From positions 186,001 to 250,000 of the forward strand of contig CDRNVI010000024.1 of the NCBI GenBank assembly GCA_977017575.1: a stretch of 64,000 nucleotides of DNA, given 5' to 3'. Under the pieces are notes generated by a model. That model was given only the letters and a program-made list of their open reading frames with translations. It was not told the origin of the DNA and made no database searches. Positions within the stretch are counted from its first letter, which is position 1; each line of letters starts with the position of its first letter. The stretch comes from Paramoeba atlantica (Eukaryota; Protista; Discosea). Position numbers and translations under genes: made by a program. This document shows, in pieces, positions 1 through 64,000 of this stretch.

Positions 1-252
1 GACGGCGAGAGCGGTGAAGTTCGCGTACCCGTCGCTTTGGAGGTACTCCTTGGGGTGGGCGTTGGCGAGAAGGCGTTTCTCGGCCTCGTGGACGACGTTA
101 AGGAGGTAGGGGCGGCCGTTGGCGTCGCGGTAGGCTCCGATGCCGAGGTCGACTTTGTGGGGGGTGGGGTCCTCGGTGAAACGACGGGCGAGGGCGAAGA
201 TGGCATCGACGGGGATGGTGGGGACGGGGGCTTTGAGGTAGGGGAGAGACAT
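1..252 (-). CDS. GOT1: Aspartate aminotransferase, N-terminal part (runs off the left edge)
   Basis: Hand translation from ATG 252 (absent from the ORF track): MSLPYLKAPVPTIPVDAIFALARRFTEDPTPHKVDLGIGAYRDANGRPYLLNVVHEAE. It matches the AAT N-terminal KVxLGxGAYRD motif. No presequence, so probably cytosolic type. Confidence 0.9.
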   Translation of the reverse strand, partial: MSLPYLKAPVPTIPVDAIFALARRFTEDPTPHKVDLGIGAYRDANGRPYLLNVVHEAEKRLLANAHPKEYLQSDGYANFTALAV

Positions 253-423
253 GGGGGGTTGGGGGTGGTTTGTAGGGGGAAGGAGAGTGATTTTGGAAAG
301 GTAAAGATAAAAGAAGTCGGTGGATGGGAGACTCACGACCTGAATCGTCTTCGGGCAGAAACCCTTTCTTTTCTAAACTTTATAGTTATGAAACAACTTA
401 AATGTGCACACTTCCGCCACTCT

Positions 424-1377
424 TCATATTCCTTGCCTCTTAATCACCTTCAAATCATGAAGTAAATTTTGAACGTTCGGTCTCTGCGTTGGTTCCGGAT
501 GAAGCATCCGAGCAATGACACCGTCTAAAGAGCCATTGCCGGTACTATGAAAGTCTTGAATTTTGGTATTCAGCTTATCACGAAGAGACGTAAGGGAATC
601 AGCCCGGTGCACAAAATAGGGATGCGTTCCATAAAGAGCAATGTAAGTCAATACTCCTAATGCATAAATGTCGGCCTGAGAGTATTCTTCGAGCGATAAG
701 AATGTCTTGCCGAAACCGAGCGCCTGATTCACACGTTCACTACTTAGAAAGAGGGGAGAACCTGAGGCAACATTATCAGATTCACTACAAGGTATCTTGA
801 CCTCTTCGGCCCGATTTTGAGTGTTGTCGACAAAGGCTGAGCCGAAATCAATGAGCTTGACCTCATTAATGGTCTCGTCAAACATAACATTCTCCAGACG
901 TATATCACGATGTGCTATGCCAAGATGGTGAAGATGTAATAGTACCTCTGTTAAGGGACAAAGCACGTAAGTGACGAAAAAGGAAACATTTCGCAGGGGT
1001 GAAGTGGAATCCATGAGGTGACTCAGTAGCGTTTTACCTTCGACCCACTTCATGGAAATGTAGCCATGTGAGTGGGTCCGATAGGCTTCTATGTAGTGCA
1101 CAATTTTTGGATGTGATACTTTGCGCAGCACCGCAACTTCAGTGAGGAACGTTTTCCATTGTAGACACCCTACTGGGGTAATGGAGCCCGCCTTTGGTGG
1201 AGGAAGATCTGATTTTTTAAGGGCACGTAAACCGTCCTTAGACCTCCATAAGGTGGCGAAAGTACCTTCCGCGATCAAAAGTTCCGTTGAGTCCCCACGA
1301 GTACGCATCGGGATACCGCGCAAAAGCTGGGTCATCACCTTTTTACAATCAGTCAATTCGTCATCTTCAAAGCACAT
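424..1377 (-). CDS. Ser/Thr protein kinase
   Basis: 317 aa; ALKK, HRDIRLENV, DFG, DIYALG and RPNV subdomain motifs. Confidence 0.9.
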   Translation of the reverse strand: MCFEDDELTDCKKVMTQLLRGIPMRTRGDSTELLIAEGTFATLWRSKDGLRALKKSDLPPPKAGSITPVGCLQWKTFLTEVAVLRKVSHPKIVHYIEAYRTHSHGYISMKWVEGKTLLSHLMDSTSPLRNVSFFVTYVLCPLTEVLLHLHHLGIAHRDIRLENVMFDETINEVKLIDFGSAFVDNTQNRAEEVKIPCSESDNVASGSPLFLSSERVNQALGFGKTFLSLEEYSQADIYALGVLTYIALYGTHPYFVHRADSLTSLRDKLNTKIQDFHSTGNGSLDGVIARMLHPEPTQRPNVQNLLHDLKVIKRQGI

Positions 1378-1588
1378 TAAAAAATAATTTGACGAAGAAT
1401 TAACTATTTTAATTAGAATTGGGATGACCTCGAAAAGTAACTGATTTACACTAGAACTTGGTAAGCGTAGCCAGCCAATCTAGTGCACACGTTTTCCTGA
1501 GACTAGAGTATTCGTTTCTTTTTCAAGAACAAAAATTTCTTTTCAAGTACAAAAGAAATCGTGGCGCAAAATTCGCTGGACAAAGGTT

Positions 1589-2272
1589 TTAGAAGATGGC
1601 ATATCCCGTTCCGTTGGCAGAAGCAGCAATAATTTTAACTATTTTAATTGCAAATACAATATTAAATATTTGCATAGCACATGCCAATATCTTCAACAAA
1701 ATGCTCACGTAAGATTGCGTGATAACGTGATATACAAGCAAAGGAACAAAGATCAGACGTAGCAGTAAGAAGGAAAGAGCAAACACTCGCTCACATGCCC
1801 AATTGACCCATGTCACTCGCTTTTTGTCGTGGTGAAAAATCCACATTGTGTGATAAAAAGGATTGGAGGCTTCCATTAGCAAAAGTCCCATATTCAGCTC
1901 CCATCCCGACATCCCAGAAAAAACCGAGTCCAAGAGCGCCACTGCTGACACAACATGATGTATGAGAAAATGGCACTCCGAAAAACCGTAAACGTATGAG
2001 ACCACTCCGTCATAAACGAAGTAAGAAGCTGAAAACAAGAGAGCAACAACTTGTGAATCACTTGTTTCCCCTCCTGGTAGAGGCTCAATTTGAAGTGACC
2101 ACGCATTCCACGACAATATGCAGATGATAACTGAGTGCATAAGACTAACAATACGACTGGCATATTCCCTAGATGCAGCACTAAAGTAATACCGAACGAG
2201 GGAGAATAGTGCACACCAAAGGAAGAAACCAACAGTCAATGAAAATAAAATCTCACCTGAATGAGCTATCAT
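1589..2272 (-). CDS. TLC-domain (TRAM/LAG1/CLN8, TLCD-like) membrane protein
   Basis: Several hydrophobic helices; SYFVYD, IHH, MEASNPF, FALSFLLLR motifs. First ATG at 2272. Confidence 0.75.
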   Translation of the reverse strand: MIAHSGEILFSLTVGFFLWCALFSLVRYYFSAASREYASRIVSLMHSVIICILSWNAWSLQIEPLPGGETSDSQVVALLFSASYFVYDGVVSYVYGFSECHFLIHHVVSAVALLDSVFSGMSGWELNMGLLLMEASNPFYHTMWIFHHDKKRVTWVNWACERVFALSFLLLRLIFVPLLVYHVITQSYVSILLKILACAMQIFNIVFAIKIVKIIAASANGTGYAIF

Positions 2273-2459
2273 TGGAATGGAGAGTTGAAAAGGAAGAAGA
2301 TCGTAGATGACAAGCAACTAGTTATAGAATGCTCAAATATCAAAAGAATTTCTTTTTACTATTATAACTGTACCATATAGAATACGTACTACTTTCATGA
2401 TTATGATAATCTTTTAATTGCCTCACAATGTACATGTACGACAGTTCATTGCTGAACAT

Positions 2460-2957
2460 CTATTTGCGACGCTCGTATATTTCCCTTGCTTGTGCCGGCA
2501 ATGGTTCTCGACTATAGCGATCAATAGAGAGACGATCATAGCCCCAAACCCCTCTCTCGTACACACCAGATATTTTCCCTCCTCCCGTGGGGTAGTATCC
2601 ACAGCGGCCCCAGGCGAATCGGGTGTACAAATGCTCCAGCCACCACTCCTGGTACATGCAACGTTTGTACCAGAGATTCAGTTGTGTAATGCGTGAACGG
2701 CGATAACCTGTGGGATCGGTAGAACTGTTCAACGCGGTGGCCGGTGCCATTCGCATGCGCTGCCGCTCAGCTCGAATGATACCTACTCTCCGAAGAGGTA
2801 AGGTGTCCACACCAAGCGTGAAGTATAAAATCTTATGCTGCAATAAGCGTTCAGGTTCGGTAAACCATCGTGGGCCGGAGTGTATTTGATTGCTTGGATT
2901 CACAATTTTTGCTGCAGAAACGTAGTAGTTTCGGCATACACTAGAACTGTGTAGCAT
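2460..2957 (-). CDS. Basic, probably mitochondrial protein (weak mL51-like resemblance)
   Basis: Likely start MLHSSSVCRNY, a short kinetoplastid-type presequence. GPRW and HLYTRF loosely recall mL51; not confirmed. Confidence 0.55.
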   Translation of the reverse strand: MLHSSSVCRNYYVSAAKIVNPSNQIHSGPRWFTEPERLLQHKILYFTLGVDTLPLRRVGIIRAERQRMRMAPATALNSSTDPTGYRRSRITQLNLWYKRCMYQEWWLEHLYTRFAWGRCGYYPTGGGKISGVYERGVWGYDRLSIDRYSREPLPAQAREIYERRK

Positions 2958-3213
2958 GTTTAGAATGATTTGCAGTAAATCAAATTCATAAAGAAAAAGT
3001 ACAAGAAACTTTTCGTGTGCTGTATTGAAGGAGATGAATTGCACACCACAGCAATCTGTATACGTTTTTATACGTCTGTATATGTTTTTATACTTGGTAT
3101 GATGCATAGCATGATTGCTAATGCTCAAAAATTATTTTCCGCTCGTTCTCCAAGTACAAGCTGTGAGAGCTATAGCCACCCACAGAAGTACACCAACAAT
3201 GAGCATAGAATTT

Positions 3214-3279
3214 TCAGCCCCGAAAGGTGTGATCAAAAAAAAATAGAATCATAGGCTTCATTAAAAGATTAATCATCAT
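3214..3279 (-). ncRNA. Box C/D snoRNA, copy 1
   Basis: Minus strand: ATGATGA (C), ATGA (D'), ATGATT (C'), GATCACACCTTTCGGGG, CTGA (D). 66 nt, same strand as the genes. Confidence 0.7.
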
Positions 3280-3407
3280 GAAGAAGTGTTTTTCATTCTA
3301 CTGATTTCCCTACTTACGCTACTCTACTCCCCTACTGTAGAAGCACTTTTTTATGAGCTGGATTTCTCTCCAGCGTGAAAATCTTTCGTAACATGACTTC
3401 CCTTTAT

Positions 3408-3460
3408 TTAAGAGTCCAAATGTCCGAATCGGTGGACTCTTAAGTCGGGGAGATAGTAAC
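3408..3460. repeat. Dispersed hairpin element, copy 1
   Basis: TTAAGAGTCCA-14 nt-TGGACTCTTAA stem (3408-3443); 45/52 identical to 9235-9286. Confidence 0.75.
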
Positions 3461-3979
3461 AGCTCATGCTCTAAGATTAATTTGTATTTCCATTTCAAAA
3501 GTTGGGTGCAGACAACTTATATTGTACCCACTTTCAAAAATATTTTCTTTGGACCAGTTTTCAATAATATCCTGTTTTCCTCTTGTACATTCGAAAAATA
3601 GAGAGCCTACCTGCGCAGTCCCTTTCAAAACTTTGTGTATTGAATCCTTCTGCGACGTACGAAGAGTGAGTCATTTCCCTTGTATGGTATACCTGGTGTG
3701 CTATGATTAGGGAAAGGTTTGTCCAGAACTATTTTGTGATTTTCTAAGGAAGGCGCAAAGTCCTGCGGATTATCCCCAGCATATTTCCATCTGAGTACGC
3801 AGCTGAGATCGAAACAAGTACACATGCCAGAAAAAACAAGAAAAAAGAAGGAACCAAAGCACCTAAAATCTAGATAACAAAAAAATAGAAATCGATAAAT
3901 TTTTGGGTACCATATAAGTTAACATTGCCCCAAAAATTTTATTTACCCCAAGAACCAACCATGAATGAACGAATCTTTT

Positions 3980-4045
3980 TCAGCCCCGAAAGGTGTGATC
4001 AAAAATATATAGAATCATAGGTTTCATAGAAAGATTTATCATCAT
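3980..4045 (-). ncRNA. Box C/D snoRNA, copy 2
   Basis: Same boxes and identical D-guide as copy 1; substitutions fall only outside the boxes and D-guide; terminal TCTT/AAGA stem. Confidence 0.72.
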
Positions 4046-4571
4046 GAAGAAGAGATAATTTAAAGTCCATGAACTCTATGCATGGTGCATGAAAAATAAT
4101 GTGACTACACTAGTATGCATATTTTGCTGCTGGTATTATGCATGTATATTGCTTGCTGGATTAGTCAAAGTCACGTAAGACTCTTCAGTCATAATACGAT
4201 TGGGTTGTCAAAGGGCACACGCATCAGTCTTCTCGTTTTCTCTTTGGTGCACTGAGTATGACGAATAGAATACTGACAGCTTTTAACGTTCCCGCAAACC
4301 ATGTTGCAGCAATAGCTACAAGAAGCCCTACTGTCTGACACTCCATGATTCTTGAGTCTATTTGAAGACATACATGTATGTACATGTAAGCATGACTTAC
4401 ATGTAAGTCATCGAATCCATGCACTGAATTGCCGTAATTAAATATGAACAAACGTGAAGATAAAAATAACGATATGACATTCAACTCCAAATACCCTATT
4501 CATAGAATCTCAAATGGACAGAGACTACGATCAACCATTGCATTCAATACCAGTTCGAATGATGTGCGTTG

Positions 4572-5786
4572 CTACATTGGGTTAGGATACGGCAAACCCT
4601 GCTCTGGCTTCCGGGACGCCTCCGACAGCATGGGAACTGTGAAATAATGTACAGCGGGTAAATATTTCTGCCTTATCGCCGCAGTTTCCACTATTCCTCC
4701 TTCAAAACGAATACGGGACTTTACCTTTTTGTCCGCGTCAATAGATTCGGCGTAGCTCAGAATCTCCGCGTAAGTATCTTCAGGGATATAACTGGGCTCT
4801 GGTATCCCCACTCGCTCGTACCATCGTGCGATGTTAAGGTCCCAAACCGTACAAAGCATACGAATCGCTGAGGGAAACTCAGCTAATCCGTCTTCGTCAA
4901 AAAAAGAGTTATGTTTGGCATGAAGTCGGAAATCACGGCGTAAGGCAAAGAGCTCCTTTTCATCCGTCGGCAAGGGACGAATATTTAGTTCCTTTGTCTG
5001 ACGGAAAAGAACGTAGAGTACGCGGTAGGTACCCGCATCTTCTGTAGGTAGTGGTGGCAAGTAGGGTAGGGTAGTACTACCCACACAGGGGCGGTTGATA
5101 CCTTCCCCGCGGAGATTATATTGAAGGCCATGCAGAAGAAACCCCGTGTCTGATTTTGTTCGGAAAGGGTAATCGGGACTTACAATCAAGAGAGCGTACA
5201 GATTTCCGTCTTTGGGAAGATAAATCCGTGCCGGTTGTTGCAAGTGCTTCGCTTCAATATAGTTCCCGAAATGCGGTGAGCGCCAAAACGTGGACCTGCC
5301 TGGGTGATCCGCAACTTCCTCATGTAGTACTGAAAAGTTAACATCATTTTCCACACAGGGAAAGAACTCAGGAACTATACCGTGCTTCCTAAGATACTGG
5401 GGAGCCAATTTTTTCTCTTCCGATTCATTCCACTGCTCCGAGGTAAACCCTCGGTAATCCTTCTGCGGTATTTCTGGATAGGAAGTGCGTCTGAAATCAG
5501 ACATACTAACTCGCATAAAAAACGTGTGAGGAACGTGATGAGGAGAGTGAAATAAATGGGGTGTATCTAAGGCGTCAGAGTACTGCCTCGGCTGAAACCA
5601 ATGGTCGCAGAGGACAGTTTTTTGTAGACCGTATTGCGGACTCCACAGTAACTCAGGGCAAGGTAACTTCTCTAACTGCCTCTTTTTACGATCTTCTTCT
5701 CTTTTTTCCCTTGTTCGAGTTTCGAGGGTAGAAGACATTGTGCGCCATCCAGGCACCTCCATTAGAAGACCTAACGTGCGTCTCAT
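4572..5786 (-). CDS. MRPL38: Mitochondrial ribosomal protein mL38 (PEBP fold)
   Basis: PEBP-type LLIVSPDYP, YLPPLP..AGTYRVLYVLFRQ, with an N-terminal basic presequence. Confidence 0.8.
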   Translation of the reverse strand: MRRTLGLLMEVPGWRTMSSTLETRTREKREEDRKKRQLEKLPCPELLWSPQYGLQKTVLCDHWFQPRQYSDALDTPHLFHSPHHVPHTFFMRVSMSDFRRTSYPEIPQKDYRGFTSEQWNESEEKKLAPQYLRKHGIVPEFFPCVENDVNFSVLHEEVADHPGRSTFWRSPHFGNYIEAKHLQQPARIYLPKDGNLYALLIVSPDYPFRTKSDTGFLLHGLQYNLRGEGINRPCVGSTTLPYLPPLPTEDAGTYRVLYVLFRQTKELNIRPLPTDEKELFALRRDFRLHAKHNSFFDEDGLAEFPSAIRMLCTVWDLNIARWYERVGIPEPSYIPEDTYAEILSYAESIDADKKVKSRIRFEGGIVETAAIRQKYLPAVHYFTVPMLSEASRKPEQGLPYPNPM

Positions 5787-5990
5787 TAGACCAAGGTAGA
5801 GAACTAAAATATATCTTCAAGTACCAGATAAAAAATGCTGCACTTTAATTTTTACCATGCTAAAATCTAGAAATATAAGTCATTTCCCCCCGAGAAATGT
5901 AGCGAAATAAATAGCCCAGTCCGCCCAAGTTATACGAATACACAGCTCAAACCATAATCCAATACCCGCTGCAGTTCAGCAGAAGAAACT

Positions 5991-7841
5991 CTATTCTGGC
6001 AGGGAACGAAGTGCAGCTTGAATATCCTCATACTGTTGTCTAAAATGCGCCTCTAGAGTATCCTGCCCCAAGGCTGGGTCTTGGAACTTCATTTCTGTCA
6101 ACTGCACAAGTGTTGAAGGCAGTGTGTTGCGAATCCAGGACCATGTAATCTTCTTCGACGAAGAGTCCGAGAGTAATCGATGGGCCTCTTCATAAAAGCA
6201 CACAATGTTCTTCATCATCCACAATGTTTTGTAGAGCGGGCAAAATTTATCGTAAACTTTAAACGCATCTTGTTGTAAAAACTCTTCTCGAACGAGTTTC
6301 GCCACTTCCAGCACTAGTTTGTCTTGCTCACTTAGCGAGTCCTTCCCGACCAGCTGCACAATTTCGGTCAAGTCCTCCTCACGCTGAAGAATCCGTGCCA
6401 ACGTGGAACGCAGCTGCAAAAACTCTGGATCGATCCGAGAGAAGTAGGGTTCCATCACCTTTAGGTACTTCGAGTAACTCAACAACCAGTTCACGGATGG
6501 AAAATGTTTCCGCTGGGCGAGCTTTTTGTCCAGTCCCCAAAACACTTGCACAATTCCGAGCGTGGCCGTCGTCACGGGATCCGAAAAATCCCCTCCCGGA
6601 GGCGACACCGCTCCCACAATCGTCACACTCCCCTCACGACGCGGCGAACCCAGACACCGTACCTTCCCCGCGCGCTCATAGAAACTCGCCAGACGAGCCC
6701 CCAAATACGCCGGGTATCCCCCATCCGCCGGCATCTCCGCCAACCTCCCCGAAATCTCCCGCAACGCCTCCGCCCACCGGCTCGTGCTATCCGCCATCAT
6801 CGCCAAATCCTTCCCCATATCCCGGTAGTACTCCGCGAGCGTGATCCCGGTATAAATCGACGCCTCCCGCGCCGCCACCGGCATATTCGACGTGTTCGCC
6901 ACCAGCGTCGTCCGTTTCATAATACTCTCCTCCCGGTCCCCCACGGGGGTCGTCAGCGCGGGGAACTCCATCAGCACCTCCGCCATCTCATTCCCCCGCT
7001 CCCCGCACCCCACGTAGACCACCGCGTCGCTGTTGCTGTACTTCGACAGCGCCTGGGAGATCACCGTCTTGCCGCAGCCAAAGGCCCCGGGGATCGCACA
7101 GGTCCCGCCCTGGGCCGCGGGGAAGAACGCGTCCAGCACGCGCTGCCCGGTGAGCAGCGGCATCGAGCCGCTGAGCTTCTCCGCGACGGGCCGGGGGGAG
7201 CGCACGGGCCAGTGCTGGGCTAGGGTCAGCTTTTTGCGCGTGCCACGGGGGGTTTCGAGTTCAAGAATCGTGTCGGTGAGGGTGTAGTCCCCGGGGCACG
7301 CGATCTCGCGGACAACCCCTTCGGTGGAGGGGGGGAGCATAATGTGGTGTTGGGGGATGAGGGAGTTTTCGTAGACGGTGCCGAAGATGTGACCGGGGGA
7401 GAGGGTGTCGCCGGGGCGGACGGCGGGGGTGAATTCCCAGGGCTGGGTGTGGTCCAGGGGGAGGACGTTGACCCCGCGGGGGATGTAGACGGAGTTGGAG
7501 AGGGTTTGGATGGTGTCGAGGGGACGTTGGATGCCGTCAAAGATCTGGCCCATGATCCCGGGACCGAGTTCGAGGCTGAGGGGGGTGCCGGTGCGGTAGA
7601 CAGGGTCCCCGACACGGACCCCGCCGGTCTCTTCGTAGACTTGGATTGTGGCGGTGTCGCCTTGGAGACGGATGATTTCCCCGACGAGTTTGTAGTTTCC
7701 CACACGAACGAGTTCGTACATGGCACTGCCGGACATGTGGACCGCAATAACTACGGGACCGCTGACACCTTGTACCGCGCCCAGCGTGTGCTCCGGGGCA
7801 TCCTCAATAGTGGCGTCCCGGGGTAGGGGTAGGGAGGTCAT
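5991..7841 (-). CDS. ATP6V1A: V-type H+-ATPase catalytic subunit A
   Basis: GAFGCGKT P-loop, [29 protein letters not shown]; 616 aa, no intein. Confidence 0.98.
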
Positions 7842-7880
7842 GTAATGATAGAGTAAGGGTTAAAAGGAGGGAAAAGTGGC
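6580..7880. other. C-to-G skew-switch island (pivot about 7050-7150)
   Basis: + strand C-rich to the left, G-rich to the right. Confidence 0.85.
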
Positions 7881-8177
7881 AAGAATTTTCAAAAAGAGAA
7901 CAAAGAGATAATAACATACTATGTTTTCGAAACATTAGAATGTGCACTCCTTGTTCGCAATTGTGAACAACTTCCACATACAAACCTTTCAAAATTGGTG
8001 ATTGCAGTTATTCACTTTAAAATTTCTGTATTCACTTACAAGATTTGTGAGAAAAAATATGTATTTTTTAACGCCAAATAATATTGCAAAAGCTATGGAA
8101 TGCCTTTTGGTTCGATATAAGTGATTAAATCACCTATCAAAAAATTGGAGCAAAAGAATATCAGAAATTCCATGGAG

Positions 8178-8801
8178 CTATGCATGCTCCTCTGCAAGTG
8201 CATCCGGTTCATCGTCGGAATCTTCGTCTTCTCCAATTAACGTGGTGAAAGGATCTTCCCAAACCTCTAGCTTCAGTATCCCTGCGAGCTCCGCCTCCGT
8301 ATCCGCCTCCTGATCAACCATGAAGAAGATAAAGAACGTAGCAAAAGAATCCTGCTCTTGGATTCCGTCAAGTTTCGCTGGAAGGCGAGGAAACTTCCCC
8401 TCCTTCCATTGCACACCGCTCTTGCTTACAGGGGCTCCGTGGGCGTTAAACGACTTCCACAACACTTCGTCGTGAAAGAAGGTATTCTTCCCACCAAAGC
8501 GCAGCGTGATACAAAAGCCGGCATCATCGACATTCTCCTTCACTTCAATGTCGATCAGATCTTCAAAAATTTCGGGGTCATGAGGGCCTAATATTTCATC
8601 AATGTCGCGGTGCATCAAAAATACTTTGGACCAAAATTTTGGTTCTTCCTGACTGATTATTTCTCCTCTCTTTTTGAATAACTCAGCTCGGTTGGACAGA
8701 TACTTTTTGTGCGCCTCAATTGTCTCTTTCTTTGAATTCAAGGATGCTTCATCAATACCTTGCTGACATGTCTGAAGCTCTTCGGATACTTGCATTTCCA
8801 T
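8178..8801 (-). CDS. Nucleosome assembly protein (NAP/SET family)
   Basis: FWSKVF, F..NTFF.D..LWK, SFATFF, E.W.DP motifs and an acidic tail. Confidence 0.8.
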   Translation of the reverse strand: MEMQVSEELQTCQQGIDEASLNSKKETIEAHKKYLSNRAELFKKRGEIISQEEPKFWSKVFLMHRDIDEILGPHDPEIFEDLIDIEVKENVDDAGFCITLRFGGKNTFFHDEVLWKSFNAHGAPVSKSGVQWKEGKFPRLPAKLDGIQEQDSFATFFIFFMVDQEADTEAELAGILKLEVWEDPFTTLIGEDEDSDDEPDALAEEHA

Positions 8802-8969
8802 TGGTAAATTAGACCGAAATAAGTTTGAAACGGAATGTGGAAAATAAACGGTCCGTCTTCCCAAAAAGAACGTTTTTCGTCAAAGCACAAAGGATTTATG
8901 AACAGTATGCACCAATATAGTTTTTACTACAGTATGCACAATAACAAATCGAACAACGCAATCGAACTA

Positions 8970-9029
8970 CCGTAGACCCCCTAGTAAGAGAAGGGGTCCA
9001 CAGTAATAATATTACTGTGGGGTATACGG
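8970..9029. mobile_element. Collapsed MITE-like element with CCGTA(T/G)ACCCC termini
   Basis: TA|CCGTAGACCCCCTAGTAAGAGA ... GGGGTATACGG; internal 10-bp hairpin 8998-9020. Same terminal motif at 49244-49535 and 17849-17875. Confidence 0.5.
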
Positions 9030-9220
9030 CATGTATCAAAGAAGTTGCCACTCATCTAAGATGTCCATCTAATGCAAACCCATCTTCCTATGCTTCTCTA
9101 GAAGCCTGCTAAAAAAATATCCCGCCCTGGGGAACTAATATGCTCGAGAACTAACAAATGTCCTTTTTCCTTATGAAAAATCTTTTTTTTGGATCACAGA
9201 ATTCTTTTTTTTAGCTTGAA

Positions 9221-9286
9221 TTCCCTACTTACTGTAAGAGTCCAAATGTCCGAATCGGCGTACTCTTAAGTAGATGGGACAGTAAC
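9221..9286. repeat. Dispersed hairpin element, copy 2
   Basis: TAAGAGT..ACTCTTA stem with outer TTACTGT/ACAGTAA pairing; homologous to 3409-3460. Confidence 0.75.
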
Positions 9287-9346
9287 CAAAAATGACAAAA
9301 AGTATGGTGTAAAAGGTACGTATGTTTTATGTATAACAAGCGACTG

Positions 9347-10045
9347 CTAATTCGCATCGTATCCCTTTATACATGTTGGCAGAGTTTCACCTATGGGTAA
9401 TTTTTCTAAGGTATTGCCATTTACCGTTACTAAGGAAAGATTGATCGGTAGATCTCCGTAGTCGAGCAGTGACGTGATCTGGTTATTTTCGAGACGAAGA
9501 TAAGAGAGCCGGAAGGGTAAACCAAAAAAATTTACCGGACCCGAGAAGCGATTGTCGTTAAGTCCAAGTGAGTGTAGAAAGGGGGGAAGGTGGGATATAT
9601 TGAGTGTCCCTTCAAAACAATTTTTCCCTACTCGAAATGTGCGAAGCTGCTGGGGGAGGTCGGTTAGATCTAATGTACCCTGAAGGTTGTTCTCTTGGAG
9701 ATCAACATGTTTCAAGTGGGAAGGTAACCCTGAAAGTTGTAATGGACCCGATATCTTATTCCTCGCAAGAAAAAGGGATTCAGTAATGTCTGGCAAAACT
9801 TGAAGACGAAGAGTTCCGGATAAATTCATTTGAGGACATAAAATGAAGAGGGATTCTTGATCTTCGGAGAATGATAGCCCATACCATTGAGAAAGAGGAC
9901 GTTTAGGCGTCCATGTCGGCGGCACTTTCAGCAACGATTGAATAAAGCGTTCCATTTGGATTTCAAGCGGAAGAGTGAGTCCGCACACTCGACCGCGGGA
10001 AGAACCTTTTTCATCAGCAGTTTGTAGAAACTGTAAAGTAGCCAT
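9347..10045 (-). CDS. LRR protein (23-aa repeat family)
   Basis: LxxLxLxxNxLxGxLDLxxLPxx repeats after a shared W..W.G cap. Confidence 0.9.
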   Translation of the reverse strand: MATLQFLQTADEKGSSRGRVCGLTLPLEIQMERFIQSLLKVPPTWTPKRPLSQWYGLSFSEDQESLFILCPQMNLSGTLRLQVLPDITESLFLARNKISGPLQLSGLPSHLKHVDLQENNLQGTLDLTDLPQQLRTFRVGKNCFEGTLNISHLPPFLHSLGLNDNRFSGPVNFFGLPFRLSYLRLENNQITSLLDYGDLPINLSLVTVNGNTLEKLPIGETLPTCIKGYDAN

Positions 10046-10388
10046 TTTACATGAGCACAGCAACAAAAAAGCGGAGTTTAAATAAATTTTATACGTTGTG
10101 GTGATACAGATAATTCTGATGAAGATGATTCTTGTGATCCGAATAAACCTGACTTATACTTACAAGTCTCGCATGCTTGTGAAATTGGAAAAGAAAATCT
10201 CTCGTATCGAGGCAATGGTGTACCAAAGCAAGAGAACAGTAAGAGGATATGAAGATTCGAAATGCAAAAAAACGAGACTCACGTATTGAAAATTCAAGGG
10301 AAATGAAACACTAAACGTTTTCTTCTTTTTCTTTTTGTGCATTCAAGTCTACAGTGTAGTATTAGGTTCATAATGCACAATAAGCTCT

Positions 10389-10640
10389 TCACCTAGCAAG
10401 AATGATCAGAATTCCTCCCATACTCTGTAAATCTTGTAGTGTAAACTTATTTTCACAATTTTGTGGCTCCCCTCTGCGCAGCACAGTCAAAGAGTCACTC
10501 GGTATGGAAAATGTGGCGCTTACTATTTCGCATGCGTGTACAGCAGTGATTCCGTTGGCTTCGTCTGGCAAGTCACAAAGATGTACTAGAGGTAATTTGA
10601 TCTTGCCAAATATTTTTACAAAAAGCTTCATACGATGCAC
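10389..10640 (-). CDS. Small hypothetical protein
   Basis: 83-aa ORF on the gene strand in a 1-kb gap; no recognisable motif. Confidence 0.25.
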   Translation of the reverse strand: MHRMKLFVKIFGKIKLPLVHLCDLPDEANGITAVHACEIVSATFSIPSDSLTVLRRGEPQNCENKFTLQDLQSMGGILIILAR

Positions 10641-11025
10641 ATGATAATTGAACTATGAAAATCAAAATATGCCGATAAAAAGCTCCAATTTTCATAGCAT
10701 AAAGAAAATGTGCACTATAAGCCCGTATAATCTTTTATACAGGGGGTGACCATGTGGGGGAGATCACGTGAGAGCTTACCCCCACCTTCTCAAATCCTAG
10801 ACCCCACATATTTAGTTGAATCTGTAGAGACAATTGCAATAGGTGGGCAAGACGACTCCCAAACGTTTTCTTTTAAACAAACGTGATAATATATATTTTT
10901 ATTGTATTTTTTATGTACACATACAGAATACTCAGGGTACACTTTATACTACATTGCCATAAAACTGAAGTAAAAGTGGATGATCTAGTGTGCCGAAGCA
11001 TTGGCTACCATGTGCTCTATAAACA

Positions 11026-11874
11026 TTACCAGGGTGCATAGGAAGAAAGAAGTTTTTCGTTTTCTGAAGAGATTCCCGTATTCTCAACGCCAATTTGTAC
11101 CAAACCTTTGGGAAGACTATAAACGTCAAATTCAATTTTCAGTTCAAAATTGTCTTCCAGAAAAAGTTCCTCCAGTGTTTCCGGAAAATTTTCTAAACGC
11201 ACCAGACCAGTAAAATTGTTATTCTGACAATTCAAATGTTCGAGTAACGGGGGCAGATTTCGCAAATTGAGAGGCCCGGTAAACAAATTATTTGACATTT
11301 CAAGCCTCGAAAGTGTTTGAGACAAATTAGAAAGGTCAATTTCCCCAGTTAGCTTATTGTAAAAAATGGCAAGCCTGATCAGATTTGGAGGTAAATGGGT
11401 CAAGTCAACAGAACTACAAAACTGATTTGATCCCAAGTTAAGGCTTTCTAAAGTGTATGGTAACTGGGCAAGATCCAATGGACCACTAAACTGATTGTAT
11501 GCTATGCAAAAAGAAGAAAGTTCGGGTGGCAAAGCACCGAGCGAAACGACACCTTCGAATTCGTTCTCCGCAATGTAAATCTCGTTTAACGTGTTGCATA
11601 GGTAGTTCCATTGCAGCACTCCTGAGAGGTACATTTCACACCACGAAATCTCTCTGACACGGAAATCAGCATCACATTCCACCCCATACCACTCACACGC
11701 TGGAGTCGATGTGTTCCATGTAGGATGCGGCTGTGATAGGTTTTGGAAGTTCAACCCCGACGTAACGTTTGCAATAAACCGTTCCAGTTCGTATTCCTGC
11801 GGTAGGTTTGCACGTCCCACTTTGTTGGGCATACTGGGGACGTCCGCTGCGTGGTACAAAAAAGGAAGAGCCAT
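11026..11874 (-). CDS. LRR protein (23-aa repeat family)
   Basis: Cap GRANLPQEY..RF..HPTW..CEWYGVEC, then about 8 LRRs. Confidence 0.92.
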   Translation of the reverse strand: MALPFLYHAADVPSMPNKVGRANLPQEYELERFIANVTSGLNFQNLSQPHPTWNTSTPACEWYGVECDADFRVREISWCEMYLSGVLQWNYLCNTLNEIYIAENEFEGVVSLGALPPELSSFCIAYNQFSGPLDLAQLPYTLESLNLGSNQFCSSVDLTHLPPNLIRLAIFYNKLTGEIDLSNLSQTLSRLEMSNNLFTGPLNLRNLPPLLEHLNCQNNNFTGLVRLENFPETLEELFLEDNFELKIEFDVYSLPKGLVQIGVENTGISSENEKLLSSYAPW

Positions 11875-12056
11875 TTCAATATATTTTTACCAATAAAAAG
11901 CGCAGAAAAGCGTCCAAGCTGCAGAAAAGAAGGAAACGAACTTCTAAACAATTGAATGTCGAACTGAAATGAAAAGAAGTATGAATATTGATTTGCCCGA
12001 AAAAGCGTCAAAAACATTTTCGCAGGACCGGACTACGGCCGATGGGACCCGCGATG

Positions 12057-12857
12057 TCAGACAAAAAGTTGAATTTTCTTCGCTTTTCGCTCACGACGAG
12101 ACCCGCCTTGCTTCACCAGGACTACGTTACCCTGCTCATCCTGCACCTCCCGCACGTCAATGTCCTCTATCCCATCCCACGGCGACGCGTCGTCCTGCAA
12201 CTCCATTGGAGTCTCCGGGTGATTTCGATAAAGGTACGCAAACGAGAACTTCCACGGTTCCTCTTCCCACTCATATTTCGCTAACATTTTGTAATGCTCC
12301 GCAATATTTTTCGGAATGTGCTCGTGGATATGGTGATCCACCGGAGGCAAACCGAGCAGTTGGTAATTCTCCACGGTGGCATACACCGCCAGGCGTCGGG
12401 GTGCGAGCTCCATACGCATCACCGACGCCGACACCCACACGGTCTCATGCCTCCTCCCCATAAACCCCCTCGTGGTCGTATCCTTCACATCCCCGAGCAG
12501 GATGACGGGAATATGGACCCGGGGAATACGAAACGGCTCCCCGATCTCCAGCAGCGGTTTGTGCTTCAGGGGGTCGCGAAACGGCTTCGGGAGCCACCGC
12601 GCGTCGTACTCCCCCGCGTTGCACTCACTGTGGGGGTAGTACGACCGGGCCTCGTGCATGCGCTGCTCGTAGGAGGTCAGGGCGTACCGCTTCCAGAGCG
12701 GCACGTGGCTGATCCGGGGGGAGTACCGGACGCTGACCCCCCCGTCGTCGCCGACCTCCGCGGGGACGGGCGGGGGGACGGTGATTTTGTCGTCGCGTTT
12801 GCGTGGGGGGACGTAGTGGGCAATCGCACGCGGGGTGTGGCGTGTGGGGGAGAGCAT
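12057..12857 (-). CDS. MRPL9: Mitochondrial ribosomal protein bL9m
   Basis: IPVILLGDV..G...ETVWV...MRMELAPRRLAVYATVEN matches the L9 N-terminal domain. Confidence 0.75.
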   Translation of the reverse strand: MLSPTRHTPRAIAHYVPPRKRDDKITVPPPVPAEVGDDGGVSVRYSPRISHVPLWKRYALTSYEQRMHEARSYYPHSECNAGEYDARWLPKPFRDPLKHKPLLEIGEPFRIPRVHIPVILLGDVKDTTTRGFMGRRHETVWVSASVMRMELAPRRLAVYATVENYQLLGLPPVDHHIHEHIPKNIAEHYKMLAKYEWEEEPWKFSFAYLYRNHPETPMELQDDASPWDGIEDIDVREVQDEQGNVVLVKQGGSRRERKAKKIQLFV

Positions 12858-12900
12858 GGAGGAAAGGAGGGGGAAGGGGAGGGTAGATAAAACAGGAAAA
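12100..12900. other. C-to-G skew-switch island (pivot about 12600)
   Basis: C runs at 12140-12500, G runs at 12700-12890. Confidence 0.7.
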
Positions 12901-13083
12901 GGACCGGGTTCGTTTTTTGTGCATTTTACATGCGTTTTTCGGATGTTAAATCCTTTTTTTTTGGAAAATAAGAAAGAAGGATGGTGTTGGGTTTACAAAT
13001 GCGATGGAGGAAAAAGTATAAACTTGAACATGTCGGTTTCTCTTTTTGGTACTCCGGGTCGCGTAAAAGGCAGGAAGTATGCC

Positions 13084-13776
13084 TTAGGCAATGCCTAGTG
13101 CTTGACCCCAGGTAGCTGGTTTGTGTGCGGCACCAAGGAGAGCATTGTAGGTAATTACTTCGGGTCTAACCCCAATGCCACGTAGAGCACACAGCATGCG
13201 TACGCTTTCCAGATTTTGTAGTACGGGGAGCAGTTTCGGAGGCATGCCGGACTCTAACAAACACCGAACATAGGGGGAAACCATTCGTAGGCTACGTAGT
13301 TTCGATGCGTCCGTGGAAAAATAAGCCCCATACGGCAGAGTAATAGCTCTGTGGTTGTTTTCAGCAGGAACCCAGCCCATAAACGGGGACGCGTGCTGAA
13401 TTTTCCACTGTCCGCTTGTGTAATAGCGATGATCGTCCAACGCTTTCTCATAATATATGGTGTGTTCAATGGGATCAAAAGAGGAGAGAAGGAGTATGGT
13501 AAAGTGACGCAATGTCAAAGGTGTCCCATTAATATCGTATTCACAGTTTTTGAGAAGCAAATCGTTATATTCCGGTAAAATAGGGAAAAAGGAGCGCGCG
13601 GATTTTATACTCCGGTCTGGGGATTGACCAGAATCTGTCGCTGCACCATCAACATGTGCGTCAGCGGGATGTTCATTCGGGGATGTGCTCTCTCCAAGAG
13701 TTGAACAGGTAGGGAACGCCGGAAATAATTTTCTCCAGAGTATTTGACCTGGAAGGAGAGACGACTTGTATGACAT
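13084..13776 (-). CDS. Hypothetical protein ending in one PPR-like motif
   Basis: C-terminal GVRPEVITYNALLGAAHKPATWGQAL, with a stop immediately after. Confidence 0.55.
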   Translation of the reverse strand: MSYKSSLLPGQILWRKLFPAFPTCSTLGESTSPNEHPADAHVDGAATDSGQSPDRSIKSARSFFPILPEYNDLLLKNCEYDINGTPLTLRHFTILLLSSFDPIEHTIYYEKALDDHRYYTSGQWKIQHASPFMGWVPAENNHRAITLPYGAYFSTDASKLRSLRMVSPYVRCLLESGMPPKLLPVLQNLESVRMLCALRGIGVRPEVITYNALLGAAHKPATWGQALGIA

Positions 13777-14196
13777 GGTTAGCAAATATTAATGAGAGTA
13801 GATTTCTCTTTGTATAGTTATTTAACTTTTCAAGAAAACGAACAGTTGCCTATACCTCAAGAAAACAGAATATTAAACATAAGATTCCGAGGATGATGTA
13901 CTGCGTGCAACTATTTTAGTACAAACTTTACTGCATGAATAAAGGACAAGGTACACGAATAAAGGATAGGAATTCGCAAGCTGAATCACATAGTGTGCCA
14001 TTCTAAATAATTTTCTTGTTCTTAAAGCATAGTATCTCCTCTGAGAGGTTCTCGTGAATACATACAGATGTCTCGTTAAACACGATAATGATTAAACCGT
14101 GCTAGTAAATGTAAATGAACAAATTTTGATTTTTTTCGTGTTGCAAATGTTGCATTTACATTGGTTCATAGTTGCTTCTTTGACATGACCAAATCT

Positions 14197-17115
14197 CTAC
14201 TCTGTCGTAGTAAGAGAATTGCTAGTATCGGCGGACTTGTGACCCACTACTTCTGTATTTCCTTCAGAACTCTTTTCTACTAACATACAGATGCCAGTAA
14301 TATTACTTTGTATCGGTTCATATTTGTCATGCAGACTGAAGTCAAGTAACGCAAACTGCTCAGGCAGAACGCGCGCGGGGTTGTGCAATATTTCATACGT
14401 AGGTTCTGCATTTGCTCCCGAATGCTTGACAGAATCGACTTCTTCGACGTTTTTATCGTTTTCTATGGTTGGATGATCGACCTCCATGCTTTCTTTTGTA
14501 GCTTTTGAATGTTGACTAGAACTGGGTACTACGGCTTCAACCTTTTCATCCACTTCCATAGAAGTTGAATCCTGCTTCCCTTTTAGGCTATCTATGGTGT
14601 CGTTCGATTGTTCATCCTGCACTATTTTCTTCTTGGAGATAGAGAGCTGCACCTCTTTATGCCGTTGCTTCTCTTTCTTTTTTTGTGTCTTTAGTGATTT
14701 CGGAGGAGCGAAACGAGAAGGTGGAGCATTAGACTGTATTGTGTAATCAGGAACCTTTAAATCAGAATCTACTCCAATGAAACATGTAGGCAACATGGCT
14801 TGGGAGAGAAATAACAGATTAGGAAACCAAAACCAATATTGCGAGAAGAGAAACAAAGCCACTATCGATTTTGTCAGCATGTGCCCCTCCTTTACCACAC
14901 GAAAAGTAGCATTCCGCCCTCCTGCATCAATAATCCCCAGAGCGATAATGCTTCCGAATTTCGTGCACGTGTCTACGTGTCGGTCATTTACACGCGACGA
15001 AAGAAGAGTGCGAAAGTCTTCCACCGGATTTTTGGAGACACCCTTAACGCCTTCCGCATTCATTTCGCACAATGCACTGGATTTTTGCACAAGTACCATG
15101 GAGAGAGCCAGGGTGGCTCCCTGGCGGACAAAATCACAAGTGTCGTTGGTCATGTTGAAAAGTAGCTTTACAGATTCTGAGTGCCCGCTTCCGGCGGCCG
15201 CGATGCCCACAGCGAGCGCAATACCATAACGCACGTGAGGGTTGTAACTATCCTGGAGGATGCCAAGGACTCGGCACGTGACTCCGGGATCGCGCAGCGT
15301 AAGAAAACCAACGCAAATCAAAGCGGTACGGCGCACATCATTGGAGGTTTCAGAGATACTACAGCGAAGGAGACGCTGGATATGCTCCATGTTCCCTGTT
15401 CCAGCAAACGCGAGTGCGAGCGTCATACAGCCCCCCATTCGCACCCAGTGGTCGCGATCAACGAGGAGCTGCTCAGCCCACGTCAAGGCTCGCTCCTCCT
15501 GGCCAAACATCACCAGCGCAACAGACATGGAACATCCGCGTATTACTTTTTCTTTTTGGTCTTTTTCGCGTGCAATTGTGAGTAGAGTTGTGGCGGTCTC
15601 CGTGTGGGCACTGCCAAGCATGACGAGCCCACAAGCAATTGCACAACCCTCTCCAGCAACCGCATCACTGCTGCCCAGGAGCGCGAGAAGAACGTCCGAG
15701 AGCTCGGTACTAAAGGAACCCATGGCAGTTAAGCCCAGACCCAGCGCCGCGCCGTGTATGACAGGCTCAAAACTGGAGTAGTTTCGTAACGCGTTGGAGA
15801 GATACTCAACTGTGTCTGTCTCTTTTTCCGGTTCGGATTGAATGCTCGCAAAGACGCCCAGCGGGGCAGATATCAATCCCAGACCAAGAAGAGCGCCGCC
15901 TTCCTGGTAAGGACTTTTAATCGCGGCTTTAGGAAGGTAGGGACCCAGTATTTTCATCCCTTGACCAATATTGCCTCTGTGGACAATCCCTACGCTCGCC
16001 GTTGCGGCAAACTTTGCCCAATTAGAACTTTTCGCGAGCCAAGTGAGATTATCTCGTAGAAATTTGTCCACAGTGGTTCCACAATACATCATGGCGTGTG
16101 CGAGGACCACAGCGTTGTGTGTAACACTATTACTTCCGTCGGCCTGTTTCTTGGCGGCTACAAGAATGCCAACATCCGCAGTGTTCTTTTCACTCAGAAA
16201 CTGTAGATACAAGTCAGAACTAGCTCTTCCTCGTAAAATACGCAAAAGTTTGGCGTACTTTTCGCCTTTACTCATATCATTTTCAATGATTTTTTCAAGG
16301 TCTACAATGATCGAAGATGTAAATTCCTGTTTGCAAAGCTCAGAAATCTGGAATGCAAGTTGCATTGCGATAACTTTTTTCGAGGATTCATGAGATTCAA
16401 ATAGGTAAGACAGTAACTCTGCTACGGCAGAGGTCTCCTTTAAGAATATGAGACACTGCAGAAGAGGAAACAGATCGCGTTGATTGGTGTCCGTGCGGTA
16501 CATGTGAGCTAGCGTGCGAATGACCTCACTTCGAAACGTGAGGCTCGGGGCGTGTGTATTCGCTATTTCAGCACATGTTTTCAAGATGGTCATGTTCCCT
16601 GTTCTACGCAAATGATCTCCAAGTAGTGCTTGAAGAAGATCGAGGCGCTGTGATGATACTGCAAGTCCGAACAGATTTTCTATCGTGAACACGGTGGATT
16701 GGGAGCTCCAAGAATGAAAAATTTCGGAAAAGAAAGCTTCGAGGTCGAGTGGAATTGTTTCAGGGGCGGCTTGACGTTGCGCAATGTATTGACGCACATT
16801 TTCATGTACAACCTTCTCAGTAAACTCGCTTTTCTCCTGGAAATTGAAACAAGGAACAGCACGAAGAGCGTAAGTCGCACTTTTTTCAGTAGAACCCGTG
16901 TGATAGTAAACTTTAGAAACAGCTAATGCCGCTAGTTTTCGTAAGTGATCCGGATAGCTAGTGCTCGAAGCGTACTCATCAAGCAAGGGAAGTAGCTCAA
17001 CCATTTCAGGCCAGAACGTGTCGGAACCACTAATAAGTCGTTGAAGAGCAAATAGTTTCGTGGCAGGATCTTCGTCACGAAGCAGACAACTCAATCCTAC
17101 ACATGAAGATAACAT
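14197..17115 (-). CDS. RPN2: 26S proteasome regulatory subunit RPN2
   Basis: FLRDNLTWL..SSNWAKF, PC repeats, SYNPHVRYG, FWFWFP, LHNPARV. Confidence 0.95.
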   Translation of the reverse strand: MLSSCVGLSCLLRDEDPATKLFALQRLISGSDTFWPEMVELLPLLDEYASSTSYPDHLRKLAALAVSKVYYHTGSTEKSATYALRAVPCFNFQEKSEFTEKVVHENVRQYIAQRQAAPETIPLDLEAFFSEIFHSWSSQSTVFTIENLFGLAVSSQRLDLLQALLGDHLRRTGNMTILKTCAEIANTHAPSLTFRSEVIRTLAHMYRTDTNQRDLFPLLQCLIFLKETSAVAELLSYLFESHESSKKVIAMQLAFQISELCKQEFTSSIIVDLEKIIENDMSKGEKYAKLLRILRGRASSDLYLQFLSEKNTADVGILVAAKKQADGSNSVTHNAVVLAHAMMYCGTTVDKFLRDNLTWLAKSSNWAKFAATASVGIVHRGNIGQGMKILGPYLPKAAIKSPYQEGGALLGLGLISAPLGVFASIQSEPEKETDTVEYLSNALRNYSSFEPVIHGAALGLGLTAMGSFSTELSDVLLALLGSSDAVAGEGCAIACGLVMLGSAHTETATTLLTIAREKDQKEKVIRGCSMSVALVMFGQEERALTWAEQLLVDRDHWVRMGGCMTLALAFAGTGNMEHIQRLLRCSISETSNDVRRTALICVGFLTLRDPGVTCRVLGILQDSYNPHVRYGIALAVGIAAAGSGHSESVKLLFNMTNDTCDFVRQGATLALSMVLVQKSSALCEMNAEGVKGVSKNPVEDFRTLLSSRVNDRHVDTCTKFGSIIALGIIDAGGRNATFRVVKEGHMLTKSIVALFLFSQYWFWFPNLLFLSQAMLPTCFIGVDSDLKVPDYTIQSNAPPSRFAPPKSLKTQKKKEKQRHKEVQLSISKKKIVQDEQSNDTIDSLKGKQDSTSMEVDEKVEAVVPSSSQHSKATKESMEVDHPTIENDKNVEEVDSVKHSGANAEPTYEILHNPARVLPEQFALLDFSLHDKYEPIQSNITGICMLVEKSSEGNTEVVGHKSADTSNSLTTTE

Positions 17116-17323
17116 GGATTCTTCTTAAGAAAATTAAGTTAATAAAAGATATAATAGACGAATAGGTCTCTGATAGTGAAAGCAAAGCGTAAAACTAAAT
17201 ACTGTAAGTGCACGGAAGCCAAGCTCTTGAAATTGAAATACACTGTACGGTGTAGAATAGAAGAAAATTTATGTTGAACATAAATTGTTCAAAATGTATG
17301 CTATTTATATAATTTCTTTTTTG

Positions 17324-17659
17324 TCAACTGATTTGAGAACCAGTATGTGGAGTCATAAGTAATTCCTCGCCCATATTTGATCTTACTTGTACGCTGTTGC
17401 CAGAATCACTATGGACTGCTTGCAAAGGAGAAGAGGAAATTTCGCGCATTTCTATTACCATTTCTTGCAAATCCAATATGTCTCCTGCAATCAAAGTTAG
17501 CTCACGCTGATACTTTCGAGCTTGTGCGCGCAGTACAGATACCTCACTGTGCACACGAAGAAGCTCTAAGTCATCGAAGGCTCCTTTAAATTCTTTTACC
17601 AAATTATCGTATGACTCGTGCTCACTAAGACGGTTCGATGTTCCAGGTGAATTCAACAT
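17324..17659 (-). CDS. Small coiled-coil hypothetical protein
   Basis: 111-aa ATG ORF on the gene strand with a heptad-like helical core. Confidence 0.5.
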   Translation of the reverse strand: MLNSPGTSNRLSEHESYDNLVKEFKGAFDDLELLRVHSEVSVLRAQARKYQRELTLIAGDILDLQEMVIEMREISSSPLQAVHSDSGNSVQVRSNMGEELLMTPHTGSQIS

Positions 17660-18118
17660 TCGATTGCTACGATTTAGGTTTTTGTACGCAATACTTTCTC
17701 AAATACCAACAGTCATAGACGTGCGTGCATTTTCTAAGAAGAAATGATTAGATCTGAAGTCGAGACGATACATTGGATATCCAGTGTCACATAAACTCCC
17801 ACATGTACATAACAAGGATTTGGCCATTTTGGTCTAAAATCGATTCTATTACTGGGGAAGGGGGTATACTGTACTGTATTGTGGGTAGTATACTGTACTA
17901 TGGGTGCTTCCAATATAAATTCCCATTAAATTATTTTAATGCAACAAGCACACCCCGTTCGTCTTTTTTTAAATCACTCTTTTTTTTTCTTTCATCTATC
18001 TTTTTTTAAATCTATCTCACAGAATTTTCACCTCGAACCCTGGAAAGATGGAATGTGACTGGTTTTGTATCGAATGAGTAGCGCAGAAGTTGCGTTTTTA
18101 AGACAAGTGTACGTTTTT

Positions 18119-20323
18119 TTAGTGAGCAGTCCATCTGAAATCCGAGCATACGGCAATATGATCTGAGGGAAAAATATCGTTCGGTAGTCCAAGTTGGCAA
18201 GACAGTTTAGCGTCATCTGGATTGTCCAAAGTAGAAATTCGCTCTAACTCATTCGATGAATGAAAAATATAATCTAATCTGGCTTTAAAGCTAGGAGTAT
18301 AATTCGTGAAGACATAGGGTCCCCAGTGTTCACAACTATCGCGCAGAGCAGGTAGGACATCCGGGAGATGAAGGTCCAGTTGGAACAGATCGGTTTCCTT
18401 CTTGCCATTGGAAGTAGCTGCATTGTCATCACATTCAATTGTTGTCGAAATTTCTTTCGACTCGCCGTTTACTTTCTGGTTGGAGTCCAAATCGATTTCT
18501 TCTAAGGAGGCTAGCCCACCTTTCGTTTTGTCCCAGTCGAAGATCAGTGAATCACACCAGTCTGTATGCTCTGCACTCACACGCCCTTCGGTGAGAAGTG
18601 TGTGTACAATCCCGTCCGGGGGGTTATTCATGTCCCCACAAAGCACAATGCCAACGCGTGGAGTTGTCGCATTTGACGAGTTCTTCCGCAAACAATCTAA
18701 TCTAGATTCCCGAAGCTGGGAGATGATGTATGCTACCATGTAGGCCTGCAAAGCACGAATGTGCGTAGCGTAAGGATGCCAGAACAAATGGGTATTGGCA
18801 AGGATTATCTCCGTAGGATGATTTCCAGACTCCGACTTGGCTTCAACCGACATGACATCGGTGTTCTGAGTTGTGGCTTGTCTGTTTTCAAGTTGAGACT
18901 CCTTGCAGCGTAGACATACGAAAAGAGCACACGTTGTGACATTCCTCAACGCCTTTAAAACTCGAGGGTGAGTGTGTATAAGACGTAAGATGCGCTCCCA
19001 TTGAGGGTCACCCTGTACAGCGGTATGATCAAAGAAGTCTATTGTAAGAGGCACAGTGACCCTTTCAATAAAATCGAACTTCGATTTATTCCATAATAAG
19101 GCGCAGCCGTCATCCATAAGCTGTCGAGTAGAGGATTCTAGTTTTTGATAGGGTAGTGCTGGACGCGGGGGAAGTGTTTTACTCTCGTGTGTGCCTTCGT
19201 AGCCGAGAGATCGAAACAAAGGTCGAAAGTAATTCGAAAAAGTGGAACGGCCCATCTCCTGAAGGGCGATGACATCGCTTGAGTAAGAAATAATCTCTTG
19301 TCCCAAGCGAAGCTCACGATTGTTGTACTCAATATTCCTATCGCTCACGTGAGGATACAGGACAGTTCGTGCATAATCGCTGCTTGCGTAGGAGTCGTGA
19401 AGTACGTTGTACGTGACAACACGAAAGTCCGGGAAGTACGTGCCTTTTTCAAGGCTTTTTCCTGAAAGTGGAACAAGTGGCTTGAACAGCCGTTTTTCAT
19501 GCGGGGGACTGCGCACAACAGGTGTAATTTTAGTTATTGTATGGCCTCTGGGGTCCGAAACCGTAATCTTTAAAGGACTACCTTCACAAATCTCCGTGGG
19601 TACATATACCATAGTATCTGATAAAACATGTTCTTCTTGATTGGTATCTTGACCACTTTGCTGAACAGATTTCTTAACTTCGTCCCCAACATATTTGGAT
19701 TCCTGCACGAAGCCTTTTTTATCCGATTCGCTTTGTTTTTTAGCTGCCAGTGACCACGACCACGTCAAGTCAACATTCGGATCCGTCACGTTCAAACTAT
19801 TGGCAATCAAAGGAAGACATGGGCATCCCACTATGAGGCGGGAAGGAGGGATCAAACTCTTCACGCAGGGTACCTTACAGCGAACGCGCCAGCACCAATC
19901 CCCGACTTTAAGAACATTTCTATCTGCAAAGGCCTCCTGATTGTGTGTCTCAACCGAGATCTCGGTAGTTTCGTCGGGAAGAAAAACGTGAGCCGAGGGA
20001 CATTGAAGTAGTCGATTGTCTTTGTCGCTTTTCACGTGCGCGCCTTTTATATTTTTCTTGTGACGTCCAGATGCCACGTCTTGATTATCTTTTTTGCACT
20101 CCACACTTTCAGCTTTTGTATTCTCCTTGTAAAAAAGTAGCCGAATCCGCTCAAAGGTTTTTGAAACAGGTTCCTGCGGTTCGCGACGGAGATATTTCGC
20201 CTTCCTATTTTCGAGGGGAAGTTCTATAGAGATACATGAATCTTTTGTTTGATCATCTACGATATTGTCGACGAACATCGGCCAATATTTCATCTTCATA
20301 TTAGCGGGAATAGAATGCCGCAT
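18119..20323 (-). CDS. PDE12: PDE12-like 2',5'-phosphodiesterase/deadenylase (CCR4/EEP family)
   Basis: VVTYNVL, DVIALQE, NTHLFWHP, CGDMN, FTNYTPSFKARLDYIF, FPSDHIA, plus a long N-terminal extension. Confidence 0.85.
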   Translation of the reverse strand: MRHSIPANMKMKYWPMFVDNIVDDQTKDSCISIELPLENRKAKYLRREPQEPVSKTFERIRLLFYKENTKAESVECKKDNQDVASGRHKKNIKGAHVKSDKDNRLLQCPSAHVFLPDETTEISVETHNQEAFADRNVLKVGDWCWRVRCKVPCVKSLIPPSRLIVGCPCLPLIANSLNVTDPNVDLTWSWSLAAKKQSESDKKGFVQESKYVGDEVKKSVQQSGQDTNQEEHVLSDTMVYVPTEICEGSPLKITVSDPRGHTITKITPVVRSPPHEKRLFKPLVPLSGKSLEKGTYFPDFRVVTYNVLHDSYASSDYARTVLYPHVSDRNIEYNNRELRLGQEIISYSSDVIALQEMGRSTFSNYFRPLFRSLGYEGTHESKTLPPRPALPYQKLESSTRQLMDDGCALLWNKSKFDFIERVTVPLTIDFFDHTAVQGDPQWERILRLIHTHPRVLKALRNVTTCALFVCLRCKESQLENRQATTQNTDVMSVEAKSESGNHPTEIILANTHLFWHPYATHIRALQAYMVAYIISQLRESRLDCLRKNSSNATTPRVGIVLCGDMNNPPDGIVHTLLTEGRVSAEHTDWCDSLIFDWDKTKGGLASLEEIDLDSNQKVNGESKEISTTIECDDNAATSNGKKETDLFQLDLHLPDVLPALRDSCEHWGPYVFTNYTPSFKARLDYIFHSSNELERISTLDNPDDAKLSCQLGLPNDIFPSDHIAVCSDFRWTAH

Positions 20324-20600
20324 GTGAAGAGATCTCGAATTGTATGCAAATACAACTGGCAAGCAACGGGAAGAGGTAAAAAGAACGCGCAGCGCAATGA
20401 TAAATATATTAAAAAAATGTTACGCACAACGCTGACTAAATATAGGCAAGAAAAATATTGAAAAGTAAAACTTTTACAGTAAAAGTGGGTCGAAAAGGGT
20501 AAGAACGTATCAAACAAATAACTTTTTTCACTTTGTTTCGCAGGTAGGTCGAACGATAGGTCACTTCAAGATTTCGCCATTATTTATAAAATTTTGTCAA

Positions 20601-22259
20601 TCAATACACAGCTCGTAGATGGTGCCGTCCCATCGATCGAGGGGAACAAGCGGACCACGATCTGTTCTTTTTATCCAACGGAAAGAGCTTAAACTTGGAT
20701 GACAAATTGTACGCATACTTGTTCCGCATCCCATAGTGTACGGGCTCACCTTGTCGCCGCCAGTACGTCCAACCCGAAGCATAATCATGAATTCCTGTGG
20801 GAGGGGGTCGCGGCCCCTGGACACCAGATCGAAATGTACGACCAGAGTCGGACAGAGAATTCTCACTGCGATAATGAGATAGATTTCTCAGCGGCCTGGG
20901 GACATGCGTGTTGCTCAAAGTGCCCATATCAGATTCAGGAGTATGTTCCGGTGCTTTAGCCACATGTCGAATCTGAAACTCATTGACAGGGAGTGAAGTT
21001 GAGTCTAGACGGTCGTTTCCACAATCAGATAAAAGATCCACGTTAAACAGTGCGTTATGTTTCCTTATAGTACTCACAGGTAGATGTGAATTCGTATGTT
21101 GTTTTGGTTCGCTTGCATTAATAAAGGATTGTACACCAAGTATGTTACGGGACGCTCTCTCGTTTCCAGCTTCAAGCCACGATCGAGATAATGCCACACG
21201 TGCAGCGTGACTAGGAGACTCATAATTCTCACAAAAATCTAAAAAGTAGCGCAACGTTTGTCTCCATGCCCCGGCGTGTTCCGTGCAGACTAAGACGGCG
21301 GTATGAATCTTTTCCCACTCAGAAGAGATAAATACAGTCCTCCAATGCGATGAAAATAACTTAGTTGTTAATTGTAAGCACTCTTTCCAAAGGTTTTTAG
21401 ACCCCAAATGTTGTAGGCAATATGAGACAGTTCCCGAGATCATTCTTCTCATTCTTTCTCGTCGATCAGGAAAAGATTCATCAGGAAAAGCCATATACCC
21501 CTTCCGGCGAGATAGGATATTCATGGCAATATGCCACCTACCTTGTATCGACAACGCGTGCGCAAGGTGAAGGTCCATCTCGCACACACCCACACATTCC
21601 TCCGAAATCTCGAATGGCGTTTTACTGGACTCTATGTCCTTTACGTATTCATTCCTCCCACAAAGAGCATACTCCCATTGTCCCGCATGGGCGTATGCCA
21701 GTACCAACCCTTGCCGCACGGCTGCATCCGAACTCTGTAACCTTTCCTGTGCGAACACCCCCAGCGCGCGTTCCCACTCTCCGCTCACCGCAAGGTTGTG
21801 AAACAATCTCCTGAGCACGACGGGTAGCTTCTTCGTTTTGAACGGACTGTTCTCCTTACGACTGAGCTCCAATACACGGAGTGCTCCCAGTGGATCCTCG
21901 CTGTCCAGGTAACCCGCAAATAGCGTGCGGTAAAGGGACTGGCCTCGAGGGAGGTTACCCTCCTTGGAATATTCCAGTAACATGTCACCCATTCGCATGC
22001 GATTTGGGGTGGAAGGAGAGGTGCCTCGGAGTAAGGCAGCGATAACAAGCGCGTAGTGCCATGCTGTAACCCGTACGTCTTGGTTTCCCCTTTGCATATT
22101 GCGCAGAACATTAAGGGAGGTCTCCCAACTGCCAGTTTTTTCAGCCTCCAATAACCTCACGCCCAAATTTTTAGTGCTCCGTGCTTTGAGTAGTTTTTGG
22201 TATTCCGGGGTGTGTCGTGGAGGATCGCGTGGTCGGAAAAATTGTGAATAGCTTGACAT
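20601..22259 (-). CDS. PPR-like helical-repeat protein, probably mitochondrial
   Basis: Repeated W..AL..F/L helical units (WETSL, WERAL, WEYAL, WHIAM, WKECL, WRQTL) typical of kinetoplastid PPR-like proteins. Confidence 0.6.
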   Translation of the reverse strand: MSSYSQFFRPRDPPRHTPEYQKLLKARSTKNLGVRLLEAEKTGSWETSLNVLRNMQRGNQDVRVTAWHYALVIAALLRGTSPSTPNRMRMGDMLLEYSKEGNLPRGQSLYRTLFAGYLDSEDPLGALRVLELSRKENSPFKTKKLPVVLRRLFHNLAVSGEWERALGVFAQERLQSSDAAVRQGLVLAYAHAGQWEYALCGRNEYVKDIESSKTPFEISEECVGVCEMDLHLAHALSIQGRWHIAMNILSRRKGYMAFPDESFPDRRERMRRMISGTVSYCLQHLGSKNLWKECLQLTTKLFSSHWRTVFISSEWEKIHTAVLVCTEHAGAWRQTLRYFLDFCENYESPSHAARVALSRSWLEAGNERASRNILGVQSFINASEPKQHTNSHLPVSTIRKHNALFNVDLLSDCGNDRLDSTSLPVNEFQIRHVAKAPEHTPESDMGTLSNTHVPRPLRNLSHYRSENSLSDSGRTFRSGVQGPRPPPTGIHDYASGWTYWRRQGEPVHYGMRNKYAYNLSSKFKLFPLDKKNRSWSACSPRSMGRHHLRAVY

Positions 22260-22540
22260 GCGATTCGCGAGAGGATAGAGTAAAGCTAATAACCTAAAAT
22301 AGTGCAAGAAAACAGATCCCTAATTTCTCTTGTCAAGTCTTTATACAGCTTTGTACCTAGTGCATTCTGTTATTAGACTTCAAACGATTTTATGTGAATT
22401 TTATACATGCATGCAACAAAAGTACATGTATGCATTTCAAATAAGCGGCATCATTATCAGAGTAGGTCTCTGCAATAAATGAGAATACATTCGGACGTTA
22501 AAAACTTCGGGCGCATCCTTTCAATAGGTTCTGCGAAACT

Positions 22541-24640
22541 TTACTCCAAAACCTTCTTCTTTCTTCGATGTCTTACTTCAAGTGGATCAAAACCTTTTTC
22601 AGAGGCCCCATAGACGGCCCAAGTCGGAGTTGGGGCAGCGTAGTCCATAGAAGTGAACGGTTCGGACCCCAACGCAAGATTATAAAACTTGTCATAATCA
22701 ATCCAAGTGTGCCATACGCCTTCTATCAAGTACTCCCGCTTGGCCAGCAAAACACAACAGGAATGTTCATGCTCACATGCAATAAGATAATTCTGCCCAA
22801 TTTTCTCTTGCAGCAGCTTGCAGAATTCTATCACCTCCTCGTGATAAGGCACGTTTGCCATGGATACTCCACCCGCTCCGGAGTCCCCACAATAAGTCAC
22901 TCCCTTGACCTCGATAAAATCTGGACGTCCGACCGCCACCAGTGAGGCGTAGTCACCAAGCTCCTGGGTGTTGTACTGTTTGACTAGAGTCAATCGGTAT
23001 ACCGTGCGCTGCTTTTTGTCGGCTAAAATTTTAAGACTGCTAAGAAACCTCTCCCAAAAGTCCTCGAAAATAGGGCGGTCAATCTTCTTGAGTGAGGTTT
23101 TGTTACCGGCATCAACCGACACATACAGTTGCGTCACTGGGGTAAGGCGTTCAATACAGTCAGGAAATTGTGCATTCGTTACCATAAAAGTGCTAATTCC
23201 ATTTTCATGCATCATTTGCACCAGCGTGTTAATCTCGGGGTAAATAATGGGCTCCCCGACGAGAGACAACGCGCAGTGCCGAATTTTCATCGCTTGTTGC
23301 ATTCGCTCTGGCGTTACCCCTGGTGCCCCTTTAAGTATTTTAATCATACGGCGATGATTCTGTAGAGCACTGTCCAACAGGAAGCTCGGTTTGTCGTGTT
23401 TCCATTTCCATTCTCGGGCGGTCGGGTTGGTGTGATGACGCCAGCAAAAGACACATTTGTTCGCACATGCCAGCGAGGGAGTCATCTCCATACACGAGAG
23501 GGAGGAGATTCCGTAGAACGTGTGCTTGTAACATCCCCCACGTCCGCGAAGCATTGATTTGGTCCATCGACAGAGTTTTACACCACTGTGCGTACCAAAG
23601 AGTGAGTACCCTTGCTTGGTTAATCCTGCTCGAATTCTTGGATTGATCATTTCCGACGTTTCCTTCTCACCCACCATGTCCTCAATGTCCAACTCAGAGG
23701 ATTTTCGTTCCTCGTATTCTTCATTGTCATCCGAGTCTTCGGTTTCTGCATCAACAGGAGAATTTACGTCTAGTAGTGAGCTGTCAGATTTCCCAACCAC
23801 AGGCTGTGAAATTCCAAGTGCATTCATAATCCCACGTAAAAACTGCAGTGCATCTTCATCGGTAGATGTTTCATCAGAAAGAAATGGAGCACTGAGTAGT
23901 GGTAGAGCACCCTTCTTCGGAAGCATAGAAAATGCTTTCTTGGCAAACGCGTTGTAATTGTTTCCGTAAACTCTTGATCCACACCCGAATACAGCGAAAT
24001 ACGTAGAATTCCATGCATTGGCCGGCAATCTAAAGTCACGCGTGGCATCTGTAAGCACTTCATAAAATAGTTTCCCCGTCGGAGGGGCTTCTCCATTTTC
24101 GTAAGTCGAGACAACAAATATGTTAAACGTAACACGGGATTTCGACCGCAGCGAGTGAACTTCATATGTGGAATCGTGTTCAGAACATCTGGGTGTTGCA
24201 TTAGGATCCGTTCTCGCATTCGATGAGCTTTCCTGGCACGTACATGCTGAATTAGTGCACCCGTTTTGTGACTTCGTATTTGGAGCGATTAGCACAGAGG
24301 AGCCGGTCATAGATTCCACATCAAAGTTTTCAATCGATAGGACTTTGCACTCCGGCGGGGTATAGTCCTCAGATAGCTTAGACACAAAATAACTTCTAAA
24401 GTTCTCCTTCATTTTCTCAGCAAGTTGTACGGCAACGCGACGTGCAGTTCCGCCATGCGAGGCATACCAAATATATATTTCTGTGAACTCTGGCATATTC
24501 TTTGCAGGAGATTCTATTCCTTTTTTCCAGCACAGATGACGGTACACAAAAGAGGAAACTACGACTCCGACGGCTGCCACTATTCCTTTTATGGCTGTTC
24601 TCACAAGCGAGTCTTTTCCAGGCGCTATACTGTGCACCAT
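22541..24640 (-). CDS. TYW1: tRNA wybutosine synthesis protein TYW1
   Basis: N-terminal TM, flavodoxin domain, radical SAM CANKCVFC, GGCYKHTFYGI, ALSLVGEP. Confidence 0.96.
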   Translation of the reverse strand: MVHSIAPGKDSLVRTAIKGIVAAVGVVVSSFVYRHLCWKKGIESPAKNMPEFTEIYIWYASHGGTARRVAVQLAEKMKENFRSYFVSKLSEDYTPPECKVLSIENFDVESMTGSSVLIAPNTKSQNGCTNSACTCQESSSNARTDPNATPRCSEHDSTYEVHSLRSKSRVTFNIFVVSTYENGEAPPTGKLFYEVLTDATRDFRLPANAWNSTYFAVFGCGSRVYGNNYNAFAKKAFSMLPKKGALPLLSAPFLSDETSTDEDALQFLRGIMNALGISQPVVGKSDSSLLDVNSPVDAETEDSDDNEEYEERKSSELDIEDMVGEKETSEMINPRIRAGLTKQGYSLFGTHSGVKLCRWTKSMLRGRGGCYKHTFYGISSLSCMEMTPSLACANKCVFCWRHHTNPTAREWKWKHDKPSFLLDSALQNHRRMIKILKGAPGVTPERMQQAMKIRHCALSLVGEPIIYPEINTLVQMMHENGISTFMVTNAQFPDCIERLTPVTQLYVSVDAGNKTSLKKIDRPIFEDFWERFLSSLKILADKKQRTVYRLTLVKQYNTQELGDYASLVAVGRPDFIEVKGVTYCGDSGAGGVSMANVPYHEEVIEFCKLLQEKIGQNYLIACEHEHSCCVLLAKREYLIEGVWHTWIDYDKFYNLALGSEPFTSMDYAAPTPTWAVYGASEKGFDPLEVRHRRKKKVLE

Positions 24641-24899
24641 ATTTCTAGAGCAATACACCTATCAAAATGAAAACCAATAGGACAATAAAGAGCATCACTT
24701 ACATAAAGAGTAGTTTCCAATGTAACAAACCATTAACAATTGCACAAAGAAAAAAATACTCGTCACAGTTCACATGAACTACATGTACTCGAAACTAGAT
24801 GACATCTAATTTCTACATCTGATCTCGTACATCTGATGTACGTGCCACATCCTTGTGTGAGAGAAAATCCCCTTTTCAACGCAAGTAAAACACGGCGCA

Positions 24900-27161
24900 T
24901 TACTGTATTACAGGCGACTCATCACTCTTTAAGGTGCGGCAAAACGCACATTTGGTAATTTTACGCAGCTCGCCGCTCTCATCTTGGTGGCGCTCAAATT
25001 GGAAATTCATTTTCCGGCACGCCAGACATACCCAGTCCCCAATTTTCCCAGGAAAATCTTTTTTCGAAGGATCCCAGGGAATTACACGACTCTGTGACGA
25101 GCGTGCCGTGTTGCAATAAAAACACCAGTAGCATGCACTCATGTTCAGCTCCCCACACTGAGACGCCGAGCAGTACCACGACCCTGGTCGTGGCTTCAGT
25201 TGGAACACCACCTTCCCCGCACCCAGCAACGGTCTTCTCGGTTTTTCCCCTTCCCCCCTTCCCGTTTCCGCCCTCACGTGCTCACTACACACAAACCGCA
25301 ACCCCTTCTCCTCCTTCAGCCTTGCAATCTCCCTCTCCAGCGCATACCCAAACGGATCCAGCGCCACACTCTCCTCGGAACACCGAAACTCCGCTTTACA
25401 CACAAACACCCCCTCCGCCCCCGGCTCCGCCGCCTCCACCCTCTCCACATACGGTCGGTACCGTACCACATGGTGGCGCGCACACCTCACCCGCACCACT
25501 CCCGATTTCCCCCCACCCCCCCTCACCACCCCCACGCCCTCCCCCTCACGTCGTCCGCTCCCCCCCAACCGTTCGGATCTCACCCCATCCCCTCCTCCTT
25601 CTTCTTCCCCTTCCTCTTCACCCCCCTGTACCTCCGTACCCCCCTCTACCCCTCTCCCCCCCCTACACGGCTTCCACGGCCCACACACCCACAGCCCCTT
25701 CCCCCTCCCCTCCCCCCCCTCCCCCGTCGCGTCCCCCCTCCCCCCCCTCAGCCGCCCCCACACCATGTCACACAGCCGCCGCCGTTCCCGGTGCGTGCTG
25801 CAGTGGACCATGGCGTTGTAGGAGTACGGGGTGCGGGCCTGGAGCTTGTGCTGGGTGAGCCCGCGGCAGGGACGGGCCAGGGTACACGCGTAGAACGGGG
25901 AAGGGGGAGGGGGAGGGGAGGGAGCAGGGGTAGTGGTGGAGGCAGTAGTAGGGGGAGTGGATGGATTGCGAGTAGTAGTGGTGCATGGAGTAGTGGTGGT
26001 AGTAGAGGAAGAAGAGGAAGGGGGTGTAGTAGTGGATGGAGCAGTGGTGGATGGATTACGAGTAGTAGTCGTGGGTGGCGTAGTGGTAGTAGTGGTGGAT
26101 GGAGTAGTCGTGGTAGTGGATGGAGCAGTGGTAGTAGTAGTAGTGGACGGAGCAGTCGCAGTGGATGGAGTAGTCGTAGTAGTGGATGGATTACGAGTAG
26201 TGGTCGTGGATGGCGTAGTGGTAGTAGTCGTGGATGGATTGCGAGTAGTAGTAGTAGTAGTAGTGGATGGATTACGAGTAGTGGTCGTGGATGGCGTAGT
26301 GGTAGTAGTGGTGGATGGATTGCGAGTAGTAGTAGTAGTAGTAGTGGATGGATTACGAGTAGTGGTAGTAGTGGACGGAGTAGTAGTAGTAGTGGTGGAT
26401 GGAGTAGTCGTAGTAGTGGATGGAGCAGTGGTAGTAGTAGTGGATGGAGTAGGGGTAGGAGTAGTACCACTCAAACAGACCAGGAAGGAAGGACCGTCGC
26501 TACGTCCCCAGTTGTGTACGGAGCATTTGTAGGGGAGAGGGGAGGGGGTTGGGGGAGAGGAGAGGGGCGTGGATAGGAACGAGGGGGGTAGGGTTGTGGG
26601 GGTTGAAGGTGGGGTGGGTGGAGGGGTGTGGGGTCCTGGATTCGCTGTTGTGTGAGGTGAGGGGGTACACATATCGGGATGGGCGTCTTGGGAGGTGAGG
26701 AGGGGTTGGGCTTTGGTTGGGGTTGTGGCGTATGCGTTGGGTTGGGTTCGAATACAAGGAGAGGAGGTCTTGCAACGGTAGTGGATCACGTTTACGGTGG
26801 AAGAGGAGCTTGAGCAGAGAGATCGGGAGGAGAGGGCGAGTTTCTCCTCCACTTCCTGGGCGTTGAGTACGCCAGGGATGTCGTACCCGCGAGGACACCA
26901 AATAGTGTCGTGCTGGTCGCTGATGATGTCTTCTAACATGGGTTGCATGGCGTGGATCGGGCGGCTGCGACCGTGGATGCCGCAGGTGACGTACGCGTCG
27001 CTTGAGGGTCGGTTGCGGAGGATGGAGGTTGAGTGCGATGTGTAGCGACACGGGCGAAGGAAAAGGAGATTTGCTGGAACCAAGGCAGTATGGAGCACTC
27101 GTGTAGGAGGCATTATTGGTAGTAGCCGGAAGCATGGGCAAATTGAGGGTACACACTTCAT
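24900..27161 (-). CDS. Protein with four C-x2-H-x3-R..C-x5-C modules, a Thr/Pro tract and two RanBP2-type zinc fingers
   Basis: GSWYCSASQCGELN...C..C and GDWVCLACRKMNF..C..C at the C-terminus; repeated Cys/His modules; presequence-like N-terminus. Confidence 0.75.
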   Translation of the reverse strand: MKCVPSICPCFRLLPIMPPTRVLHTALVPANLLFLRPCRYTSHSTSILRNRPSSDAYVTCGIHGRSRPIHAMQPMLEDIISDQHDTIWCPRGYDIPGVLNAQEVEEKLALSSRSLCSSSSSTVNVIHYRCKTSSPCIRTQPNAYATTPTKAQPLLTSQDAHPDMCTPSPHTTANPGPHTPPPTPPSTPTTLPPSFLSTPLSSPPTPSPLPYKCSVHNWGRSDGPSFLVCLSGTTPTPTPSTTTTTAPSTTTTTPSTTTTTTPSTTTTTRNPSTTTTTTTRNPSTTTTTTPSTTTTRNPSTTTTTTTRNPSTTTTTTPSTTTTRNPSTTTTTPSTATAPSTTTTTTAPSTTTTTPSTTTTTTPPTTTTRNPSTTAPSTTTPPSSSSSTTTTTPCTTTTRNPSTPPTTASTTTPAPSPPPPPSPFYACTLARPCRGLTQHKLQARTPYSYNAMVHCSTHRERRRLCDMVWGRLRGGRGDATGEGGEGRGKGLWVCGPWKPCRGGRGVEGGTEVQGGEEEGEEEGGGDGVRSERLGGSGRREGEGVGVVRGGGGKSGVVRVRCARHHVVRYRPYVERVEAAEPGAEGVFVCKAEFRCSEESVALDPFGYALEREIARLKEEKGLRFVCSEHVRAETGRGEGEKPRRPLLGAGKVVFQLKPRPGSWYCSASQCGELNMSACYWCFYCNTARSSQSRVIPWDPSKKDFPGKIGDWVCLACRKMNFQFERHQDESGELRKITKCAFCRTLKSDESPVIQ
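25190..26720. other. C-to-G skew-switch island (pivot about 25830)
   Basis: Extreme poly-C at 25500-25760, poly-G/GT at 25900-26720. Confidence 0.9.
25925..26470 (-). repeat. Imperfect coding tandem repeat (TTTTTPS / TTTTRNPS / TTTTAPS)
   Basis: + strand gtagtagtagtggatgga(ttacga) units, in frame in the 24900-27161 ORF. Confidence 0.9.
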
Positions 27162-27555
27162 CGAATAGGAAAACAGTTAATGAAGGTCAAAATGAAGCCG
27201 TAGAAAACATAGTAATTTTATTCATGTTGATTTAATTTATCAAAACAACCGTCAAAATGAGAAGGTAAAACACAGTTTTCGGCAGTCTGCAAGATGTTCT
27301 TGCAAAAAAGGTTAGAGATGAGGTTTTGCCACAGCAAAAAGTGGAAAGACAGATAAGAAAAGCCCATGAGACTTGTTCCGCCCAAACGCCCGCATAGCCC
27401 GCGTAGTGTCCTTCGACGAGGCAAAAACCTTCCTGTACTGTTTTTAATTTGCATGAGGTCACGTTTTGTGTCTACTTGTAGCTCATTCCAACTATTAAAA
27501 TATTACACAGCCAAGATCATCAACGAGGATCTTACTCCTACCACCAAGCACTCCT

Positions 27556-29040
27556 TTAAAGTTTAGACAACGATTTCCGTAATCGCGCACGCTCGCGGTC
27601 CAGCCTTTGCAACTCCTGCTGTATAGTTTTCTTCTTCGCGGCGCCGTTCTTTGGGTCGAGATCTACCGTCATCTCCCGCACAGCTCGCCATAGTCCTCCT
27701 CGCAAGTCAACCACTTTCCGTATCGACGTCGCAAGTTTAATAGGCATGGTAATAAAATGATCATACCAAGAAAGAATCAGCGCGTCGGTAATTCCATACA
27801 TACCTTCATGCACGGCGAGCATGGCAAGTTGGGAGCAGAAGGCGGAGTCACTACTGGTCGGGGGACAGGCACGTATAATGTACGAGGGGTCGATGTACTT
27901 TACGGTCGCGATGGTGTACTTCTCCGCGCGTGCCTTCATGTACGCGTTAATCTTTCGCTGCAGCACCTCCCCAATGTCAATCAGCTTTACATTTCCACTA
28001 GCATCCTTTCCTCGCGACGGGGTGTCATGCTGCCAGTGTTGTCCGAACCCTTCAGCGACGACAACCACACAGTGCGGGGACTTGCGGAAGCGCTCCTCCA
28101 GGAGCTTAAAGAACGTTTCTTCGGAGATGGGAGACTCTGGAATCAGACAGATATGCGCCGCAGCACTCGCCAGCACAGCCTGGGCAGCAATAAAACCGCT
28201 GTGACGTCCCATCACTTTTACCAGCCCGACACCGTAGAGGTGACTGCTGGCCTCACTGTACGCACAACGGATCACGTTCACCGCCTGCTCCACAGCCGTC
28301 TCAAACCCAAACGTGCGGTGGCAGAAACTAATATCGTTATCAATCGTTTTCGGAATCCCCACGACAGAGAGATCAAGTCCCCTACGCTTCGCCTCCGCGG
28401 CAATCCGCGAGGCCCCGCGCTGGGTGCCATCCCCTCCAACGGTAAACAAAATATTCACCCCGTAGAACGCCAACGTGTCCACCATCTCCTGTGGACTCTG
28501 CGGTCCGCGGCTGGTACCAAGAAACGACCCGCCCTCACTTTGGATCCGCTGCACCGCGTCATGGGTGAGTTCCATTGCGGTGGATCGCCCCGCCCGGCTA
28601 AGTCCCCAGTACCCAAACCGGAAGCCATAAATCTTACGAATGTTGTAACCCTCGACGGCGCTGTTCACGATGCCTCGGATCACGTCATTTAGCCCAGGAC
28701 ACAGCCCCCCACAGGTGACGACCCCAATCACCGTCTTCTCCGGGTTGAAATGGAGATCCGCTCGAGGCCCGGCCAGGCGCATTTGCCAACGGTGAGCCAC
28801 AGAGACATTGGGCCCCACCAGCGGGTTGGCTAGAATTTTCGAATCCTCCGGGAGAAACAGCCCGTGTCGCATCCAGGACTTCTTGGCGAGTGCGAGGGGG
28901 TTGGGATAGCGAGGGGTGCGGACAGGGAGGCGGGAGACCTCAAAGTCGTTCTGGGAGAGATGTTCGAGACCCATCTCGTGGTCACCGAGGAGTCGGGTGG
29001 GTTGGGTGATGGTGGCAGGGGTGGGCGTGGGAGCGGACAT
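27556..29040 (-). CDS. PFK: ATP-dependent 6-phosphofructokinase, kinetoplastid type, PTS1 (SKL)
   Basis: TCGGLCPGLNDVIR, GGDG (Gly = ATP type within the PPi-family fold), PKTIDND, MGRHSGFIA; ends LSKL*. Confidence 0.96.
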   Translation of the reverse strand: MSAPTPTPATITQPTRLLGDHEMGLEHLSQNDFEVSRLPVRTPRYPNPLALAKKSWMRHGLFLPEDSKILANPLVGPNVSVAHRWQMRLAGPRADLHFNPEKTVIGVVTCGGLCPGLNDVIRGIVNSAVEGYNIRKIYGFRFGYWGLSRAGRSTAMELTHDAVQRIQSEGGSFLGTSRGPQSPQEMVDTLAFYGVNILFTVGGDGTQRGASRIAAEAKRRGLDLSVVGIPKTIDNDISFCHRTFGFETAVEQAVNVIRCAYSEASSHLYGVGLVKVMGRHSGFIAAQAVLASAAAHICLIPESPISEETFFKLLEERFRKSPHCVVVVAEGFGQHWQHDTPSRGKDASGNVKLIDIGEVLQRKINAYMKARAEKYTIATVKYIDPSYIIRACPPTSSDSAFCSQLAMLAVHEGMYGITDALILSWYDHFITMPIKLATSIRKVVDLRGGLWRAVREMTVDLDPKNGAAKKKTIQQELQRLDRERARLRKSLSKL

Positions 29041-29095
29041 GGAGGAATGTGTTGGGGAGGGGAGAAAAGGGAAGGGACGTAGGAAGGAAAGGACC
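28330..29095. other. Weaker C-to-G skew-switch island (PFK 5' end)
   Basis: G-rich 28890-29095, moderately C-rich 28330-28740. Confidence 0.6.
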
Positions 29096-29256
29096 TAGTG
29101 TTGTGTTTTGTTGTACGTGTTTTTTTAGAAGAACGCAGAAAGCAAAATGTTGGTTTACTCTATGATGGTTTCCTAAAGTAATGGAATTATAAAAACATAT
29201 GAAGCGGCTATGATTTTCGTTTAATGGTGTCATGAAAAAAACTGACAACTTTTTCT

Positions 29257-32040
29257 CTACGTTGTAGATTGCGGACGTAGAGGGTGGTTTTGAGGAATCT
29301 CACTTGGGGTCGTATTCACCTCTTCAAAGCCTTCTTGACGAAAAGGCCGTGCCCCAAGCACACGAATAATATCATCGCGAGTGAGAAGTTCGTACGTTAA
29401 AAGGTGTTGCGCAATCTCCTCTGTTTGCTTTTCGTGCTCGCGGACGATCTTCATGGTCTTCTGGAACGCTCGGTCTACCAATTCTTTGGCCTCTGCATCC
29501 AGTTTTTGTGCCGTCTCATCGGAGTATCTCTTGGCCGATATCATATCGTCCTGACCGGGAGGGCGAAGACTGGTAGAGGACAGCCCCGGAACCCGTCCGT
29601 ACAGCCCAACCAGGGCATAGGCGAGACGATACACCTTTGTGAGATCATCCTGAGCACCGGTCGAGAGATGGTTAAAAAACACAAGCTCTGCCACACGGCC
29701 TCCCAAGCACACGCAAAGGTCGTCGTACATCTCTTTTTCCGTCTGCAGGCTGTGCTCCGTGGGGAGATACTGCGCGTAGCCCAGCGCCTTCCCACCTCGC
29801 GGAACAATGGAAACCTTCATCAGGGGATCGGCACGCTCCAGAAACCACCCGACTACGGCGTGACCGGCTTCGTGATGGGCCACCACACGACGTTCAAACG
29901 CGGACAAAACCTGGGCGCGCTTCTCAATTCCAGCCAGGACCCGGTCCGCGGCCTTTTCCAGGCAAATCAGATCGATAAAACACATCGAATGACGCGCAGC
30001 CAGAATCGCGGCCTCGTTACAAACGTTGCGAATATCCGCCCCGGTGAATCCAGGACAAATCTGTGCCATACGCTTGGCAAAGTTTTCCACCACAGACATG
30101 TTATTTTTTATGATCGGACGCAATGATATGTTGGCAGAGACGAGATCAGGATGAGGAGAGAGGGGATCCCTTTTCAGCACGGGGACAGTTACTGGGATTG
30201 GCTCCGTTACCTTTTCGGAATTCTCTGACAGTGCATCCTCTAGACGAGTCGGTTCAAACTTGTGCTCGCGTAATTTCGGCTTGTCATCGCCTTTTTTGGC
30301 TGATCCCGAGTTTGCATCCACAAGAGATTTTTCAGCACGCTCCCTTGTGAGTAATTCCTCTTTCTTGCGTTCCTCTTCTCGAAAAATAAAATCTGGATTA
30401 AGAGGATCCTGGTACGACAAACTCGGGACTAGATTCACCTTTTCCAAATAGTATGTAAAAAGCTCTTCGCGCTCCTTAATTAATGGCTTGTCAATGTTTA
30501 CCATGCGATCAAGACGACCGGGACGTACCAGCGCGGGATCTAGAACACTTACGGGCGCATTGGTGGAGGCGATCGTGATGACGTTAGCCTTGGAGTTGAA
30601 CCCGTCCAAACAGGCAAGGAGTTGGTTTAGGGTGTGCTCTCTTTCCTGTCCTCCCCCACGTAAATCCCCGGTTCGCTTCATTCCGATCGCGTCCACTTCG
30701 TCGATGTACACAATACACGGAGCAAAGCGCTGAGCTTGCTCATAAAGTTTTCGTACGCGGAGTGCACCCATGCCAGCGTAGAGCTCCACGAAATCACTGC
30801 CGCAGCAGGCAATGAATTTAGCCTTGGCTTCACCCGCCATCGCTTTGGCCAGCAACGTCTTGCCCACACCAGGAGGACCGAGTAACAGTGCTCCGTTTGG
30901 AATCTTCGCGCCAAGCGCAAGAAACCGAGAAGGGTTACCTAGAAACTCAACGAATTCGGACACTTCTCTTTTGGCCTCATACATCCCCACCACGTCGCGG
31001 AAACTCATTTGACTCGTAGCGGGCTGAAACTGAATCGAATTTTTAATGTCCATCATCTTATTTCCGGACCGGCTTCCGGAACCCCCGGGCGACATTCCCA
31101 TGGGAGGCATCATCGGGCGCATATAGGAGCTCAGCAGCAAGGGGACATACAGCAGCGGGACCACCCACACCAGTACACCCAGTGCAGTTACCCCCCACTC
31201 CGACCAGGAGGTGTACTTATATTTTGCTGTGATGCTCTCCCCGTGAGATTTCTGAGCCAATGGCAGCATGAATGTGTCAAAGTAACTCACATCGGGGATA
31301 GTGGTGTAGTAGAAAGACACGAACGCTCCTGGCTCGTACCACTGAACATAGGTGTTATACACCGTACAGCGATCGAAACGTAGTGGAGTGCTGTCGTGCT
31401 GGTTTCGCAGTACCTCCTCTAAGGATACGGCGTATCCCTTTGGGAGGCTAAAGTAGTAGAAAATTAAGGACAGAACGGCGAAACGAAGTAGCAGATTTCG
31501 CACCACTCGGTAAATATCATCGTTGTCTTCCTCTGCCTCTGGTTCTTGGGATCTGTTGCTGTTTTTGTCCTGATCAGATTTCCCGGAATTTCCTGGAAGT
31601 TTGGGACCAGAAGTTTTCCGTATATGAATATTTCCAGCCGATTTCCCCAAGTGGCTTTGCGAAATAGAACCGAATACTTTCCATTGTGATCCGGAAAGAC
31701 AGTCAGAAGAAATGTGAGATCTTTTTAGTGCTGTGCTAGTAGGTGAATGTTCGACAGCACATAAAGATGACTCCATGGGAGGATTGTCGCAACTTCGTAA
31801 ATTTGTAGAACCAAGAGCAGAGGATTTTCGTACTTCATTGAAAAGCACCCGAAGATCTGATGAAAAAATATTTCCAATAAGTCCTCTTGCATCCGTGTTC
31901 GATAACAACTTGTTTCTCAACAACGATAATCTCAAGTGTAGTCCCGCTACGTAGCTTCTCATATTAAATGTGCCACGCCTGGTAGGAAGAGCTTTGAAAC
32001 AAAGTCGCACTACTGGAGCTCTTGCGCAATCACCAGTCAT
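29257..32040 (-). CDS. ftsH: Mitochondrial FtsH/AFG3-like (m-AAA) metalloprotease
   Basis: Two TM segments, GPPGVGKT, YIDEVD, RPGRLDR, HEAGH, STGAQDDL. Confidence 0.95.
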   Translation of the reverse strand: MTGDCARAPVVRLCFKALPTRRGTFNMRSYVAGLHLRLSLLRNKLLSNTDARGLIGNIFSSDLRVLFNEVRKSSALGSTNLRSCDNPPMESSLCAVEHSPTSTALKRSHISSDCLSGSQWKVFGSISQSHLGKSAGNIHIRKTSGPKLPGNSGKSDQDKNSNRSQEPEAEEDNDDIYRVVRNLLLRFAVLSLIFYYFSLPKGYAVSLEEVLRNQHDSTPLRFDRCTVYNTYVQWYEPGAFVSFYYTTIPDVSYFDTFMLPLAQKSHGESITAKYKYTSWSEWGVTALGVLVWVVPLLYVPLLLSSYMRPMMPPMGMSPGGSGSRSGNKMMDIKNSIQFQPATSQMSFRDVVGMYEAKREVSEFVEFLGNPSRFLALGAKIPNGALLLGPPGVGKTLLAKAMAGEAKAKFIACCGSDFVELYAGMGALRVRKLYEQAQRFAPCIVYIDEVDAIGMKRTGDLRGGGQEREHTLNQLLACLDGFNSKANVITIASTNAPVSVLDPALVRPGRLDRMVNIDKPLIKEREELFTYYLEKVNLVPSLSYQDPLNPDFIFREEERKKEELLTRERAEKSLVDANSGSAKKGDDKPKLREHKFEPTRLEDALSENSEKVTEPIPVTVPVLKRDPLSPHPDLVSANISLRPIIKNNMSVVENFAKRMAQICPGFTGADIRNVCNEAAILAARHSMCFIDLICLEKAADRVLAGIEKRAQVLSAFERRVVAHHEAGHAVVGWFLERADPLMKVSIVPRGGKALGYAQYLPTEHSLQTEKEMYDDLCVCLGGRVAELVFFNHLSTGAQDDLTKVYRLAYALVGLYGRVPGLSSTSLRPPGQDDMISAKRYSDETAQKLDAEAKELVDRAFQKTMKIVREHEKQTEEIAQHLLTYELLTRDDIIRVLGARPFRQEGFEEVNTTPSEIPQNHPLRPQSTT

Positions 32041-32288
32041 ACTGTTTCAATTAGAAATTAGAAGAAATTGATAAAAATCTCTAACCTATCGATTCCAAAT
32101 GTTCAGACACAACATGTAATTGCTATCATATTTTTTTTACAAATACTGAAAACCTTTAACTTTGTTTTATTCTTTTCCATGCAAACTAACTGTCATAAAC
32201 TTCTCAGTAACTAAACTTCCTCTTTCCTAAATTTCAATCTTGTACGTCTCCTATACAACTTTAGGACTTCACCCGCCACATTCCCCAT

Positions 32289-32792
32289 TTAATGAATCGG
32301 CTTCGATGTGGGCTTCTTCACTACTTCCCGGGGCTTCTCGGCGAACATCTCGATATGACACGGGCTACACATGTAGGGGCCAATGCGTCCATGGGCACGG
32401 TACGTCCGACGTCGCTGCTTCATCGCACGGTGTACTGCAATATGTGAGATCACTAAGTCACCCGAGGTAAGGCCCTTGTGGTTCGCGTTAGCACGAAGAT
32501 TGCGTAAAAGTTCCAGGAGTGCATTGACGGATTTAATCGGCCATCGTCCCTTGGTCGTCTTCCACTCCTTGGCTTGCGCGGTACGACCGGTGTGTTTGCT
32601 GTGTCGGAAGAAAGGCACACAGCGCTTTCGGGACAGCACGTCTTTGAGGTAACGGCTGGCTTTGCGAAGAGAGAGGCCTCGTAGGACGTGGGCGGCGTTT
32701 CGGGTGTTTTTGTAGTGCACACGGAGATCCGACGCCTTCGCCTTCACCGAGAGCTCCTCATCCGCAGGTTTACGTGAGTAGTTCACCACCAT
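32289..32792 (-). CDS. RPL17: 60S ribosomal protein L17 (uL22)
   Basis: LRVHYKNTR, GRWPIKS, RRRTYRAHGRIGPYMCSPCHIE. Confidence 0.98.
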   Translation of the reverse strand: MVVNYSRKPADEELSVKAKASDLRVHYKNTRNAAHVLRGLSLRKASRYLKDVLSRKRCVPFFRHSKHTGRTAQAKEWKTTKGRWPIKSVNALLELLRNLRANANHKGLTSGDLVISHIAVHRAMKQRRRTYRAHGRIGPYMCSPCHIEMFAEKPREVVKKPTSKPIH

Positions 32793-32988
32793 TACGAATA
32801 AAAAAGGTTATACACGTAAAACGAAAAAAAGAATGTTTAAGATGTGAAATGAAAAAATCGTTTAATTAAATCTAGTGTGCTAACCGTACACAAGAAAATA
32901 ACAAGAACACGAAAACCATCGAGATTGAAAAGGATGAAAAAGGCAAGAGAATAAACAAGATGATTTTTTTCGTAGGAAATTACTGTAT

Positions 32989-33672
32989 TTATACACAGTG
33001 TAACAATTGCTCCTCTATAACGGGAATCTCATTATCGTCATCCCTACATGATTCGGTAAAGTATTCGGCATGTCCCGTAAGGTTCACACTATTGGCGACA
33101 TCACGTAATATTTCAAACAATAGGTTTGACGACCCACTGCAGGATTTCGCATCCGAAACTGAAGTCCGTTGTGACAGCTGAGGTTCATCAGCACGCGAAC
33201 AATTGTGTAGCCATAAACGAATGATATTATCATGTAACACTCTCTCTAGACTAACTCCTAGAATATATTTTGTAAACCTATGCACATATGCAAGGTAGCG
33301 GCATAGTTTGCAGAATGTTAGGGTAACGTCTTGCACGTTACCCCTCACATGAATCTTCCACAACCCGCTTTCCCCAGTTTCACCGTTGTTTTTTAGATTT
33401 AGGCTCTGCAAGAAAGCCAGAGAAGAGTTTGGTTGTAGGATCAGAGAGGGTATTGTGCATGGTAAGGGAGGAAAGCTCACGTTACAGGTCTCGTGTATTA
33501 ATAAGGATGAGTAATCTTTGTCACACCTTTTTGTGGAAACGGTATAATAAAATTTCCACACATTTGGAGATGTACGATAGCCAGATAGAATTGCTTTTTG
33601 TTCGGTAAGTCGATCGTCCGTTTGATGTGGGTTCGGATGGAAAGAAGACGCTAACGGATTTAATTTGCCCAT
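32989..33672 (-). CDS. Divergent eIF4E-fold protein
   Basis: By-eye alignment: WKFYY ~ WALWF, SGLWKI ~ GGRWLI, ILGVSLERV..IIRLW ~ VCGAVVNVR..KIAIW. No WED motif. Confidence 0.5.
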   Translation of the reverse strand: MGKLNPLASSFHPNPHQTDDRLTEQKAILSGYRTSPNVWKFYYTVSTKRCDKDYSSLLIHETCNVSFPPLPCTIPSLILQPNSSLAFLQSLNLKNNGETGESGLWKIHVRGNVQDVTLTFCKLCRYLAYVHRFTKYILGVSLERVLHDNIIRLWLHNCSRADEPQLSQRTSVSDAKSCSGSSNLLFEILRDVANSVNLTGHAEYFTESCRDDDNEIPVIEEQLLHCV

Positions 33673-34040
33673 TTTTGAAAGTCCAAAATTATGTTTACAG
33701 TAAAAGTTCAAACCGTTTAGAGTAGGTGAAAAAAATGGCACGAACAAACATTTCCAAAGAATTCAACGCTTGCCACGTGGATGTACAGGTCGCTTACGAA
33801 TGGTATCGTAATTGTATTTCCTAACGAAATTTATATGAAAGTTTGTTAAAACTAGTTAAACTACATGCTCCGGATATGATACCTACCAGTAGTATACCAC
33901 GTGGTACAGCAAACAAAAAAGGTAAACCATTTTCATCCGTCTTTCAGATGGCATAAGATTGATATATCAATGTAAAGTACTTTGAAGCATATTACGAATG
34001 CGAGCCACACGACAGCAAAAAAAACGTCAAGGCGTTCGTA

Positions 34041-34790
34041 CTACTTTCGCTTTGTAACATTTGTCCCACCCGTCGTAAGAAATAAATTTTCGGGTAGAAG
34101 TGAGGTTTCGATATCACCATAGAGACACTGGTTATGATCCAAATGTAGAGATTCTAGACGTGATGGAAGTGAGTCCAATTTGATAAGACCAGAAAAACAA
34201 TTGAAAGACAAATCCAGAGATTGCAGTCTTGAACAGGAAGAAAGCAACTCAAAATTTGGCGCCCCTCTCAAGTGGTTTCGACTCAAATCGAGGTGAGTTA
34301 ACGTTTGCGGTAAAAACGAAAAATCAATTTCACCGCTAAATAAATTCCTCAAAAGGTACACTCGTTGCATTGCTGGAGGAAGACAATCCAAATGTACAGA
34401 TCCGGAGAAATTATTTGAATCTAAATTCAGAAGCACGAGAGAGGTGGGTGAAGTGTCAATATCCATCTCACCACTGAGTTGGTTGTAATCTAGCATAAAA
34501 CGTGGTAAAATCTGTGGCAAATAACGGAAATGCAATCGTCCGGAGAGTTTATATGACGACCAAGAGATTCCCAACAAAGTCTCTTTGCGACATATTACGC
34601 CCTTCCACTTACAACCTGGGATGCCAATTTCCCAGGTGGGATGTGGATTAACGATATCTTGGGTGAGTCGCGCAAAATCGTATTCTAGTGGGAGATTAGC
34701 GCCACGAACTTTTGATGGGCCGGCAGATGGATCTGCGCCTTGCAGAGCCAAAGCTATGAACACATACGTTAAACCAATGGCAAATGGCAT
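34041..34790 (-). CDS. LRR protein (23-aa repeat family), possible signal peptide
   Basis: MPFAIGLTYVFIALALQGADPS, the family cap, then about 7 LRRs. Confidence 0.9.
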   Translation of the reverse strand: MPFAIGLTYVFIALALQGADPSAGPSKVRGANLPLEYDFARLTQDIVNPHPTWEIGIPGCKWKGVICRKETLLGISWSSYKLSGRLHFRYLPQILPRFMLDYNQLSGEMDIDTSPTSLVLLNLDSNNFSGSVHLDCLPPAMQRVYLLRNLFSGEIDFSFLPQTLTHLDLSRNHLRGAPNFELLSSCSRLQSLDLSFNCFSGLIKLDSLPSRLESLHLDHNQCLYGDIETSLLPENLFLTTGGTNVTKRK

Positions 34791-35136
34791 GAAATAATAG
34801 GTATCTAACGGACACAACAGTATCTCAAAAGCGTACACAGTCCATGTTTGCTTTCAAACTCCCATTTCTTAATATTTCATATTTTCATACGCCCTCCTGC
34901 ATGAATTGTACGGATATGTTTACATTATAGCGTCTACATGGATTTTAATCTGTGTAAAGCAAGGACAAATGTACTTTGGAAATTCAAAAGATGAAGATCA
35001 CTTCACACTTCACCTCAGACGAAGACAATGTTCTGTATTGCTCGCCGGACCTCACCGGCGACACTGTAGTAAAATACTGTAAGAATTTTACCTGCTGTAG
35101 GCAATGGTTTAAAATTATGTTTTTTGAAATGAATCT

Positions 35137-35589
35137 CTAAAAGTCTTGTAGACAGGCTTTAAAACTAGCAAACTCGTTTTGTCGCAAGAACCATAGACTA
35201 TAGATAGCATCCAATCCTTTCATTAATATCCTTCCCTCCGATGTTGTTGACCAAGGTAGAAGGGGAGATTGTGAGCTCTCCTTCAATTCGAGCTTGAAAA
35301 TAGAAATTTTATGCAAATTTGTTCGGTTTAATAAGATCAGTGACAAGGCAGATGAGTCTGTAGTCGTTAAAAACATACATCCCTGTATTCCAGTGTTTTC
35401 CCAACGTTTGAATTCAGCAAAATATTTGTATAACGTGACATGAGTAGAGGTTTGTAAAACACGATTTACGTCCCCCATAACCGTTCTAATGTACTTTAAA
35501 TTTAGTTCGGAAGCCGCAGAAGTGATGCCGAAAGGATCACTTGAGTTCGTCTTCATGTATTGTAAACCTTCTTCGTTATAGTCTTGCAT
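35137..35589 (-). CDS. DCP1: mRNA decapping activator DCP1 (EVH1-like domain)
   Basis: LNLKYIR..V..VL..STHVTLYKY....WENTGIQG.MFL..LILLNR..IYSLWF..E follows the Dcp1 consensus along its whole length. Confidence 0.85.
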   Translation of the reverse strand: MQDYNEEGLQYMKTNSSDPFGITSAASELNLKYIRTVMGDVNRVLQTSTHVTLYKYFAEFKRWENTGIQGCMFLTTTDSSALSLILLNRTNLHKISIFKLELKESSQSPLLPWSTTSEGRILMKGLDAIYSLWFLRQNEFASFKACLQDF

Positions 35590-35976
35590 TTTTTTATATT
35601 AGGCGGTTCCCATCGACTGCAGAAATTTTACCAAGTCAATACTTGACTTGGCGCATAAAAAATATGGAATATTTTTTTTGGAATAAACGTTTATATTTGT
35701 ATGTGTTACGCACAAAGGTTATCTTTGAAAGAGACATGTACGTACCAGTCATAATTCGTGATTAAATTAGTATTAAACAAACGTAAAAATTCGTACCGTA
35801 AATCAACCACGATTCGAAAGAAAAAAGTACGATTGAAAACGTCATATTGAACACACAATCATGTGCTTGAAAACGCGGAGCAAAATGTTTCTTTGACTAG
35901 ATGAACCCGGAGTATCATGCGACTGTCATCTAATCGTGAGCATCAAACCGAAACCGATTTCATAGAAGGTTCCATA

Positions 35977-38505
35977 TCACCACGAAAGTGCATGTCGACC
36001 GCTGTTTCTACCCTTCCCTTTTGCATGATGACGTGACTTGAGCCGACGTCGGAATTCACAGGCTTTCCCTCGAGCTGTTTTCACCAGTGACCACAGCCGA
36101 TCCTCACACATAAGACAACCGGTAAGAGCCCCACCATGGAGGTTGTGTTCCTCTGTACCTTTGTGAAAGGTAAACTGTACATGATTCGCTCCGCACTCGG
36201 TACACGTGTGTGTGCCGCCCGGTTTGTGTAGATCCACGCGATAGACCACAGGCTCAATTTTCCACAACGAGGTGCAGAGATTGCAACAGAATTTCCATTT
36301 CGGTGCCGAGGAGGGATCCAGGATCATCGTGCCACGCTCACAGGTGTCACATGGAGCCACACCGAGCGTCGTGGCCGAGTACGCACACGTCGGATGACGA
36401 CACTGATTACATCCCATATTCGATGCGGTGGAGCCCTTTTCGGTGAACGGGGGGTTATTGTAGCAGTAGGGACATAAGGGGTAACTTTTGCCCTCTTTTA
36501 CACTAAAGAGCAAAAGCCCGAACTCGTCCAGCGGACATTTCGCCCCACCAAACTCTTTAATGCTCCCATTCTGTGGTAGAGCGTAGGTTACGTTACATTT
36601 ACCACAGAACAGCCTTTGAGGGCGAAAGTGAATATAGCGCATGTAGGTTTGACATAAGCCACAGCGAGTGATGTATTTGCCCGTCGTGGACACGGGGTCG
36701 AACTTGCTCTGCATCAAAGCATCCATTCGCTCTACGTTAGCCTGGAAAAAGACAAACTTTTCCAAAAAGTTTGAGAGGACATGTGCGATAATCTCCTCCT
36801 TCGCCGCGGTACCATTCGCGATGCGCTCTACCTGTACTTCGACATGAGACCGCACTTTCGGGAGCGCCAACTCTGGATCAATACACTGATAGCCATGAAT
36901 CAGTGTCACCCCTAACGGGGTAGGTTCCATTGTACGACGAGGACCAATTCTACAATAATTTCGATCACATAAATTTTGAATATGCGACGGAATCGAGGCA
37001 TCGGTGCCTATCCCATTTTTTTCCATGAGCGTCACCAAATCCGACTCAGTAAGGTACGACGCAGGGGACGTGGTTCCCTGGACCACCACACATTTCTCTA
37101 CATGAAGTTCCTGTTCCCTATCCAGCGCGCAGGGGCTTACCCTTGTATTTCCCGCATTTTCCCCCAGCACGGCAGTCCATCCTGAATCCCCGATCGACCT
37201 CCATGTTTTTACAAAAACCTCCGGGCCGTACTTCAGCTGTGAGCGCGTGACCTCATACGTCGCATGGGGGGAGAGACTGGCAATAAAGTGTCGGGTGACG
37301 TACTCATAAATACGCCAGCGATCCCCCTGGAGGGTTTCCGGGGAGGCTACCCGCATTGGGGTAATCGGGGGATGATCCCCTTTATCTACCCCACCACCTC
37401 GTGCCACGACCTTGTCCGCAGAAAGGAGATTGGTCGCAAACGAGCCCCAGAGAGGGGATCCGGATTGCTGCTCGAGTACCTCTGAAAGGTTAAACGAGGG
37501 GGGATAGCGTGTGGACTCGGTTCGAGGATAGCTGAGATAGCCCTCCATGTAGAGTGACTCCGCGAGTGCCATCGTAGTGGCGGGACTGAGGCCGAGCTCC
37601 CGAGAACACACCCGGAGAAGCTCTACCGTGTTGAGAGCGGGGGGACAGGATTTACGTTCTCGGCTGCGATCGATGGATTTAACCTTGCAACGAGTCCCGG
37701 AACACATTTTTAAGAGTAACTGGGCCAGAGGCTCGTCGTAGACACGTCCACGATTCCAACTGAAGGATGTCGTATCATTATGGAGGGTCACAGCGAGCTG
37801 CAGCTTCCAGTACCTTTCCTCTTTGAAATGGGTAATGTGGTCGTGTCGTTGTACGCAAAATCCCAGTGTAGGGGTTTGACAGGGGCCGTAGCTAATCACG
37901 GAGGCGTCCAAATTCCCGTACTTACCTTGAAAGAACTTTGTCTGAAACCTTGTAAAGGCGCAGCCGATTTTTAGATCTATTTCCTGTCGTGCCTCTACGC
38001 TGTTGGACATATTTTGATTGGGTCGTGACAGGGAGGAGAGAGCTGAGTGCAAAGCGTGGGATGTTATGGCAGAAAACCGAGCACGGTATATCCTGGAGGA
38101 ATTTCGGATGTACTTCTCTACAATGGAGATAACTTCGAAACAAATATTTTCGCCTTCTTTGTCGCAGTCCAACCAAAGTACGAGATAGTCACAGTCACGG
38201 GCAGAGTGCGAAAGGTGATGCACAATGGAGCTAGAGGTTTCCTTCTTTATTGTGGTTGCAGAGAATAGTGCTGTTTCATCCTGACCTTCCCATTTCTGAT
38301 ACTTTTGATGAAAATCAATCGAAAAAACGTGTCCCGCAACGCTCACCATGCGAAACTGCACAGTACGATTGAGTGGTGGAAAGTTCCCTTCCCATTCGTA
38401 GGTATTCCTCGATGACTTTACCGACCGCATTCGTTTGTGCGACAACAATTCTGAAATGGAAGAAGCCAGAGACGGCTTCTCCGCAACCATTAATACGCGT
38501 ACCAT
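35977..38505 (-). CDS. TOP3B: DNA topoisomerase III beta
   Basis: VLMVAEKPSLA, DCDKEGENI, GYLSYPRTES, GIGTDAS, C-terminal zinc-ribbon tail. The natural start is M58 of the track ORF. Confidence 0.95.
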   Translation of the reverse strand: MVRVLMVAEKPSLASSISELLSHKRMRSVKSSRNTYEWEGNFPPLNRTVQFRMVSVAGHVFSIDFHQKYQKWEGQDETALFSATTIKKETSSSIVHHLSHSARDCDYLVLWLDCDKEGENICFEVISIVEKYIRNSSRIYRARFSAITSHALHSALSSLSRPNQNMSNSVEARQEIDLKIGCAFTRFQTKFFQGKYGNLDASVISYGPCQTPTLGFCVQRHDHITHFKEERYWKLQLAVTLHNDTTSFSWNRGRVYDEPLAQLLLKMCSGTRCKVKSIDRSRERKSCPPALNTVELLRVCSRELGLSPATTMALAESLYMEGYLSYPRTESTRYPPSFNLSEVLEQQSGSPLWGSFATNLLSADKVVARGGGVDKGDHPPITPMRVASPETLQGDRWRIYEYVTRHFIASLSPHATYEVTRSQLKYGPEVFVKTWRSIGDSGWTAVLGENAGNTRVSPCALDREQELHVEKCVVVQGTTSPASYLTESDLVTLMEKNGIGTDASIPSHIQNLCDRNYCRIGPRRTMEPTPLGVTLIHGYQCIDPELALPKVRSHVEVQVERIANGTAAKEEIIAHVLSNFLEKFVFFQANVERMDALMQSKFDPVSTTGKYITRCGLCQTYMRYIHFRPQRLFCGKCNVTYALPQNGSIKEFGGAKCPLDEFGLLLFSVKEGKSYPLCPYCYNNPPFTEKGSTASNMGCNQCRHPTCAYSATTLGVAPCDTCERGTMILDPSSAPKWKFCCNLCTSLWKIEPVVYRVDLHKPGGTHTCTECGANHVQFTFHKGTEEHNLHGGALTGCLMCEDRLWSLVKTARGKACEFRRRLKSRHHAKGKGRNSGRHALSW

Positions 38506-38678
38506 CGAAGAAGATAAGGAAATATGATACAACGTATCTAAGCATGTAACAAATAAATACGGGATCACGTTTTTAAAACAAAGTCCCACAAATTTAAGAC
38601 AAAGAATCTTGTTAACAAAATGGATCAAACACCCCGAAGTAAAACTGAAGAACGGACAACTGCATGGTCGTTTCAAGA

Positions 38679-39689
38679 TTAGAAAGTAGAAAATGTTTGC
38701 CTTTGATGGCTTTTAGATTTTCGCACCGTCTCAAGGGCTTTCTTAAAATTGGACTCTTCTAGCACTAATTTGGAGAACTGTCCACTCTCCAACTTCTCGG
38801 CAATCATGTTGGAGCATGCCTCCACGGCGCATGCCTTCATATCCGCCCCACTAAACCCATACATCTCTTCAGCTAGGCTCTGTAGATTCAACTTTGTGGT
38901 ATTCTCCCCTCGAAGAAGTACGTTGAGAATACCTTCGCGATCGGATAACTCGGGCAATCCCACCGGAACTTGTATCGGCATCCGACGCAGGACTGCAGGG
39001 TCCAGAACCTGCGGCAGATTTGTCGCCCCAATAACAACTACACGTGCGTCCGAACCCACGAACCCATCCCAGTGCCGTAGAAAAATCGTCTTTGTGTTTC
39101 CATAAACCGCATTGCCCCCACTAGCATGACCCTCCATGCGATCGGAGAGCAATGCGTCCATCTCATCCACAAACAGAATCGTGGGCTGACACAGCCGTGC
39201 CAGGGAGAACAGCGCCGCACAGTTCAACTCGGACTCCCCGACCCATTTACTAAACAACCCCTCGGCGCGTACCTCCATGAAGAACGCGTTGGCTCGTTTC
39301 GCGAGCGCCCGTGCGAGTAGTGTTTTCCCCGTACCCGGGGGACCGTATAACAGAATCCCTTTCGGTGGTTGACGCAGTGAACCGGGCGGGAACAGCTCGG
39401 GGTGCTCAAATGGAAGCACCAGACTACGGTAGAGGGTCTGTTTCACGCTGACAAGACCCCCAATGTCACTCCATGCGGTCGTAATCTCGCTCGGATCCAC
39501 CGCACAGGTCTGTAAAATTTCTAACTCGGATGGGGAGAGCTGAAGTGTCTTGCCGCGAATGCTGACAGTGACTTTGGTTTTCACGACGCCCGTTTTTTGG
39601 AGGATTTTGTAGGTGAGGTACATACTCACGCCAAGAGATAAACCCGTGACGAGGAGGTCGAGCTGCTTGCTGGTTTTATCCTCTGGCAT
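38679..39689 (-). CDS. MSP1: MSP1/ATAD1 membrane-anchored AAA+ ATPase
   Basis: N-terminal [36 protein letters not shown]. Confidence 0.88.
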
Positions 39690-40139
39690 TTGAAGGCTTC
39701 GTTGCAGATTTGTAAATTACACGTGGTGCTAGATTCAAAACGGTGTATTACTCGCGAATGTCACGCAATAAATGTGGACGCTATCCGATGTGGACATGAA
39801 GGTAATGATAAAGATTAGTCGACGGCAGGGGAAGACACAATGTTCGAAATTTAATCCAAGAGCACTCTATTAGATTAATTTAATCTAATAGATTTAATCT
39901 GATTAAATTCAGTGGCCAGATATCGCTACACACTACTAACGAGGAACTATTAAAATATAATTAAAAAGTGGAAATCCGTCGCTAATGTATAAGACGGGAT
40001 GCGGGTCACGGGTAAGCTAAATTTTACAAGTTTGGCAGACCTTTACCGTCACCTTCGTAAAATACAAGAAGCTAAAAGGTTCAGGATTGATAAATATGCA
40101 TTATAGCACTAAAGCTCCCATTCTTCGTCTAAGAGCAGA

Positions 40140-42608
40140 TTAACGGCGAGACGCCCTGTCTACCTTCCGGTAGTGATCGAGTTTGTACCAGTACTGTGCA
40201 TGTCCCTTTGTAAGGCGTCGCAGTCGCGCTGAATACTGAGTCAAATTTCGCATCGCCACAATCGCCTCCACGGTGTCCCCGTTCTCTTGCTCAAGAACGG
40301 AAACGGCACCCATCTGTGTGAGATCCTTCATGACGTCCCCGAGGTAGCCAATGTCGGCTAAAAGCACTTCTAGAAGCATGTAGGGTTCAACAAGAATCAT
40401 CTCACGTTTACGTAAGAGCGTAGAGACGAAGCGACCCACGGCGGTCTCGATTTCACCGGGTGACACGCTTGCTGTGGTCAGAGGGATCACCCTGGTGAAT
40501 GTGAGCCGCGCCCCCACCAACTCGACATGGAGTCGCGGGCTATTGGCCAGAGCGTGCCGCGCCGCACGCGTGAGCGACGGCAGCACCGCCTGCAGCTGCG
40601 CCAGCCCTCTCTCCACCGCCTTCGTGGCCTCAAACCGATCCATTTGCCTCATCTTCTCCCGCACCATCGCCTCCCGGTCAATCTCAATCTCAATCTCACA
40701 CGCCCTCGCCTCAATCTCCCCCTCCCTCCCCTCCCTCCTCCTCGGCTCCAACCGCGCCCCCAGCTCCACCACCCCCTGCCCCCTCTCCGCCTCCACCACC
40801 ACCTCCCCCCCCACCTCCACCCCCTCCCCCGGGCTCTCCCGCAGCTCCACCCTCGCGGGCAGCGCCCGACACCCCACCCCGAACCCCCGCCGCACCCGCG
40901 CCAGCCCCACCTCCACGTGCAGCTCCCCCATCCCCTGCAGCACCACCTCCCCCGCCGCGGTCTCGTTCACCCGCAGACTCGGGTCCTCGCGGCACAGCAC
41001 GCGCAGGGCGTGCAGCAGCCGCGGGACCTCCCCGGCGTCCGCGGGCTCCACCGCGACCCCCACCACGGGGGCCGGGACCGCGACCCCGGGGAGGGTGAAC
41101 GGGTCGTGTTGGGCGAACGGGGCCGAGACCCAGGTGTCGCCGGTGTGGGCGGTGGTGGAGTAGGCGGCCCCGAGGGCGCCGGGGGGGATGGCGCCCACGG
41201 GGGTGAGCGCGTCGGCGTGGATGCGGAAGACCCGGGGGAGGGTCTCGGGGGCGTGCCGTGTGGTGTTGTGGTAGGGGGTGCGGGGGCGGAGGGTGCCGGT
41301 GTAGACCCGGAAGAGGGCGAGGAGGGGGGAGGGGGTGCGGGGGGAGGGGGTCCCGGGGGAGGGGGTCCCGGGGGAGGGGGTCCGGTAAATGACTTTGAAG
41401 ACGAGGGCGACGGTGGGGGGGGGACGAGAGGGGGGTGGGGGTGTAGGGGGGAGGGGGGAGAGGGTAAGGGATTTGCCGTGGGAGGTGAGGACGGTGAGGG
41501 GGGGTTTGTCGAGGGGACTGGGGAGGTAGTGGACAATGGCGTCGAGGAGGGGTTGGATACCTTGATCGCGGCGAGCGGCGCCGACGAGGAGGGGGAGGTA
41601 TTGGGGGAGGGAGGGGTCTTTGGGGAGGTTTTGGCATTGTGCTCGGATGGCCTTGATAATGGGTTCCACGGGGAAGGAAAGTTTACAATCTTCCTCGGAC
41701 TGTGAGGAGGTCTCAATGTAGGCGAGAAATTCCTCAAGTAGCGTGGAATCGCGTTGAAGCAACTCATTCAGCAAAGCGGATCGCCCCGCCTTGGCGCGTT
41801 GCTGCACCTCGTCCCCTTCTTTCCAGATCGATTCTTTCTGCATGACAGTGCCTCGAGGATCCTTCCACCGTATGGTCTGTAATTCTAAGAAATCAATAAC
41901 CCCCTCAAACCCCGCGTAGCCATCGCTGAGAGGACACTGCAATGGCGCGGGACACACCGCAAGCTTTTTCTCAATACTCGAAACGGCTTTAATAAAGTCC
42001 GAATTCGGCTTGTCCATTTTGTTAATAAACGCAACCACGGGTATCCCATATTTCCGTGCCTGTCGTAACACCGTGTGGCTTTGTCCCTGCACCCCGACGG
42101 CGCCATCAAAGACTGCTACAACCCCATCGAGAACGCGAAGGCTGCGCTCTACCTCCACCGTAAAGTCCACGTGTCCCGGGGTATCGATGACATTGATTGT
42201 GTGGTCTTTCCAGGGGAGAGTAACCGCCGCAGCGGTGATCGTAATCCCTCGCTCCGCCTCCTCCTCGAGGTAATCTGTCGTGGTACTTCCCTTGTCCACC
42301 TCACCGATGCGCTGTTGCACGCCGGAGTAGTATAACATGCGCTCCGTGGCGGTCGTCTTCCCTGCATCGATGTGCGCTACAACCCCAATGTTGCGGACAC
42401 GACGAATATCATACGCGGGTGACTTTGTAGACTTTTGTAGCAGTGGAGCGCGGGTAGTGCTGAATCGACGCCTGCTGAACGGCCAAGCCGTGAGAAAGTG
42501 ACGTGCGCGAAATGTTGTGGAGATGTGAGAGGTGCGTATTCCCGTGTGCAGAAAGAAATCAAGATATTCCTTAGGACTTGTATGAACTCGAGTACATGCC
42601 TGCCGCAT
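40140..42608 (-). CDS. GFM2: Mitochondrial EF-G2 (ribosome-recycling GTPase)
   Basis: AHIDAGKTT, EEEAERGITI, DTPGHVDF, NKMD, EDPSLRV..GMGELH.EV, LVEPYM; long presequence. Confidence 0.88.
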   Translation of the reverse strand: MRQACTRVHTSPKEYLDFFLHTGIRTSHISTTFRARHFLTAWPFSRRRFSTTRAPLLQKSTKSPAYDIRRVRNIGVVAHIDAGKTTATERMLYYSGVQQRIGEVDKGSTTTDYLEEEAERGITITAAAVTLPWKDHTINVIDTPGHVDFTVEVERSLRVLDGVVAVFDGAVGVQGQSHTVLRQARKYGIPVVAFINKMDKPNSDFIKAVSSIEKKLAVCPAPLQCPLSDGYAGFEGVIDFLELQTIRWKDPRGTVMQKESIWKEGDEVQQRAKAGRSALLNELLQRDSTLLEEFLAYIETSSQSEEDCKLSFPVEPIIKAIRAQCQNLPKDPSLPQYLPLLVGAARRDQGIQPLLDAIVHYLPSPLDKPPLTVLTSHGKSLTLSPLPPTPPPPSRPPPTVALVFKVIYRTPSPGTPSPGTPSPRTPSPLLALFRVYTGTLRPRTPYHNTTRHAPETLPRVFRIHADALTPVGAIPPGALGAAYSTTAHTGDTWVSAPFAQHDPFTLPGVAVPAPVVGVAVEPADAGEVPRLLHALRVLCREDPSLRVNETAAGEVVLQGMGELHVEVGLARVRRGFGVGCRALPARVELRESPGEGVEVGGEVVVEAERGQGVVELGARLEPRRREGREGEIEARACEIEIEIDREAMVREKMRQMDRFEATKAVERGLAQLQAVLPSLTRAARHALANSPRLHVELVGARLTFTRVIPLTTASVSPGEIETAVGRFVSTLLRKREMILVEPYMLLEVLLADIGYLGDVMKDLTQMGAVSVLEQENGDTVEAIVAMRNLTQYSARLRRLTKGHAQYWYKLDHYRKVDRASRR
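40540..41640. other. C-to-G skew-switch island (pivot about 41080)
   Basis: Poly-C at 40700-40940, poly-G at 41260-41620. Confidence 0.9.
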
Positions 42609-42734
42609 GCGACTAAAGCTTTCGCTTTCCACCTTTATCCATACTTGACCGTATATTCATAGAAATAAACTCTAGCGACCGCTTCTCATTAGTTTCCTCC
42701 ACAACAAAGCTAAGCTTTAGTGTAAGTTTGATTA

Positions 42735-43830
42735 CTCCCCCCTTCATTAATTTCTATAAATGCCTTACCGAAGTTTTAGAAGAAAAAATTATAGATTTGT
42801 GAAAATTTATATTTTTGCTCGGAAGTCAACTTTTGCGACAGTTCTTTTCGGAACTATGTCTATCTTGGATCAAGACGAGGACGAAGCTCATGAAACTTTC
42901 GCTCCGCAAAGTGCTGATCAACCTTTTGCACTCTGAAATTATAACCAGTGCACATCTGTTTCACAGCAGCGGTTTTTTGTTTGTCGTATCCACCACCCAA
43001 GCCAAAAATTATTCGCTAAAATTCATTCAATTAATCGCTAAAGGGATTCAATTAATCGCTGAAATTCATGGCACAAAAATTATTGCATTTTTAATTAAAA
43101 GTTGTCAAGTTTTTTAGAAACATTTTTTTATTTGTTTGGTCAATTTTTAAATTTCTCATGAGGTCTGATCTTGGCAACCACGTTTTAGAGAAGAGTGTCT
43201 TAGAGAAGATTTTACACAAGAATTCTAATTTTATGAGAGGATTTGACGCAGGAGGAGCGAGATTGGTTTTATGTCAACACCCGGTCGTGAGATCATGCGA
43301 GATCACACCCGCATCCCATCGCTTAATGACCACTTAATAACCTGCCCTTCGCAACGCATTTGACAAGAGTAGAGAGATGCAAACCACCGTCCGGGTTATA
43401 CCTAGGGACACCTATTGTACTTTCTAAGGATAATAATTTTTTGGTAAAAAGCAACTTTCTTCCCCGTGAAAATTCTTGAATCTTTTTGGGAGGAAAAAAA
43501 CCCTTTTGACCTAATTTTGGGGTTTTCCGCCCCTCTACTAACAAATTCTATTGTTTGTCGATATGTACAAATTTCTACGAAAATTATTGGCACAAAAATT
43601 ATTGATTTTTTAATTAAAAGTTGCAGAGCTTCGCCAATAATTAAAAACTCAATAATATTAGTCGGCAGCACCCGGGAGGCCCGCAAAAATATGTTCGAAC
43701 GTCCACCCAGCAAAGTAACCGACCAAAGAGAATACCCCACTTCATTAATTTCTATAAATATAAATATACATGTATATAAATTTGATTTTTTGTTATAATT
43801 AATATTTATAGAAATTAATGGAGGGGGGAG
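42735..43830. mobile_element. Tc1/mariner-type (Stowaway-like) non-autonomous element, 1096 bp
   Basis: TA|CTCCCCCCTTCATTAATTTCTATAAAT (42735-42761) and ATTTATAGAAATTAATGGAGGGGGGAG|TA (43804-43830): 27-bp TIR with 1 mismatch and TA flanks. Extra left-TIR copy at about 43735-43759. Confidence 0.75.
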
Positions 43831-44604
43831 TAATCTAATGTGATTTGTAATTACTTTTCTAGACGTTTCGTTAAACGCGGTGGTTCTTCCCAACTTTCTC
43901 TTTTTTTCTTTTCTTGCAAATCCATTACTTCTTTTCTTATTAGCACATCTACACCTGTAGCCACATACTCAACTTTTTCGTCGTTTCCCCCGCACGATGT
44001 ACAGGAAAAGTTGAAGTTGGCTACGATGTTCCTCCGAGTAAATTGATTAAACAAACGACTCTCCAAGTTAACCAGTTCCACGGTGATAAGTGTATGCCGA
44101 TCGCCATGCGAGGTCTCCATCGATCTTAATATCCTCATTGAGACTCTGGTTCTCATCTCAAAGCACCGATCTGAATGTGGCCGATCTGAAAACGAACACC
44201 AACATGGCTGAGGGAGCATGGTACACTGCTCCGTCCGGACGGTTACATTAAACTTCATAATGGGGCAGAGTTCCTCGTCTAGCTTACAGTTCCATTGGGA
44301 AGAGAATGCGGAGAACGCTCATCGAAGAAAATCCGAGTACAACGTCTTTTTACATACACGGCGACAGGAAAACCCGGATACCTACATAACAGTCTTTGAA
44401 ATACGTGCCCCGGGATTTCCCAATGGGTCATGCAAGTACATCAACGACATCTTTAAAGGCGATCATATTTTGGCCACAAAGTGTCGTCAGGGGGAGTTAT
44501 ACAGTATACTCTGGACTCATCGAAATGAGAAGACATGGTCGGAAGAGGAAACGTATTGGCAAGGGGACAACCCCATTGAATGCGGGTCATACCTCCGATT
44601 TATT

Positions 44605-44935
44605 CTACTGAAAAGTATGAAAAAATATGAGGCTCTGGGTAGTCACCCCCATGGCCATCAAAAAGTGGGAGAGACATCCGTTCTCGTCGGACGCGCGGGT
44701 CCGGGCCACCTTGTTCAGGAAGTTCAAGGCCTCTGGGCCCGACACCCCATAAGTGGTGAAGGCCAGGGGGTAGAAGTCCATCCCTCTGACGGGCGCCATC
44801 TCTTCTTGAGAGCACCATTTATTGACCTCCACCACTCTTAGCGTGTGGGATGGCGCCGCTACCTCCTTGTTCACATAAGATGGGGCCATTGAAGGATATA
44901 ATTTCTTCGTCTAGAGCGCATTCTCCGTACCCACG
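44605..44935 (-). pseudogene. Relic of a restriction-like endonuclease (RLE) domain of a CRE/SLACS-type non-LTR retrotransposon
   Basis: GYGECALDEEIIS / frameshift / MAPSY..EVNK..FYPLAFTTYGVSGPEALNFLNKVA resembles A.DV.V.SP..PSY..E..K..F.P.A.ET.G..G..A..FL..L. Confidence 0.6.
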
Positions 44936-45244
44936 TTTGGAAAATAAAGATTTTTTTTGCGCTACGCGTAGCACTATCGCAGTCGTTTGGCGTCAGGTTG
45001 ATGATTTGCCGGCGCGTGATTGCCGGATTATCTGGGAATGACGTGGAGATCGTTACAAAAGAAGCGCTTATGCAGTTTACTATTAAACTGAAGTTGCGGT
45101 GGTTGTATAACCGCTCTACCCTCGATTATTGAAAAAAAGTGAACAAAAACAGTGAAAATATAAAGAGGAACACAGTAATATAATAGAAGAAAGAAATATA
45201 AAGGGGGCTCCCGTGGTCCAAAATTAAAAAAAATTAAAAAAAAT

Positions 45245-45286
45245 GGGGGGTCTAGGGGGGGGGTCTAGGGGGGGGGTCTAGGGGGG
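45245..45286 (+). repeat. G-quadruplex-type tandem G6-TCTA-G9-TCTA-G9-TCTA-G6
   Basis: Read directly. The unit is the reverse complement of the TAGACCCCC motif in the 8970 element. Confidence 0.85.
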
Positions 45287-45862
45287 CATACGTCGGGATT
45301 TTTTTTCTCGAATTTTTTGCTTTTCAAAATCGAGCGCAGGGAAGTGGTAGAGTAGGCCGCGGCGATAATTTTCCACCCCCCCTAGTACGCGCAGGAGGGG
45401 TCCGACAAGGTCAAAATTTCCGAAATTTTTGGGGTGACCAAAATTTTTTTTTGACCCAAAAAAAAGAAAAAATAATATTTTTCCAAAATCGACTCCTAAA
45501 ATGTATTTTAAGAGTTTGGGATCTTGGCTACCATTCTGCGACGTTTTTTTCGACAGATTCGCCTCTACTGGTAAGGCATCAAAAATGGACCAAATTCGGG
45601 TTGAAATTTCGAAATGTTCGCTTACAAATCGGGCTTTTCTACCTGAAAAAATAGGCTATTCGTGATCTTTTGGCAATTTTTCTTTCTTAGTCTCTTCGTT
45701 AAACGCGGTGGTATTTTTAAGCGCCGAGATACACGTGCGTAGAATATCTCCTTTTGTACTTACAAGAAGATTATATTTGCAATAAGATGCAATTGCACAA
45801 ATGTTTAATTGAAATTACTTTAATTCAACAACATTTGTACTCTGGTATTGAAAATGGTTGAG

Positions 45863-46468
45863 CTAAGCAGGAAGGTCCGCTTTGCGAAAGGCTCCCTCGA
45901 GTTCATCGTTGAAACTAAGGTCTAGCATGTTCAGGGTAAGTGGCAAATCTTCGAAATGGAGTGTCTCAGAAAATTCATTCTTGTCAAGCCAAAGCTCAGT
46001 CATACCTCTCGGAAGAAAAGCGAAATCTAAACACCCGGAAAGCAGATTAGAAGATACGCTGAAGGTCGTCAGAGTTTGGGGCGCACGTTCAAATTCAAGT
46101 TTACCACTAAAATGATTGTGATTCAAATATGCATCACACAACCCTGGGGGTAATTGTTGAAGCGGAACAGTTCCCGTTAGGAAGTTATCTTGAAGATAGA
46201 GATACTGCAGGGTGACTGGAAGATACGTCCATTGCAGTGTCCCATGAAGCGACTGTCGTCCCAATGCAATGGAATACACATCGTCATCCTTCGTACATCG
46301 GACGTACATCATATCACATAGGGGGTCAGTCACGGACCATTTGAATGTATTCGACGTAATGTTCTGAAGAAAGCGATCAAACAAAAGCTCTGGTGACATG
46401 GAGGCCATACTGATCCTGCCTCGTCGCGTCAAAGAATCTGCAGCCACGAAGGCTCGTGAAGGAATCAT
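45863..46468 (-). CDS. LRR protein (23-aa repeat family)
   Basis: AADS..RGR..PELLFDRF cap and about 5 LRRs. Confidence 0.88.
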   Translation of the reverse strand: MIPSRAFVAADSLTRRGRISMASMSPELLFDRFLQNITSNTFKWSVTDPLCDMMYVRCTKDDDVYSIALGRQSLHGTLQWTYLPVTLQYLYLQDNFLTGTVPLQQLPPGLCDAYLNHNHFSGKLEFERAPQTLTTFSVSSNLLSGCLDFAFLPRGMTELWLDKNEFSETLHFEDLPLTLNMLDLSFNDELEGAFRKADLPA

Positions 46469-46577
46469 TACAAAAAAGTGATTCGGTAGGTATTTACAAA
46501 TGAAGAAATTGGAGAGTATTAGAACAAGAATATTAAGAAAGTATTAAGACGATCTGAAGCAGGGTTAATACCATGTA

Positions 46578-47327
46578 CACTAGCAATCAGCTATAAGTCC
46601 CCCCCCCCTCGAATTTTGAAAAACTGATCTGTTTTTTATCATCTTTTTTTGGAACGTGTAGAGAATTTTACTTGGGTGCGTTTCCCGCCGTTTAAATATG
46701 TTTTTCGCGACTCATTAGGATCGAATTACTTTTTGAAAAAAATAGGCCGAACAAATAATTGTTTTATAAAACTGTTCCATTTTTTGATATATTTGCCGTG
46801 TAAAAACCCGTAAATACAATAACCGCAGGAAAATGAGATTACACGAAGACAAGCTTAATATCCAATATTCCACCCCCGCTCTCCAACACCTTGTTCATAC
46901 GTTTTAAGTACTCTGAACACATTTTTTTCTCATCATACATTTTACCCATTTTCGTACCATTTTTTTCATCAACTTATATTTTTTAGAGATGGAAGTGGTG
47001 GAAGCATCGCATTTTCGTTCAATAACAAACGAAATGCGCATTGCGAACGTCGTACGCTGCGAGTTGAGGTAACTCGGCCTGTGGTTCCTCACCATGGGTA
47101 TAAAACGGATAGTGTCAATCAGAAAAAGAGGGAGAATTTGACCGTACATTGGAAAATCTCATTTTTGACCAATATTTTGAGTGCTAAAAGCGTATATTAA
47201 GTTCTTACAAGAAACGAAGACCGGCAAAGATAGGCTAGGGATCAAGATCTCTCGTTGGCCGTTGGAATTAGGTCAAACGGACGAGCGACCCAAAAATAAG
47301 GGGGGGACTCATAGCTGAACGATAGTG
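46578..47327. mobile_element. CACTA-terminated, TA-flanked non-autonomous element, 750 bp
   Basis: Left CACTAGCAATCAGCTATAAGTCCCCCCC vs reverse complement of right end CACTATCGTTCAGCTATGAGTCCCCCCC (24/28); TA on both outer flanks. Confidence 0.65.
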
Positions 47328-47385
47328 TAGATATGCACTGCGAACATCAAAAAGTTATTTGTACCGGTTCACTTGGTTCTTTCGC

Positions 47386-48408
47386 TTAACAGCTAGGTTT
47401 TACCAGTGGAATCATCCGAATACATGTATGGAAATAGGGATGACTGTCACTGTCTTGCTCCACAGATTCATTCTTCTTGTCAGTCACTTGAGAAGTGGGT
47501 GACTTTTGGCTCGCCTGCACCTCCTTCCCTTTATGGTATTTTCGGGAGGATTGTTTCTCTTTGTCTTCTTGATCTGAGGCAAAAGTAACAGGAATTTGTG
47601 CAGGATGTTTTTCAAATATTTTCTCACATGTGCTCCATCGCACCCTCACATCATTTAGCGGAAATCCCACCAAGGGGTGCACGAGGCTCTTAAGAAATTT
47701 CTGTGTCACCGGATCCGCTGGGTAGCCACTTCCGACAGGGACACCATATTTTTGTTCCAGTTCCCCAATCTTACGATCGCGGGTAACTTTTGCCAGAATA
47801 CTCGCTGCACTCACTACGGCATATTTCGCATCCGCCTTGGAACACACAACCACGTGTGAGGCAGGAAAATGCCTTTTAATTTTATCTCGGTACTTCTCCG
47901 GAGGTCCCACAGTATCGACATAAATCGCAGACAATACCAGCCCTTTATCATGGAGACGTTGCAGAATGCCCAACGCGGAGTCATGGGAAACCGTGTTGAG
48001 TGAGTAGACTCCACCCCTGCTGGACATGGCCACCGAGATACGCTCCGGGGAGATCACATCGAGATCGGAAGCGAAATCCCTTGGGTTTGAACACTGCAGC
48101 GCAGTGAGTTGGTCAAAGAACAAATCCCGCTTCGCAGGGGAGAGTTGTTTACTATCTTGTACGCCTAGTTGCTGTACCTGGGAGGCGCGTTGCAGGGAGG
48201 CTGCAAAGCCACAGTAGACCATGGGCCCCAGTGCGGGGCCTCGGCCTGCCTCATCAATGCCCACTACATGCCCGGTGGGGTCCCATCGATGAAGGCTGAT
48301 AAGCGAATCCAAATCGTAGGACTCTATTGCTTCGGCCTCGGATCTGAGTTGGGGAGGAGGCAAGAGGCTTGATGTATTTGTCGAGTCTTTCGTCTGTGTA
48401 CGTTTCAT
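47386..48408 (-). CDS. RNASEH2A: Ribonuclease H2 subunit A
   Basis: GIDEAGRGP..GPMVY, QDSK.L, YVDTVGP, KADAKY.VVSAASILAKVTRD, GSGYPADP. Confidence 0.96.
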   Translation of the reverse strand: MKRTQTKDSTNTSSLLPPPQLRSEAEAIESYDLDSLISLHRWDPTGHVVGIDEAGRGPALGPMVYCGFAASLQRASQVQQLGVQDSKQLSPAKRDLFFDQLTALQCSNPRDFASDLDVISPERISVAMSSRGGVYSLNTVSHDSALGILQRLHDKGLVLSAIYVDTVGPPEKYRDKIKRHFPASHVVVCSKADAKYAVVSAASILAKVTRDRKIGELEQKYGVPVGSGYPADPVTQKFLKSLVHPLVGFPLNDVRVRWSTCEKIFEKHPAQIPVTFASDQEDKEKQSSRKYHKGKEVQASQKSPTSQVTDKKNESVEQDSDSHPYFHTCIRMIPLVKPSC

Positions 48409-48770
48409 TGCAATGAGAATAAGAAAAGATGAACAGTTAATAAACACTTTACTGGCAAACGATGTAGATCATACGACACGGTTTACTTAGTTGTACCTCT
48501 CCATTCAGATTGACCTCATTCTATTGAAGTCACATTGCTTTTTAGCATCATCTTTTTAGGAATCATTTTTCTAAAGCATTAAATCCCCCGTTTGGAATTC
48601 CCTCGATGGTGATGTGCCCTGTGTCACCGCACTTACCACACCTTTTCTTATTCCCTCATCGGTGGTGATAAACACACGCTGAAACAGTGCTGTGGGGAGT
48701 GTAGCCCCGGGTGCCATTGGAACAACAGCGCGTGAAGAGGAATTCTCTGATCCTTCTACAGACTCGCTGC

Positions 48771-49151
48771 TTAATGGAATAAACACTGGAGTCCCGATGC
48801 AGGGCTGTGTGGCGGAGTACTTCCCGGTGCCATGTTCCGCTGGTTGACCCGATCCTCCACCCAGCTACCCTCCATCCAGTGGTCACCTACTTTCATCAAG
48901 ATCGGGTTACACCGCATCGGGGGAGTAACGCAGGGAGACTCGCTCGCGGTGTTGTGGGACCCCGACAGTGGAATCTCGGATCCGTAGAGTCCGGGAAAGA
49001 CAATTTTCATGTTGCGTAGATCCACATGCTGCCCGCCGTCGGCGAGCCATTGTGGGAAATGAAACAACGCATCAATGTATTCAAAGGCCTCTTCTTCGTG
49101 TTGTTCCTCGTCTTCTACGCGTTCGGTAGACGGTTCATCAATATTTGCCAT
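48771..49151 (-). CDS. Small acidic protein, possibly TFIIIC subunit 6 (tau55)-like
   Basis: Acidic EEE then hydrophobic strand, GL, P.L..G...F/M.G.W pattern; weak match. Confidence 0.3.
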   Translation of the reverse strand: MANIDEPSTERVEDEEQHEEEAFEYIDALFHFPQWLADGGQHVDLRNMKIVFPGLYGSEIPLSGSHNTASESPCVTPPMRCNPILMKVGDHWMEGSWVEDRVNQRNMAPGSTPPHSPASGLQCLFH

Positions 49152-49243
49152 GGAAAGAGACAATTTACAAAGCGAAGAATAACTTTTTGGTAACTAAAAT
49201 TTTGGGGAAAATACTGTGACTCCCTTTAAACTTCGCCCAGTTT

Positions 49244-49535
49244 CAGTAAGAGAATGGATTTTGGATCGATATGGCCAAATCTCTCTTACTAGGGGGGGGG
49301 TATGCTTTTTTGGCCAGTTTCCTCTTTTCTCCCAACTTTTTTGACTATTTTTCTTCTGAAAACGTATTAAAACGCTTCTTTGGGTTACCCCCGAGGCCCC
49401 CAACACGCAGACACTCACCCCCTACCCCCTATATGCCTCCTATTGGGGTCGCAAGCCGAATCTCTCTTACTGGGGGTCAGCCCAAAAAGGGCCAAATCTC
49501 TCTTACTGGGGGGTACCTTACTGGGGGGTATACGG
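49244..49535. mobile_element. MITE-like end with subterminal TCTCTTACT(A)GGGGG repeats and terminus GGGGTATACGG|TA
   Basis: Motif at 49281, 49461, 49497 and partial 49517; inverted copy at 49244. The terminus is the reverse complement of 8968-8990. Confidence 0.55.
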
Positions 49536-50400
49536 TAGTGTCTGAAATACTCCCCTTTCGAAACAAAATGCGCCTCACGCGGAGGAATCTTTCGACCACC
49601 TGTTCTGTTGTCACTACACCAATGTACGTTCGAGTTGTGTTCTAGGGACGGACTATACCCCCCCTGCTTTTGAGTTCCCCGATTACCCTTTAAAATGATA
49701 CTACACCTTGCAGCCCCATGCGGCTTTTCCCGTTTTTATCCTGCGCCGCGGTTTTTGATAAAACGGCACTGTAAGCGCTTTGGGACTTCGACGAAAATAC
49801 GACAGTTGGTGGAAGAGGAACGACGTTTGTGTTTCGCACATCGAGAAGACCCGCTAAGAAAACTGTCAAAGTTTCCTTATCGTTAGTTTCAGCTACCTTT
49901 GGCCGGCTCCCTACAGGAGCCAGGGAATTTCCTTGGATTTCACCGTCCACCAGGACAGCGGCTTCGTCGCCGATTATTATTTATTGGTTGAGGAGAATCG
50001 GGCGTTTCTTTGGGGACAATCGGAGACGATGAATTGCGCAAGGACGAAGCAACCTCTCCAAGGCAAGGAACTGGCGCTAAGAATTTCACCCACTTAGTGA
50101 GCGATCCAGAACAGGCTGACATAGAGTAGATTAGAATTTTCTGAAAATTTGTTAAGTGCCAAAAAAATAACCGCTTCGCGAAAAGTGGGCACCCCACCAC
50201 TCACCTTAGAAATAGAACTCATAAGCGTACCAGAATTGGGGGAACTCATAAGCAGGGAGGGTATAGTATTTAAAAGCGGAGAGCATTGCAGCGTCTTGTG
50301 TGCGTGGAAAATCAACCGATCTGGAAAAGGGGGTCCGGGTCTGACACATGAAGTATAAAGGCGCAAAGTACCTTGAAATTGATTCTGTTCTTTCTTTATG

Positions 50401-51801
50401 CTATTCTTTGATATCCTCTGTCTGCACGCAAAAATCCAGAGATTGTTTTTGCTTTAGTAACGTTTGTGCGTTTCCGTTCCAGCGCATAAAGCGACCCTGC
50501 ACGGTTCTCGTATCTTGATTTTTCACATCGTTGCATATGCACAAAACGCATTGGGCGCAGAGAGCACTTTCGCAACTCCCGCATTCCATAAAGTCGCGAC
50601 GGGTGCCTATCTGGTACGAACACTCCGAACACTTCTTGATTGGGGTGGATAAGAGAGTTTTGTGACGGTACCTCTTCCTTGAATTGATCCTTTTTAAAAC
50701 TTTAACGTACTTTCTATTTTTAGAAAAAACGGACACCATGGGATATATGCAGCTCAGACAATACAGAGTGTGCAGTCGACTTATGTAACGAAAACCAGCG
50801 ATTGATTCACCGAAATTGGGTTCTGCATTTAATTCTGCATCGTCGAAATCCGTCGCAACGTTTTCATTACGAAGACCAGAAAATATCAATGCCCAACTGT
50901 TGCTCATAAGATCTTCAGTCGGTTCTTCTGACTTTGGTTCTAGTGGAAGCAGATGATATCTTTCTCGGAGAATTTGGTATGGTTGGGCAGCGTCATCACA
51001 TGACTTCTGCTTGGCTGTGCGCTGTGTTCTCCACCGAAGTTTCCAAGATGTCCAAAAATTACGAAATTCACCCCATTCTGAGTGGGAAGGAACATTTGCG
51101 CCTCCGTTATCAATAAGTCGATAGAGAAGAGCACAACAGAAATCTTCTGGACATGTGAGGTCGTTTGTATTAAATGATTTGTCACCTTTGGATCCTATTG
51201 TCAAGTCTTTACAATGTTCATGCAGACTCCTAAGATCTGTCATGCCCTTGAAATAATCAGACACATCAGGAAAAGGGAACCGTGAATGCCACATGTGATA
51301 CACAGATAAACCAAGTGCCCAGAAATCACGAATATATAAATGCTGAAGAGATTCCGTGCTGTCCGATTCATATTTGTTCTCTGAGTGCGAAAAAGCAGAT
51401 TTGGGCGCAATACAAGTACTGGGTACAAAGGCTAATGAAATCCGAAAAGGAGAACAGGAATGCGCGAATATCTCGTTGTCTTCAGGATACACCGCATGTG
51501 TATCGCGTACGCATGAATTCCCACTTTCCTTCTCAGTTTTGTGTGATAACGCAAGCTCGTGATGCAAAGAGTTATCCCCACCTTCTACAAGAGAGGTTAT
51601 ATTAGGTATTCTGTCCACTTGAGCATCCCTCCGAACAACGTCAACACTTTCAATCAAAATAGCATCTGGGGTGATCCGTCCGTGTGTTGCTCCAAGACCA
51701 TGTAAGGTCTGCAACTGCTTGGTGGCCTCAAAGAGAATTTCTATGGCTTCAACTGTACCGAGAACATTAATAGAAGGAACCGCATTACACTTTTCCTGCA
51801 T
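50401..51801 (-). CDS. Pseudokinase C-lobe-like protein with a C-terminal FYVE-like Cys cluster
   Basis: LHGLGATHGRITPDAIL (VIb, no catalytic Asp), DFWALG..M..FPF (IX), no N-lobe; CSEC-x12-CGSC-x3-CAQC. Confidence 0.55.
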   Translation of the reverse strand: MQEKCNAVPSINVLGTVEAIEILFEATKQLQTLHGLGATHGRITPDAILIESVDVVRRDAQVDRIPNITSLVEGGDNSLHHELALSHKTEKESGNSCVRDTHAVYPEDNEIFAHSCSPFRISLAFVPSTCIAPKSAFSHSENKYESDSTESLQHLYIRDFWALGLSVYHMWHSRFPFPDVSDYFKGMTDLRSLHEHCKDLTIGSKGDKSFNTNDLTCPEDFCCALLYRLIDNGGANVPSHSEWGEFRNFWTSWKLRWRTQRTAKQKSCDDAAQPYQILRERYHLLPLEPKSEEPTEDLMSNSWALIFSGLRNENVATDFDDAELNAEPNFGESIAGFRYISRLHTLYCLSCIYPMVSVFSKNRKYVKVLKRINSRKRYRHKTLLSTPIKKCSECSYQIGTRRDFMECGSCESALCAQCVLCICNDVKNQDTRTVQGRFMRWNGNAQTLLKQKQSLDFCVQTEDIKE

Positions 51802-52074
51802 TCTTGAACAGATAGACGTTATAAAAATTATTAGTTTATGATAAGGCTTTGTACGTTACCCACGCAAAGTAATTTGACGGAATTTGCTTACAAGAACGTA
51901 TCAAATCAAGAATTTGTTGTGCAAAGTCAAAACCACAACAAATCGCGCATTGCACTTTAATCAGATCCCTTCAAAATAATAATATACTACGGTCAGAAAA
52001 ATTTTTTGATTCGTATTGCATACACATTTGTAGGCTCTCCAATCACACCGGGTTAACATTTCGTCCAGATTTTA

Positions 52075-52960
52075 CATCTTCCCTTTATACGTCACACCCT
52101 TTCCCACACCTTCTTTTTCCCTCCCCTCTTCCCCCTCTTTTTCTTCCCCTCTTTCTTACCACCTCCCGGACTCCCGTTGTGACCGGTTCTCCACCCTCCC
52201 ACACAGGTGCTCCCGCCTGCACACGTACCCCTCCCCCTCCCCCTCCCCCCTGCGTTCCATCATGTCACGCGCCCGGAGCTTGTGGTGCACCGCGCACACC
52301 ACACGGTCCGTGACCCGACACGTGGAACCGGCGGTACACGTCCAGGACTGGGACGACCCGTCCTGGACCATGTACCGTGCATTGCGCCATATCCCGTGAA
52401 GGGAACATTTAACTTTAAGATTCACATATTGACTATTATTATTATTACTATTACTATTAATCGTTATATTCGTGTTGGCGACTCGCCTCCCTCGGTCCAT
52501 CGTTTTGGTATAGGAGGAGAGGGTGGTGCAGTCGTCGTAGGGGACGCAGACGAGTTCCTTTGTGGTGTCGTCCACACGGAGACAGGAGATGTAGCGACGA
52601 CGACCGTGTGTGGAACACACCGCGAATTGGGAGGAGCTGGTGGGAGGGGAAGATTGGGCTTCTGTTGTTGCTGTTGTTGTTGTTTTGGCTTCTAGGTTAG
52701 ATTCTTTGGTTATGGGGAGCTCATTCTTTTCTATTGAATTTTCATGATGCATTTTTGAACTTTCGTTTGCGTTGGACGTGTGACAGTAGCGAAAAGCGTG
52801 ATGGTGAAAAGGTGGGGGTAGAAACGAGAGGGGAATGGGGGAAAAACGTGAAAAAGGGGTTGAGGGTGAGCGAGAAAGCGTTGAATGGAAGGGGTTGGTA
52901 TTCTTATGGGGGAGGAAGGGGTTGGAAGGTGGAGTATGCGTGTTGCATGTTACCCTGAGG
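52075..52960. other. C-to-G skew-switch island with AT-rich centre (52400-52470)
   Basis: C/T-rich left arm includes non-coding DNA; G/A-rich right arm. Confidence 0.85.
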
Positions 52961-52992
52961 AGACGTGTGATGTTCTTGAACGGAGAAAACAT
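52156..52992 (-). CDS. Presequence-bearing protein with three C-x2-H-x3-R..C-x5-C modules
   Basis: CSTHGRRR..LVCVPYDDC; CSLHGIWR..WTCTAGSTC; CAVHHKLR..YVCRREHLC. Confidence 0.75.
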   Translation of the reverse strand: MFSPFKNITRLLRVTCNTHTPPSNPFLPHKNTNPFHSTLSRSPSTPFSRFSPIPLSFLPPPFHHHAFRYCHTSNANESSKMHHENSIEKNELPITKESNLEAKTTTTATTEAQSSPPTSSSQFAVCSTHGRRRYISCLRVDDTTKELVCVPYDDCTTLSSYTKTMDRGRRVANTNITINSNSNNNNSQYVNLKVKCSLHGIWRNARYMVQDGSSQSWTCTAGSTCRVTDRVVCAVHHKLRARDMMERRGEGEGEGYVCRREHLCGRVENRSQRESGRW

Positions 52993-53210
52993 TCGTCTTT
53001 GTCGGTGGAATTAAAAATAGGGCAATAGAAAACCGCGAAGTTGTAAAGAAATAGGCGTACAGGTAGTTTATCAAATGGATAAATAATCCAACAAATGTAA
53101 GAAAATTTGAGCTTCTATTGACATTATACTATAATGTCAAAAAGTGAGACTCCTATAATGATTATAGGAGTCAAGGAATGTTTAGAAAAAATATTTAAGA
53201 GAAGAAAATT

Positions 53211-56200
53211 TTAGGCTTCCTTCGTGACTTTTATGAGACTTCTAGGGGGCGTTACCATTTTCAGTGCGCTGCTTAAACCGGATATGAATTCCTGACATTC
53301 AATCGTCCACTTTGTGTCGTAAAGTACTTGAAGCAGTACAGAAATACTGCTTTGAACAATGCAAAGCTCCGAATGCATCAGCATCTTAGAGCCCTCTCTA
53401 GTAGAACTTTCGCTCAGACGGGAGGTCGACTCACATAGGCTTATCATTTGCTTGAGAAATTCACTAATCATCGAACCTGAATTGCACAAAATGGAGCATC
53501 GCTCTATCCACTCCGGTTTCTCAAAGATTGGGGAATTTTGTGTAAAAGACCACTTTTTTAGAAGCGCGTCAACGAGTTTCTCCAATAGTGCCACTAACAG
53601 AAGAGTTACTCCTTTTCCCTCGACAAGACGATTCAGAATAGGGATTCTTGCCGAGGTTTGCAGAATCTGACAGGCGACCTGCACAAACGGAGTTACAGAC
53701 TCCCCCGTTGGTGTTGCCTTTTCGAGAAAATCGAATGTGCGATCAATGAAATGAAATACATGAGCCAAAATACGCTCCACAAGAACTTGGTGCTTTGCGA
53801 CATCCTTTTTGCACACCATACGAAGAGCGAGATGGTAGATATGCATGAGATGGACTTGTTCGTGCGAGAACCCGTATGTGCTGGAGAGTTCACCTAAAAG
53901 ATTGGCGTGAAACTTTGGAGACGCAAGAAGCTGTCGCCACAAGTGTATTGCAAGGGGAACACTACGAGGAGAGCACAACAGCGGGATGCTGTACCCGACA
54001 AATGTGGTCGAAAAAGGTGAAAATCGATCACATTCACGCAACATACCACTGGCAAGCCAGGAGAGTATGTACCGCATCCATTTACTGGGAGTGCTTAGCG
54101 AAATTTTTTGCAGCGTCGCGTGGCACATCATGCGACTATCTTTTTGCAAACACTGCAGCCCGAGGACAAGAAGGCCTAACCAGAAGAGTGAACTTGAGTT
54201 TGCAAGACTGTGAGTTGTGTGTTTTATGTGACGCAGAGAGGCATACAAGCAGGGGTGCACAGTACGAAGGTCTAGTACGGTAGAGTTGATATCCCTTTTT
54301 CCGAACCGCGTAGCACTTGGTTTGCAGCCCGAAGAGGTAAAAGAGGGAAATGAGATAGGCCGTGTCAACCACTGCAAAGCGAGATCGTACTGGTGTAACG
54401 TTTTCTCTAGAATAGAATTTCCCCATAGAAAGGAAATTCGATCTGTGAAAGAGATGTGATCGAAAGAATTGAGTTGTATGGAAGCAACAAGGGCACATAG
54501 GATGCTTATAGTGCTGGCTTGGCTGCAGTCCTTTTGGTGCTCCATGTCGCTGAAATGTGGCTTGGGCTCGATACAGTTTGAGGATAAAGAACTTACCAGA
54601 AAGGGTTCGCTGGTAACTTTTTCCAGACACTTCAACGTAAGCAGATCGAGAGGAGACGTAGAAAACGAGTAGGAGCTGCCAAGCCACTGTGATAGTACTC
54701 CAATACTTTGGATATATAGAGTCGTGTGAGAATCGGACGGAGCTTGTTGCGCTTCAGATGCAAAGGCATCTTTTACGTACTTGATAAGTAGTTCAAGACA
54801 GTCTTCTACCAATAGTAAGAAAGAAAACCGTAGGCCCCACTCTAGTGATATACTTTCTATGTCATCGGAGGGCAAGAGGGCATGCGGACCTCGCTGAATA
54901 AAGCTATTCGGAAATGTGGGAAGAGACAAGTTGACTCCTGCATGGGCTTGCGGGATTGATAAGGATAAATTCTTTACCAGGCACATGGCCACGCTCCTCA
55001 ATACTTTCTTTGAAGACCTCGTTGATAACTGACTTACAGTATGAAAAAGCACGTATATCATCCGTCGTAGAGTTAATATTGTCGCAACTTCATCAAGAGG
55101 CAGCTCGAGAACTTTTTCACAGAAGAGAGTTTCCAGTTCTTGACCAAGACATGAACTTTTTTCTACCGCACTAATATCCCAAAAATCATCAAGTACGTCA
55201 GACACGAAATACTCAAACACCTTTTGTGAATTCCAACACGCGTCATACAATGGCTTCCATGGTACTGAATTTTCTGTCTTTGTTGCTCTTTCTTGAAAAC
55301 AAGACGGGATGGTAACGGGTTCAAGATTCAAAGGGTCACCACTGATTGCACCGCTATCATTCTTAGTCTTCAATTCGGTATCCATAGTTACATTATGCAT
55401 GTGTGTTGTCTTTCCCAATTTCATGCTGCGCAAAAACATGGTGAATGCTTCTTCAGAAGTGTATGCACGTTTATGCTTCAGCGCATACCTTCCTGTTGCA
55501 TATAAGACACCTTTCTCCCACGTATAATTTCGTTTGGCGTTCAAGTTCTCCAAAGAAAATAAATTTTCTGATGTAAAGAGTTCCTTAAGCAGTGCAGAGA
55601 CAAGTGTTGGAACTTTTTCATTCAAAAACAACGGTGCCAGTTGTTTTGCTTCTCGAATAGATAGTTTCAGGCTTCCTTGAAATGCGCTACCCGCTATTAA
55701 CATTTCACAGCTCTGTGATGCGACTGCAGCATGGCCCTCAAGAGTCCGGAGGAAAGAGAAAATGTGTACCAAAAAGATCTCCAAAACATCTTCAGGCAGC
55801 TTTGCGGCCTTGCACATGAAATGCGATGAGGTAATTGTATTCGCATGAATGACAAAATTTGGGCTACTCATAACCAAACCAACCAGTCGTCTAAGCACAG
55901 AACTTGGGACGTCTGAAGTTTGGGTCATCAGAACATCGAGATCCTTAACGTATGAGTATAGCGCTCCTCCGTAACACTCTTCAAGAAGGTCACATGAGGA
56001 GAGAAGGAATTCGTACTCGAACTGTGTCCTTTCTTTGTCATCCGTGGAAACATCATGTGAACACAGTGTTTTAAGCAATTGACTTCGATGAGATATTAAG
56101 GAAGAGGAAGAAGGAAGCCAAGCAAGTGCATGCCTGCGTAGCAACAATGAGAACCGTCTCGAAATAGTGTTATTGTTACAGAAGTATTCTTCTACTTTAC

Positions 56201-57491
56201 TGATTCTTTTTGACACAATCGTCAAAAGATTTAAAATGCCCAATCGAGTGAGGGAGATACTTTCTTTGTTCATAGGGTCAATCGAGTCCTTCCGGTCAAT
56301 AAGTAGAGCGTTCAGTGCATGCTTTAGATCAGCTCCCAGAGTGGCCGTTAGCAGGTCTTTTACCGTGTAGGATGCTAAACGTTCAGGAATTTTACCAATC
56401 TGATATATCCGCCCCAAAGCGTGAAGGAGTAAGAAAATAGTATCCTGATGAGTTGAGTGAATATCTTGCCAGTCTCCAAAATTAGTTTTCTCTCTCCAAA
56501 TATGAATTCTTCGCACTACTTTATTGATCGCTATGAGAAAAGAAGCATGATCCAAGCTGACGATGTACTCAAGTAAATGAAGGTGATGTAATGAGCGCCA
56601 TGGTGCAAGGAGTTCTACCATGCCCTGTAGAAAAACACGGATAGGTGTGACGTTACCGAATTCAACCTGACTTTGTAAAGTTACATAGTGAAGAAGCTCC
56701 CATAAAAATCCTGTAAATTCATAGTGTTTTTCTGCCGCAAACGAGAGTCCACCCAAAGCGCTGGAGAGAAAAGTCAATTTGTCATGCAAGTTAAACTCTG
56801 AATTGCTAAAAATAAGATCTCGTAGAGTACCTAGTACTGAGTCCCTGCTCTCGCTTGTGTCTTTGTGCACGAATTGACAAAGCAGCTTAGGTAGAGAGGG
56901 GCAGAGCCTAAAACCAAAATGCCTGACGTCATTGTGCGGAGCTTGCAGATAACTTAAAAGAAATTGAACACACCTTTTTCGAAGCAATCTCCTACAACGA
57001 GATTTATCTTTTACGGGATCTGTGTTGCACCATGTTCTGTTGTCGAAAGGAAGTATTAACCGATGAAGCAAACTGGAACCATTTATTCGGTTTAAAACCG
57101 TAAGCAGCAGCAACGTGACACTAAGAAAAGAAATCTGAGAATCATTGATTCCCGAATCCGAAAGATCAAGTGCGTCTTTGAAAACAAGACGAAGACGAGA
57201 AACCACGTGCGGTACAATCAGCCATGTTCTGTTCCATTCGGCGTGTAGTAAAACAGCGCCCAGACCTTCAAACACAAGAGATAAAAAAGCGAACCGTTCA
57301 GGTTCCAACTTAGCCAAAGTACCACTTTGATAAGAAACGAGGTCTAGTACGCAATTCAACTCCGGGTCTTGCGAAATATACTCATCGGCAAAGTAAGGTT
57401 CTTGAGCTGATTTATTTATCAATATGTCAAGTCCACTACGTGTGGTCGCCAAATGCTCGCTCTGTAAATATCCCACAAGAGAGCTTGCCAT
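53211..57491 (-). CDS. URB1: URB1/Npa1-like nucleolar pre-ribosomal protein
   Basis: 1426-aa helical protein. VQFLLSYL..D....VL.TL..I resembles Npa1; GLL.LGL..R....L..RF...F....L..P resembles the NopRA1 C-terminal domain. Confidence 0.6.
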   Translation of the reverse strand: MASSLVGYLQSEHLATTRSGLDILINKSAQEPYFADEYISQDPELNCVLDLVSYQSGTLAKLEPERFAFLSLVFEGLGAVLLHAEWNRTWLIVPHVVSRLRLVFKDALDLSDSGINDSQISFLSVTLLLLTVLNRINGSSLLHRLILPFDNRTWCNTDPVKDKSRCRRLLRKRCVQFLLSYLQAPHNDVRHFGFRLCPSLPKLLCQFVHKDTSESRDSVLGTLRDLIFSNSEFNLHDKLTFLSSALGGLSFAAEKHYEFTGFLWELLHYVTLQSQVEFGNVTPIRVFLQGMVELLAPWRSLHHLHLLEYIVSLDHASFLIAINKVVRRIHIWREKTNFGDWQDIHSTHQDTIFLLLHALGRIYQIGKIPERLASYTVKDLLTATLGADLKHALNALLIDRKDSIDPMNKESISLTRLGILNLLTIVSKRISKVEEYFCNNNTISRRFSLLLRRHALAWLPSSSSLISHRSQLLKTLCSHDVSTDDKERTQFEYEFLLSSCDLLEECYGGALYSYVKDLDVLMTQTSDVPSSVLRRLVGLVMSSPNFVIHANTITSSHFMCKAAKLPEDVLEIFLVHIFSFLRTLEGHAAVASQSCEMLIAGSAFQGSLKLSIREAKQLAPLFLNEKVPTLVSALLKELFTSENLFSLENLNAKRNYTWEKGVLYATGRYALKHKRAYTSEEAFTMFLRSMKLGKTTHMHNVTMDTELKTKNDSGAISGDPLNLEPVTIPSCFQERATKTENSVPWKPLYDACWNSQKVFEYFVSDVLDDFWDISAVEKSSCLGQELETLFCEKVLELPLDEVATILTLRRMIYVLFHTVSQLSTRSSKKVLRSVAMCLVKNLSLSIPQAHAGVNLSLPTFPNSFIQRGPHALLPSDDIESISLEWGLRFSFLLLVEDCLELLIKYVKDAFASEAQQAPSDSHTTLYIQSIGVLSQWLGSSYSFSTSPLDLLTLKCLEKVTSEPFLVSSLSSNCIEPKPHFSDMEHQKDCSQASTISILCALVASIQLNSFDHISFTDRISFLWGNSILEKTLHQYDLALQWLTRPISFPSFTSSGCKPSATRFGKRDINSTVLDLRTVHPCLYASLRHIKHTTHSLANSSSLFWLGLLVLGLQCLQKDSRMMCHATLQKISLSTPSKWMRYILSWLASGMLRECDRFSPFSTTFVGYSIPLLCSPRSVPLAIHLWRQLLASPKFHANLLGELSSTYGFSHEQVHLMHIYHLALRMVCKKDVAKHQVLVERILAHVFHFIDRTFDFLEKATPTGESVTPFVQVACQILQTSARIPILNRLVEGKGVTLLLVALLEKLVDALLKKWSFTQNSPIFEKPEWIERCSILCNSGSMISEFLKQMISLCESTSRLSESSTREGSKMLMHSELCIVQSSISVLLQVLYDTKWTIECQEFISGLSSALKMVTPPRSLIKVTKEA

Positions 57492-58128
57492 TAGACCAAA
57501 TCAGATGAACGTTTACAGTGGGCTTTGTGTTTTGCACTTACAGAAAGATTTCTGTTTTAGTTAACGTGGGAAGAAAGTAATGCATGACATAGCGATGCTA
57601 AGAAAAAGTCAGTGATGAAAGGGCTTTCCTATTGTAAAGTTTGTAAAACCTTGTAGTGCATAATAACTTGGTTGAAAAACGCTTGATTGTTCACGAACGT
57701 GAACCAATCCGAAGAAAAAATATGTAGAACAATATAATAAAAATTTATAATAAATTTTTCGTTTTGGATATTTTTCGTTTTGTATGTTCCTATAATACTA
57801 TAGTTTCCATTATAACTCAATTCACATATAGTTCGATTCTACATATAATTCGAATTACTAATGCACGCTTCCGGGAGTCTGTATGCATAGGTAAAAAAAT
57901 ACATTAAAAGAGACAAACTGAAATACTTGCATATCGGCACTACGTTTGTCGAATATGCATGCCCGTAATACCCCGCGAGTGAAACGTTTCTCGTCTACCA
58001 CGCGCTTGGATCTTACAGGATACACAAAATCTACATAAAGCATGTTGTGGTTCCCCAAGAGACACAGTGGAGTATCAATGTGCTAGATCAATGTGCAAGA
58101 TTGGTTTATAATGCGTTATCATGATAGA

Positions 58129-60456
58129 TCAAACCAAAATTGTTTTGTTCTGACCTATCTGTGCCTCAATATCATTTCCCCTCAAATCTATCTCATGAAG
58201 TGTCTGAGGAATCGAAAGAAAAGTTGGCATGCTTGAAAGCTTGTTATGGCTCAAAGTTAAGTTCTCTAGTTTAGGGGGTAAAGTAATTTCTTTGGAGATG
58301 TCAGAAATTCGATTGTGATCCAGCTCAATGACCTGCATGTCGGTGGGCATTGCGTCCCAATTTGAGATGGTATCGAGATGGTTGTGACTTGCACGGAGTT
58401 CCTTTAGATTTCTCGGCAGGTTAGAAAAGTCAAGACTTCTAGAAAATGAATTGTGAGAAAGAGTAAGATTGCTTAGCGATAAAGAAAGGTTGGAAGTTTC
58501 AAGAACGCCGGAAAACTGATTGTTCGCCAGATTCAAGGTTCGTAAAAGTGAAGGAAGATGAGCTAATGTAACAGGACCAGTGAAGTTGTTGCGTTGCACT
58601 AATAGTTCTGTCAAACGGCTGGCGTATGGAATGCTGTGAAGATGTACTTCATCTATAAACTGGTTTCCGCTGAGATTTAAGTTTGTTAGAGTAATCGGGA
58701 GGTTAGAAAAAGAAAGCTTCCCACCAAGTCGATTGTTATGAAGCTGCAGAAATATAATTTCCGTCGGCAGTTGCGAGAAATCAAGCGTCCCCGTAAATAA
58801 ATTATCGTTTAAGTGCACGTACTTCAAACTTCGTGGAAGCTGTTCCAGGGAAAGGGCATCTGAAAGTTCATTCAAGCCTAACGATAAGTAGTAAATATTG
58901 TTTGGGAGTGCAGATAGGTCTACGGAACCATTGAACCTATTTCTACTCAGTCGAAGCTTGCGTAGCGTAGGTGTCAAACAATGAAACTTAAGCTGTCCAG
59001 TAAATGAGTTATTGGCTAGATCCAAATATTCAAGATTAGGAAGTTTAAACTCGAGTCGGACGTCACCAATCAAGTTATTATCTTGCAAGTAAAGGCTCTT
59101 CAGTGTGTTCGGAAGTTGGGAAAGATAGATATTAGAATCAAAGCAGTTTTCGCCAAGGTCTACGTCTTCAATGCCATGAGGAAGATGAGACAAATGAATG
59201 GATCCAGAAAAGCGATTTGCTGACAAGTTCAGAATAATCAAAGACTGCGGTAGCATCGTAAGATCCACGTTCCCGCTAAATTTGTTATCATTTAGATAGA
59301 GATATAGCAAGGAATCGGGAAGTGTTGTCAGATCCCAGTTTCCAGTGAATGTGTTGTTATCAAGACCAATCTCAACGAAGCCGGAATACGGATGCACAAC
59401 TCCAATCATCTCAGAAAACGTATTGTTCGAGAGTCGTAAAATTTCCAAATTTTGGAAAGGGGGATTAAAATCAATTGAACCCGTAAATCGATTGGTGGAT
59501 AAATCAATTGCCTTGACTGTAGGAGGGAAGTTAGCACCAAGTTGCAACGAACCAGACAATGCATTATCTGAGAGCATCAGATGGTGTAAATCAGGTGGGA
59601 GATTTGCGACGTGCAGGTCACCATAAAAATGATTGTGCCCCGCTTCAATGCCCCTTAGATGAGGGGACAGTGTATCAAGTTGAATCTTTCCAGAAAGTTT
59701 ATTATGGGACACATCAATAGCATGAAGACCAAGAGGGAGATGAGGAAAATCTGCTTCACCTTCAAACAAATTTTTTCTTGCCCTAAATTGACGTAAACTT
59801 GATGGAAGGGCGTCAAACGGCAGTGTACCAGAAAATAAATTTTTTTGAATGAAAAGATTCTGAAGCGACGACGGTAAAGCATGAAAATCAAGTGTTCCAT
59901 TCAGATTGTTGCTGTTAAGCTGAAGAGTATGCAAATGAATCCACGTGTTTGGAAATGTAATTTCACCGGAGAAATTGTTGCAGGACACGTTTATAAACAC
60001 CATGCTGGCAGGAGCGGCTTCAAGGTATAGTGAACCACCAAAACAGTTGTTTGGTATATTCAAGTGCGTGATGGACGGAGGTAGGTTGTTGAGAGGGAAA
60101 TTCCCTGACAATCGATTTCCAGACAGATCGAGTTCTTGAAGACCGATGGGAAGATACTCTGTTTGAAGTGTACCACTTAGGCCCATCCCGGGCCACTTAA
60201 TATCAAGTACGTTGACGTTCCCCCCACATACCACTCCTTGCCACTGAGAAAGAGAAATATGTGTGCTCCACGACTCATGTCTTTGGGAGACGTTCTTAAG
60301 AAGTCGGTCGAGATCATATTCCTCAGGAAGGCGCTGCCCTCCGATTCGTCCATGAGGTGATGTGAATCGTAGCGCATTAGAAGAGTTTGTACGTGCCGTT
60401 CTACGCCTCTTATGAGGCGGTGCGGTACCTTCATCAAGTAGATGAGACAATTGCAT
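58129..60456 (-). CDS. Long LRR protein (23-aa repeat family, about 29 repeats)
   Basis: Cap GGQRLPEEYDLDRL..W..SQWQGVVC, then continuous LRRs; no TM or kinase domain. Confidence 0.93.
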   Translation of the reverse strand: MQLSHLLDEGTAPPHKRRRTARTNSSNALRFTSPHGRIGGQRLPEEYDLDRLLKNVSQRHESWSTHISLSQWQGVVCGGNVNVLDIKWPGMGLSGTLQTEYLPIGLQELDLSGNRLSGNFPLNNLPPSITHLNIPNNCFGGSLYLEAAPASMVFINVSCNNFSGEITFPNTWIHLHTLQLNSNNLNGTLDFHALPSSLQNLFIQKNLFSGTLPFDALPSSLRQFRARKNLFEGEADFPHLPLGLHAIDVSHNKLSGKIQLDTLSPHLRGIEAGHNHFYGDLHVANLPPDLHHLMLSDNALSGSLQLGANFPPTVKAIDLSTNRFTGSIDFNPPFQNLEILRLSNNTFSEMIGVVHPYSGFVEIGLDNNTFTGNWDLTTLPDSLLYLYLNDNKFSGNVDLTMLPQSLIILNLSANRFSGSIHLSHLPHGIEDVDLGENCFDSNIYLSQLPNTLKSLYLQDNNLIGDVRLEFKLPNLEYLDLANNSFTGQLKFHCLTPTLRKLRLSRNRFNGSVDLSALPNNIYYLSLGLNELSDALSLEQLPRSLKYVHLNDNLFTGTLDFSQLPTEIIFLQLHNNRLGGKLSFSNLPITLTNLNLSGNQFIDEVHLHSIPYASRLTELLVQRNNFTGPVTLAHLPSLLRTLNLANNQFSGVLETSNLSLSLSNLTLSHNSFSRSLDFSNLPRNLKELRASHNHLDTISNWDAMPTDMQVIELDHNRISDISKEITLPPKLENLTLSHNKLSSMPTFLSIPQTLHEIDLRGNDIEAQIGQNKTILV

Positions 60457-60759
60457 AGAGCTCGGAATCTATTAGGAGATGGATTGAAGAATGATCCTGA
60501 TACAAAAATCAAGAGAGGGTGAGTAGGGATTGATTCAATGTACATAGTCAATACAATGTACATAAAGATTCGTATCTTATACTCAATGCACACACTTAGA
60601 AGTCTGCCCACCCAACGAGAGGTTCCTTCTAGGTAGGACTCGCCTAGCTAGCAAGGTAGCTAGTCACCACATGATGATTACAGCGGTTCGTGCCGTTTTC
60701 CTCCACAAATGTAGACGACATGCCGCAGTTTAATCTTTTTTCCTATCACCGTTTCCCCC

Positions 60760-61680
60760 ATCGTCGTCCCCTTATTCAGATCTCCTCATTCCCCATTTTC
60801 ACTTTTTTGCAACACCGTTTCCTGTTTTTCGCGGGTCCCGTTCTCTTCCTTCCCCCCCACTGGGGCGGGCTTTCGTCGTAACCTACGACTTCGTTTCTCC
60901 AGCTCCCGGGCATCCGCGGCCTCTCGTTCCTCCGCGGTAGGCACCACTCGTGCGTTGTGTGTAACCGTGGCGACCTCTCCGAAATCCGCCCTTTTCTGTT
61001 GCTGTCGTCGCTCTACTGCACTCTCCACGGTAGTCAGTTTCGCCTCCCGACTTTGCCGTATCGAGGCGTCTTGTATGGGTTCAGGAAACCACGGGTAGGC
61101 GAGATAAACCACCGAACAAGATTGTAATTGTGGTGAATGGACCACCCTTTCGTCTCTATCCCGTAGCCCCGAACGACTCCCGACTTCACCCTCCATCGCC
61201 ATGGCAAGCAGTTTGTTTTTCACCAATCCATTCTCCACAGTGCGTAGACGCCAGCGCATGGTAACTTGAGGCTCGAGCTTTTCCTTTTGATTTTCTATAT
61301 TTCTATTGTTTATTTGTTTCGTTTTTGAATCTAATGTTTTTGAATCTAATGTTTTAATATTTACTTGTGTGTTGTATTCAGCGATGGGATGCGAATCGTT
61401 GAGAAGTTCAAGGGTAGGGGGGGACCGGGAGGGGAAGGAGAGACGCAGGGGAGGGGAGGGATGGGGTGGAGGTCCGTCGTCGTCCATAAAGGCCACCAGA
61501 GCGTTGGGGTTGTGTAGGAAAAGGAGAGGGGAGGGAGAGGCCATGAGAGGGGGGAAGGGGAGACGAAGAATACAGGAAAGGAAGGAGGATAAAATGGAGA
61601 GAAAGGGTGTGAGAGGGCGTGGAAGATTGAGAGAAGAAGAGAGGAGAGATGAGGGAACTTGGGGATAAAAAAGGAAGTGT
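60760..61680. other. C-to-G skew-switch island with AT-rich centre (61280-61380)
   Basis: C/T-rich left arm; G/A-rich right arm extends past the ATG into the intergenic region. Confidence 0.8.
60786..61544 (-). CDS. Hypothetical protein
   Basis: 252-aa ATG ORF on the gene strand; low-complexity ends, charged C-terminal helix. Confidence 0.55.
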   Translation of the reverse strand: MASPSPLLFLHNPNALVAFMDDDGPPPHPSPPLRLSFPSRSPPTLELLNDSHPIAEYNTQVNIKTLDSKTLDSKTKQINNRNIENQKEKLEPQVTMRWRLRTVENGLVKNKLLAMAMEGEVGSRSGLRDRDERVVHSPQLQSCSVVYLAYPWFPEPIQDASIRQSREAKLTTVESAVERRQQQKRADFGEVATVTHNARVVPTAEEREAADARELEKRSRRLRRKPAPVGGKEENGTREKQETVLQKSENGE

Positions 61681-61862
61681 GGGTCACTAAGCTAAAAACG
61701 CAAGATGAGAAGCTAAGATAAAAAGAAATGGGGATCGTTGTTCGTTTTCCTATAGTGTCTGATACAGACGTGTTTTTTTGACTGAGATGGAAACCTTTTT
61801 TCCTTTTTTCTGAAGTCTATTTTCGTATACAGTGTATTCAGTATCTTTTGCGATGCCGTACA

Positions 61863-63842
61863 CTATTTTGGCAACTCACTACAGCAAGAATCGGACGTGC
61901 ACCGATACCTCCAGTTGAACTTTGGATCTCGACGAAGACAAGCCACGGGGCGCTTTATCATGTGAATACAACACTGGCCGACGTTCGGCCGCCGATGTTC
62001 CGACTTACGTTCCATATTCAAGGAGGACGATGTCAGAGGGACTTTTGCGTCTTTCGTGGCTTCCCTCTCAGTTTCACACGATTTACTGCAGCAAGCATCG
62101 GAAGTGCACCGGTACCTCCAGTTCAACTCTGGGTCTCGACGAAGAGAAGACACAGGGCGCTTTATCTTATGAATAAAACATTGGCCGACGTTCGGACGCG
62201 GATGTTCCGATTTACGTTCACTCGTCGAGGGGGATGATGATAAAGAGCTATTCGCTTCTTTCGCAGTATTAGTCTCAGTCTCGCCCGCCTCCTGAGTAGT
62301 TCGATGTTCACGTGAGGTGCAGGTCTGACCCTTCCGACACCTGAAGAGGAGCTTCTCACCCTTTTTAAGGGTTTCTTCCGTTTTTCCCCACATAGTAGTC
62401 AAATATTCAACACGTCTCAATCGTTTGTGTACAAAACACAGTTCCCTTTCGCATTCGTTCTTTTTCAATTGAGATTCTGTCTCTTGGCGATGTGCCGATT
62501 TAGGTTCGCTCTTCAAAGAGGGTGATGAAGAAAATGAGATATCCACTTCTTTCGTGTTTTTTTTCTCAGTTTCGCACGATTTACTGCAGCAAGCGTCGGA
62601 CGTGCACCGGTACCTCCAGTTCAACTCTGGGTCTCGACGAAGAGAAGACACGGGGCGCTTTATCTTATGAATAAAACATTGGCCGACATTCGGACGCGGA
62701 TGTTCCGATTTACGTTCACTCGTCAAAGAGGACGATGAAGCAGGGATATTAGCTTCCTTCGCACTATTCGTCTCAGTCTCGCCCGCCTCCCGGGTAGTTC
62801 GATGTTCACGTGAGGTGCAGGTCTGACCCTTCCGACACCTGAAGAGGAGTTTCTCACCTTTTTTAAGGGTTTCTTCCGTTTTTCCCCACATAGTGGTCAA
62901 ATATTCAACACGTCTCAATCGTTTGTGTACAAAACACAGTTCCCTTTCACATTCGTTCTTTTTCAATTGAGGTTGAGTCTCTATACGACTCGGTGCCTCT
63001 ACACGATTTGGTGTCAGGAGGTTAGTCTCCCTGTCCAGCCCAGTACAGTTGAATCCCTTTCGACACCTCATGTCATATTTCTTCCTTAATGTGCCACTTG
63101 CCTTGTCATCGTGTGGGGTAAAACGAATGAAGCATTCCACGTCCATTTCATCTTGTGATGAGGAATCTTTCGGTGCGGTAGTGCTTTTCTGAATAGCCCC
63201 GTTTTGAGAACATGCTTTGTCGATCTCATAGTGTCCCTTCTGACTATTTTTGCAAACATCGTTCCTTTCTATGCTTTGTGGCCTATTTTGAGGAAAGTCG
63301 GAAGAAGAATTCTCCTCCTTTCGTACTTCTTTACCATTCGGCAGGGATATCTCATCGAAACTTACATCTGTACGCTCTGCACGGTTCCACTCCTTTTCTC
63401 TTTGATTTACTTCTGGGCCAATCACAGGTCCGTTTTTTTCGTTAATTCTATATTTATGTTTCGCCTCTATGTTGGAGATAAACCGTCGAGAGGAGTGAGT
63501 AGGAGAGGGAGGCGCACGGATGTTATGATTCGTGTGATACGCGCAGGGCTGATCTGGACTGCAGCAGTGCACGTTCGCCAGTACCCGATGCAGGGCATGA
63601 TGCATCGAGCCGTGAATAATACACCACTGGCTGATGCCTGTAGTGTAGAGCAGAGGCATATAGCGTGGGGCGATGGAGGTGAAGGGACTGAGTATTTTGG
63701 TTCTCCCGGAGCGGTAGGCATGGGCCGCTTGAGAGTAGCGGGCTCGAGTAGACTCCAGTGTTCTTCTGGAGGTTAGGAAAAGGTTATCCACGATTTGTAG
63801 GCCTCTGCTGGGTGCGCTTCGTGTAACGGAAAAGTTGGACAT
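61863..63842 (-). CDS. Presequence-bearing protein with about 6 C-x2-H..C-x5-C modules amplified by internal duplication
   Basis: CFVHKRLR..FRCRKGQTC x2, C(F/C)IH(K/M)IKR..YRCTSD(A/S)CC x3, CIIH..CCSPDQPC, and one degenerate CFIR..CRKGFNC. Confidence 0.8.
   Translation of the reverse strand: MSNFSVTRSAPSRGLQIVDNLFLTSRRTLESTRARYSQAAHAYRSGRTKILSPFTSIAPRYMPLLYTTGISQWCIIHGSMHHALHRVLANVHCCSPDQPCAYHTNHNIRAPPSPTHSSRRFISNIEAKHKYRINEKNGPVIGPEVNQREKEWNRAERTDVSFDEISLPNGKEVRKEENSSSDFPQNRPQSIERNDVCKNSQKGHYEIDKACSQNGAIQKSTTAPKDSSSQDEMDVECFIRFTPHDDKASGTLRKKYDMRCRKGFNCTGLDRETNLLTPNRVEAPSRIETQPQLKKNECERELCFVHKRLRRVEYLTTMWGKTEETLKKGEKLLFRCRKGQTCTSREHRTTREAGETETNSAKEANIPASSSSLTSERKSEHPRPNVGQCFIHKIKRPVSSLRRDPELNWRYRCTSDACCSKSCETEKKNTKEVDISFSSSPSLKSEPKSAHRQETESQLKKNECERELCFVHKRLRRVEYLTTMWGKTEETLKKGEKLLFRCRKGQTCTSREHRTTQEAGETETNTAKEANSSLSSSPSTSERKSEHPRPNVGQCFIHKIKRPVSSLRRDPELNWRYRCTSDACCSKSCETEREATKDAKVPLTSSSLNMERKSEHRRPNVGQCCIHMIKRPVACLRRDPKFNWRYRCTSDSCCSELPK
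62070..62978 (-). repeat. 498-bp tandem internal duplication plus a third partial copy at about 61870-62040
   Basis: ATTTACTGCA at 62081 and 62579, GTTCCCTTTC at 62441 and 62939 (constant 498 offset = 166 aa). Confidence 0.92.
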
Positions 63843-64000
63843 CGGTTAGAGAAGGAGAACCTATATTATAGTACAGGATTGAGTGTGTGGCAACCTTCAA
63901 CCAATTCGTGAGCTAAAAAGTGATCCACAGAAATACACATTGTACATTGGAGAGAGTTCCTACAGTCTGCCTAAGATAAAATGTAACAGTTGTTTAGTAT

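Follow-up and report, generated by a model that had tools for sequence, protein, structure and literature searches.

In this Perkinsela-related protist, roughly one in five genes (kinetoplastid genes) carries a patch of ~1.1 kb in which almost all positions free to vary are C on the + strand up to a central pivot and G beyond it, the trace of a mutation process that acted on one strand and ran outward from a fixed centre. The window, by which we mean the whole 64-kb stretch of DNA that was analysed, contains seven complete islands of this kind, with pivots at ~7.11, 12.6, 25.79, 28.8, 41.07, 52.5 and 61.25 kb, and a right arm alone at its start (Table 1). The islands are confirmed as a real feature of the sequence. 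They are mutational footprints, neither selected sequence nor an artefact, and within them one strand is pushed to G, chiefly by A>G and C>G but also through loss of T.

Islands of switching skew and their host genes

An 800-bp left/right skew-switch scan gave C-to-G peaks at 7110, 12760, 25790, 28820, 41090, 52500 and 61280. The polarity is uniform (seven to none in the window): the scan revealed no independent island of the opposite, G-to-C polarity, and its strong G-to-C peaks were only the outer edges of the same islands. Third codon positions showed significant C-to-G flips in seven genes (within-gene permutation, p 0.003-0.013) and significant G-to-C flips only at the island edges at 25145 and 41663. 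All eight features lie where an earlier note on this DNA had located them. That note had also called the islands periodic, which does not hold: the spacings between pivots are 5.5, 13.2, 3.0, 12.2, 11.4 and 8.8 kb (density ~1 per 9 kb), and with a CV of 0.45 there is no period. The length of 0.8-1.5 kb given there proved too variable, since the islands consist of two arms of ~550 bp (about 480-650 bp), equal in weak and strong islands; the exception is one arm expanded by a 560-bp tandem array. Weak islands lie at 8.43, 21.88 and 31.27 kb. The note's description of AT-rich centres in two islands (52.38-52.47 and 61.26-61.39 kb) agrees with what we found. Of the G4 motifs, 10 of the 11 in right arms are on the + strand and all 8 in left arms are on the - strand.

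Table 1. Arms of the skew islands in the window (positions on the + strand)
Feature	Position	Remarks
Right (G-rich) arm, pivot beyond the window start	1..330	Extreme segment 157-330: GC 0.60, skew +0.73
Island 1, left arm (+ strand C-rich)	6530..7110	3' half of the V-ATPase A island; sense-strand third positions mostly G
Island 1, right arm (+ strand G-rich)	7111..7680	Mixed C/G pivot zone about 7000-7250, GC3 0.95
Island 2, left arm	12150..12600	Mitochondrial-type L9 gene; weaker
Island 2, right arm	12601..13016	Reaches 159 bp beyond the ATG into the 5' UTR; ends 68 bp short of the upstream gene's stop codon
Island 3, left arm	25136..25789	CHCC zinc-module gene; GC 0.66, skew -0.62
Island 3, right arm	25790..27149	Skew +0.59; made longer by the 560-bp tandem array at 25900-26466
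Island 4, left arm	28208..28741	Phosphofructokinase (PFK) gene; weak, skew -0.24, yet full width
Island 4, right arm	28742..29295	First 300 nt of the PFK CDS and the 5' UTR
Island 5, left arm	40584..41066	EF-G gene; GC 0.73, skew -0.52; sense codons ending in G 39/40
Island 5, right arm	41067..41681	EF-G; GC 0.71, skew +0.56; Pro-rich insertion of 17-19 residues vs the Perkinsela orthologue
Island 6, left arm	52035..52501	Gene g278 and 121 bp of its 3' UTR; AT-rich centre 52380-52470
Island 6, right arm	52502..53066	Extends to 74 bp beyond the ATG
Island 7, left arm	60693..61238	Gene g252 and 93 bp of its 3' UTR
Island 7, right arm	61239..61790	AT-rich centre 61260-61390; stops 73 bp short of the stop codon of the upstream gene

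GC within the islands is 0.6-0.8, and the skews of the arms range from -0.24 to -0.62 on the left and from +0.27 to +0.59 on the right, with values reaching 0.6-0.8 within arms and +/-1.0 at third positions. Skew is lowest beside the pivot, highest 200-500 bp outward and back to about 0 within 500-650 bp on either side. GC peaks at the island centre; the five centres that are not AT-rich have 62-78% GC, and CpG o/e at the pivots is 0.57-1.09, that is, CpG is not depleted. The outer edges are sharp, and in EF-G skew is highest toward the outer ends. Tandem-repeat expansion is concentrated within the arms. No motif is shared across the pivots, at which recurring 7-mers merely reflect composition.

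As the earlier note had stated, every gene of the window lies on the - strand, in one unidirectional array, and the islands cross CDS/UTR boundaries: the skew extends into the 3' UTR of g278 (C 51, G 6) and the 5' UTR of g252 (G 91, C 18). All seven pivots lie inside CDSs, and the + strand ORFs found in the islands are by-products of their GC richness. Each of the seven islands is contained in a single gene (P = 0.06 under random placement), no arm intrudes more than 38 bp into a neighbouring CDS, and in three small genes the island covers about the whole mRNA. Six of the seven begin no more than 260 bp from the ATG of the host gene; the sole exception is the EF-G island, with its gene-5' edge 951 bp from the ATG. 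The statistic for this anchoring is post hoc, with p about 0.002 unconditionally and about 0.02 by a hand estimate, given pivots within those genes.

The proteins are affected as well. Amino acids are rewritten within the islands, and in EF-G the two arms encode first a Pro/Thr/Leu-rich and then a Glu/Arg/Val/Gly-rich stretch, with third positions saturated (GC3 0.97; 33 of 40 C, then 39 of 40 G). Two opposite codon preferences thus occur inside one gene, which together with the changes in UTRs and amino acids argues against selection on codon usage. The islands disrupt neither reading frames nor Pfam domains, and words of the EF-G stretch are present in four listed runs from three samples, none of them an RNA run; the unbroken frames and domains and the presence of the stretch in these runs argue against an assembly artefact.

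In 130 kb from three genomes of the Perkinsela lineage, among them the orthologues of V-ATPase A, PFK and EF-G, no such islands are present. On this comparison the islands are lineage-specific. In all three genomes a divergent strand switch has V-ATPase A as its first gene. The idea that island genes mark ancestral array starts is not supported, since PFK is first in only one of the three and no island occurs here in DCP1, the gene that is first there. A full-text literature search found no description of islands of this type.

One strand is pushed to G

At fourfold-degenerate sites, the G-rich strand of both arms has G at 0.64-0.69, C at 0.11-0.15, A at 0.08-0.13 and T at 0.07-0.12, against a background of about 0.24 each. 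At transition-only sites A>G is driven on this strand (0.76-0.77 vs 0.43-0.47, p 1e-17 to 1e-19). GC-biased gene conversion predicts enrichment of C at C/T sites in the G arm and of G at A/G sites in the C arm, but neither was found: the C fraction at the former is 0.47 vs 0.43 (p 0.3), so that T>C is not driven, and the G fraction at the latter is 0.32 vs 0.47 (p 0.009). With A>G and C>G driven on the G-rich strand and T>C not, one strand is pushed to G, and the force behind the islands is not GC-biased gene conversion, which is a new result; the transition-only codon test rules out its plain form in the arms.

The one-strand pattern of C>G and A>G (overall N>G) is read from composition, and in these terms both changes are confined to one strand, as they would be with C-inserting translesion synthesis of the Rev1 type. 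Protein identity to the nearest relatives is only 63-75%; silent sites are therefore saturated, and the direction of change could be polarised at only a few constrained V-ATPase sites. On the C-rich strand these sites changed mostly by G>C and A>C, the substitutions by which conserved V-ATPase residues in the C arm were mainly altered. No Rev1 or UNG gene lies within the 64-kb window.

G accumulates and C is lost on the strand whose 5'->3' direction leads away from the pivot, which bears out and sharpens the polarity argument of the earlier note. Under divergent transcription this strand would be the non-template one, at an origin bubble it would be the lagging template, and in break repair it would be the nascent strand. 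A resected overhang would not fit: at human meiotic hotspots the resected 3' overhang is inferred to be the strand that loses C and A (PMC7615360), whereas the C-losing strand here is 5'-ended relative to the pivot, so the observed polarity is opposite, as had been argued, to that expected of resected DSB ends.

With regard to sequence context, an APOBEC-type TC preference was rejected, as the C that remains on the G-rich strand shows no depletion of TC (o/e 0.97-1.10). Residual C on that strand is depleted in the GC context (0.70-0.81) and enriched in CC in both arms, with CpG o/e about 1.

Candidate mechanisms

As the most likely, though tentative, explanation, to which we give somewhat less than even chances, we propose that the islands are caused by recurrent outward opening of the duplex through divergent, R-loop-prone transcription, with lesions fixed as G by translesion synthesis. 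What the sequence shows is that, around a fixed centre, the outward 5'->3' strand has been driven to G over ~550 bp on each side, and its partner has therefore turned C-rich; where the two zones overlap at the pivot, each free site is G or C. The opening, repeated outward from the centre, would be a miniature of trypanosomatid bidirectional Pol II start regions. Lesions (deaminated C, lost purines) would arise on the strand that is displaced and not transcribed; a C-inserting translesion polymerase of the Rev1 type would copy them and in this way fix them as G. PMC7615360 terms C>G a telltale of REV1 and describes A>G as a product of translesion synthesis on single-stranded DNA. In kinetoplastids a G/T-rich coding strand by itself promotes Pol II initiation, and R-loops and G4s are favoured by a G-rich non-template strand, so that the process would feed on itself, resulting in saturation and an all-or-little pattern. 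The cause is mutational rather than selective because of the GC3 of 0.97, the skew of UTRs, the residue changes in V-ATPase and the composition of the EF-G arms.

Several observations stand against divergent transcription. Antisense initiation every 9 kb in a unidirectional array would collide with polycistronic transcription, and the asymmetry ends after 550 bp on the sense side though transcription goes on. Two centres are AT-rich and the pivots have no common motif; the anchoring of six of the seven islands within 260 bp of the ATG is left without an explanation. A bolder and rather unlikely version is that a self-reinforcing mutational runaway makes bidirectional initiation zones de novo inside genes. 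A seeded 1.1-kb, CpG-island-like element would then grow to saturation and overwrite the host protein, and a promoter-like element would be produced by mutation bias instead of selection.

It is doubtful, on balance, that the pivots are fixed replication initiation sites, at which lagging templates are transiently single-stranded near the origin and lesions are fixed as G. A minus-to-plus switch of GC skew is classic at origins (bacterial origins, human skew jumps), and all seven pivots show it. The lagging templates would be the + strand rightward and the - strand leftward, which is the geometry observed, and the islands share with skew-switch origins both the change at one point and the association with G4. 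They are about as dense as the "thousands of lower efficiency initiation events" reported in Leishmania (PMC12890776), where, however, initiation sites are AT-rich. Mapped kinetoplastid origins are intergenic, with an AT-rich or poly(dA)/poly(dT) centre flanked by G4s, those upstream on the + strand and those downstream on the - strand (PMC13179062, PMC12890776), whereas the seven pivots lie in CDSs, five of them with GC-rich centres, and the strand order of G4 is reversed. Origin skews span replicons, and replication should leave an asymmetry along the entire replicated arms; here it ends at about 550 bp. The tie to gene 5' ends is not predicted by origins. The earlier note's proposal of fixed origins or initiation sites is thus partly supported: the strand geometry, which suits either an origin bubble or divergent transcription, stands, periodicity does not, and origins do not predict the anchoring at the ATG.

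Recurrent DSB (recombination) hotspots at the pivots would have to act through the newly made, displaced strand of SDSA or BIR and not through a resected overhang. A break at the pivot remains a candidate because the displaced nascent strand of synthesis-dependent repair has the observed polarity, although we regard it as unlikely to be the cause. The weak skew at the pivot with its maximum 200-500 bp out, an arm length of the order of resection or conversion tracts and the clustering of tandem-repeat expansion in arms would all fit. To our knowledge, no polymerase signature converts every base of a nascent strand into G, and since there is no symmetric AT>GC drive at transition-only sites, GC-biased conversion is not the main force. 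Spo11, DMC1 and HOP1 are kept in Perkinsela (PMC5601477). Human hotspots have a similar anatomy (Hinch et al. 2023, PMC7615360): the centre is symmetric, the flanks mirror each other in a strong asymmetry that peaks away from the centre, and the C>G (REV1) and A>G classes are ascribed to translesion synthesis. The mutated strand inferred there is the resected 3' overhang, which gives the opposite polarity (this follows from the resection geometry in the text and its attribution of the mutations to ssDNA damage). Human hotspots are, moreover, footprints of mutation rate, whereas the islands are saturated composition.

It is improbable that a linear DNA of ~1.1 kb, such as a cDNA of the 5' part of an mRNA, underwent resection from either end and entered the gene by recombination again and again. 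Such two-ended resection would expose exactly the two G-gaining strands, and the start of six islands near the ATG, the near-complete coverage of three small mRNAs, the sharp outer edges and the EF-G skew peaks toward the outer ends are consistent with it. The EF-G island is internal, however, nothing sets a fixed 3' end at 1.1 kb, saturation would require hundreds of conversion rounds at the same genes, and the anchoring statistic is post hoc.

Ordinary islands of GC-biased gene conversion, selection on codon usage or mRNA structure, or an assembly artefact are very improbable and already largely refuted by the evidence above, despite the GC maximum at the centre and the conserved proteins rewritten in gerbils (PMC6573468, PMC7403616); as to structure, the arms are complementary no further than their composition (inverted 8-mers common to both arms within about 2 SD of within-arm shuffles, which excludes a palindrome or hairpin), and the sense RNA, with an MFE of -472, is no stabler than within-arm shuffles (-485), so an RNA hairpin was rejected too.

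Implications and related systems

If the islands are fixed sites of two-way DNA opening, they would provide a map of initiation zones, one per ~9 kb, that can be read from sequence, in a group in which both promoters and origins are notoriously hard to pin down. Irrespective of the machinery behind it, the N>G signature on one strand records strand-specific mutation in an unusually pure natural form, and the process is powerful enough to prevail over selection on V-ATPase, PFK and EF-G. This bears on the shaping of proteins by mutation bias, the rise of CpG-island-like elements and compositional artefacts in kinetoplastid phylogeny.

Mammalian promoter GC skews are modest, whereas arm skew in these intragenic islands reaches 0.6-0.8, with third positions reaching +/-1.0. 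The islands resemble mammalian CpG-island promoters with R-loop GC skew in being ~1 kb long, GC-rich and not CpG-depleted; according to Ginno et al. (2013, PMC3787257), skew at such promoters is positive along transcription, so that a bidirectional one flips from minus to plus. The polarity and size of the arms also match the divergent Pol II start regions of trypanosomatids. Those of T. brucei have G/T-rich 10-mers on the coding strand (Wedel et al. 2017, PMC5579346), the top strand being C/A-rich and then G/T-rich, and synthetic GT-rich elements of 210-416 bp suffice there for directional Pol II initiation and H2A.Z deposition (PMC5579346). In the islands the coding strand of each outward direction is likewise G/T-rich (+ strand on the right, - strand on the left). 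Trypanosomatid start regions, in contrast, lie between divergent gene arrays, have several kb of H2A.Z chromatin and show neither GC3 saturation nor overwriting of CDSs, whereas the islands sit inside CDSs of a single array. With the runaway GC islands of the gerbil Pdx1 region (PMC6573468, PMC7403616) they share a local, non-adaptive force and a GC high enough to replace conserved amino acids; GC-biased gene conversion, the gerbil force, is strand-symmetric, whereas that behind the islands acts on one strand and shows no symmetric AT>GC drive in the transition-only test.

Skew-switch islands and their anatomy

The window has a GC content of 46%, and its credible genes (34 ATG-ORFs, 73% of the window) all lie on the - strand, in agreement with the one-strand layout described in an earlier note. 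In a 500-bp composition profile and a 200-bp scan, each GC-rich patch (0.6-0.8 GC) had a + strand rich in C to the left and in G to the right. We scored this polarity with a switch statistic, obtained by subtracting the skew of the left 400 bp from that of the right 400 bp. Its maxima gave seven pivots, and strong negative peaks occurred only at these islands' outer edges. The C-to-G flip was also present in the seven host genes at third codon positions alone (within-gene permutation p 0.003-0.013). When we looked for the opposite polarity in the window, the only significant G-to-C third-position flips were island edges, which leaves a tally of 7 to 0, plus a half island. The C-to-G islands of the earlier note were thus recovered by both approaches, but not the periodicity it had claimed for them, as their spacing ranges from 3.0 to 13.2 kb (CV 0.45). 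Three weaker C-to-G flips may be faint islands, nascent or decaying.

Positions of islands and other features in the window
Feature	Position	Description
Island pivot	7110	Host: V-ATPase subunit A
Island pivot	12760	Host: mitochondrial-type ribosomal L9
Island pivot	25790	Host: CHCC zinc-module protein
Island pivot	28820	Host: ATP-phosphofructokinase (PFK)
Island pivot	41090	Host: EF-G paralogue
Island pivot	52500	Host: small unassigned ORF (g278)
Island pivot	61280	Host: small unassigned ORF (g252)
Half island	1-330	
Weaker third-position flips	8432, 21878, 31269	p 0.03-0.08; 370-770 bp downstream of three further genes' ATGs
Tandem array	25900-26466	Right arm of CHCC island; units of 18, 27 and 81 bp; nearly only G, A and T on + strand; protein Ser/Thr/Pro-rich
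G4 tandem	45245-45286	Perfect 13-bp x 3.2 (G6TCTAGGG type), intergenic; sole + strand G4 motif outside islands; adjoins 10-bp A/T repeat
Tandem repeat	61878-62263	207-bp unit x 1.9, 82% identity, within 659-aa gene 61863-63842
Partial synteny	1589-7841	With Perkinsela-lineage genomes: V-ATPase A, 404-aa gene, 215-aa gene, TRAM/LAG1
Partial synteny	27556-35589	With Perkinsela-lineage genomes: DCP1, L22, FtsH-like, PFK
+ strand ORF	44218-44841	207 aa; only sizeable one outside islands; overlaps 135-aa - strand ORF; no Pfam match
Topoisomerase III	35977-38676	Toprim, Topoisom_bac, TOP3B zinc ribbon

Change-point delimitation gave left arms of 581, 654, 534, 483, 467 and 546 bp (the left arm of the L9 island is ill-defined) and right arms of 495, 522, 554, 615, 565 and 552 bp; one further right arm, which holds the 560-bp tandem array, measures 1360 bp. 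The weak PFK and g252 islands equal the strong EF-G island in width. This speaks for a box-like zone, intrinsically about 550 bp long, in which the process acts, and against simple decay away from one point. The island-averaged skew was weakest beside the pivot (-0.21 and +0.22) and reached its maximum 200-500 bp out (-0.43 and +0.64), with the GC maximum around the centre. Of the canonical G4 motifs, 10 of the 11 in right arms were on the + strand and all 8 in left arms were on the - strand, and tandem repeats were concentrated in the arms (24 of the 34 TRF rows for the whole window). No motif common to the seven pivots was found. A palindrome or hairpin was rejected: the arms show no complementarity beyond that due to composition, and the RNA does not exceed shuffled sequences in stability.

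Strand-specific gain of G in the arms

The cause of the islands is mutational, not selective. In EF-G (GC3 0.97), 33 of 40 codons ending in C are followed by 39 of 40 ending in G, and in V-ATPase A (GC3 0.85-0.95) the third-position skew passes from -0.8 to +0.7. First and second codon positions go along, with skews up to -0.9 and +0.8; the EF-G arms encode a stretch rich in Pro, Leu, Thr and Ala and then one rich in Glu, Arg, Val and Gly. The arm that is C-rich on the sense strand carries a 17-19-residue insertion in EF-G relative to the Perkinsela orthologue, and in V-ATPase A its changes at otherwise-conserved columns are mainly G>C and A>C. The skew extends to non-coding parts (g278 3' UTR, C 51 / G 6; 5' UTRs, G 50-91 / C 12-18), so the islands do cross CDS/UTR boundaries, as had been noted. 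An assembly chimera is very unlikely, because Pfam domains are unbroken across the islands and the words of the EF-G stretch are present in four runs, which come from three samples of a single study.

Scores were computed separately for 4-fold sites and for each of the two classes of 2-fold site, with the CHCC repeat excluded. On the G-rich strand, which is sense in one arm and antisense in the other, 4-fold sites of both arms had G at 0.64-0.69, C at 0.11-0.15, A at 0.08-0.13 and T at 0.07-0.12; the background is about 0.24 per base. At transition-only sites, A>G on this strand was strongly driven (G or C fraction 0.76-0.77 versus 0.43-0.47, p 1e-17 to 1e-19). T>C on this strand was not driven in one arm (0.47 versus 0.43, p 0.3) and was shifted the wrong way in the other (0.32 versus 0.47, p 0.009). 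GC-biased gene conversion would raise both transition classes, so the main force in the arms is a different one. What is seen is a change of every base to G on one strand, mostly through C>G transversions and A>G transitions, and two such zones overlapping at the pivot by themselves give about 100% GC3 with mixed C and G.

The strand that gains G and loses C is + to the right of the pivot and - to the left, running 5' to 3' away from the centre. In ssDNA mutagenesis, the exposed strand loses C. Three kinds of strand have this geometry. In divergent transcription or R-loops it is the non-template strands; in an origin bubble, the templates of the lagging strands; and in synthesis-dependent repair or BIR starting at a central break, the strands that are newly made and displaced. 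In Hinch et al. 2023 (PMC7615360), C>G is "a telltale signature of REV1", A>G is listed as a TLS outcome, and both are ascribed to ssDNA damage at meiotic hotspots in humans. The exposed strand inferred there is the 3' overhang left by resection (to the left of the break, the forward strand), whereas the islands have the opposite polarity; by this comparison, the earlier note was right that they run contrary to resected DSB ends.

Candidate mechanisms and gene 5' ends

New contributions to this question are a strand-specific test for N>G change, the finding that arm length is uniform, the strand geometry set against published hotspot and origin topologies, and the statistics of 5' anchoring. 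We tentatively regard divergent transcription, with R-loops, as a possible source of the islands and the likeliest of the three. Pol II start regions of T. brucei have G/T-rich 10-mers concentrated on the coding strand, and synthetic GT-rich elements of 210-416 bp are enough for directional initiation and H2A.Z deposition (PMC5579346). The island arms match these elements in polarity and size. If GT-rich arms acted as initiation elements, the resulting positive feedback could account for saturation. Against this, the islands lie inside the coding sequence of a unidirectional array, and antisense transcription is only hypothetical. A replication origin bubble at the pivots would fit the polarity and density of the islands but is unlikely, as the asymmetry ends after 550 bp and Leishmania initiation sites are AT-rich (PMC12890776). 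Nascent strands displaced during repair from a central break are likewise a doubtful source: the three-zone anatomy is strikingly similar to the human hotspot footprint, and Perkinsela retains Spo11, DMC1 and HOP1 (PMC5601477), but the mutated strand would have to be the nascent one and not the overhang.

Relative to the host ATG, the right (gene-5') edge lies at -236, +159, -12, +255, +74 and +246 bp in six islands (positive where the arm passes the ATG into the 5' UTR) and at -951 bp in the EF-G island. Finding at least six of seven edges within 260 bp of an ATG has P ~0.002 under random placement and, given pivots inside those genes, P ~0.02 by hand estimate, both post hoc. In L9, PFK, g252 and V-ATPase A, but not in control genes, the sense strand has a C-rich tract that begins 50-140 nt upstream of the ATG. 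Arms intrude at most 38 bp into the CDS of the upstream neighbour; single-gene containment alone has P = 0.06. A symmetric, two-sided process one arm-length downstream of gene starts is predicted by none of the three mechanisms. The right strands would also result from a linear intermediate that is anchored to the transcript and resected at both its ends, but this is contrived, does not fit EF-G and is quite improbable.

Host genes and relatives

Neighbours of the island genes include RPN2, topoisomerase III, FtsH-like AAA/M41, TYW1-like radical SAM, LRR and kinase genes. The closest protein matches are in Prokinetoplastina, with no closer relative in the searched collections: V-ATPase A shares 75% identity with metagenomic proteins, 74% with isolate PhM-4 and 70-73% with three Perkinsela-lineage genomes, and for PFK the identity with these three genomes is 63-66%. 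Six loci of these three genomes (130 kb), partly syntenic with the window, contained no 300-bp windows with absolute skew > 0.4, versus 24 of 425 here. The GC3 flip was absent at these loci from the orthologues of V-ATPase A, PFK and EF-G (the last taken from the PFK locus). On this comparison, the islands are lineage-specific.

Divergent strand switches lie upstream of V-ATPase A and of DCP1 in the Perkinsela-lineage genomes, whereas the window stays single-strand there; arrays were therefore fused or split between the lineages. The topoisomerase III gene lies within the same gene array, and type IA topoisomerases act on R-loop-prone DNA.

What the first reader, a model, noticed from the sequence alone, without database searches (positions are those of the whole stretch)
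35137..35589. Canonical decapping factor DCP1 in a kinetoplastid-type genome
Seen: a compact 150-aa Dcp1 EVH1-like domain with HVTLYKY, WENTGIQG, LILLNR and IYSLWF. Known: trypanosomatids lack recognisable DCP1/DCP2 and decap with the ApaH-like phosphatase ALPH1. Inference: this lineage retains ancestral Dcp1(/Dcp2) decapping, which would date the switch to ALPH1 and raise the question of how SL-capped mRNA is decapped here. It may already be noted for early-branching kinetoplastids; I cannot check.
Basis: partly seen in the sequence, partly recalled or inferred. Interest (0 to 1): 0.7.

Follow-up and report, generated by a model that had tools for sequence, protein, structure and literature searches.

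The report
Dcp1 decapping activator in a prokinetoplastid
The 150-codon gene is a genuine Dcp1, the partner of the standard mRNA-decapping enzyme Dcp2. It lies in the genome of an early-branching relative of trypanosomes that also keeps Dcp2 and lacks the trypanosome replacement enzyme ALPH1, so published statements that this whole group lacks Dcp1 need correcting.

Summary
Window 35137-35589 (minus strand) is an intact 150-aa ORF with all four quoted motifs.

**Family.** It matches Pfam DCP1 at 67 bits (cut-off 22.5). Its AlphaFold model (pLDDT 84) has solved Dcp1 structures as its 20 best PDB matches, ahead of Ena/VASP EVH1 and Ran-binding domains.

**Genome.**
- It is kinetoplastid: one-strand gene array and a spliced-leader-like sequence.
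- A V-ATPase A tree favours Prokinetoplastina (with Papus and Perkinsela), but the AU test does not reject the alternative (p 0.07).

**Relatives.**
- The nearest named ones are Dcp1 of Apiculatamorpha, Papus and Perkinsela.
- They form one clade with the window's protein (97/99).
- Perkinsela shares the gene order DCP1 – RPL17 – FtsH.

**Rest of the pathway.** The genome also has:
- an intact Dcp2 (box A plus a complete Nudix box);
- an Edc4-like WD40 protein;
- only one ApaH-like phosphatase, of the non-ALPH1 type.

So canonical Dcp1/Dcp2 decapping looks vertically retained.

**Novelty.** A 2026 paper already places the DCP2-to-ALPH1 switch in Metakinetoplastina. No paper I found reports Dcp1 there, and several state that it is absent. 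The scan had already noted DCP2 in this genome on other DNA. Binding and activity are inferred, not shown.

The parts
35137..35589 (-). DCP1 coding sequence, 150 aa plus stop codon
   Evidence: ORF. Pfam PF06058 at 67.1 bits, E 1.7e-18. PDB phmmer best hits are S. pombe Dcp1 and human DCP1a. Foldseek top 20 are all Dcp1.
35143..35526 (-). EVH1/PH-like core, residues 22-149: N-terminal helix 22-38, seven strands, C-terminal helix 137-149
   Evidence: AlphaFold2 model m92acbd11ad01, mean pLDDT 84, pTM 0.75. TM-score up to 0.85 to S. pombe Dcp1 chains.
35524..35538 (-). N-terminal DPFGI motif (residues 18-22), shared with Papus and Apiculatamorpha Dcp1; role unknown
   Evidence: Alignment A1: the window, Papus and Apiculatamorpha proteins all have DPFGI, and the environmental relatives have a related FLGI. 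The motif is not present in the other Dcp1 rows.
35401..35430 (-). Aromatic cleft residues Y54 (35428-35430) and W63 (35401-35403), aligned with S. pombe Dcp1 Y36 and W45
   Evidence: The phmmer alignment to 2qkl_A gives the residue correspondence. Both positions are invariant in the 25-row alignment A1. That these residues line the proline-rich-peptide cleft is from my own knowledge of the Dcp1 structures.
35323..35328 (-). Asn88-Arg89, aligned with the 'NR loop' (S. pombe N70-R71) implicated in Dcp2 activation
   Evidence: Alignment. N88 is nearly invariant in A1. The loop's role is from Chang et al. 2014, whose title is cited in PMC13069679 and PMC10415143.
32289..32792 (-). Ribosomal protein L17e/L22p gene, a synteny anchor downstream of DCP1
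   Evidence: Pfam Ribosomal_L22. The same order DCP1 -> Ribosomal_L22 -> FtsH occurs on one strand in Perkinsela LFNC01000001.1.
29257..32040 (-). FtsH-type AAA/M41 protease gene, the second synteny anchor
   Evidence: Pfam AAA + Peptidase_M41. The same neighbour is present in Perkinsela.

Best explanation
This is the orthologue of the decapping activator Dcp1 in a prokinetoplastid, an early-branching kinetoplastid related to Perkinsela, Papus and Apiculatamorpha. It is an EVH1-only Dcp1 of the fission-yeast type.

Inferred mechanism:
- Its EVH1 domain binds the N-terminal regulatory domain of the Dcp2 encoded 158 kb away on the same contig.
- It stabilises the active closed form of Dcp2 through the conserved Asn-Arg loop.
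- It offers its aromatic cleft (Y54, W63) to proline-rich co-activators.
- Together they remove the cap of deadenylated, spliced-leader-bearing mRNAs ahead of 5'-3' decay.

The gene was inherited vertically. Canonical Dcp1/Dcp2 decapping survives in Prokinetoplastina and was replaced by ALPH1 only in Metakinetoplastina.

Shown here: family membership, fold, conserved key residues, co-occurrence with an intact Dcp2, absence of an ALPH1-type gene, a prokinetoplastid Dcp1 clade, and synteny. Inferred: Dcp1-Dcp2 binding, activation, the substrate, and expression.
For: **Family and fold**
- Pfam DCP1 at 67 bits.
- PDB sequence hits are only Dcp1 at E<=1e-4.
- The AF2 model has pLDDT 84. Its 20 best PDB matches are Dcp1 chains, E 5e-9 to 1e-5 and TMt up to 0.85; Ena/VASP EVH1 domains come only from E 3e-5 and Ran-binding domains from E 7e-5.
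- The language-model look-alikes are all DCP1 clusters.
- Y54, W63 and G70 are invariant and N88 is nearly invariant among 25 Dcp1 rows. They align with S. pombe Y36, W45 and N70.

**Partner and pathway**
- Dcp2 has box A (37.8 bits) plus NUDIX (37.5 bits) and a complete G-x5-E-x7-REUxEExGU box.
- Its best PDB hits are yeast Dcp2, E 6.7e-24, covering both domains.
- An Edc4-like Ge1_WD40 protein scores 53 bits, and there is an Scd6-like LSM14 protein.
- The only ApaH-like gene per haplotype has GDIHG...LDTG and ends right after the catalytic domain. ALPH1 has GDVHG/IDTG plus a C-terminal extension of 220-278 aa (PMC8220851).

**Lineage and descent**
- In the V-ATPase A tree the window falls in the Papus+Perkinsela clade (99/96), which is sister to the metakinetoplastid clade of 36 rows.
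- The nearest Dcp1 relatives in 1.8 billion representatives are Apiculatamorpha, Papus, Perkinsela and one environmental cluster.
- These form one clade at 97/99.
- The order DCP1 - RPL17 - FtsH is shared with Perkinsela.
- PMC13069679 independently reports DCP2-like proteins and no ALPH1 in Prokinetoplastina.
Against: - No direct evidence of binding or activity; the complex prediction gave no verdict.
- Expression rests on two short contigs of a run only guessed to be RNA.
- The two genomic copies differ by 5 non-synonymous and 1 synonymous change. This is too few to test, and it is no sign of purifying selection on the recent time-scale.
- No Pat1 or FDF (Edc3) Pfam match was found.
- The AU test does not quite reject placing the organism with Metakinetoplastina on the single marker used (p 0.07), and the window's branch is long.
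- Dcp1 and Dcp2 are both very divergent; word searches found only themselves.
Confidence: 0.75

Rival explanations
1. It is a true Dcp1-family protein but no longer works in decapping. It is either a relic drifting towards loss or an EVH1 adaptor put to another use.
For: The allelic comparison shows 5 non-synonymous to 1 synonymous difference. The protein is very divergent, at most 36% identical to its nearest relatives. No Pat1 or Edc3-type FDF match was found in the genome. The complex prediction gave no verdict.
Against: The ORF is intact in both copies. The functionally important Y54, W63 and N88-R89 are kept across four prokinetoplastid lineages. The partner Dcp2 keeps every Nudix catalytic residue. 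No alternative ALPH1-type decapping enzyme was found. Six differences are too few to infer relaxed selection.
Confidence: 0.12
2. Dcp1 and Dcp2 were acquired by lateral transfer in the prokinetoplastid ancestor, as was proposed for Perkinsela Dcp2 in 2017, rather than retained from the euglenozoan ancestor.
For: PMC5491325 suggested transfer from plants for Perkinsela Dcp2. The deep position of the prokinetoplastid Dcp1 clade is unresolved (63/26 for its next neighbour). I could not name any Dcp1 from diplonemids, euglenids or other Discoba among the hits.
Against: The 2017 argument rested on Perkinsela lacking all other complex members. That is wrong: Perkinsela has a Dcp1 (46.5 bits). The prokinetoplastid Dcp1s sit on a long stem of their own (length 1.11) and do not nest in plants or animals. 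PMC13069679 reports DCP2-like proteins in diplonemids and euglenids too. Two unlinked genes of one complex would both have had to be transferred.
Confidence: 0.08
3. The contig is not from a kinetoplastid, so the Dcp1 is simply that of a host, prey or contaminant.
For: The assembly comes from an ENA analysis with metagenome-style contig names.
Against: All supported genes in the 64 kb lie on one strand without introns. The genome carries the kinetoplastid spliced-leader 3' end. V-ATPase A from the same window falls inside Kinetoplastea at 100/99. Microsynteny with Perkinsela spans the DCP1 locus itself.
Confidence: 0.02
4. It belongs to another EVH1/PH-like family: WASP/Ena WH1, Homer, or a Ran-binding domain.
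For: These families share the fold. Weak RanBP hits appear at E 0.3-1.5, and ENAH EVH1 appears at Foldseek E about 3e-5.
Against: No WH1 or RanBD Pfam hit at E<=1. Dcp1 structures outrank all others. The genome has a separate WH1 protein of the WASP type, which scores 49.5 bits on WH1 and only 20 bits on DCP1.
Confidence: 0.01

Closest known systems
Schizosaccharomyces pombe Dcp1 (PDB 2QKL/2QKM, 5J3Q, 5KQ1)
   Same: Both are EVH1-only proteins of 127-150 aa with an N-terminal helix. The aligned Y36/W45 and N70-R71 are conserved as Y54/W63 and N88-R89. It is the best sequence and fold match.
   Different: Only about 15% identity in the structural alignment. The window protein has about 20 extra N-terminal residues with a DPFGI motif and a three-residue insertion after the NR loop. 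Binding to Dcp2 is not shown.
Human DCP1a / Drosophila DCP1 EVH1 domains (PDB 4B6H, 2LYD)
   Same: Same domain and cleft; Foldseek E 7e-9 and 1e-7.
   Different: Metazoan and plant DCP1 carry a long C-terminal region with a trimerisation domain that docks on EDC4. The window protein ends with the EVH1 domain (150 aa).
Prokinetoplastid Dcp1: Apiculatamorpha spiralis EP00759_P052661 (KEGG label DCP1B), Papus ankaliazontas EP00760_P002455, Perkinsela KNH09684.1 ('hypothetical protein')
   Same: They are the nearest relatives (34-36% identity) and form one clade with the window (97/99). They share the lineage-specific pattern LNRTN-H and LWFLRQ. Synteny is shared with Perkinsela.
   Different: They are very divergent from each other. 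The Perkinsela protein is the most derived (branch 2.3). None has been discussed as Dcp1 in the papers I could search.
Trypanosoma brucei ALPH1 decapping complex (PMC5491325, PMC10415143)
   Same: It does the same cellular job: removing the cap of deadenylated, spliced-leader-bearing mRNA ahead of XRNA.
   Different: It is an unrelated enzyme (an ApaH-like phosphatase) with kinetoplastid-specific partners. This genome has only a non-ALPH1-type ALPH.

Membership tests
Dcp1 (Pfam PF06058) | Profile match above the curated gathering score over the whole domain | tested here: met
   67.1 bits against 22.5, profile positions 2-116 of 117. It is the only family at E<=1.
Dcp1 (Pfam PF06058) | EVH1/PH-like beta-sandwich with a Dcp1-specific N-terminal helix and a C-terminal helix | tested here: met
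   The AF2 model (pLDDT 84) has helix 22-38, seven strands and helix 137-149. The top 20 PDB matches are all Dcp1.
Dcp1 (Pfam PF06058) | Conserved aromatic cleft residues (S. pombe Y36, W45) | tested here: met
   Y54 and W63 align with them and are invariant in A1.
Dcp1 (Pfam PF06058) | Asn-Arg loop needed for Dcp2 activation | tested here: met
   N88-R89 align with S. pombe N70-R71. N88 is nearly invariant.
Dcp1 (Pfam PF06058) | A Dcp2 partner (box A regulatory domain plus catalytic Nudix) in the same genome | tested here: met
   a 321-330 aa Dcp2 on C24 and C11 with a complete Nudix box.
Dcp1 (Pfam PF06058) | Physical binding to Dcp2 and stimulation of decapping | not testable with these tools
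   Complex prediction returned no verdict. This needs a pull-down and a decapping assay.
Metazoan/plant-type DCP1 | C-terminal extension with a trimerisation domain | tested here: not met
   The protein ends at residue 150, directly after the EVH1 C-terminal helix. It is of the yeast-like short type.
WH1/EVH1 of WASP/Ena/Homer | Pfam WH1 match | tested here: not met
   No WH1 hit at E<=1. A genuine WH1 protein elsewhere in the genome scores 49.5 bits on WH1.
ALPH1 (kinetoplastid decapping phosphatase), sought in the genome | Motif 1 GDVHG, motif 6 IDTG, and a C-terminal extension of 220-278 aa (PMC8220851) | tested here: not met
   The only ALPH (C49/C29) has GDIHG and LDTG and ends about 35 residues after motif 6. 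No paralogue was found.
Prokinetoplastina (genome assignment) | Branches with Papus and Perkinsela, outside Metakinetoplastina | tested here: inconclusive
   The V-ATPase A tree puts it there at 99/96, and the Dcp1 clade and Perkinsela synteny agree. However, the AU test on the single marker gives p 0.07 for the alternative.

The most novel reading that the evidence does not exclude
Prokinetoplastids run a complete canonical decapping machine on spliced-leader mRNAs: a short Dcp1, Dcp2 and an Edc4-like scaffold. Their caps are probably hypermethylated, because a VP39-like cap methyltransferase is present. If so, neither trans-splicing nor the unusual cap forced the change to ALPH1. The swap happened on the stem of Metakinetoplastina. 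Dcp1 was present in the euglenozoan ancestor, contrary to the published view that Dcp1 is absent from all Discoba.
Probability: 0.5. Interest if true: 0.6.

Novelty: new member of a known kind. Interest (0 to 1): 0.45.

Why it matters
Several papers state that kinetoplastids, and even all Discoba, lack Dcp1 (PMC5491325, PMC5862402, PMC8220851, PMC10415143). The 2017 proposal that Perkinsela obtained Dcp2 by lateral transfer rested on Perkinsela lacking every other complex member.

A bona fide Dcp1 in this genome, in Perkinsela (in synteny), in Papus and in Apiculatamorpha removes that argument. It supports the 2026 view (PMC13069679) that the Dcp2-to-ALPH1 replacement is confined to Metakinetoplastina.

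It also offers a natural system for asking how a standard Dcp1/Dcp2 enzyme handles spliced-leader caps, and what changed when ALPH1 took over.

The advance is modest. The family is well known, the DCP2 half of the story is published, and public databases already carry automatic DCP1 labels for two of the relatives.

Tried and rejected
- **Word-index searches.** Searches with Dcp1 and Dcp2 returned only the query's own protein. This shows divergence, not absence of relatives; the exhaustive HMMER search then found 24 relatives.
- **Complex prediction.** Complex prediction on Dcp2 residues 10-160 with Dcp1 residues 15-150 gave no verdict (score 0.00, alignment not used). This is evidence neither for nor against binding.
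- **Missing Pfam families.** The Pfam FDF and PAT1 searches of the genome found nothing, but the controls rang nowhere, so absence is not shown.
- **Third DCP1-profile hit.** The hit on C140 (21 bits) is the WH1 domain of a WASP-like protein, not a Dcp1 paralogue.
- **Environmental relative.** Its contig (L020) shows no shared neighbours; the upstream gene has a SLATT_1 domain.
- **Read laying.** This used only assembled contigs, so no spliced-leader junction, transcript ends or strand could be read.
- **AU test.** The test against a metakinetoplastid placement was not significant (p 0.07).
- **Supplements.** The supplement of PMC13069679 is not held, so I could not see whether its phylogenetic survey included Dcp1.

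Full report
**1. The observation**

Window 35137-35589 holds an uninterrupted 150-codon ORF on the minus strand, from ATG to TAG. The plus strand of the interval is full of stops.

Against Pfam, the only family at E<=1 is PF06058 (Dcp1-like decapping family). The match scores 67.1 bits against a cut-off of 22.5, at E 1.7e-18, and covers profile positions 2-116 of 117.

**2. Is it Dcp1 or another EVH1/PH domain?**

- By sequence against the PDB, only Dcp1 chains score at E<=1e-4 (S. pombe, human DCP1a, Drosophila). Ran-binding domains appear only at E 0.3-1.5.
- An AlphaFold2 model built on a 25-row alignment (A1) has mean pLDDT 84 and pTM 0.75. It shows an N-terminal helix (22-38), seven strands and a C-terminal helix (137-149).
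- Foldseek against the PDB gives Dcp1 chains as the 20 best matches, from five species (E 5e-9 to 1e-5, TM-score by target up to 0.85). Ena/VASP EVH1 domains come only from E 3e-5 and Ran-binding domains from E 7e-5.
- The language-model atlas also returns only DCP1 clusters.
- The phmmer alignment to S. pombe Dcp1 places the window's Y54, W63 and N88-R89 on S. pombe Y36, W45 and N70-R71. From my knowledge of the solved complexes, these are the aromatic residues of the proline-rich-peptide cleft and the 'NR loop' needed for Dcp2 activation. The loop is the subject of Chang et al. 2014, as cited in PMC13069679.
- Y54, W63 and G70 are invariant, and V51, F73 and N88 nearly invariant, in A1.
- The protein stops right after the EVH1 domain. 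It is therefore the short, fission-yeast-like type, without the metazoan/plant trimerisation tail.

**3. What genome is this?**

- Every Pfam-supported gene I checked in the 64 kb lies on the minus strand without interruptions. These include TOP3B, an AAA ATPase, EF-G, PFK, FtsH and RPL17. This is the kinetoplastid polycistronic layout.
- The genome (45.7 Mb, 248 contigs) contains the 3' end of a kinetoplastid/diplonemid-type spliced leader, in dispersed copies. At least one copy runs straight into an ORF after a poly(A) stretch. Earlier notes of this scan read these as leader-headed retroposons (s1-403552).
- The window's V-ATPase A subunit is closest to Papus ankaliazontas PhM-4 among named sequences (74% identity).
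- In a maximum-likelihood tree it falls inside a seven-row clade with Papus and Perkinsela (99/96). That clade is sister to a 36-row metakinetoplastid clade (100/99), and all of these sit within Kinetoplastea (100/99).
- The window's branch is long. An AU test of the alternative 'window + Metakinetoplastina' gives p 0.07. The single marker therefore favours, but does not prove, a prokinetoplastid position.
- The next two lines of evidence, in section 4, agree with that position.

**4. Relatives and descent of the Dcp1**

The word-index search found nothing but the protein itself. The exhaustive HMMER search of 1.84 billion representatives found 25 proteins at E<=1e-3.

The best four short ones are:
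- an environmental cluster (36% identity, E 7e-20);
- Apiculatamorpha spiralis PhF-6 (34%, E 6e-15), carrying an automatic KEGG label DCP1B;
- Papus ankaliazontas PhM-4 (36%, E 2e-13);
- Perkinsela sp. KNH09684.1 (34%, E 4e-5), labelled 'hypothetical protein'.

All four pass the Pfam DCP1 cut-off. In a tree of 25 Dcp1 domains, these and the window's two copies form one clade with 97/99 support on a stem of 1.1 substitutions per site.

They share lineage-specific characters:
- an N-terminal DPFGI motif (in the window, Papus and Apiculatamorpha);
- the pattern LNRTN-H with a three-residue insertion after it;
- LWFLRQ in place of the usual IWF-type motif.

In the Perkinsela genome the Dcp1 gene is followed on the same strand by RPL17 (Ribosomal_L22) and an FtsH protease. 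In the window the order is DCP1, two small lineage-specific genes, RPL17, then FtsH, all on one strand. Clade plus microsynteny argue for orthology and vertical inheritance within Prokinetoplastina. They argue against contamination and against recent transfer.

**5. The rest of the pathway in this genome**

- **Dcp2.** The Pfam DCP2 box A profile hits two loci. The ORF (321-330 aa) has box A (37.8 bits), NUDIX (37.5 bits) and a complete Nudix box. Its best PDB matches are yeast Dcp2 (E 6.7e-24), over both the regulatory and the catalytic domain. On contig C24 it lies 158 kb from DCP1.
- **A second copy of the region.** Contig C11 carries a second DCP1-DCP2 pair at the same spacing. The two DCP1 copies differ at 6 of 453 bases, and the flanks differ by 1.6-1.8%. 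C11 and C24 are therefore haplotigs or young homeologues.
- **ApaH-like phosphatase.** An ApaH profile finds one gene per haplotype. It has GDIHG, GDLVVKG, GNHD, VVFGH and LDTG, and no C-terminal extension. No paralogue exists. By the criteria of PMC8220851, ALPH1 has GDVHG, IDTG and a C-terminal domain of 220-278 aa. This gene is therefore the non-ALPH1 type, like that of Euglena.
- **Edc4-like protein.** An 811-aa protein matches the Ge-1/Edc4 WD40 region above the cut-off (53 bits).
- **Scd6-like protein.** An Scd6-like LSM14 protein is present.
- **Not found.** The Pat1 and FDF profiles found nothing. Their controls were silent too, so this is not evidence of absence.
- **Cap methyltransferase.** A VP39-like cap 2'-O-methyltransferase homologue (PF01358, 52 bits) is present. 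From my knowledge this is the family of trypanosome MTr2/MTr3. It hints that a hypermethylated cap coexists with Dcp1/Dcp2 here.

**6. Expression**

Only assembled contigs were available. One run from 2015, guessed to be RNA, has two short contigs covering 35068-35450 and nothing else of the 4.7 kb laid. They carry the C11 allele at 35213. This is weak support for transcription. No spliced-leader junction could be read.

**7. Mechanism (inferred)**

As in fission yeast, the EVH1 domain would bind the N-terminal regulatory domain of Dcp2. It would promote the closed active state through the NR loop. It would recruit co-activators through the aromatic cleft.

The complex would decap deadenylated spliced-leader mRNAs for 5'-3' decay. 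The Edc4-like protein may act as a scaffold.

A complex prediction gave no verdict, so binding remains untested.

**8. Comparison with the literature**

- PMC5491325 (2017) and PMC8220851 (2021) state that kinetoplastids lack Dcp1 and Dcp2.
- PMC5491325 adds that Perkinsela has a Dcp2 but 'lacks all other components' and may have obtained it from plants.
- PMC5862402 (2018) infers loss of Dcp1 in Kinetoplastea.
- PMC10415143 (2023) states that Dcp1, Pat1 and Edc1-4 are absent from Discoba and Metamonada.
- PMC13069679 (2026) revises the picture for DCP2. Loss of DCP2 and gain of ALPH1 are restricted to Metakinetoplastina. Prokinetoplastina (Perkinsela, Papus), euglenids and diplonemids have DCP2-like proteins and no ALPH1.
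- None of these papers reports Dcp1 in these lineages. The 2026 supplement is not held.

What is added here:
- Dcp1 is retained too, in all four sampled prokinetoplastid lineages.
- It is in synteny with Perkinsela, which removes the basis of the lateral-transfer idea.

The scan's own earlier notes had already flagged DCP2 at the two loci of this genome (s1-386463, s1-392898). I re-tested both.

**9. Verdict**

This is a real and correctly identified gene. It is a new, divergent member of a well-known family in a lineage where the literature says the family is absent. The evolutionary implication is largely anticipated by a 2026 paper. Interest is moderate.

Noticed in passing
G000 C24 versus C11 (window 34237-35989 versus L002:1020-2772): Contigs C24 and C11 carry the same genes at the same spacing (DCP1 to DCP2 about 158 kb) in opposite orientation, and differ by 1.3-1.8%. 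Other genes also come in pairs on different contigs: ALPH on C49/C29, the Edc4-like gene on C70/C44, and Scd6 on C39/C40. The 45.7 Mb assembly therefore seems to hold two haplotypes or homeologues. The DCP1 copies differ by 5 non-synonymous and 1 synonymous change.
   Followed up: partly
window 35977-36200 versus L002:62-886: The C-terminal zinc-ribbon end of the neighbouring TOP3B gene reads differently in the C11 copy. After '...DLHKPG' the frame shifts and the protein ends about 45 residues early. This is either an allelic frameshift or an assembly indel.
   Followed up: no
L003:1402-2693 (G000 C140): A WASP-like gene: a WH1 domain (49.5 bits), then a CRIB/PBD domain (66 bits), a proline-rich stretch, a WH2 motif and an acidic tail. 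It is split over two reading frames 48 bases apart. The cause could be an intron, a frameshift, or a contig from another organism.
   Followed up: partly
L018:1964-4396 (G000 C70; twin on C44): An 811-aa protein whose N-terminal WD40 region matches the Ge-1/Edc4 profile above the cut-off (53 bits). The C-terminal 500 residues have no Pfam match. It is a candidate decapping scaffold in a lineage said to lack Edc4.
   Followed up: partly
L010:1015-2325 (G000 C49; twin on C29): The single ApaH-like phosphatase, with about 130 N-terminal residues before the catalytic domain and no C-terminal domain. Its motifs are GDIHG, GDLVVKG, GNHD, VVFGH and LDTG, nearly the same set that PMC8220851 lists for Euglena ALPH.
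   Followed up: partly
L021:151-1833 (G000 C60; twin on C51): A VP39-like methyltransferase homologue (PF01358, 52 bits, 560 aa). From my knowledge this is the family of the trypanosome cap-4 enzymes MTr2/MTr3, so a hypermethylated cap may coexist with Dcp1/Dcp2.
   Followed up: no
L006:1470-1560 (G000 C3) and ten other places: The spliced-leader 3' end (…ACAGTTTCTGTACTTTGTTG) follows an A-run. It is followed directly by a 5' UTR and an ORF instead of a GT intron, as in retroposed leader-bearing RNA. Earlier notes of the scan cover this.
   Followed up: no
L019:6001-6417 (Perkinsela LFNC01000001.1): Perkinsela KNH09684.1, deposited as 'hypothetical protein XU18_0369', is a Dcp1 (Pfam 46.5 bits). 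The published statement that Perkinsela lacks all Dcp2 partners is therefore outdated.
   Followed up: yes
window 32989-34838: Two genes sit between DCP1 and RPL17 that Perkinsela lacks at this position: a 265-aa leucine-rich-repeat protein and a 252-aa protein with no Pfam match.
   Followed up: no
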